This document shows, one piece after another, positions 1-64,000 of a DNA stretch of 64,000 nt; the stretch's first letter is position 1; each line of letters begins with the position of its first letter. The stretch is from Auanema rhodensis. Lineage: Eukaryota; Animalia; Nematoda. The position numbers and the translations under genes are program-made. The notes under the pieces are model-generated. The model was not told where the DNA came from. It saw only the letters and a program-made list of their open reading frames with translations, and searched no databases. The stretch spans positions 9,114,001-9,178,000 of the forward strand of contig OZ059894.1 in NCBI GenBank assembly GCA_964057225.1, given 5' to 3'.

Positions 1-214
1 CTTTCTATTCAATTTGTTCTTTTAATACAATTTTATGAATAGTTTTCAATATATTCTTTCATTTCAAACTTTTCACTATACAGTTGGCGTGCAATGAAAA
101 ATGGGTAACACTTGAATATATTTGTTACGTACTTGGTTCAATTCATCGAGACACTTGTATTCCACGACCCTTGCTGCTTTATCTTATTATTCCTTGACTC
201 CAATTTTGGAAACA

Positions 215-872
215 ATGCAAGAAGCTAGAGAAAGATTGGAAAAGTTCAGGAAGCAACATCAATCGGAAGAAATTAAGAGCACAGAGGCTCAGGATGACAA
301 TAACGAGCATGTATGTTTTTCACTACATGTTATTCCTCAATATATTCAGTATTGTTTCCTTTGAGTTTGGCTAGACACCATGGATCATTAAGTTCCTTCT
401 TTTAGGCGGATTCTCCAATGCCAGCTTCAAATTCAACTGGGATTTTGTCGCTTTTGGATATCGACTTGCTTGACAGCGCGCCGTTTCGGTTGTGGCGTCG
501 GTGCTATGAAGCTGATTCAACGAAAACTTTAGTCATAACACTGCTTTTATATGTAATAGGACAAGCTTTCTTTTTATGGTGAGGTTTTTCAGCCCTAATA
601 GTTTATTATGATTTAATTTGGAAAACTTAATTCATTCTTCTGAAGGGTTCAATTTGGAGCTGTGTATTTTGTTTTTTCCGTGCTGATTGCCATTTGTCTA
701 TCTCTGGGAAAAAGAAATAGCAACGAGGTTGATGCAATTTACTAATTTATTCCATATATGTTATTTGTAGGTGTCTGCGTATTCAGTTTTTAATCCTCAA
801 TGCAAACGGTTACTAGGACAAATGACTGCAGAACACTTTGAGCGAGATGTTTTAATGAAAAAAGTTCGTTAG
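215..872 (+). CDS. SAYSD1: SAYSvFN-motif membrane protein (SAYSD1-like), 4 exons: 215-310, 406-578, 646-727, 771-872
   Basis: Manual splicing at GT..AG sites gives a continuous frame: MQEARERLEKFRK...ADSPMP...TLVITLLLYVIGQAFFLW/VQFGAVYFVFSVLIAICLSLGKRNSNE/VSAYSVFNPQCKRLLGQMTAEHFERDVLMKKVR*. A hydrophobic hairpin followed by the literal SAYSVFN motif defines the family. Confidence 0.9.
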
Positions 873-1713
873 GTAACAATTTTCTGGGTACGTTTTAATT
901 GTTGTACATTACATATTTTCATTTGCATTCAATTTCTTTTATACGTAGCCTTATCATAGAAATTTGCCATAATATTTTTCTTTTTTTGATTTTTATTTCT
1001 CTTCAGTTTTTACTGTTCAAAGTGAGTTAAATTATCTTTGGTTATGCGTAAGAAAGATCGATTATTCTCCGTCTAGTGGACACGTAAACCCTCTTACGGA
1101 CTGTTGTGTTTGTTTTAGGAAACCGAGTCTAACATTGCTCTTCTTTTATTTCTAACGTTCGAACACTATTGTTCGGAAAATTTTGAATTTTCATAATCTA
1201 TAATTCTTACGCATTTTCTCTTAACTATTATACTAAAGGTGTCATTATATATAATTACGGTGGTTTTGGTTTGAAAGCTTAATTGTTACACATATTTTTT
1301 ATTTTTTAAATATCATTTTATATCTAAATATTCATTTTCACTTAGTCTTACACATATATAATAATTTATAATTGATGAAGTAGCACATTAATTCAATTTT
1401 ACAATCGAAGTTTGTTACTTCCCTCAGTTTTATATCATTCGTATCGAGTTCAAATATTTTTAAAGATATACTATGCATTTTTAGAAGAAAACTTCGTTAA
1501 TTCCTGAAATAGCTTGGAGTAATACGATTCTGGTCAATAAAGTATAAATATAGCCTAGTAGTTCTTCAGCAATTAGCCCAGCAAGTTCAATGCTTGCCTC
1601 GGTTACCTTATCCTTTAAATCAGTCCCTATATATATTATAGTATCAATTAGTATAGAATTTATTTTGTTTATATATTTAAATCTTTTATAATGCATTGTT
1701 CAGAATCATAGTA

Positions 1714-2428
1714 ATGGTTCTTGATGTTCGACTAGAAGAAAAAGAGGTTAAAAACTTCGGATCCGAATTTGTTACGGTTTGTAAATTTATTGTTTGAATC
1801 AAATGATTGTACAGTTCAGAAGTTTGAACCAGGTAACTCGACCTGGGGCTGTGAACCATATTGTAATTTCTATGCAAGGATGAAGCTGCAACAAATAAAG
1901 TAATATCGCTTTGGAAAAATATGTCATATATAATTTTTTAAATTTAGTGATTATGCTATTCTAGAAGTAGAAAGATCTCCCGAAGGATGGGGTAATGATA
2001 TTCGAGGAAAACAGAAAGGAGTCCCTTTGCTAAAACGTACTGAAATTTGGTTGTCCCAAATGGATTCTAAGCTTAAAGCGAATAGGAGATCGTTCAGTGC
2101 TCCACCAAGAAAGTGAATGAGAAGTTGTTTTCTTACTTTTTTATTATTCATTTCAGGCCAACAGAATTGAAATTTTCTAATAGTTTAACTAGAGTTTCTA
2201 GTAGGCATGTTATTGATTTTGATATTCAGGTATTATATGCTTATGTAGAAATTAATGATACATTCGTTTTGAGGATAAACCTTCGTTTATCTTAAAGGCT
2301 GAAGATAATGAGAAGTTATGGAGAGAATTTCATGAAGCGGAAAGAAAGGTGTGATATCTCGAATCTAATCTTCTAATTATTCTTTTTAGGTTATTTTAAA
2401 TCGTTTAAGGCACTGTAAGCTATGGTGA
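1714..2428 (+). CDS. Small multi-exon hypothetical protein, not recognised
   Basis: ATG at 1714 follows an acceptor-like TTGTTCAG. Open segments separated by short GT..AG introns: MVLDVRLEEKEVKNFGSEFV, QKFEPGNSTWGCEPYCNFYARMKLQQ, DYAILEVERSPEGWGNDIRGKQKGVPLLKRTEIWLSQMDSK, PTELKFSNSLTRVSSRHVIDFDIQ, DKPSFILKAEDNEKLWREFHEAERK, VILNRLRHCKLW*. The first splice junction is uncertain. Confidence 0.55.
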
Positions 2429-2742
2429 TTTTAAGATTTTAAACAATTCTTTAAAAAAATAGTCTATTTGTATGTTTTCTTTTTATTTTGTATTTCTTTC
2501 ATTAATTTTTTAGTGATTTTATACCATTTCGTATTTTCTAATTATTTATAAGGTGTTCTTGTTAATTGTTTTTCTTTTAATTCTGTTACAATTATTATAT
2601 AATTTTATTAATATTCTTGGATTCCAGATCTCTCAATATTGATGTTTTCTTAACATTCGCCTATCTCTTTTTGCTAATTGCAATTTTTAGTTTTTATCGT
2701 ATTTTTAGTTACAGATATAATTATGTGATAAGAAAGATATTC

Positions 2743-11108
<8,366 letters not shown>

Positions 11109-11525
11109 TCTGTCAAAAATCAACTACGTTTATGACATTTAAGAAAGCTCTAGTGATAATTACATCCCTTTGCAAATAATATTATGGGTACTAAACTTGT
11201 TCGCAACTAAATACTGATACAATAACACAAGACCAGTATTCTATCACAGCCGTTTCAGTTTTCAACCTGTATTGAGCACAAATCCTAATACAAACCTAAA
11301 AGAAATCAAGACAATGAAATAAAAATTTGGTAATATAATTCCCTGACGATACCAGATTTCTCAAATAAGCAGACTAACATGTAATTGCATTCCATTACAT
11401 GAACATGAAGATGAAGAGTATTATTCAGATTCGAGGATTCCAGAGTTTGAACATTGGAATTGATTTCAACTGTGGTTTTCTGTTCCTTATAACTCTTCAA
11501 GAATTCTTCATTCTGTCTACTCATA

Positions 11526-11598
11526 GCCTCGATAGCTCAGTTGGGAGAGCGTTAGACTGAAGATCTAAAGGTCACCAGTTCGATCCTGGTTCGGGGCA
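11526..11598 (+). tRNA. tRNA-Phe(GAA), first copy of the array (representative of the + strand copies)
   Basis: GCCTCGATAGCTCAGTTGGGAGAGCGTTAGACTGAAGATCTAAAGGTCACCAGTTCGATCCTGGTTCGGGGCA. It folds into a full cloverleaf: acceptor GCCTCGA/TCGGGGC, D GCTC/GAGC, anticodon TTAGA-CTGAAGA-TCTAA, T ACCAG-TTCGATC-CTGGT. No intron. Confidence 0.99.
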
Positions 11599-11601
11599 AT
11601 G

Positions 11602-11605
11602 TTTT
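11602..11605 (+). terminator. Pol III T4 terminator after the tRNA (present in each unit)
   Basis: TTTT 3 nt after the discriminator base. A second TTTT follows about 25 nt later. Confidence 0.7.
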
Positions 11606-11652
11606 ACCTTCCGACACCTTGCAATATTCCTTTTCTGATTTCTATCGGTCAT

Positions 11653-11675
11653 CTGAATCCTAGCTTAGGTTTCAG
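11653..11675. other. 23-bp imperfect palindrome in the spacer of each full unit
   Basis: CTGAA-T-CCTA-GCT-TAGG-T-TTCAG, with arms CTGAA/TTCAG and CCTA/TAGG. Confidence 0.85.
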
Positions 11676-14600
11676 TAATGAGTATTATTCAGATTCGAGG
11701 ATTCCAGAGTTTGAACATTGGAATTGATTTCAACTGTGGTTTTTTGTTCCTTATAACTCTTCAAGAATTCTTCATTCTTTCTACTCATAGCCTCGATAGC
11801 TCAGTTGGGAGAGCGTTAGACTGAAGATCTAAAGGTCACCAGTTCGATCCTGGTTCGGGGCAATGTTTTACATTCCGACACCTTCCAATATTCCTTTTCT
11901 GAGTTCTATCGGTCATCTGAATCCTAGCTTAGGTTTCAGTAATGAGTATTATTCAGATTCGAGGATTCCAGAGTTTGAACATTGGAATTGATTTCAACTG
12001 TGGTTTTTTGTTCCTTATAACTCTTCAAGAATTCTTTATTCTGTCTACTCATAGCCTCGATAGCTCAGTTGGGAGAGCGTTAGACTGAAGATCTAAAGGT
12101 CACCAGTTCGATCCTGGTTCGGGGCAATGTTTTACCTTCCGACACCTTGAATTATTCCTTTTCTGAGTTCTATCGGTCATCTGAATCCTAGCTTAGGTTT
12201 CAGTAATGAGTATTATTCAGATTCGAGGATTCCAGAGTTTGAACATTGGAATTGATTTCAACTGTGGTTTTTTGTTCCTTATAACTCTTCAAGAATTCTT
12301 CATTCTTTCTACTCATAGCCTCGATAGCTCAGTTGGGAGAGCGTTAGACTGAAGATCTAAAGGTCACCAGTTCGATCCTGGTTCGGGGCAATGTTTTACA
12401 TTCCGACACCTTCCAATATTCCTTTTCTGAGTTCTATCGGTCATCTGAATCCTAGCTTAGGTTTCAGTAATGAGTATTATTCAGATTCGAGGATTCCAGA
12501 GTTTGAACATTGGAATTGATTTCAACTGTGGTTTTTTGTTCCTTATAACTCTTCAAGAATTCTTCATTCTTTCTACTCATAGCCTCGATAGCTCAGTTGG
12601 GAGAGCGTTAGACTGAAGATCTAAAGGTCACCAGTTCGATCCTGGTTCGGGGCAATGTTTTACCTTCCGACACCTTGCAATATTCCTTTTCTGATTTCTA
12701 TCGGTCATCTGAATCCTAGCTTAGGTTTCAGTAATGAGTATTATTCAGATTCGAGGATTCCAGAGTTTGAACATTGGAATTGATTTCAACTGTGGTTTTC
12801 TGTTCCTTATAACTCTTCAAGAATTCTTCATTCTGTCTACTCATAGCCTCGATAGCTCAGTTGGGAGAGCGTTAGACTGAAGATCTAAAGGTCACCAGTT
12901 CGATCCTGGTTCGGGGCAATGTTTTACCTTCCGACACCTTGCAATATTCCTTTTCTGATTTCTATCGGTCATCTGAATCCTAGCTTAGGTTTCAGTAATG
13001 AGTATTATTCAGATTCGAGGATTCCAGAGTTTGAACACTCAAATTGATTTCAACTGTGGTTTTTTGTTCCTTATAACTCTTCAAGAATTCTTTATTCTGT
13101 CTACTCATAGCCTCGATAGCTCAGTTGGGAGAGCGTTAGACTGAAGATCTAAAGGTCACCAGTTCGATCCTGGTTCGGGGCAATGTTTTACCTTCCGACA
13201 CCTTGCAATATTCCTTTTCTGATTTCTATCGGTCATCTGAATCCTAGCTTAGGTTTCAGTAATGAGTATTATTCAGATTCGAGGATTCCAGAGTTTGAAC
13301 ATTGGAATTGATTTCAACTGTGGTTTTTTGTTCCTTATAACTCTTCAAGAATTCTTCATTCTGTCTACTCATAGCCTCGATAGCTCAGTTGGGAGAGCGT
13401 TAGACTGAAGATCTAAAGGTCACCAGTTCGATCCTGGTTCGGGGCAATGTTTTACCTTCCGACACCTTGCAATATTCCTTTTCTGATTTCTATCGGTCAT
13501 CTGAATCCTAGCTTAGGTTTCAGTAATGAGTATTATTCAGATTCGAGGATTCCAGAGTTTGAACACTCAAATTGATTTCAACTGTGGTTTTTTGTTCCTT
13601 ATAACTCTTCAAGAATTCTTTATTCTGTCTACTCATAGCCTCGATAGCTCAGTTGGGAGAGCGTTAGACTGAAGATCTAAAGGTCACCAGTTCGATCCTG
13701 GTTCGGGGCAATGTTTTACCTTCCGACACCTTGCAATATTCCTTTTCTGATTTCTATCGGTCATCTGAATCCTAGCTTAGGTTTCAGTAATGAGTATTAT
13801 TCAGATTCGAGGATTCCAGAGTTTGAACACTCAAATTGATTTCAACTGTGGTTTTCTGTTCCTTATAACTCTTCAAGAATTCTTCATTCTGTCTACTCAT
13901 AGCCTCGATAGCTCAGTTGGGAGAGCGTTAGACTGAAGATCTAAAGGTCACCAGTTCGATCCTGGTTCGGGGCAATGTTTTACATTCCGACACCTTCCAA
14001 TATTCCTTTTCTGAGTTCTATCGGTCATCTGAATCCTAGCTTAGGTTTCAGTAATGAGTATTATTCAGATTCGAGGATTCCAGAGTTTGAACATTGGAAT
14101 TGATTTCAACTGTGGTTTTTTGTTCCTTATAACTCTTCAAGAATTCTTCATTCTTTCTACTCATAGCCTCGATAGCTCAGTTGGGAGAGCGTTAGACTGA
14201 AGATCTAAAGGTCACCAGTTCGATCCTGGTTCGGGGCAATGTTTTACCTTCCGACACCTTGCAATATTCCTTTTCTGATTTCTATCGGTCATCTGAATCC
14301 TAGCTTAGGTTTCAGTAATGAGTATTATTCAGATTCGAGGATTCCAGAGTTTGAACATTGGAATTGATTTCAACTGTGGTTTTCTGTTCCTTATAACTCT
14401 TCAAGAATTCTTCATTCTGTCTACTCATAGCCTCGATAGCTCAGTTGGGAGAGCGTTAGACTGAAGATCTAAAGGTCACCAGTTCGATCCTGGTTCGGGG
14501 CAATGTTTTACCTTCCGACACCTTGCAATATTCCTTTTCTGATTTCTATCGGTCATCTGAATCCTAGCTTAGGTTTCAGTAATGAGTATTATTCAGATTC

Positions 14601-17600
14601 GAGGATTCCAGAGTTTGAACACTCAAATTGATTTCAACTGTGGTTTTTTGTTCCTTATAACTCTTCAAGAATTCTTCATTCTTTCTACTCATAGCCTCGA
14701 TAGCTCAGTTGGGAGAGCGTTAGACTGAAGATCTAAAGGTCACCAGTTCGATCCTGGTTCGGGGCAATGTTTTACATTCCGACACCTTCCAATATTCCTT
14801 TTCTGAGTTCTATCGGTCATCTGAATCCTAGCTTAGGTTTCAGTAATGAGTATTATTCAGATTCGAGGATTCCAGAGTTTGAACATTGGAATTGATTTCA
14901 ACTGTGGTTTTTTGTTCCTTATAACTCTTCAAGAATTCTTCATTCTTTCTACTCATAGCCTCGATAGCTCAGTTGGGAGAGCGTTAGACTGAAGATCTAA
15001 AGGTCACCAGTTCGATCCTGGTTCGGGGCAATGTTTTACCTTCCGACACCTTGCAATATTCCTTTTCTGAGTTCTATCGGTCATCTGAATCCTAGCTTAG
15101 GTTTCAGTAATGAGTATTATTCAGATTCGAGGATTCCAGAGTTTGAACACTCAAATTGATTTCAACTGTGGTTTTTTGTTCCTTATAACTCTTCAAGAAT
15201 TCTTCATTCTTTCTACTCATAGCCTCGATAGCTCAGTTGGGAGAGCGTTAGACTGAAGATCTAAAGGTCACCAGTTCGATCCTGGTTCGGGGCAATGTTT
15301 TACATTCCGACACCTTCCAATATTCCTTTTCTGAGTTCTATCGGTCATCTGAATCCTAGCTTAGGTTTCAGTAATGAGTATTATTCAGATTCGAGGATTC
15401 CAGAGTTTGAACACTCAAATTGATTTCAACTGTGGTTTTTTGTTCCTTATAACTCTTCAAGAATTCTTCATTCTTTCTACTCATAGCCTCGATAGCTCAG
15501 TTGGGAGAGCGTTAGACTGAAGATCTAAAGGTCACCAGTTCGATCCTGGTTCGGGGCAATGTTTTACCTTCCGACACCTTGCAATATTCCTTTTCTGATT
15601 TCTATCGGTCATCTGAAGCCTAGCTTAGGTTTCAGTAATGAGTATTATTCAGATTCGAGGATTCCAGAGTTTGAACATTGGAATTGATTTCAACTGTGGT
15701 TTTTTGTTCCTTATAACTCTTCAAGAATTCTTCATTCTTTCTACTCATAGCCTCGATAGCTCAGTTGGGAGAGCGTTAGACTGAAGATCTAAAGGTCACC
15801 AGTTCGATCCTGGTTCGGGGCAATGTTTTACCTTCCGACACCTTGCAATATTCCTTTTCTGATTTCTATCGGTCATCTGAAGCCTAGCTTAGGTTTCAGT
15901 AATGAGTATTATTCAGATTCGAGGATTCCAGAGTTTGAACATTGGAATTGATTTCAACTGTGGTTTTTTGTTCCTTATAACTCTTCAAGAATTCTTTATT
16001 CTGTCTACTCATAGCCTCGATAGCTCAGTTGGGAGAGCGTTAGACTGAAGATCTAAAGGTCACCAGTTCGATCCTGGTTCGGGGCAATGTTTTACCTTCC
16101 GACACCTTGAATTATTCCTTTTCTGAGTTCTATCGGTCATCTGAATCCTAGCTTAGGTTTCAGTAATGAGTATTATTCAGATTCGAGGATTCCAGAGTTT
16201 GAACATTGGAATTGATTTCAACTGTGGTTTTTTGTTCCTTATAACTCTTCAAGAATTCTTTATTCTGTCTACTCATAGCCTCGATAGCTCAGTTGGGAGA
16301 GCGTTAGACTGAAGATCTAAAGGTCACCAGTTCGATCCTGGTTCGGGGCAATGTTTTACCTTCCGACACCTTGCAATATTCCTTTTCTGATTTCTATCGG
16401 TCATCTGAATCCTAGCTTAGGTTTCAGTAATGAGTATTATTCAGATTCGCGGATACCAGAGTTTGAACATTGGAATTGATTTCAACTGTGGTTTTTTGTT
16501 CCTTATAACTCTTCAAGAATTCTTCATTCTTTCTACTCATAGCCTCGATAGCTCAGTTGGGAGAGCGTTAGACTGAAGATCTAAAGGTCACCAGTTCGAT
16601 CCTGGTTCGGGGCAATGTTTTACCTTCCGACACCTTGCAATATTCCTTTTCTGATTTCTATCGGTCATCTGAATCCTAGCTTAGGTTTCAGTAATGAGTA
16701 TTATTCAGATTCGAGGATTCCAGAGTTTGAACATTGGAATTGATTTCAACTGTGGTTTTTTGTTCCTTATAACTCTTCAAGAATTCTTTATTCTGTCTAC
16801 TCATAGCCTCGATAGCTCAGTTGGGAGAGCGTTAGACTGAAGATCTAAAGGTCACCAGTTCGATCCTGGTTCGGGGCAATGTTTTACCTTCCGACACCTT
16901 GAATTATTCCTTTTCTGAGTTCTATCGGTCATCTGAATCCTAGCTTAGGTTTCAGTAATGATTATTATTCAGATTCGAGGATTCCAGAGTTTGAACATTG
17001 GAATTGATTTCAACTGTGGTTTTTTGTTCCTTATAACTCTTCAAGAATTCTTTATTCTGTCTACTCATAGCCTCGATAGCTCAGTTGGGAGAGCGTTAGA
17101 CTGAAGATCTAAAGGTCACCAGTTCGATCCTGGTTCGGGGCAATGTTTTACCTTCCGACACCTTGCAATATTCCTTTTCTGATTTCTATCGGTCATCTGA
17201 AGCCTAGCTTAGGTTTCAGTAATGAGTATTATTCAGATTCGAGGATTCCAGAGTTTGAACATTGGAATTGATTTCAACTGTGGTTTTTTGTTCCTTATAA
17301 CTCTTCAAGAATTCTTTATTCTGTCTACTCATAGCCTCGATAGCTCAGTTGGGAGAGCGTTAGACTGAAGATCTAAAGGTCACCAGTTCGATCCTGGTTC
17401 GGGGCAATGTTTTACCTTCCGACACCTTGCAATATTCCTTTTCTGATTTCTATCGGTCATCTGAATCCTAGCTTAGGTTTCAGTAATGAGTATTATTCAG
17501 ATTCCAGGATTCCAGAGTTTGAACACTCAAATTGATTTCAACTGTGGTTTTCTGTTCCTTATAACTCTTCAAGAATTCTTCATTCTGTCTACTCATAGCC

Positions 17601-20600
17601 TCGATAGCTCAGTTGGGAGAGCGTTAGACTGAAGATCTAAAGGTCACCAGTTCGATCCTGGTTCGGGGCAATGTTTTACCTTCCGACACCTTGCAATATT
17701 CCTTTTCTGATTTCTATCGGTCATCTGAAGCCTAGCTTAGGTTTCAGTAATGAGTATTATTCAGATTCGAGGATTCCAGAGTTTGAACATTGGAATTGAT
17801 TTCAACTGTGGTTTTTTGTTCCTTATAACTCTTCAAGAATTCTTTATTCTGTCTACTCATAGCCTCGATAGCTCAGTTGGGAGAGCGTTAGACTGAAGAT
17901 CTAAAGGTCACCAGTTCGATCCTGGTTCGGGGCAATGTTTTACCTTCCGACACCTTGCAATATTCCTTTTCTGATTTCTATCGGTCATCTGAATCCTAGC
18001 TTAGGTTTCAGTAATGAGTATTATTCAGATTCCAGGATTCCAGAGTTTGAACACTCAAATTGATTTCAACTGTGGTTTTCTGTTCCTTATAACTCTTCAA
18101 GAATTCTTCATTCTGTCTAGTCATAGCCTCGATAGCTCAGTTGGGAGAGCGTTAGACTGAAGATCTAAAGGTCACCAGTTCGATCCTGGTTCGGGGCAAT
18201 GTTTTACATTCCGACACCTTCCAATATTCCTTTTCTGAGTTCTATCGGTCATCTGAATCCTAGCTTAGGTTTCAGTAATGAGTATTATTCAGATTCGCGG
18301 ATTCCAGAGTTTGAACATTGGAATTGATTTCAACTGTGGTTTTTTGTTCCTTATAACTCTTCAAGAATTCTTCATTCTTTCTACTCATAGCCTCGATAGC
18401 TCAGTTGGGAGAGCGTTAGACTGAAGATCTAAAGGTCACCAGTTCGATCCTGGTTCGGGGCAATGTTTTACATTCCGACACCTTGCAATATTCCTTTTCT
18501 GATTTCTATCGGTCATCTGAATCCTAGCTTAGGTTTCAGTAATGAGTATTATTCAGATTCGAGGATTCCAGAGTTTGAACATTGGAATTGATTTCAACAG
18601 TGGTTTTTTGTTCCTTATAACTCTTCAAGAATTCTTCATTCTGTTTACTCATAGCCTCGATAGCTCAGTTGGGAGAGCGTTAGACTGAAGATCTAAAGGT
18701 CACCAGTTCGATCCTGGTTCGGGGCAATGTTTTACATTCCGACACCTTCCAATATTCCTTTTCTGAGTTCTATCGGTCATCTGAATCCTAGCTTAGGTTT
18801 CAGTAATGAGTATTATTCAGATTCGCGGATTCCAGAGTTTGAACATTGGAATTGATTTCAACTGTGGTTTTTTGTTCCTTATAACTCTTCAAGAATTCTT
18901 CATTCTTTCTACTCATAGCCTCGATAGCTCAGTTGGGAGAGCGTTAGACTGAAGATCTAAAGGTCACCAGTTCGATCCTGGTTCGGGGCAATGTTTTACC
19001 TTCCGACACCTTGCAATATTCCTTTTCTGAGTTCTATCGGTCATCTGAATCCTAGCTTAGGTTTCAGTAATGAGTATTATTCAGATTCGCGGATTCCAGA
19101 GTTTGAACATTGGAATTGATTTCAACTGTGGTTTTTTGTTCCTTATAACTCTTCAAGAATTCTTCATTCTTTCTACACATAGCCTCGATAGCTCAGTTGT
19201 GAGAGCGTTAGACTGAAGATCTAAAGGTCACCAGTTCGATCCTGGTTCGGGGCAATGTTTTACATTCCGACACCTTCCAATATTCCTTTTCTGAGTTCTA
19301 TCGGTCATCTGAATCCTAGCTTAGGTTTCAGTAATGAGTATTATTCAGATTCGCGGATTCCAGAGTTTGAACATTGGAATTGATTTCAACTGTGGTTTTT
19401 TGTTCCTTATAACTCTTCAAGAATTCTTCATTCTTTCTACTCATAGCCTCGATAGCTCAGTTGGGAGAGCGTTAGACTGAAGATCTAAAGGTCACCAGTT
19501 CGATCCTGGTTCGGGGCAATGTTTTACATTCCGACACCTTCCAATATTCCTTTTCTGAGTTCTATCGGTCATCTGAATCCTAGCTTAGGTTTCAGTAATG
19601 AGTATTATTCAGATTCGCGGATTCCAGAGTTTGAACATTGGAATTGATTTCAACTGTGGTTTTTTGTTCCTTATAACTCTTCAAGAATTCTTCATTCTTT
19701 CTACTCATAGCCTCGATAGCTCAGTTGGGAGAGCGTTAGACTGAAGATCTAAAGGTCACCAGTTCGATCCTGGTTCGGGGCAATGTTTTACATTCCGACA
19801 CCTTCCAATATTCCTTTTCTGATTTCTATCGGTCATCTGAAGCCTAGCTTAGGTTTCAGTAATGAGTATTATTCAGATTCGAGGATTCCAGAGTTTGAAC
19901 ATTGGAATTGATTTCAACTGTGGTTTTTTGTTCCTTATAACTCTTCAAGAATTCTTCATTCTTTCTACTCATAGCCTCGATAGCTCAGTTGGGAGAGCGT
20001 TAGACTGAAGATCTAAAGGTCACCAGTTCGATCCTGGTTCGGGGCAATGTTTTACCTTCCGACACCTTGAATTATTCCTTTTCTGAGTTCTATCGGTCAT
20101 CTGAATCCTAGCTTAGGTTTCAGTAATGAGTATTATTCAGATTCGAGGATTCCAGAGTTTGAACATTGGAATTGATTTCAACTGTGGTTTTTTGTTCCTT
20201 ATAACTCTTCAAGAATTCTTTATTCTGTCTACTCATAGCCTCGATAGCTCAGTTGGGAGAGCGTTAGACTGAAGATCTAAAGGTCACCAGTTCGATCCTG
20301 GTTCGGGGCAATGTTTTACCTTCCGACACCTTGAATTATTCCTTTTCTGAGTTCTATCGGTCATCTGAATCCTAGCTTAGGTTTCAGTAATGAGTATTAT
20401 TCAGATTCGAGGATTCCAGAGTTTGAACATTGGAATTGATTTCAACTGTGGTTTTTTGTTCCTTATAACTCTTCAAGAATTCTTTATTCTGTCTACTCAT
20501 AGCCTCGATAGCTCAGTTGGGAGAGCGTTAGACTGAAGATCTAAAGGTCACCAGTTTGATCCTGGTTCGGGGCAATGTTTTACCTTCCGACACCTTGAAT

Positions 20601-23405
20601 TATTCCTTTTCTCAGTTCTATCGGTCATCTGAAGCCTAGCTTAGGTTTCAGTAATGAGTATTATTCAGATTCGAGGATTCCAGAGTTTGAACATTGGAAT
20701 TGATTTCAACTGTGGTTTTTTGTTCCTTATAACTCTTCAAGAATTCTTTATTCTGTCTACTCATAGCCTCGATAGCTCAGTTGGGAGAGCGTTAGACTGA
20801 AGATCTAAAGGTCACCAGTTCGATCCTGGTTCGGGGCAATGTTTTACCTTCCGACACCTTGAATTATTCCTTTTCTGAGTTCTATCGGTCATCTGAATCC
20901 TAGCTTAGGTTTCAGTAATGAGTATTATTCAGATTCGAGGATTCCAGAGTTTGAACATTGGAATTGATTTCAACTGTGGTTTTTTGTTCCTTATAACTCT
21001 TCAAGAATTCTTTATTCTGTCTACTCATAGCCTCGATAGCTCAGTTGGGAGAGCGTTAGACTGAAGATCTAAAGGTCACCAGTTCAATCCTGGTTCGGGG
21101 CAATGTTTTACCTTCCGACACCTTGAATTATTCCTTTTCTGAGTTCTATCGGTCATCTGAATCCTAGCTTAGGTTTCAGTAATGAGTATTATTCAGATTC
21201 GAGGATTCCAGAGTTTGAACATTGGAATTGATTTCAACTGTGGTTTTTTGTTCCTTATAACTCTTCAAGAATTCTTTATTCTGTCTACTCATAGCCTCGA
21301 TAGCTCAGTTGGGAGAGCGTTAGACTGAAGATCTAAAGGTCACCAGTTCGATCCTGGTTCGGGGCAATGTTTTACCTTCCGACACCTTGAATTATTCCTT
21401 TTCTCAGTTCTATCGGTCATCTGAAGCCTAGCTTAGGTTTCAGTAATGAGTATTATTCAGATTCGAGGATTCCAGAGTTTGAACATTGGAATTGATTTCA
21501 ACTGTGGTTTTTTGTTCCTTATAACTCTTCAAGAATTCTTTATTCTGTCTACTCATAGCCTCGATAGCTCAGTTGGGAGAGCGTTAGACTGAAGATCTAA
21601 AGATCACCAGTTCGATCCTGGTTCGGGGCAATGTTTTACCTTCCGACACCTTGAATTATTCCTTTTCTCAGTTCTATCGGTCATCTGAAGCCTAGCTTAG
21701 GTTTCAGTAATGAGTATTATTCAGATTCGAGGATTCCAGAGTTTGAACATTGGAATTGATTTCAACTGTGGTTTTTTGTTCCTTATAACTCTTCAAGAAT
21801 TCTTTATTCTGTCTACTCATAGCCTCGATAGCTCAGTTGGGAGAGCGTTAGACTGAAGATCTAAAGGTCACCAGTTCGATCCTGGTTCGGGGCAATGTTT
21901 TACCTTCCGACACCTTGAATTATTCCTTTTCTGAGTTCTATCGGTCATCTGAATCCTAGCTTAGGTTTCAGTAATGAGTATTATTCAGATTCGAGGATTC
22001 CAGAGTTTGAACATTGGAATTGATTTCAACTGTGGTTTTTTGTTCCTTATAACTCTTCAAGAATTCTTTATTCTGTCTACTCATAGCCTCGATAGCTCAG
22101 TTGGGAGAGCGTTAGACTGAAGATCTAAAGGTCACCAGTTCGATCCTGGTTCGGGGCAATGTTTTACCTTCCGACACCTTGAATTATTCCTTTTCTCAGT
22201 TCTATCGGTCATCTGAAGCCTAGCTTAGGTTTCAGTAATGAGTATTATTCAGATTCGAGGATTCCAGAGTTTGAACATTGGAATTGATTTCAACTGTGGT
22301 TTTTTGTTCCTTATAACTCTTCAAGAATTCTTTATTCTGTCTACTCATAGCCTCGATAGCTCAGTTGGGAGAGCGTTAGACTGAAGATCTAAAGGTCACC
22401 AGTTCGATCCTGGTTCGGGGCAATGTTTTACCTTCCGACACCTTGAATTATTCCTTTTCTGAGTTCTATCGGTCATCTGAATACTAGCTTAGGTTTCAGT
22501 AATGAGTATTATTCAGATTCGAGGATTCCAGAGTTTGAACATTGGAATTGATTTCAACTGTGGTTTTTTGTTCCTTATAACTCTTCAAGAATTCTTTATT
22601 CTGTCTACTCATAGCCTCGATAGCTCAGTTGGGAGAGCGTTAGACTGAAGATCTAAAGGTCACCAGTTCGATCCTGGTTCGGGGCAATGTTTTACCTTCC
22701 GACACCTTGAATTATTCCTTTTCTCAGTTCTATCGGTCATCTGAATCCTAGCTTAGGTTTCAGTAATGAGTATTATTCAGATTCGAGGATTCCAGAGTTT
22801 GAACATTGGAATTGATTTCAACTGTGGTTTTCTGTTCCTTATAACTCTTCAAGAATTCTTCATTCTGTCTACTCATAGCCTCGATAGCTCAGTTGGGAGA
22901 GCGTTAGACTGAAGATCTAAAGGTCACCAGTTCGATCCTGGTTCGGGGCAATGTTTTACATTCCGACACCTTCCAATATTCCTTTTCTGAGTTCTATCGG
23001 TCATCTGAATCCTAGCTTAGGTTTCAGTAATGAGTATTATTCAGATTCGAGGATTCCAGAGTTTGAACATTGGAATTGATTTCAACTGTGGTTTTTTGTT
23101 CCTTATAACTCTTCAAGAATTCTTCATTCTTTCTACTCATAGCCTCGATAGCTCAGTTGGGAGAGCGTTAGACTGAAGATCTAAAGGTCACCAGTTCGAT
23201 CCTGGTTCGGGGCAATGTTTTACATTCCGACACCTTCCAATATTCCTTTTCTGAGTTCTATCGGTCATCTGAATCCTAGCTTAGGTTTCAGTAATGAGTA
23301 TTATTCAGATTCGAGGATTCCAGAGTTTGAACATTGGAATTGATTTCAACTGTGGTTTTTTGTTCCTTATAACTCTTCAAGAATTCTTCATTCTTTCTAC
23401 TCATA

Positions 23406-23594
23406 GCCTCGATAGCTCAGTTGGGAGAGCGTTAGACTGAAGATCTAAAGGTCACCAGTTCGATCCTGGTTCGGGGCAATGTTTTAGTATTATTCAGATT
23501 CGAGGATTCCAGAGTTTGAACATTGGAATTGATTTCAACTGTGGTTTTTTGTTCCTTATAACTCTTCAAGAATTCTTTATTCTGTCTACTCATA
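23406..23594 (+). repeat. 189-bp deletion-variant unit (75-bp spacer deletion); the same junction recurs at ~30539 and ~31256
   Basis: Junction CAATGTTTTA|GTATTATTC. tRNA-to-tRNA spacing is 189 at 23406-23595, 30459-30648 and 31176-31365. Confidence 0.95.
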
Positions 23595-26500
23595 GCCTCG
23601 ATAGCTCAGTTGGGAGAGCGTTAGACTGAAGATCTAAAGGTCACCAGTTCGATCCTGGTTCGGGGCAATGTTTTTCCTTCCGACACCTTGAATTATTCCT
23701 TTTCTCAGTTCTATCGGTCATCTGAATCCTAGCTTAGGTTTCAGTAATGAGTATTATTCAGATTCGAGGATTCCAGAGTTTGAACATTGGAATTGATTTC
23801 AACAGTGGTTTTTTGTTCCTTATAACTCTTCAAGAATTCTTTATTCTGTCTACTCATAGCCTCGATAGCTCAGTTGGGAGAGCGTTAGACTGAAGATCTA
23901 AGGGTCACCAGTTCGATCCTGGTTCGGGGCAATGTTTTACCTTCCGACACCTTGCAATATTCCTTTTCTGATTTCTATCGGTCATCTGAAGCCTAGCTTA
24001 GGTTTCAGTAATGAGTATTATTCAGATTCGAGGATTCCAGAGTTTGAACATTGGAATTGATTTCAACTGTGGTTTTTTGTTCCTTATAACTCTTCAAGAA
24101 TTCTTTATTCTGTCTACTCATAGCCTCGATAGCTCAGTTGGGAGAGCGTTAGACTGAAGATCTAAAGGTCACCAGTTCGATCCTGGTTCGGGGCAATGTT
24201 TTACCTTCCGACACCTTGAATTATTCCTTTTCTCAGTTCTATCGGTCATCTGAATCCTAGCTTAGGTTTCAGTAATGAGTATTATTCAGATTCGAGGATT
24301 CCAGAGTTTGAACATTGGAATTGATTTCAACAGTGGTTTTTTGTTCCTTATAACTCTTCAAGAATTCTTCATTCTGTCTACTCATAGCCTCGATAGCTCA
24401 GTTGGGAGAGCGTTAGACTGAAGATCTAAAGGTCACCAGTTCGATCCTGGTTCGGGGCAATGTTTTACATTCCGACACCTTGCAATATTCCTTTTCTGAT
24501 TTCTATCGGTCATCTGAATCCTAGCTTAGGTTTCAGTAATGAGTATTATTCAGATTCGAGGATTCCAGAGTTTGAACATTGGAATTGATTTCAACAGTGG
24601 TTTTTTGTTCCTTATAACTCTTCAAGAATTCTTCATTCTGTTTACTCATAGCCTCGATAGCTCAGTTGGGAGAGCGTTAGACTGAAGATCTAAAGGTCAC
24701 CAGTTCGATCCTGGTTCGGGGCAATGTTTTACCTTCCGACACCTTGAATTATTCCTTTTCTCAGTTCTATCGGTCATCTGAAGCCTAGCTTAGGTTTCAG
24801 TAATGAGTATTATTCAGATTCGCGGATTCCAGAGTTTGAACATTGGAATTGATTTCAACTGTGGTTTTTTGTTCCTTATAACTCTTCAAGAATTCTTCAT
24901 TCTTTCTACTCATAGCCTCGATAGCTCAGTTGGGAGAGCGTTAGACTGAAGATCTAAAGGTCACCAGTTCGATCCTGGTTCGGGGCAATGTTTTACCTTC
25001 CGACACCTTGCAATATTCCTTTTCTGATTTCTATCGGTCATCTGAAGCCTAGCTTAGGTTTCAGTAATGAGTATTATTCAGATTCGAGGATTCCAGAGTT
25101 TGAACATTGGAATTGATTTCAACTGTGGTTTTTTGTTCCTTATAACTCTTCAAGAATTCTTTATTCTGTCTACTCATAGCCTCGATAGCTCAGTTGGGAG
25201 AGCGTTAGACTGAAGATCTAAAGGTCACCAGTTCGATCCTGGTTCGGGGCAATGTTTTACCTTCCGACACCTTGAATTATTCCTTTTCTGAGTTCTATCG
25301 GTCATCTGAATCCTAGCTTAGGTTTCAGTAATGAGTATTATTCAGATTCGAGGATTCCAGAGTTTGAACATTGGAATTGATTTCAACTGTGGTTTTTTGT
25401 TCCTTATAACTCTTCAAGAATTCTTTATTCTGTCTACTCATAGCCTCGATAGCTCAGTTGGGAGAGCGTTAGACTGAAGATCTAAAGGTCACCAGTTCGA
25501 TCCTGGTTCGGGGCAATGTTTTACCTTCCGACACCTTGAATTATTCCTTTTCTGAGTTCTATCGGTCATCTGAATCCTAGCTTAGGTTTCAGTAATGAGT
25601 ATTATTCAGATTCGAGGATTCCAGAGTTTGAACATTGGAATTGATTTCAACTGTGGTTTTTTGTTCCTTATAACTCTTCAAGAATTCTTTATTCTGTCTA
25701 CTCATAGCCTCGATAGCTCAGTTGGGAGAGCGTTAGACTGAAGATCTAAAGGTCACCAGTTCGATCCTGGTTCGGGGCAATGTTTTACCTTCCGACACCT
25801 TGAATTATTCCTTTTCTCAGTTCTATCGGTCATCTGAAGCCTAGCTTAGGTTTCAGTAATGAGTATTATTCAGATTCGAGGATTCCAGAGTTTGAACATT
25901 GGAATTGATTTCAACTGTGGTTTTTTGTTCCTTATAACTCTTCAAGAATTCTTTATTCTGTCTACTCATAGCCTCGATAGCTCAGTTGGGAGAGTGTTAG
26001 ACTGAAGATCTAAAGGTCACCAGTTCGATCCTGGTTCGGGGCAATGTTTTACCTTCCGACACCTTGAATTATTCCTTTTCTGAGTTCTATCGGTCATCTG
26101 AATCCTAGCTTAGGTTTCAGTAATGAGTATTATTCAGATTCGAGGATTCCAGAGTTTGAACATTGGAATTGATTTCAACTGTGGTTTTTTGTTCCTTATA
26201 ACTCTTCAAGAATTCTTTATTCTGTCTACTCATAGCCTCGATAGCTCAGTTGGGAGAGCGTTAGACTGAAGATCTAAAGGTCACCAGTTCGATCCTGGTT
26301 CGGGGCAATGTTTTACCTTCCGACACCTTGAATTATTCCTTTTCTCAGTTCTATCGGTCATCTGAAGCCTAGCTTAGGTTTCAGTAATGAGTATTATTCA
26401 GATTCGAGGATTCCAGAGTTTGAACATTGGAATTGATTTCAACTGTGGTTTTTTGTTCCTTATAACTCTTCAAGAATTCTTTATTCTGTCTACTCATAGC

Positions 26501-29500
26501 CTCGATAGCTCAGTTGGGAGAGCGTTAGACTGAAGATCTAAAGGTCACCAGTTCGATCCTGGTTCGGGGCAATGTTTTACCTTCCGACACCTTGAATTAT
26601 TCCTTTTCTGAGTTCTATCGGTCATCTGAATCCTAGCTTAGGTTTCAGTAATGAGTATTATTCAGATTCGAGGATTCCAGAGTTTGAACATTGGAATTGA
26701 TTTCAACTGTGGTTTTTTGTTCCTTATAACTCTTCAAGAATTCTTTATTCTGTCTACTCATAGCCTCGATAGCTCAGTTGGGAGAGCGTTAGACTGAAGA
26801 TCTAAAGGTCACCAGTTCGATCCTGGTTCGGGGCAATGTTTTACCTTCCGACACCTTGAATTATTCCTTTTCTGAGTTCTATCGGTCATCTGAATCCTAG
26901 CTTAGGTTTCAGTAATGAGTATTATTCAGATTCGAGGATTCCAGAGTTTGAACATTGGAATTGATTTCAACTGTGGTTTTTTGTTCCTTTTAACTCTTCA
27001 AGAATTCTTTATTCTGTCTACTCATAGCCTCGATAGCTCAGTTGGGAGAGCGTTAGACTGAAGATCTAAAGGTCACCAGTTCGATCCTGGTTCGGGGCAA
27101 TGTTTTACCTTCCGACACCTTGAATTATTCCTTTTCTCAGTTCTATCGGTCATCTGAAGCCTAGCTTAGGTTTCAGTAATGAGTATTATTCAGATTCGAG
27201 GATTCCAGAGTTTGAACATTGGAATTGATTTCAACTGTGGTTTTTTGTTCCTTATAACTCTTCAAGAATTCTTTATTCTGTCTACTCATAGCCTCGATAG
27301 CTCAGTTGGGAGAGCGTTAGACTGAAGATCTAAAGGTCACCAGTTCGATCCTGGTTCGGGGCAATGTTTTACCTTCCGACACCTTGAATTATTCCTTTTC
27401 TGAGTTCTATCGGTCATCTGAATCCTAGCTTAGGTTTCAGTAATGAGTATTATTCAGATTCGAGGATTCCAGAGTTTGAACATTGGAATTGATTTCAACT
27501 GTGGTTTTTTGTTCCTTATAACTCTTCAAGAATTCTTTATTCTGTCTACTCATAGCCTCGATAGCTCAGTTGGGAGAGCGTTAGACTGAAGATCTAAAGG
27601 TCACCAGTTCGATCCTGGTTCGGGGCAATGTTTTACCTTCCGACACCTTGAATTATTCCTTTTCTGAGTTCTATCGGTCATCTGAATCCTAGCTTAGGTT
27701 TCAGTAATGAGTATTATTCAGATTCGAGGATTCCAGAGTTTGAACATTGGAATTGATTTCAACTGTGGTTTTTTGTTCCTTATAACTCTTCAAGAATTCT
27801 TTATTCTGTCTACTCATAGCCTCGATAGCTCAGTTGGGAGAGCGTTAGACTGAAGATCTAAAGGTCACCAGTTCGATCCTGGTTCGGGGCAATGTTTTAC
27901 CTTCCGACACCTTGAATTATTCCTTTTCTCAGTTCTATCGGTCATCTGAATCCTAGCTTAGGTTTCAGTAATGAGTATTATTCAGATTCGAGGATTCCAG
28001 AGTTTGAACATTGGAATTGATTTCAACAGTGGTTTTTTGTTCCTTATAACTCTTCAAGAATTCTTCATTCTGTCTACTCATAGCCTCGATAGCTCAGTTG
28101 GGAGAGCGTTAGACTGAAGATCTAAAGGTCACCAGTTCGATCCTGGTTCGGGGCAATGTTTTACCTTCCGACACCTTGAATTATTCCTTTTCTGAGTTCT
28201 ATCGGTCATCTGAATCCTAGCTTAGGTTTCAGTAATGAGTATTATTCAGATTCGAGGATTCCAGAGTTTGAACATTGGAATTGATTTCAACTGTGGTTTT
28301 TTGTTCCTTATAACTCTTCAAGAATTCTTTATTCTGTCTACTCATAGCCTCGATAGCTCAGTTGGGAGAGCGTTAGACTGAAGATCTAAAGGTCACCAGT
28401 TCGATCCTGGTTCGGGGCAATGTTTTACCTTCCGACACCTTGAATTATTCCTTTTCTCAGTTCTATCGGTCATCTGAAGCCTAGCTTAGGTTTCAGTAAT
28501 GAGTATTATTCAGATTCGAGGATTCCAGAGTTTGAACATTGGAATTGATTTCAACTGTGGTTTTTTGTTCCTTATAACTCTTCAAGAATTCTTTATTCTG
28601 TCTACTCATAGCCTCGATAGCTCAGTTGGGAGAGCGTTAGACTGAAGATCTAAAGGTCACCAGTTCGATCCTGGTTCGGGGCAATGTTTTACCTTCCGAC
28701 ACCTTGAATTATTCCTTTTCTGAGTTCTATCGGTCATCTGAATCCTAGCTTAGGTTTCAGTAATGAGTATTATTCAGATTCGAGGATTCCAGAGTTTGAA
28801 CATTGGAATTGATTTCAACTGTGGTTTTTTGTTCCTTATAACTCTTCAAGAATTCTTTATTCTGTCTACTCATAGCCTCGATAGCTCAGTTGGGAGAGCG
28901 TTAGACTGAAGATCTAAAGGTCACCAGTTCGATCCTGGTTCGGGGCAATGTTTTACCTTCCGACACCTTGAATTATTCCTTTTCTGAGTTCTATCGGTCA
29001 TCTGAATCCTAGCTTAGGTTTCAGTAATGAGTATTATTCAGATTCGAGGATTCCAGAGTTTGAACATTGGAATTGATTTCAACTGTGGTTTTTTGTTCCT
29101 TTTAACTCTTCAAGAATTCTTTATTCTGTCTACTCATAGCCTCGATAGCTCAGTTGGGAGAGCGTTAGACTGAAGATCTAAAGGTCACCAGTTCGATCCT
29201 GGTTCGGGGCAATGTTTTACCTTCCGACACCTTGAATTATTCCTTTTCTCAGTTCTATCGGTCATCTGAAGCCTAGCTTAGGTTTCAGTAATGAGTATTA
29301 TTCAGATTCGAGGATTCCAGAGTTTGAACATTGGAATTGATTTCAACTGTGGTTTTTTGTTCCTTATAACTCTTCAAGAATTCTTTATTCTGTCTACTCA
29401 TAGCCTCGATAGCTCAGTTGGGAGAGCGTTAGACTGAAGATCTAAAGGTCACCAGTTCGATCCTGGTTCGGGGCAATGTTTTACCTTCCGACACCTTGAA

Positions 29501-32500
29501 TTATTCCTTTTCTGAGTTCTATCGGTCATCTGAATCCTAGCTTAGGTTTCAGTAATGAGTATTATTCAGATTCGAGGATTCCAGAGTTTGAACATTGGAA
29601 TTGATTTCAACTGTGGTTTTTTGTTCCTTATAACTCTTCAAGAATTCTTTATTCTGTCTACTCATAGCCTCGATAGCTCAGTTGGGAGAGCGTTAGACTG
29701 AAGATCTAAAGGTCACCAGTTCGATCCTGGTTCGGGGCAATGTTTTACCTTCCGACACCTTGAATTATTCCTTTTCTGAGTTCTATCGGTCATCTGAATC
29801 CTAGCTTAGGTTTCAGTAATGAGTATTATTCAGATTCGAGGATTCCAGAGTTTGAACATTGGAATTGATTTCAACTGTGGTTTTTTGTTCCTTATAACTC
29901 TTCAAGAATTCTTTATTCTGTCTACTCATAGCCTCGATAGCTCAGTTGGGAGAGCGTTAGACTGAAGATCTAAAGGTCACCAGTTCGATCCTGGTTCGGG
30001 GCAATGTTTTACCTTCCGACACCTTGAATTATTCCTTTTCTCAGTTCTATCGGTCATCTGAATCCTAGCTTAGGTTTCAGTAATGAGTATTATTCAGATT
30101 CGAGGATTCCAGAGTTTGAACATTGGAATTGATTTCAACAGTGGTTTTTTGTTCCTTATAACTCTTCAAGAATTCTTCATTCTGTCTACTCATAGCCTCG
30201 ATAGCTCAGTTGGGAGAGCGTTAGACTGAAGATCTAAAGGTCACCAGTTCGATCCTGGTTCGGGGCAATGTTTTACATTCCGACACCTTCCAATATTCCT
30301 TTTCTGAGTTCTATCGGTCATCTGAATCCTAGCTTAGGTTTCAGTAATGAGTATTATTCAGATTCGAGGATTCCAGAGTTTGAACATTGGAATTGATTTC
30401 AACTGTGGTTTTTTGTTCCTTATAACTCTTCAAGAATTCTTCATTCTTTCTACTCATAGCCTCGATAGCTCAGTTGGGAGAGCGTTAGACTGAAGATCTA
30501 AAGGTCACCAGTTCGATCCTGGTTCGGGGCAATGTTTTAGTATTATTCAGATTCGAGGATTCCAGAGTTTGAACATTGGAATTGATTTCAACTGTGGTTT
30601 TTTGTTCCTTATAACTCTTCAAGAATTCTTTATTCTGTCTACTCATAGCCTCGATAGCTCAGTTGGGAGAGCGTTAGACTGAAGATCTAAAGGTCACCAG
30701 TTCGATCCTGGTTCGGGGCAATGTTTTACCTTCCGACACCTTGAATTATTCCTTTTCTCAGTTCTATCGGTCATCTGAATCCTAGCTTAGGTTTCAGTAA
30801 TGAGTATTATTCAGATTCGAGGATTCCAGAGTTTGAACATTGGAATTGATTTCAACAGTGGTTTTTTGTTCCTTATAACTCTTCAAGAATTCTTCATTCT
30901 GTCTACTCATAGCCTCGATAGCTCAGTTGGGAGAGCGTTAGACTGAAGATCTAAAGGTCACCAGTTCGATCCTGGTTCGGGGCAATGTTTTACATTCCGA
31001 CACCTTCCAATATTCCTTTTCTGAGTTCTATCGGTCATCTGAATCCTAGCTTAGGTTTCAGTAATGAGTATTATTCAGATTCGAGGATTCCAGAGTTTGA
31101 ACATTGGAATTGATTTCAACTGTGGTTTTTTGTTCCTTATAACTCTTCAAGAATTCTTCATTCTTTCTACTCATAGCCTCGATAGCTCAGTTGGGAGAGC
31201 GTTAGACTGAAGATCTAAAGGTCACCAGTTCGATCCTGGTTCGGGGCAATGTTTTAGTATTATTCAGATTCGAGGATTCCAGAGTTTGAACATTGGAATT
31301 GATTTCAACTGTGGTTTTTTGTTCCTTATAACACTTCAAGAATTCTTTATTCTGTCTACTCATAGCCTTGATAGCTCAGTTGGGAGAGCGTTAGACTGAA
31401 GATCTAAAGGTCACCAGTTCGATCCTGGTTCGGGGCAATGTTTTACCTTCCGACACCTTGAATTATTCCTTTTCTCAGTTCTATCGGTCATCTGAATCCT
31501 AGCTTAGGTTTCAGTAATGAGTATTATTCAGATTCGAGGATTCCAGAGTTTGAACATTGGAATTGATTTCAACTGTGGTTTTTTGTTCCTTATAACTCTT
31601 CAAGAATTCTTCATTCTGTCTACTCATAGCCTCGATAGCTCAGTTGGGAGAGCGTTAGACTGAAGATCTAAAGGTCACCAGTTCGATCCTGGTTCGGGGC
31701 AATGTTTTACATTCCGACACCTTCCAGTATTCCTTTTCTGAGTTCTATCGGTCATCTGAATCCTAGCTTAGGTTTCAGTAATGAGTATTATTCAGATTCG
31801 AGGATTCCAGAGTTTGAACATTGGAATTGATTTCAACTGTGGTTTTTTGTTCCTTATAACTCTTCAAGAATTCTTCATTCTTTCTACTCATAGCCTCGAT
31901 AGCTCAGTTGGGAGAGCGTTAGACTGAAGATCTAAAGGTCACCAGTTCGATCCTGGTTCGGGGCAATGTTTTACCTTCCGACACCTTGCAATATTCCTTT
32001 TCTGATTTCTATCGGTCATCTGAATCCTAGCTTAGGTTTCAGTAATGAGTATTATTCAGATTCGAGGATTCCAGAGTTTGAACACTCAAATTGATTTCAA
32101 CTGTGGTTTTCTGTTCCTTATAACTCTTCAAGAATTCTTCATTCTGTTTACTCATAGCCTCGATAGCTCAGTTGGGAGAGCGTTAGACTGAAGATCTAAA
32201 GGTCACCAGTTCGATCCTGGTTCGGGGCAATGTTTTACCTTCCGACACCTTGCAATATTCCTTTTCTGATTTCTATCGGTCATCTGAAGCCTAGCTTAGG
32301 TTTCAGTAATGAGTATTATTCAGATTCGAGGATTCCAGAGTTTGAACATTGGAATTGATTTCAACTGTGGTTTTTTGTTCCTTATAACTCTTCAAGAATT
32401 CTTCATTCTGTTTACTCATAGCCTCGATAGCTCAGTTGGGAGAGCGTTAGACTGAAGATCTAAAGGTCACCAGTTCGATCCTGGTTCGGGGCAATGTTTT

Positions 32501-35500
32501 ACCTTCCGACACCTTGCAATATTCCTTTTCTGATTTCTATCGGTCATCTGAAGCCTAGCTTAGGTTTCAGTAATGAGTATTATTCAGATTCGAGGATTCC
32601 AGAGTTTGAACACTCAAATTGATTTCAACAGTGGTTTTTTGTTCCTTATAACTCTTCAAGAATTCTTCATTCTGTTTACTCATAGCCTCGATAGCTCAGT
32701 TGGGAGAGCGTTAGACTGAAGATCTAAAGGTCACCAGTTCGATCCTGGTTCGGGGCAATGTTTTACCTTCCGACACCTTGAATTATTCCTTTTCTCAGTT
32801 CTATCGGTCATCTGAATCCTAGCTTAGGTTTCAGTAATGAGTATTATTCAGATTCGAGGATTCCAGAGTTTGAACATTGGAATTGATTTCAACTGTGGTT
32901 TTTTGTTCCTTATAACTCTTCAAGAATTCTTTATTCTGCCTACTCATAGCCTCGATAGCTCAGTTGGGAGAGCGTTAGACTGAAGATCTAAAGGTCACCA
33001 GTTCGATCCTGGTTCGGGGCAATGTTTTACCTTCCGACACCTTGAATTATTCCTTTTCTCAGTTCTATCGGTCATCTGAATCCTAGCTTAGGTTTCAGTA
33101 ATGAGTATTATTCAGATTCGAGGATTCCAGAGTTTGAACATTGGAATTGATTTCAACTGTGGTTTTTTCTTCCTTATAACTCTTCAAGAATTCTTTATTC
33201 TGTCTACTCATTGCCTCGATAGCTCAGTTGGGAGAGCGTTAGACTGAAGATCTAAAGGTCACCAGTTCGATCCTGGTTCGGGGCAATGTTTTACCTTCCG
33301 ACACCTTGAATTATTCCTTTTCTCAGTTCTATCGGTCATCTGAATCCTAGCTTAGGTTTCAGTAATGAGTATTATTCAGATTCGAGGATTCCAGAGTTTG
33401 AACATTGGAATTGATTTCAACTGTGGTTTTTTGTTCCTTATAACTCTTCAAGAATTCTTCATTCTGTCTACTCATAGCCTCGATAGCTCAGTTGGGAGAG
33501 CGTTAGACTGAAGATCTAAAGGTCACCAGTTCGATCCTGGTTCGGGGCAATGTTTTACATTCCGACACCTTCCAATATTCCTTTTCTGAGTTCTATCGGT
33601 CATCTGAATCCTAGCTTAGGTTTCAGTAATGAGTATTATTCAGATTCGAGGATTTCAGAGTTTGAACACTCAAATTGATTTCAACTGTGGTTTTCTGTTC
33701 CTTATAACTCTTCAAGAATTCTTCATTCTGTTTACTCATAGCCTCGATAGCTCAGTTGGGAGAGCGTTAGACTGAAGATCTAAAGGTCACCAGTTCGATC
33801 CTGGTTCGGGGCAATGTTTTACCTTCCGACACCTTGCAATATTCCTTTTCTGATTTCTATCGGTCATCTGAAGCCTAGCTTAGGTTTCAGTAATGAGTAT
33901 TATTCAGATTCGAGGATTCCAGAGTTTGAACATTGGAATTGATTTCAACTGTGGTTTTTTGTTCCTTATAACTCTTCAAGAATTCTTTATTCTGTCTACT
34001 CATAGCCTCGATAGCTCAGTTGGGAGAGCGTTAGACTGAAGATCTAAAGTTCACCAGTTCGATCCTGGTTCGGGGCAATGTTTTACCTTCCGACACCTTG
34101 AATTATTCCTTTTCTGAGTTCTATCGGTCATCTGAATCCTAGCTTAGGTTTCAGTAATGAGTATTATTCAGATTCGAGGATTCCAGAGTTTGAACATTGG
34201 AATTGATTTCAACTGTGGTTTTTTGTTCCTTATAACTCTTCAAGAATTCTTTATTCTGTCTACTCATAGCCTCGATAGCTCAGTTGGGAGAGCGTTAGAC
34301 TGAAGATCTAAAGTTCACCAGTTCGATCCTGGTTCGGGGCAATGTTTTACCTTCCGACACCTTGAATTATTCCTTTTCTGAGTTCTATCGGTCATCTGAA
34401 TCCTAGCTTAGGTTTCAGTAATGAGTATTATTCAGATTCGAGGATTCCAGAGTTTGAACATTGGAATTGATTTCAACTGTGGTTTTTTGTTCCTTATAAC
34501 TCTTCAAGAATTCTTTATTCTGTCTACTCATAGCCTCGATAGCTCAGTTGGGAGAGCGTTAGACTGAAGATCTAAAGGTCACCAGTTCGATCCTGGTTCG
34601 GGGCAATGTTTTACCTTCCGACACCTTGAATTATTCCTTTTCTGAGTTCTATCGGTCATCTGAATCCTAGCTTAGGTTTCAGTAATGAGTATTATTCAGA
34701 TTCGAGGATTCCAGAGTTTGAACATTGGAATTGATTTCAACTGTGGTTTTTTGTTCCTTATAACTCTTCAAGAATTCTTCATACTGTCTACGCATAGCCT
34801 CGATAGCTCAGTTGGGAGAGCGTTAGACTGAAGATCTAAAGGTCACCAGTTCGATCCTGGTTCGGGGCAATGTTTTACCTTCCGACACCTTGCAATATTC
34901 CTTTTCTGAGTTCTATCGGTCATCTGAATCCTAGCTTAGGTTTCAGTAATGAGTATTATTCAGATTCGAGGATTCCAGAGTTTGAACATTGGAATTGATT
35001 TCAACTGTGGTTTTTTGTTCCTTATAACTCTTCAAGAATTCTTCATACTGTCTACGCATAGCCTCGATAGCTCAGTTGGGAGAGCGTTAGACTGAAGATC
35101 TAAAGGTCACCAGTTCGATCCTGGTTCGGGGCAATGTTTTACCTTCCGACACCTTGCAATATTCTTTTTCTGATTTCTATCGGTCATCTGAAGCCTAGCT
35201 TAGGTTTCAGTAATGAGTATTATTCAGATTCGAGGATTCCAGAGTTTGAACATTGGAATTGATTTCAACTGTGGTTTTTTGTTCCTTATAACTCTTCAAG
35301 AATTCTTTATTCTGTCTACTCATAGCCTCGATAGCTCAGTTGGGAGAGCGTTAGACTGAAGATCTAAAGGTCACCAGTTCGATCCTGGTTCGGGGCAATG
35401 TTTTACCTTCCGACACCTTGAATTATTCCTTTTCTGAGTTCTATCGGTCATCTGAATCCTAGCTTAGGTTTCAGTAATGAGTATTATTCAGATTCGAGGA

Positions 35501-47335: not shown

Positions 47336-50300
47336 ATTACTGAAACCTAAGCTAGGATTCAGATGACCGATAGAACTCAGAAAAGGAATATTGGAAGGTG
47401 TCGGAAGGTAAAACATTGCCCCGAACCAGGATCGAACTGGTGACCTTTAGATCTTCAGTCTAACGCTCTCCCAACTGAGCTATCGAGGCTATGAGTAGAC
47501 AGAATAAAGATTTCTTGAAGAGTTATCAGGAACAAAAAACCACAGTTCAAATCAATTCCAATGTTCAAACTCTGGAATCCTCGAATCTGAATAATACTCA
47601 TTACTGAAACCTAAGCTAGGATTCAGATGACCGATAGAACTCAGAAAAGGAATATTGGAAGGTGTCGGAAGGTAAAACATTGCCCCGAACCAGGATCGAA
47701 CTGGTGACCTTTAGATCTTCAGTCTAACGCTCTCCCAACTGAGCTATCGAGGCTATGAGTAGACAGAATAAAGATTTCTTGAAGAGTTATCAGGAACAAA
47801 AAACCACAGTTCAAATCAATTCCAATGTTCAAACTCTGGAATCCTCGAATCTGAATAATACTCATTACTGAAACCTAAGCTAGGATTCAGATGACCGATA
47901 GAACTCAGAAAAGGAATATTGGAAGGTGTCGGAAGGTAAAACATTGCCCCGAACCAGGATCGAACTGGTGACCTTTAGATCTTCAGTCTAACGCTCTCCC
48001 AACTGAGCTATCGAGGCTATGAGTAGACAGAATAAAGAATTCTTGAAGAGTTATAAGGAACAAAAAACCACTGTTCAAATCAATTCCAATGTTCAAACTC
48101 TGGAATCCTGGAATCTGAATAATACTCATTACTGAAACCTAAGCTAGGATTCAGATGACCGATAGAACTCAGAAAAGGAATAATTCAAGGTGTCGGAAGG
48201 TAAAACATTGCCCCGAACCAGGATCGAACTGGTGACCTTTAGATCTTCAGTCTAACGCTCTCCCAACTGAGCTATCGAGGCTATGAGTAGACAGAATAAA
48301 GAATTCTTGAAGAGTTATCAAGAACAGAAAACCACAGTTGAAATCAATTCGAGTGTTCAAACTCTGGAATCCTCGAATCTGAATAATACTCATTACTGAA
48401 ACCGAAACTAGGATTCAGATGACCGATAGAACTCAGAAAAAGAATATTTCAAGGTGTCGGAATGTAAAACATTGCCCCGAACCAGGATCGAACTGGTGAC
48501 CTTTAGATCTTCAGTCTAACGCTCTCCCAACTGAGCTATCGAGGCTATGAGTAGACAGAATAAAGAATTCTTGAAGAGTTATCAAGAACAGAAAACCACA
48601 GTTGAAATCAATTCGAGTGTTCAAACTCTGGAATCCTTGAATCTGAATAATACTCATTACTGAAACCGAAACTAGGATTCAGATGACCGATAGAACTCAG
48701 AAAAAGAATATTTCAAGGTGTCGGAAGGTAAAACATTGCCCCGAACCAGGATCGAACTGGTGACCTTTAGATCTTCAGTCTAACGCTCTCCCAACTGAGC
48801 TATCGAGGCTATGAGTAGACAGAATAAAGAATTCTTGAAGAGTTATCAGGAACAGAAAACCACAGTTGAAATCAATTCGAGTGTTCAAACTCTGGAATCC
48901 TCGAATCTGAATAATACTCATTACTGAAACCGAAACTAGGATTCAGATGACCGATAGAACTCAGAAAAAGAATATTTCAAGGTGTCGGAATGTAAAACAT
49001 TGCCCCGAACCAGGATCGAACTGGTGACCTTTAGATCTTCAGTCTAACGCTCTCCCAACTGAGCTATCGAGGCTATGAATAGACAGAATAAAGAATTCTT
49101 GAAGAGTTATCAAAAACAGAAAACCACAGTTGAAATCAATTCGAGTGTTCAAACTCTGGAATCCTCGAATCTGAATAATACTCATTACTGAAACCGAAAC
49201 TAGGATTCAGATGACCGATAGAACTCAGAAAAAGAATATTTCAAGGTGTCGGAATGTAAAACATTGCCCCGAACCAGGATCGAACTGGTGACCTTTAGAT
49301 CTTCAGTCTAACGCTCTCCCAACTGAGCTATCGAGGCTATGAGTAGACAGAATAAAGATTTCTTGAAGAGTTATCAAGAACAGAAAACCACAGTTGAAAT
49401 CAATTCGAGTGTTCAAACTCTGGAATCCTTGAATCTGAATAATACTCATTACTGAAACCGAAACTAGGATTCAGATGACCGATAGAACTCAGAAAAAGAA
49501 TATTTCAAGGTGTCGGAAGGTAAAACATTGCCCCGAACCAGGATCGAACTGGTGACCTTTAGATCTTCAGTCTAACGCTCTCCCAACTGAGCTATCGAGG
49601 CTATGAGTAGACAGAATAAAGAATTCTTGAAGAGTTATCAGGAACAGAAAACCACAGTTGAAATCAATTCCAATGTTCAAACTCTGGAATCCTGGAATCT
49701 GAATAATACTCATTACTGAAACCTAAGCTAGGATTCAGATGACCGATAGAACTCAGAAAAGGAATAATTCAAGGTGTCGGAAGGTAAAACATTGCCCCGA
49801 ACCAGGATCGAACTGGTGACCTTTAGATCTTCAGTCTAACGCTCTCCCAACTGAGCTATCGAGGCTATGAGTAGACAGAATAAAGAATTCTTGAAGAGTT
49901 ATCAGGAACAAAAAACCACAGTTCAAATCAATTCCAATGTTCAAACTCTGGAATCCTCGAATCTGAATAATACTCATTACTGAAACCTAAGCTAGGATTC
50001 AGATGACCGATAGAACTCAGAAAAGGAATATTGGAAGGTGTCGGAAGGTAAAACATTGCCCCGAACCAGGATCGAACTGGTGACCTTTAGATCTTCAGTC
50101 TAACGCTCTCCCAACTGAGCTATCGAGGCTATGAGTAGACAGAATAAAGATTTCTTGAAGAGTTATCAGGAACAAAAAACCACAGTTCAAATCAATTCCA
50201 ATGTTCAAACTCTGGAATCCTCGAATCTGAATAATACTCATTACTGAAACCTAAGCTAGGATTCAGATGACCGATAGAACTCAGAAAAGGAATATTGGAA

Positions 50301-53300
50301 GGTGTCGGAAGGTAAAACATTGCCCCGAACCAGGATCGAACTGGTGACCTTTAGATCTTCAGTCTAACGCTCTCCCAACTGAGCTATCGAGGCTATGAGT
50401 AGACAGAATAAAGAATTCTTGAAGAGTTATAAGGAACAAAAAACCACTGTTCAAATCAATTCCAATGTTCAAACTCTGGAATCCTGGAATCTGAATAATA
50501 CTCATTACTGAAACCTAAGCTAGGATTCAGATGACCGATAGAACTCAGAAAAGGAATAATTCAAGGTGTCGGAAGGTAAAACATTGCCCCGAACCAGGAT
50601 CGAACTGGTGACCTTTAGATCTTCAGTCTAACGCTCTCCCAACTGAGCTATCGAGGCTATGAGTAGACAGAATAAAGAATTCTTGAAGAGTTATCAAGAA
50701 CAGAAAACCACAGTTGAAATCAATTCGAGTGTTCAAACTCTGGAATCCTCGAATCTGAATAATACTCATTACTGAAACCGAAACTAGGATTCAGATGACC
50801 GATAGAACTCAGAAAAAGAATATTTCAAGGTGTCGGAATGTAAAACATTGCCCCGAACCAGGATCGAACTGGTGACCTTTAGATCTTCAGTCTAACGCTC
50901 TCCCAACTGAGCTATCGAGGCTATGAGTAGACAGAATAAAGAATTCTTGAAGAGTTATCAAGAACAGAAAACCACAGTTGAAATCAATTCGAGTGTTCAA
51001 ACTCTGGAATCCTTGAATCTGAATAATACTCATTACTGAAACCGAAACTAGGATTCAGATGACCGATAGAACTCAGAAAAAGAATATTTCAAGGTGTCGG
51101 AAGGTAAAACATTGCCCCGAACCAGGATCGAACTGGTGACCTTTAGATCTTCAGTCTAACGCTCTCCCAACTGAGCTATCGAGGCTATGAGTAGACAGAA
51201 TAAAGAATTCTTGAAGAGTTATCAGGAACAGAAAACCACAGTTGAAATCAATTCGAGTGTTCAAACTCTGGAATCCTCGAATCTGAATAATACTCATTAC
51301 TGAAACCGAAACTAGGATTCAGATGACCGATAGAACTCAGAAAAAGAATATTTCAAGGTGTCGGAATGTAAAACATTGCCCCGAACCAGGATCGAACTGG
51401 TGACCTTTAGATCTTCAGTCTAACGCTCTCCCAACTGAGCTATCGAGGCTATGAATAGACAGAATAAAGAATTCTTGAAGAGTTATCAAAAACAGAAAAC
51501 CACAGTTGAAATCAATTCGAGTGTTCAAACTCTGGAATCCTCGAATCTGAATAATACTCATTACTGAAACCGAAACTAGGATTCAGATGACCGATAGAAC
51601 TCAGAAAAAGAATATTTCAAGGTGTCGGAATGTAAAACATTGCCCCGAACCAGGATCGAACTGGTGACCTTTAGATCTTCAGTCTAACGCTCTCCCAACT
51701 GAGCTATCGAGGCTATGAGTAGACAGAATAAAGATTTCTTGAAGAGTTATCAAGAACAGAAAACCACAGTTGAAATCAATTCGAGTGTTCAAACTCTGGA
51801 ATCCTTGAATCTGAATAATACTCATTACTGAAACCGAAACTAGGATTCAGATGACCGATAGAACTCAGAAAAAGAATATTTCAAGGTGTCGGAAGGTAAA
51901 ACATTGCCCCGAACCAGGATCGAACTGGTGACCTTTAGATCTTCAGTCTAACGCTCTCCCAACTGAGCTATCGAGGCTATGAGTAGACAGAATAAAGAAT
52001 TCTTGAAGAGTTATCAGGAACAGAAAACCACAGTTGAAATCAATTCCAATGTTCAAACTCTGGAATCCTGGAATCTGAATAATACTCATTACTGAAACCT
52101 AAGCTAGGATTCAGATGACCGATAGAACTCAGAAAAGGAATAATTCAAGGTGTCGGAAGGTAAAACATTGCCCCGAACCAGGATCGAACTGGTGACCTTT
52201 AGATCTTCAGTCTAACGCTCTCCCAACTGAGCTATCGAGGCTATGAGTAGACAGAATAAAGAATTCTTGAAGAGTTATCAGGAACAAAAAACCACAGTTC
52301 AAATCAATTCCAATGTTCAAACTCTGGAATCCTCGAATCTGAATAATACTCATTACTGAAACCTAAGCTAGGATTCAGATGACCGATAGAACTCAGAAAA
52401 GGAATATTGGAAGGTGTCGGAAGGTAAAACATTGCCCCGAACCAGGATCGAACTGGTGACCTTTAGATCTTCAGTCTAACGCTCTCCCAACTGAGCTATC
52501 GAGGCTATGAGTAGACAGAATAAAGATTTCTTGAAGAGTTATCAGGAACAAAAAACCACAGTTCAAATCAATTCCAATGTTCAAACTCTGGAATCCTCGA
52601 ATCTGAATAATACTCATTACTGAAACCTAAGCTAGGATTCAGATGACCGATAGAACTCAGAAAAGGAATATTGGAAGGTGTCGGAAGGTAAAACATTGCC
52701 CCGAACCAGGATCGAACTGGTGACCTTTAGATCTTCAGTCTAACGCTCTCCCAACTGAGCTATCGAGGCTATGAGTAGACAGAATAAAGATTTCTTGAAG
52801 AGTTATCAGGAACAAAAAACCACAGTTCAAATCAATTCCAATGTTCAAACTCTGGAATCCTCGAATCTGAATAATACTCATTACTGAAACCTAAGCTAGG
52901 ATTCAGATGACCGATAGAACTCAGAAAAGGAATATTGGAAGGTGTCGGAAGGTAAAACATTGCCCCGAACCAGGATCGAACTGGTGACCTTTAGATCTTC
53001 AGTCTAACGCTCTCCCAACTGAGCTATCGAGGCTATGAGTAGACAGAATAAAGATTTCTTGAAGAGTTATCAGGAACAAAAAACCACAGTTCAAATCAAT
53101 TCCAATGTTCAAACTCTGGAATCCTCGAATCTGAATAATACTCATTACTGAAACCTAAGCTAGGATTCAGATGACCGATAGAACTCAGAAAAGGAATATT
53201 GGAAGGTGTCGGAAGGTAAAACATTGCCCCGAACCAGGATCGAACTGGTGACCTTTAGATCTTCAGTCTAACGCTCTCCCAACTGAGCTATCGAGGCTAT

Positions 53301-56300
53301 GAGTAGACAGAATAAAGATTTCTTGAAGAGTTATCAGGAACAAAAAACCACAGTTCAAATCAATTCCAATGTTCAAACTCTGGAATCCTCGAATCTGAAT
53401 AATACTCATTACTGAAACCTAAGCTAGGATTCAGATGACCGATAGAACTCAGAAAAGGAATATTGGAAGGTGTCGGAAGGTAAAACATTGCCCCGAACCA
53501 GGATCGAACTGGTGACCTTTAGATCTTCAGTCTAACGCTCTCCCAACTGAGCTATCGAGGCTATGAGTAGACAGAATAAAGAATTCTTGAAGAGTTATAA
53601 GGAACAAAAAACCACTGTTCAAATCAATTCCAATGTTCAAACTCTGGAATCCTGGAATCTGAATAATACTCATTACTGAAACCTAAGCTAGGATTCAGAT
53701 GACCGATAGAACTCAGAAAAGGAATAATTCAAGGTGTCGGAAGGTAAAACATTGCCCCGAACCAGGATCGAACTGGTGACCTTTAGATCTTCAGTCTAAC
53801 GCTCTCCCAACTGAGCTATCGAGGCTATGAGTAGACAGAATAAAGAATTCTTGAAGAGTTATCAAGAACAGAAAACCACAGTTGAAATCAATTCGAGTGT
53901 TCAAACTCTGGAATCCTCGAATCTGAATAATACTCATTACTGAAACCGAAACTAGGATTCAGATGACCGATAGAACTCAGAAAAAGAATATTTCAAGGTG
54001 TCGGAATGTAAAACATTGCCCCGAACCAGGATCGAACTGGTGACCTTTAGATCTTCAGTCTAACGCTCTCCCAACTGAGCTATCGAGGCTATGAGTAGAC
54101 AGAATAAAGAATTCTTGAAGAGTTATCAAGAACAGAAAACCACAGTTGAAATCAATTCGAGTGTTCAAACTCTGGAATCCTTGAATCTGAATAATACTCA
54201 TTACTGAAACCTAAGCTAGGATTCAGATGACCGATAGAACTCAGAAAAAGAATATTTCAAGGTGTCGGAAGGTAAAACATTGCCCCGAACCAGGATCGAA
54301 CTGGTGACCTTTAGATCTTCAGTCTAACGCTCTCCCAACTGAGCTATCGAGGCTATGAGTAGACAGAATAAAGAATTCTTGAAGAGTTATCAGGAACAGA
54401 AAACCACAGTTGAAATCAATTCGAGTGTTCAAACTCTGGAATCCTCGAATCTGAATAATACTCATTACTGAAACCGAAACTAGGATTCAGATGACCGATA
54501 GAACTCAGAAAAAGAATATTTCAAGGTGTCGGAATGTAAAACATTGCCCCGAACCAGGATCGAACTGGTGACCTTTAGATCTTCAGTCTAACGCTCTCCC
54601 AACTGAGCTATCGAGGCTATGAGTAGACAGAATAAAGAATTCTTGAAGAGTTATCAAGAACAGAAAACCACAGTTGAAATCAATTCGAGTGTTCAAACTC
54701 TGGAATCCTCGAATCTGAATAATACTCATTACTGAAACCGAAACTAGGATTCAGATGACCGATAGAACTCAGAAAAAGAATATTTCAAGGTGTCGGAATG
54801 TAAAACATTGCCCCGAACCAGGATCGAACTGGTGACCTTTAGATCTTCAGTCTAACGCTCTCCCAACTGAGCTATCGAGGCTATGAGTAGACAGAATAAA
54901 GATTTCTTGAAGAGTTATCAAGAACAGAAAACCACAGTTGAAATCAATTCGAGTGTTCAAACTCTGGAATCCTTGAATCTGAATAATACTCATTACTGAA
55001 ACCGAAACTAGGATTCAGATGACCGATAGAACTCAGAAAAAGAATATTTCAAGGTGTCGGAAGGTAAAACATTGCCCCGAACCAGGATCGAACTGGTGAC
55101 CTTTAGATCTTCAGTCTAACGCTCTCCCAACTGAGCTATCGAGGCTATGAGTAGACAGAATAAAGAATTCTTGAAGAGTTATCAGGAACAGAAAACCACA
55201 GTTGAAATCAATTCCAATGTTCAAACTCTGGAATCCTGGAATCTGAATAATACTCATTACTGAAACCTAAGCTAGGATTCAGATGACCGATAGAACTCAG
55301 AAAAGGAATAATTCAAGGTGTCGGAAGGTAAAACATTGCCCCGAACCAGGATCGAACTGGTGACCTTTAGATCTTCAGTCTAACGCTCTCCCAACTGAGC
55401 TATCGAGGCTATGAGTAGACAGAATAAAGAATTCTTGAAGAGTTATCAAGAACAGAAAACCACAGTTGAAATCAATTCGAGTGTTCAAACTCTGGAATCC
55501 TCGAATCTGAATAATACTCATTACTGAAACCGAAACTAGGGTTCAGATGACCGATAGAACTCAGAAAAAGAATATTTCAAGGTGTCGGAATGTAAAACAT
55601 TGCCCCGAACCAGGATCGAACTGGTGACCTTTAGATCTTCAGTCTAACGCTCTCCCAACTGAGCTATCGAGGCTATGAGTAGACAGAATAAAGAATTCTT
55701 GAAGAGTTATAAGGAACAAAAAACCACAGTTGAAATCAATTCCAATGTTCAAACTCTGGAATCCTCGAATCTGAATAATACTCATTACTGAAACCTAAGC
55801 TAGGATTCAGATGACCGATAGAACTCAGAAAAGGAATAATTCAAGGTGTCGGAATGTAAAACATTGCCAGGAACCATGATCGAACTGGTGACCTTTAGAT
55901 CTTCAGTCTAACGCTCTCCCAACTGAGCTATCGAGGCTATGAGTAGACAGAATAAAGAATTCTTGAAGAGTTATCAAGAACAGAAAACCACAGTTGAAAT
56001 CAATTCGAGTGTTCAAACTCTGGAATCCTCGAATCTGAATAATACTCATTACTGAAACCTAAGCTAGGATTCAGATGACCGATAGAACTCAGAAAAGGAA
56101 TAATTCAAGGTGTCGGAATGTAAAACATTGCCAGGAACCATGATCGAACTGGTGACTTTTAGATCTTCAGTCTAACGCTCTCCCAACTGAGCTATCGAGG
56201 CTATGAGTAGACAGAATAAAGAATTCTTGAAGAGTTATCAAGAACAGAAAACCACAGTTGAAATCAATTCGAGTGTTCAAACTCTGGAATCCTCGAATCT

Positions 56301-59300
56301 GAATAATACTCATTACTGAAACCGAAACTAGGATTCAGATGACCGATAGAACTCAGAAAAAGAATATTTCAAGGTGTCGGAATGTAAAACATTGCCCCGA
56401 ACCAGGATCGAACTGGTGACCTTTAGATCTTCAGTCTAACGCTCTCCCAACTGAGCTATCGAGGCTATGAGTAGACAGAATAAAGAATTCTTGAAGAGTT
56501 ATCAGGAACAGAAAACCACAGTTGAAATCAATTCCAATGTTCAAACTCTGGAATCCTCGAATCTGAATAATACTCATTACTGAAACCTAAGCTAGGATTC
56601 AGATGACCGATAGAACTCAGAAAAGGAATAATTCAAGGTGTCGGAATGTAAAACATTGCCAGGAACCATGATCGAACTGGTGACCTTTAGATCTTCAGTC
56701 TAACGCTCTCCCAACTGAGCTATCGAGGCTATGAGTAGACAGAATAAAGAATTCTTGAAGAGTTATCAAGAACAGAAAACCACAGTTGAAATCAATTCGA
56801 GTGTTCAAACTCTGGAATCCTCGAATCTGAATAATACTCATTACTGAAACCTAAGCTAGGATTCAGATGACCGATAGAACTCAGAAAAGGAATAATTCAA
56901 GGTGTCGGAATGTAAAACATTGCCAGGAACCATGATCGAACTGGTGACTTTTAGATCTTCAGTCTAACGCTCTCCCAACTGAGCTATCGAGGCTATGAGT
57001 AGACAGAATAAAGAATTCTTGAAGAGTTATCAAGAACAGAAAACCACAGTTGAAATCAATTCGAGTGTTCAAACTCTGGAATCCTCGAATCTGAATAATA
57101 CTCATTACTGAAACCGAAACTAGGATTCAGATGACCGATAGAACTCAGAAAAAGAATATTTCAAGGTGTCGGAATGTAAAACATTGCCCCGAACCAGGAT
57201 CGAACTGGTGACCTTTAGATCTTCAGTCTAACGCTCTCCCAACTGAGCTATCGAGGCTATGAGTAGACAGAATAAAGAATTCTTGAAGAGTTATCAGGAA
57301 CAGAAAACCACAGTTGAAATCAATTCGAGTGTTCAAACTCTGGAATCCTGGAATCTGAATAATACTCATTACTGAAACCGAAACTAGGATTCAGATGACC
57401 GATAGAACTCAGAAAAAGAATATTTCAAGGTGTCGGAATGTAAAACATTGCCCCGAACCAGGATCGAACTGGTGACCTTTAGATCTTCAGTCTAACGCTC
57501 TCCCAACTGAGCTATCGAGGCTATGAGTAGACAGAATAAAGAATTCTTGAAGAGTTATCAGGAACAGAAAACCACAGTTGAAATCAATTCGAGTGTTCAA
57601 ACTCTGGAATCCTGGAATCTGAATAATACTCATTACTGAAACCGAAACTAGGATTCAGATGACCGATAGAACTCAGAAAAAGAATATTTCAAGGTGTCGG
57701 AATGTAAAACATTGCCCCGAACCAGGATCGAACTGGTGACCTTTAGATCTTCAGTCTAACGCTCTCCCAACTGAGCTATCGAGGCTATGAGTAGACAGAA
57801 TAAAGAATTCTTGAAGAGTTATCAGGAACAGAAAACCACAGTTGAAATCAATTCGAGTGTTCAAACTCTGGAATCCTCGAATCTGAATAATACTCATTAC
57901 TGAAACCTAAGCTAGGATTCAGATGACCGATAGAACTCAGAAAAAGAATATTTCAAGGTGTCGGAATGTAAAACATTGCCCCGAACCAGGATCGAACTGG
58001 TGACCTTTAGATCTTCAGTCTAACGCTCTCCCAACTGAGCTATCGAGGCTATGAGTAGACAGAATAAAGAATTCTTGAAGAGTTATCAGGAACAGAAAAC
58101 CACAGTTGAAATCAATTCGAGTGTTCAAACTCTGGAATCCTCGAATCTGAATAATACTCATTACTGAAACCTAAGCTAGGATTCAGATGACCGATAGAAC
58201 TCAGAAAAAGAATATTTCAAGGTGTCGGAATGTAAAACATTGCCCCGAACCAGGATCGAACTGGTGACCTTTAGATCTTCAGTCTAACGCTCTCCCAACT
58301 GAGCTATCGAGGCTATGAGTAGACAGAATAAAGAATTCTTGAAGAGTTATCAAGAACAGAAAACCACAGTTGAAATCAATTCGAGTGTTCAAACTCTGGA
58401 ATCCTCGAATCTGAATAATACTCATTACTGAAACCGAAACTAGGATTCAGATGACCGATAGAACTCAGAAAAAGAATATTTCAAGGTGTCGGAATGTAAA
58501 ACATTGCCCCGAACCAGGATCGAACTGGTGACCTTTAGATCTTCAGTCTAACGCTCTCCCAACTGAGCTATCGAGGCTATGAGTAGACAGAATAAAGAAT
58601 TCTTGAAGAGTTATCAGGAACAGAAAACCACAGTTGAAATCAATTCGAGTGTTCAAACTCTGGAATCCTGGAATCTGAATAATACTCATTACTGAAACCT
58701 AAGCTAGGATTCAGATGACCGATAGAACTCAGAAAAAGAATATTTCAAGGTGTCGGAATGTAAAACATTGCCCCGAACCAGGATCGAACTGGTGACCTTT
58801 AGATCTTCAGTCTAACGCTCTCCCAACTGAGCTATCGAGGCTATGAGTAGACAGAATAAAGAATTCTTGAAGAGTTATCAAGAACAGAAAACCACAGTTG
58901 AAATCAATTCGAGTGTTCAAACTCTGGAATCCTCGAATCTGAATAATACTCATTACTGAAACCGAAACTAGGATTCAGATGACCGATAGAACTCAGAAAA
59001 AGAATATTTCAAGGTGTCGGAATGTAAAACATTGCCCCGAACCAGGATCGAACTGGTGACCTTTAGATCTTCAGTCTAACGCTCTCCCAACTGAGCTATC
59101 GAGGCTATGAGTAGACAGAATAAAGAATTCTTGAAGAGTTATAAGGAACAAAAAACCACAGTTGAAATCAATTCCAATGTTCAAACTCTGGAATCCTCGA
59201 ATCTGAATAATACTCATTACTGAAACCTAAGCTAGGATTCAGATGACCGATAGAACTCAGAAAAGGAATAATTCAAGGTGTCGGAATGTAAAACATTGCC

Positions 59301-62300
59301 AGGAACCATGATCGAACTGGTGACCTTTAGATCTTCAGTCTAACGCTCTCCCAACTGAGCTATCGAGGCTATGAGTAGACAGAATAAAGAATTCTTGAAG
59401 AGTTATCAAGAACAGAAAACCACAGTTGAAATCAATTCGAGTGTTCAAACTCTGGAATCCTCGAATCTGAATAATACTCATTACTGAAACCTAAGCTAGG
59501 ATTCAGATGACCGATAGAACTCAGAAAAGGAATAATTCAAGGTGTCGGAATGTAAAACATTGCCAGGAACCATGATCGAACTGGTGACCTTTAGATCTTC
59601 AGTCTAACGCTCTCCCAACTGAGCTATCGAGGCTATGAGTAGACAGAATAAAGAATTCTTGAAGAGTTATCAAGAACAGAAAACCACAGTTGAAATCAAT
59701 TCGAGTGTTCAAACTCTGGAATCCTCGAATCTGAATAATACTCATTACTGAAACCGAAACTAGGATTCAGATGACCGATAGAACTCAGAAAAAGAATATT
59801 TCAAGGTGTCGGAATGTAAAACATTGCCCCGAACCAGGATCGAACTGGTGACCTTTAGATCTTCAGTCTAACGCTCTCCCAACTGAGCTATCGAGGCTAT
59901 GAGTAGACAGAATAAAGAATTCTTGAAGAGTTATCAGGAACAGAAAACCACAGTTGAAATCAATTCGAGTGTTCAAACTCTGGAATCCTGGAATCTGAAT
60001 AATACTCATTACTGAAACCTAAGCTAGGATTCAGATGACCGATAGAACTCAGAAAAGGAATAATTCAAGGTGTCGGAAGGTAAAACATTGCCCCGAACCA
60101 GGATCGAACTGGTGACCTTTAGATCTTCAGTCTAACGCTCTCCCAACTGAGCTATCGAGGCTATGAGTAGACAGAATAAAGAATTCTTGAAGAGTTATAA
60201 GGAACAAAAAACCACAGTTGAAATCAATTCCAATGTTCAAACTCTGGAATCCTCGAATCTGAATAATACTCATTACTGAAACCTAAGCTAGGATTCAGAT
60301 GACCGATAGAACTCAGAAAAGGAATAATTCAAGGTGTCGGAATGTAAAACATTGCCAGGAACCATGATCGAACTGGTGACCTTTAGATCTTCAGTCTAAC
60401 GCTCTCCCAACTGAGCTATCGAGGCTATGAGTAGACAGAATAAAGAATTCTTGAAGAGTTATCAAGAACAGAAAACCACAGTTGAAATCAATTCGAGTGT
60501 TCAAACTCTGGAATCCTCGAATCTGAATAATACTCATTACTGAAACCTAAGCTAGGATTCAGATGACCGATAGAACTCAGAAAAGGAATAATTCAAGGTG
60601 TCGGAATGTAAAACATTGCCAGGAACCATGATCGAACTGGTGACTTTTAGATCTTCAGTCTAACGCTCTCCCAACTGAGCTATCGAGGCTATGAGTAGAC
60701 AGAATAAAGAATTCTTGAAGAGTTATCAAGAACAGAAAACCACAGTTGAAATCAATTCGAGTGTTCAAACTCTGGAATCCTCGAATCTGAATAATACTCA
60801 TTACTGAAACCTAAGCTAGGATTCAGATGACCGATAGAACTCAGAAAAGGAATAATTCAAGGTGTCGGAATGTAAAACATTGCCAGGAACCATGATCGAA
60901 CTGGTGACCTTTAGATCTTCAGTCTAACGCTCTCCCAACTGAGCTATCGAGGCTATGAGTAGACAGAATAAAGAATTCTTGAAGAGTTATCAAGAACAGA
61001 AAACCACAGTTGAAATCAATTCGAGTGTTCAAACTCTGGAATCCTCGAATCTGAATAATACTCATTACTGAAACCGAAACTAGGATTCAGATGACCGATA
61101 GAACTCAGAAAAAGAATATTTCAAGGTGTCGGAATGTAAAACATTGCCCCGAACCAGGATCGAACTGGTGACCTTTAGATCTTCAGTCTAACGCTCTCCC
61201 AACTGAGCTATCGAGGCTATGAGTAGACAGAATAAAGAATTCTTGAAGAGTTATCAGGAACAGAAAACCACAGTTGAAATCAATTCGAGTGTTCAAACTC
61301 TGGAATCCTGGAATCTGAATAATACTCATTACTGAAACCTAAGCTAGGATTCAGATGACCGATAGAACTCAGAAAAGGAATAATTCAAGGTGTCGGAAGG
61401 TAAAACATTGCCCCGAACCAGGATCGAACTGGTGACCTTTAGATCTTCAGTCTAACGCTCTCCCAACTGAGCTATCGAGGCTATGAGTACACAGAATGAA
61501 GAATTCTTGAAGAGTTATAAGGAACAAAAAACCACAGTTGAAATCAATTCGAGTGTTCAAACTCTGGAATCCTTAAATCTGAATAATACTCATTACTGAA
61601 ACCTAAGCTAGGATTCAGATGACCGATAGAACTCAGAAAAAGAATATTTCAAGGTGTCGGAAGGTAAAACATTGCCCCGAACCAGGATCGAACTGGTGAC
61701 CTTTAGATCTTCAGTCTAACGCTCTCCCAACTGAGCTATCGAGGCTATGAGTAGACAGAATAAAGAATTCTTGAAGAATTATCAGGAACAGAAAACCACA
61801 GTTGAAATCAATTCGAGTGTTCAAACTCTGGAATCCTGGAAACTGAATAATACTCATTACTGAAACCTAAGCTAGGATTCAGATGACCGATAGAACTCAG
61901 AAAAAGAATAATTCAAGGTGTCGGAAGGTAAAACATTGCCCCGAACCAGGATCGAACTGGTGACCTTTAGATCTTCAGTCTAACGCTCTCCCAACTGAGC
62001 TATCGAGGCTATGAGTAGACAGAATAAAGAATTCTTGAAGAGTTATCAAGAACAGAAAACCACAGTTGAAATCAATTCGAGTGTTCAAACTCTGGAATCC
62101 TCGAATCTGAATAATACTCATTACTGAAACCGAAACTAGGATTCAGATGACCGATAGAACTCAGAAAAAGAATATTTCAAGGTGTCGGAAGGTAAAACAT
62201 TGCCCCAAACCAGGATCGAACTGGTGACCTTTAGATCTTCAGTCTAACGCTCTCCCAACTGAGCTATCGAGGCTATGAGTAGACAGAATAAAGAATTCTT

Positions 62301-64000
62301 GAAGAGTTATCAGGAACAGAAAACCACAGTTGAAATCAATTCGAGTGTTCAAACTCTGGAATCCTGGAAACTGAATAATACTCATTACTGAAACCTAAGC
62401 TAGGATTCAGATGACCGATAGAACTCAGAAAAGGAATAATTCAAGGTGTCGGAAGGTAAAACATTGCCCCGAACCAGGATCGAACTGGTGACCTTTAGAT
62501 CTTCAGTCTAACGCTCTCCCAACTGAGCTATCGAGGCTATGAGTACACAGAATGAAGAATTCTTGAAGAGTTATAAGGAAGAAAAAACCACAGTTGAAAT
62601 CAATTCGAGTGTTCAAACTCTGGAATCCTTAAATCTGAATAATACTCATTACTGAAACCTAAGCTAGGATTCAGATGACCGATAGAACTCAGAAAAAGAA
62701 TATTTCAAGGTGTCGGAAGGTAAAACATTGCCCCGAACCAGGATCGAACTGGTGACCTTTAGATCTTCAGTCTAACGCTCTCCCAACTGAGCTATCGAGG
62801 CTATGAGTACACAGAATAAAGAATTCTTGAAGAGTTATCAAGAACAGAAAACCACAGTTGAAATCAATTCGAGTGTTCAAACTCTGGAATCCTCGAATCT
62901 GAATAATACTCATTACTGAAACCGAAACTAGGATTCAGATGACCGATAGAACTCAGAAAAAGAATATTTCAAGGTGTCGGAAGGTAAAACATTGCCCCGA
63001 ACCAGGATCGAACTGGTGACCTTTAGATCTTCAGTCTAACGCTCTCCCAACTGAGCTATCGAGGCTATGAGTACACAGAATGAAGATTTCTTGAAGAGTT
63101 ATCAGTGTCAGAAAACCACTGTTGTAATCAATTCGAGTGTTCAAACTCTGGAATCCTTGAATCTGAATAATACTCATTACTGAAACCGAAACTAGGATTC
63201 AGATGACCGATAGAACTCAGAAAAAGAATATTTCAAGGTGTCGGAAGGTAAAACATTGCCCCGAACCAGGATCGAACTGGTGACCTTTAGATCTTCAGTC
63301 TAACGCTCTCCCAACTGAGCTATCGAGGCTATGAGTAGACAGAATAAAGAATTCTTGAAGAGTTATCAGGAACAGAAAACCACAGTTGAAATCAATTCGA
63401 GTGTTCAAACTCTAGAATCCTCGAATCTGAATAATACTCATTACTGAAACCGAAACTAGGATTCAGATGACCGATAGAACTCAGAAAAAGAATATTTCAA
63501 GGTGTCGGAATGTAAAACATTGCCCCGAACCAGGATCGAACTGGTGACCTTTAGATCTTCAGTCTAACGCTCTCCCAACTGAGCTATCGAGGCTATGAGT
63601 AGACAGAATAAAGAATTCTTGAAGAGTTATAAGGAACAGAAAACCACAGTTGAAATCAATTCGAGTGTTCAAACTCTAGAATCCTCGAATCTGAATAATA
63701 CTCATTACTGAAACCGAAACTAGGATTCAGATGACCGATAGAACTCAGAAAAAGAATATTTCAAGGTGTCGGAATGTAAAACATTGCCCCGAACCAGGAT
63801 CTAACTGGTGACCTTTAGATCTTCAGTCTAACGCTCTCCCAACTGAGCTATCGAGGCTATGAGTAGACAGAATAAAGAAGTCTTGAAGAGTTATAAGGAA
63901 CAGAAAACCACAGTTGAAATCAATTCGAGTGTTCAAACTCTAGAATCCTCGAATCTGAATAATACTCATTACTGAAACCGAAACTAGGATTCAGATGACC
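47336..64000 (-). repeat. Inverted tRNA-Phe array, distal - arm, about 63 copies, continuing past the window end
   Basis: tRNA 3' ends run from 47417 to 63785 (62x264). Confidence 0.98.
55865..60953 (-). pseudogene. Nine interspersed defective tRNA-Phe copies sharing three substitutions
   Basis: TGCCAGGAACCATGATCG replaces TGCCCCGAACCAGGATCG at 55865, 56129, 56657, 56921, 59297, 59561, 60353, 60617 and 60881. The changes are C61A in the T-stem/B-box and two acceptor-stem mismatches. Confidence 0.85.

What the first reader, a model, noticed from the sequence alone, without database searches (positions are those of the whole stretch)
11416..64000. Satellite-scale array of about 186 mostly intact tRNA-Phe(GAA) genes
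Seen: 264-bp period, one tRNA per unit with A/B boxes and a T4 terminator, and the array is still running at the window end. Known: C. elegans has only on the order of ten to twenty dispersed tRNA-Phe genes. Tandem tRNA arrays are known in Entamoeba and some other eukaryotes. Inference: the copy number far exceeds ordinary decoding need. It could be a germline/oocyte tRNA amplification, a source of tRNA fragments, or a structural chromatin domain (TFIIIC/condensin platform, pairing or elimination block).
Basis: partly seen in the sequence, partly recalled or inferred. Interest (0 to 1): 0.75.

Follow-up and report, generated by a model that had tools for sequence, protein, structure and literature searches.

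The report
Huge tandem tRNA-Phe gene array, nematode
A nematode related to Auanema (not C. elegans) carries at least 186 tandem copies of a 264-bp unit, each a complete phenylalanine-tRNA gene; the finding is striking, but similar arrays are already described in two other nematodes.

Summary
From 11416 to the window end there is a 264-bp tandem repeat with one tRNA-Phe(GAA) per unit: 185 ARAGORN calls and 186 Rfam hits. Of the 185, 163 share one 73-nt sequence. A and B boxes are present, and a T4 run follows 184 of 185 genes.

- The array switches strand at about 37856, giving 101 genes on + and 84 on −, pointing toward each other.
- A 3,558-bp LTR-like element with identical LTRs sits at 43778-47335.
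- There are three 189-bp units and a 9-unit higher-order repeat.
- Ten copies are damaged.

The organism is not C. elegans. The complete flanking HEATR5/soap-1 gene is closest to Auanema sp. JU1783 (single-exon matches 71-86% identical). Caenorhabditis proteins match at only 38-47%.

Diversity in the tRNA segment is about six-fold lower than in the spacers. No tRNA variant is carried by more than 9 units, whereas spacer variants reach 78. Singletons are equally dense in both. This points to long-term constraint on the tRNA, so a working or recently working multi-copy Pol III locus shaped by unequal exchange.

Massive single-tRNA arrays are published for Nippostrongylus brasiliensis, and germline-restricted ones for Auanema rhodense. 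This is a new member of a known kind. Expression, true copy number and germline restriction could not be tested.

The parts
11416..37856 (+). Plus-strand arm of the array: 101 units, each with one tRNA-Phe(GAA). Genes run from 11526 to 37773.
   Evidence: TRF; ARAGORN; Rfam.
11416..11679 (+). Representative 264-bp unit: 110 bp upstream spacer, 73-nt tRNA, 81 bp downstream spacer.
   Evidence: Unit consensus and register; sequence.
11526..11598 (+). tRNA-Phe(GAA), the canonical 73-nt copy. Anticodon GAA, G20 and A73 present, no intron.
   Evidence: ARAGORN; Rfam 68.6 bits; sequence read directly.
11533..11544 (+). A-box region, tRNA positions 8-19.
   Evidence: Read from the sequence. The consensus is from established knowledge of type 2 Pol III promoters.
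11577..11587 (+). B-box region, tRNA positions 52-62, with G53 to C61 intact.
   Evidence: Read from the sequence.
11602..11605 (+). T4 run 4 nt after the tRNA 3' end, the presumed Pol III terminator.
   Evidence: Present within 12 nt of the 3' end in 184 of 185 units.
11487..11492 (+). TATA-like TTATAA at -39 to -34 from the mature 5' end. 54 units have TGATAA instead.
   Evidence: Counts per unit. A role in TFIIIB placement is inference.
11475..11480 (+). Upstream T run, T6 in 127 units and T4CT in 55, about 50 bp before each gene. It could act as a backstop terminator for read-through from the previous unit.
   Evidence: Counts per unit. The role is inference.
23406..23667 (+). First of three short units with 189-bp gene spacing. 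A 75-bp deletion starts right after the T4 run. The other two are at about 30459-30720 and 31176-31437.
   Evidence: Spacing; alignment; TRF 189-bp and 453-bp rows.
37852..37862 (.). Strand-switch junction. Unit position 5 on + is joined to unit position about 81 on -. The join is asymmetric, with 1-2 bp of possible microhomology.
   Evidence: Sequence. Units at mirror positions are no more alike than random pairs.
37857..43777 (-). Proximal minus-strand block: 21 intact genes plus 1 broken one. Its unit variants resemble those of the + arm.
   Evidence: block-to-block distances of 5.7-6.8 to the + arm blocks, against 9.7-11.7 to the distal block.
42246..42343 (-). tRNA copy broken by a 25-bp internal tandem duplication.
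   Evidence: TRF row 42278-42328; sequence; Rfam 59.3 bits over 98 nt.
43778..47335 (+). LTR-like insertion of 3,558 bp. It has 345-bp LTRs, a 4-5 bp target duplication ATTA(C), TGG directly after the 5' LTR and a purine tract before the 3' LTR. No protein domain was found.
   Evidence: LTRs 345/345 identical.
43778..44122 (+). 5' LTR.
46991..47335 (+). 3' LTR.
47336..64000 (-). Distal minus-strand block: 63 genes, still running at the window end. Its unit subfamily is more divergent.
47400..55700 (-). Region with a 9-unit (2,376-bp) higher-order repeat.
   Evidence: Haplotype string. Self-identity is 98.3% at a lag of 9 units and 96.1-96.6% at lags 4-7.
55865..60953 (-). Span holding 9 tRNA copies that share C61A, G68C and G69U. 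These changes break the B box/T stem and the acceptor stem. Three of the nine also carry G45A.
   Evidence: Rfam 49.6-50.4 bits against 68.6 for the canonical copy.
2743..11096 (+). Flanking gene: a complete, spliced HEATR5/soap-1 orthologue that ends 320 bp before the array.
   Evidence: Pfam PF20210 and PF25468 on exons. tblastn of the Auanema sp. JU1783 protein covers residues 1-2046 of 2048.

Best explanation
This is a real tandem gene array. A 264-bp unit is repeated at least 186 times. Each unit is a self-contained RNA polymerase III type 2 gene for a canonical cytoplasmic tRNA-Phe(GAA). It lies directly beside an ordinary protein-coding gene in a rhabditid nematode close to Auanema.

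How each unit is proposed to work (inferred from the parts present): TFIIIC binds the internal A and B boxes. TFIIIB then sits about 30-40 bp upstream, where most units have a TATA-like hexamer. Pol III starts just upstream of the tRNA and stops at the T4 run four bases after it. A second T run upstream of each gene would catch read-through from the previous unit.

How the array evolves (shown by its variant pattern): it grows and is homogenised by unequal exchange and gene conversion between units. That produced local subfamilies, a 9-unit higher-order repeat and three copies of one 75-bp deletion. It has also undergone one inversion and one very recent LTR-element insertion.

Function: the tRNA segment has been held constant over the period in which the spacers diversified. 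The array is therefore best read as a working, or until recently working, high-dosage tRNA-Phe locus and not as dead satellite DNA. It compares with 5S rDNA arrays and with the single-tRNA arrays reported in Nippostrongylus and Auanema. How many copies are transcribed, and in which tissue, is not known.
For: Parts of the unit:
- Full-length Rfam tRNA matches at 68.6 bits.
- Anticodon GAA with G20 and A73.
- B-box core G53 to C61 intact in the canonical copy.
- T4 run after 184 of 185 genes; upstream T run and TATA-like hexamer counted per unit.

Constraint on the tRNA:
- Nucleotide diversity is 0.0063 in the tRNA and about 0.04 in both spacers.
- Singleton sites are equally dense: 7 of 73 against 16 of 191.
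- Shared-variant sites are depleted: 6 of 73 against 37 of 191 (Fisher P = 0.039).
- No tRNA variant is carried by more than 9 units. 24 spacer sites have variants carried by 11-78 units (Mann-Whitney P = 0.017-0.026).
- 185.7 units are expected and 186 tRNAs are found, so there is no detection bias.

Turnover by exchange:
- Block structure and a higher-order repeat.
- The same 75-bp deletion at three places.

Context and precedent:
- A complete HEATR5 gene ends 320 bp from the array.
- N. brasiliensis has about 150 tRNA-Trp units of about 200 bp and 90 tRNA-Ser units (PMC5765664).
- A. rhodense has 19,554 tRNA loci, only 215 called pseudogenes, with tRNA arrays among its tandem repeats.
Against: - No expression, Pol III occupancy or read-depth data could be consulted, so activity is inferred only from intact parts and from the variation pattern.
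- Variable sites are linked within subfamilies. The statistical support for constraint is therefore moderate (P about 0.02-0.04), not overwhelming.
- The newest mutations show no constraint. Singletons include changes at invariant positions such as C56 and G57. Ten copies are clearly damaged, and one damaged haplotype has spread to 9 units.
- Clustered tRNA genes can be intact and still silent, as in Arabidopsis (PMC7544208).
- The strand switch could be an assembly error.
Confidence: 0.6

Rival explanations
1. Essentially neutral or selfish satellite DNA that happened to be seeded by a tRNA gene. On this view the copies look intact because the array is young and constantly homogenised, and most or all of them are silenced.
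For: - Satellite hallmarks: 97-99% unit identity, a higher-order repeat, a strand switch and a transposon insertion.
- Recent mutations hit invariant tRNA positions as often as they hit spacers.
- A damaged tRNA haplotype has been amplified to 9 copies.
- Arabidopsis tandem tRNA clusters are epigenetically silenced in most tissues (PMC7544208).
Against: - Youth alone does not explain why all 24 high-frequency variant sites lie in the spacers and none in the 73-nt tRNA. About 9 would be expected from the spacer density.
- Terminator and box elements are kept in almost every unit.
- Silent arrays can be reactivated locally (PMC12308677), so silence in most tissues would not make the array functionless.
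Confidence: 0.3
2. Germline-restricted repeat block. On this view the array belongs to DNA that is cut out of somatic cells early in development, as in Auanema rhodense. It would serve the germline, as a tRNA supply or a chromosome-behaviour domain, or it would simply be tolerated there.
For: - The nearest sampled relative of the source organism is an Auanema.
- In A. rhodense, arrays of 5S rRNA, several tRNA loci and U2 are reported among germline-restricted tandem repeats.
- Each LTR of the inserted element carries a 29-nt degenerate palindrome with GGC-N3-GCC at positions 11-13 and 17-19. That is the layout of the elimination motif of Oscheius tipulae (PMC13060919). The expected number of such palindromes by chance is about 0.005.
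Against: - No such motif and no telomere repeat lies between the HEATR5 gene and the array. At this edge the array would therefore share the fate of a gene that is probably needed in the soma.
- tRNA density here is 27.6% of the sequence. The A. rhodense paper states that ncRNA density is always below 20% per 10 kb, so this may be another species whose elimination status is unknown.
- The palindrome's flanks are GC-rich, not AT-rich as described for the known motifs.
- The spacing of the AGG element from the core differs by 1 nt from the O. tipulae consensus.
Confidence: 0.2
3. Assembly artefact. On this view the copy number is inflated, or the inverted arm is a chimeric or fold-back join made by a long-read assembler.
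For: Long uniform arrays and strand switches are classic sites of misassembly. The window ends inside the array, so its far edge is not seen. No reads were available.
Against: - The two arms are not mirror images. Units at mirror positions differ by 2-10 bases, like random pairs.
- The junction is asymmetric, joining unit position 5 to position about 81.
- The array has structured, non-random variants: subfamily blocks, a higher-order repeat and a unique insertion with a target-site duplication. Collapsed or duplicated reads would not create these.
Confidence: 0.1

Closest known systems
Massive single-tRNA tandem repeats ('VeCTRs') of Nippostrongylus brasiliensis (Eccles et al. 2018, PMC5765664)
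   Same: A clade V nematode. About 150 copies of a roughly 200-bp unit carry a conserved tRNA-Trp plus a species-specific spacer, and 90 copies carry tRNA-Ser with an 80-bp spacer. That is one intact tRNA per short unit at satellite scale.
   Different: Different isotype (Phe), unit length (264 bp) and species. That paper reports no strand switch, higher-order repeat, transposon insertion or constraint analysis.
tRNA, 5S and U2 arrays in germline-restricted DNA of Auanema rhodense (bioRxiv 10.64898/2026.08.27.747507)
   Same: The closest sampled lineage to the source of this window. That genome has 19,554 tRNA loci, almost all scored as intact, and tandem blocks of tRNA genes among its tandem repeats.
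   Different: Whether this window is from that species is not shown. Stated ncRNA density there is below 20% per 10 kb, against 27.6% here. Germline restriction could not be tested here. The table listing the isotypes was not readable.
Arabidopsis thaliana tandem tRNA clusters: the Ser/Tyr/Tyr cluster on chromosome 1 and the Pro and Cys clusters (PMC2886086, PMC7544208, PMC12308677)
   Same: Tandemly repeated units of intact tRNA genes that evolve by unequal exchange. They raise the same question of silent versus active copies.
   Different: Plant, tens of units not hundreds, and three genes per unit in the main cluster. Silencing there uses DNA methylation; whether the source nematode methylates its DNA is not known.
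Entamoeba tRNA arrays (PMC2652664)
   Same: tRNA genes organised as long tandem arrays that make up a sizeable part of the genome.
   Different: Units hold up to 5 different tRNAs, sometimes with 5S, separated by short tandem repeats, and almost all tRNA genes of the genome are in arrays. Here there is one tRNA per unit and no short tandem repeat in the spacer.
5S rDNA arrays and Xenopus oocyte-type Pol III gene arrays (general knowledge)
   Same: Short Pol III genes with internal promoters and T-run terminators, repeated hundreds of times for dosage and homogenised by unequal exchange.
   Different: A different gene class and promoter type (type 1 for 5S). A developmental switch is documented there and is unknown here.

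Membership tests
Eukaryotic nuclear tRNA-Phe(GAA) gene (Pol III type 2) | Cloverleaf tRNA that matches the tRNA covariance model over its full length | tested here: met
   RF00005 at 68.6 bits, model positions 1-71 of 71, gathering score 29. ARAGORN tRNA-Phe.
Eukaryotic nuclear tRNA-Phe(GAA) gene (Pol III type 2) | Anticodon GAA and the known Phe identity positions (G20, G34, A35, A36, A73) | tested here: met
   Read from the 73-nt majority sequence. The list of identity positions comes from general knowledge of PheRS recognition.
Eukaryotic nuclear tRNA-Phe(GAA) gene (Pol III type 2) | Internal A and B boxes and a downstream T-run terminator | tested here: met
   Boxes read from the sequence. 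T4 within 12 nt of the 3' end in 184 of 185 units.
Eukaryotic nuclear tRNA-Phe(GAA) gene (Pol III type 2) | Transcribed, processed and aminoacylated | not testable with these tools
   No expression or occupancy data are available.
Nematode single-tRNA tandem arrays (N. brasiliensis / A. rhodense type) | Short unit (about 150-300 bp) with one intact tRNA plus a lineage-specific spacer, repeated about 90 times or more | tested here: met
   264-bp unit, at least 186 copies. The spacer has no Rfam match and no exact match in the metagenome collection.
Nematode single-tRNA tandem arrays (N. brasiliensis / A. rhodense type) | The host is a rhabditid nematode | tested here: met
   The flanking HEATR5 gene matches Auanema sp. 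JU1783 best, then strongylids. A sn3071-like snoRNA lies in one of its introns.
Nematode single-tRNA tandem arrays (N. brasiliensis / A. rhodense type) | Germline-restricted, that is, eliminated from the soma (A. rhodense only) | not testable with these tools
   Needs germline versus somatic read coverage. No break motif or telomere repeat was found at the gene/array edge.
Satellite DNA | Long tandem array with local subfamilies, higher-order repeats and strand switches | tested here: met
Satellite DNA | No constraint on any part of the monomer | tested here: not met
   The tRNA segment has about six-fold lower diversity and no high-frequency variants.
Entamoeba-type tRNA array | Several different tRNAs per unit, separated by short tandem repeats | tested here: not met
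   One tRNA per unit. Within units, TRF finds only the 25-bp duplication in one copy.
tRNA-derived SINE | Dispersed copies with a tRNA-related head, a body, an A-rich or simple-repeat tail and target-site duplications | tested here: not met
   Copies are strictly tandem, the tRNA is complete and canonical, and there is no tail.
Sequence For Elimination (SFE) motif of rhabditid programmed DNA elimination (tested for the palindrome in the LTRs) | 29-bp degenerate palindrome with GGC at positions 11-13 and GCC at 17-19 | tested here: met
   43836-43864 and 47049-47077: 10 of 14 pairs and the exact core layout. 4 of 1,000 shuffles reach this. Motif description from PMC13060919.
Sequence For Elimination (SFE) motif of rhabditid programmed DNA elimination (tested for the palindrome in the LTRs) | Match to the outer consensus (TTTA at 1-4, AGGT at 4-7 in O. 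tipulae) and AT-rich flanks | tested here: inconclusive
   AGG is present but shifted by 1 nt. Positions 1-4 differ and the flanks are GC-rich. The A. rhodense motif is shown only in a figure.
Sequence For Elimination (SFE) motif of rhabditid programmed DNA elimination (tested for the palindrome in the LTRs) | Site of breakage and telomere addition in somatic cells | not testable with these tools
   Needs somatic long reads.

The most novel reading that the evidence does not exclude
The array, or its part distal to 43.8 kb, is germline-restricted DNA in a species that practises programmed DNA elimination. The elimination-motif-like palindrome carried in both LTRs of the inserted element would then be a functional or potential break and telomere-addition site. 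That would mean a mobile element can carry elimination signals into new places, here into a tRNA gene array. It would redraw which DNA the soma keeps.
Probability: 0.12. Interest if true: 0.8.

Novelty: new member of a known kind. Interest (0 to 1): 0.42.

Why it matters
Long-read assemblies are only now showing how many tRNA genes some nematodes carry and how those genes are arranged. This array adds a third well-resolved case of a satellite-scale single-tRNA array. It is also the first of the three for which the internal variation has been read unit by unit.

That variation shows long-term constraint on the tRNA but none on the newest mutations. This is what one expects when selection acts on the array as a whole and hardly at all on single copies.

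If the source species eliminates DNA from the soma, the array would be a handy test case. One could ask whether such gene arrays serve the germline, and whether break motifs can travel on transposons.

Tried and rejected
Searches that found nothing:
- Exact scans of the metagenome collection with a spacer 29-mer and a 40-mer of the tRNA 3' half.
- Exact look-up of three short ORFs that run through the repeat unit.
- PDB search with one HEATR5 exon.
- Pfam on seven ORFs of the LTR element and on five ORFs in 1-2300 (only weak sub-threshold hits).
- Rfam with permissive thresholds on three units, to ask whether the spacer hides a second RNA; only the tRNAs matched.
- Telomere repeat (TTAGGC)3 with up to 2 mismatches.
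- Literature searches for a tRNA-Phe array or a 264-bp tRNA repeat. The supplementary table of the A. rhodense preprint that lists eliminated ncRNA genes is not held as text.

Ideas tested and rejected:
- The source is C. elegans or another Caenorhabditis.
- The two arms are a fold-back palindrome: no mirror symmetry.
- An elimination-type palindrome sits at the gene/array boundary: only an 8+8 inverted repeat with an 8-nt loop at 11378-11401, and no GGC-N-GCC core.
- The units are tRNA-derived SINEs, or an Entamoeba-type array.

Limits of the tools and methods:
- A minimum-free-energy fold of the bare tRNA did not give a cloverleaf. This is usual for unmodified tRNA, and the covariance model was used instead.
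- The HEATR5 gene was searched exon by exon by reference, and by aligning database proteins to the window.
- The window is not human.

Full report

Yes.
- Tandem Repeats Finder reports a 264-bp period from 11416 to the last base of the window, with scores of 10,285 to 30,852 and 88-98% matches.
- ARAGORN tRNA-Phe(GAA) genes.
- The Rfam tRNA model gives 186 matches above its gathering score, most at 68.6 bits against a threshold of 29.
- After removing a 3,558-bp insertion, the array holds 185.7 unit lengths. Practically every unit therefore carries a detected tRNA.
- 163 of the 185 called genes have one identical 73-nt sequence.
- That sequence has anticodon GAA, G20, A73, an A-box region at positions 8-19 and an intact B-box core G53 to C61, and no intron.
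- A T4 run lies four bases after the 3' end in 184 of 185 units.

**2.

- **The array is not one head-to-tail block.** 101 genes lie on the + strand (11526-37773) and 84 on the - strand (38022-63857). The two sets are transcribed toward each other.
- **The join at about 37856 is asymmetric.** It links position 5 of a + unit to about position 81 of a - unit.
- **The arms are not mirror images.** Their variant strings differ. Units at mirror positions differ by 2-10 bases, no less than random pairs. This argues against a fold-back read artefact, although only reads could settle it.
- **The sequence-family boundary is not at the strand switch.** The first 5.9 kb of the - arm resembles the + arm (block distances 5.7-6.8). 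The - arm beyond 47.3 kb is a more divergent subfamily (distances 8.9-11.7).
- **A transposon separates those two - blocks.** It is a 3,558-bp LTR-like element at 43778-47335. It has 345-bp LTRs identical at all 345 positions, a 4-5 bp target duplication, TGG right after the 5' LTR and a purine tract before the 3' LTR. No Pfam domain was found in its ORFs. It looks like a young, non-autonomous insertion.
- **Smaller irregularities:**
  - Three units share the same 75-bp deletion, which begins right after the T4 run.
  - One tRNA is split by a 25-bp internal duplication.
  - Nine copies between 55.8 and 61.0 kb share C61A, G68C and G69U and score 49.6-50.4 bits instead of 68.6.
  - A 9-unit higher-order repeat lies at 47.4-55.7 kb. 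Self-identity is 98.3% at a lag of 9 units and 96.1-96.6% at lags 4-7.

**3. Surroundings and organism.**

The left flank holds a complete spliced gene on the + strand, at about 2743-11096. Its exons hit the Laa1/Sip1/HEATR5 and HEATR5A-like Pfam families.

I searched one exon by reference with the word search and with the all-against-all HMMER search. I then named the best representatives. All were nematode HEATR5B proteins.

I next used the Caenorhabditis angaria protein to collect named orthologues and aligned them to the window with tblastn:

| Protein source | Match to the window |
|---|---|
| Auanema sp. JU1783 | 2,680 bits; single-exon matches 71-86% identical; residues 1-2046 of 2048 covered |
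| Strongylids | about 50% identity |
| Caenorhabditis species | 38-47% identity |
| Caenorhabditis species among themselves | 61-71% identity |

The source is therefore a rhabditid close to Auanema, not C. elegans. All searches were by exon reference or by aligning database proteins to the window.

An intron of the gene holds a C/D-box snoRNA resembling the sn3071 family, at 38.6 bits against a gathering score of 40. The gene ends 320 bp before the array, so on this side the array abuts ordinary genic DNA. The window is not human.

**4. Is the tRNA under constraint?**

I cut the array into 185 units in tRNA register and compared variation by position in the 182 full-length units.

| Measure | tRNA (73 nt) | Spacers (191 nt) | Source |
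|---|---|---|---|
| Nucleotide diversity | 0.0063 | about 0.04 in each spacer | |
| Singleton sites | 7 | 16 | |
| Sites with a variant in 2 or more units | 6 | 37 (Fisher P = 0.039) | |
| Sites with a variant in 11 or more units | 0 | 24 (up to 78 units) | |
| Largest number of units sharing a variant | 9 | 78 | |

The Mann-Whitney test on minor-allele counts gives P = 0.017-0.026.

My reading is as follows. Mutations enter the tRNA and the spacer at similar rates, and several singletons hit invariant positions such as C56 and G57. Variants in the tRNA have not been allowed to spread through the array over the time in which spacer subfamilies arose. This fits selection on the array's output as a whole, with very weak selection on any one copy.

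The caveat is that variable sites are linked within subfamilies. The number of independent events is smaller than the number of sites, so the support is moderate.

**5. Mechanism.**

- *Shown:* each unit has every sequence element of a type 2 Pol III gene.
- *Inferred:* TFIIIC binds the A and B boxes. TFIIIB takes position upstream, where 121 units carry TTATAA at -39 to -34 and 54 carry TGATAA. Transcription ends at the T4 run. An upstream T6 or T4CT run about 50 bp before each gene could stop read-through from the preceding unit.
- *Shown by the variant pattern:* the array turns over by unequal exchange and conversion. The evidence is the blocks, the higher-order repeat and the repeated identical deletion. 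It has also had one inversion and one recent transposon hit.
- *Not shown:* whether and where the copies are transcribed, the true copy number, and the far end of the array.

**6. Comparison with what is known.**

- Eccles et al. [quoted passage not shown] They noted that C. elegans has nothing comparable.
- A 2026 preprint on Auanema rhodense (10.64898/2026.08.27.747507) annotates 19,554 tRNA loci with only 215 pseudogenes. It reports arrays of 5S rRNA, several tRNA loci and U2 among germline-restricted tandem repeats.
- Arabidopsis tandem tRNA clusters are intact yet silenced in most tissues, and are reactivated in root tips (PMC7544208, PMC12308677).
- Entamoeba arrays differ in having several tRNAs and short tandem repeats per unit (PMC2652664).

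The present array meets the features of the nematode single-tRNA array type. It fails the 'no constraint' feature of plain satellite DNA, and it is neither an Entamoeba-type array nor a SINE family.

**7. A lead noticed in passing.**

Programmed DNA elimination in Oscheius tipulae uses a 29-bp degenerate palindrome with GGC at positions 11-13 and GCC at 17-19 (PMC13060919). The A. rhodense motif is said to be similar.

I scanned the window for that layout. Nothing lies between the HEATR5 gene and the array. Each LTR of the inserted element, however, carries such a palindrome at 43836-43864 and 47049-47077. It has 10 of 14 matched pairs and the exact core spacing. About 0.005 such sites are expected by chance in the 14.6 kb of unique sequence, and 4 of 1,000 shuffles reach this level.

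It differs from the O. tipulae consensus in three ways. The outer positions differ, the AGG element is shifted by one base, and the flanks are GC-rich. This is a lead, not a finding.

**8. Verdict.**

- The best-supported reading is a working or recently working high-dosage tRNA-Phe gene array that evolves like a satellite. It is a new member of a kind already described in nematodes.

Noticed in passing
window 43836-43864 and 47049-47077 (one in each LTR): A 29-nt degenerate palindrome with 10 of 14 matched pairs, GGC at positions 11-13 and GCC at 17-19. This is the core layout of the nematode elimination motif (SFE) described for Oscheius tipulae. About 0.005 are expected by chance. The outer positions and GC-rich flanks do not match well.
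   Followed up: partly
window 43778-47335: A young, non-autonomous LTR-like element: identical 345-bp LTRs, target duplication ATTA(C), TGG after the 5' LTR, and no recognisable protein domain. The A. rhodense preprint mentions five high-scoring elimination motifs spaced 3.5 kb apart in one 14-kb region. The LTR-to-LTR spacing here is 3,213 bp.
   Followed up: partly
window 3419-3495 (+): A C/D-box snoRNA resembling Rfam sn3071 (38.6 bits, gathering score 40, E = 5e-7 locally), inside an intron of the HEATR5 gene.
   Followed up: partly
window 2743-11096 (+): A complete HEATR5/soap-1 orthologue with short introns of roughly 40-60 bp. The organism's own protein is absent from the protein collections searched, and the nearest is Auanema sp. 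JU1783.
   Followed up: yes
window 11378-11401: An inverted repeat with 8-bp arms and an 8-nt loop, 15 bp before the first array unit. It has no GGC/GCC core and could be chance.
   Followed up: partly
window 1-2700: No convincing gene. ORFs on both strands give only sub-threshold Pfam hits. One ORF at 122-364 (+) encodes a charged, helical-looking peptide.
   Followed up: partly
window 11416-17000: Neighbouring units tend to alternate between two spacer variants (unit positions 39 and 41), which hints at a weak dimeric repeat. Self-identity at a lag of 2 units is only slightly above that at a lag of 1.
   Followed up: partly
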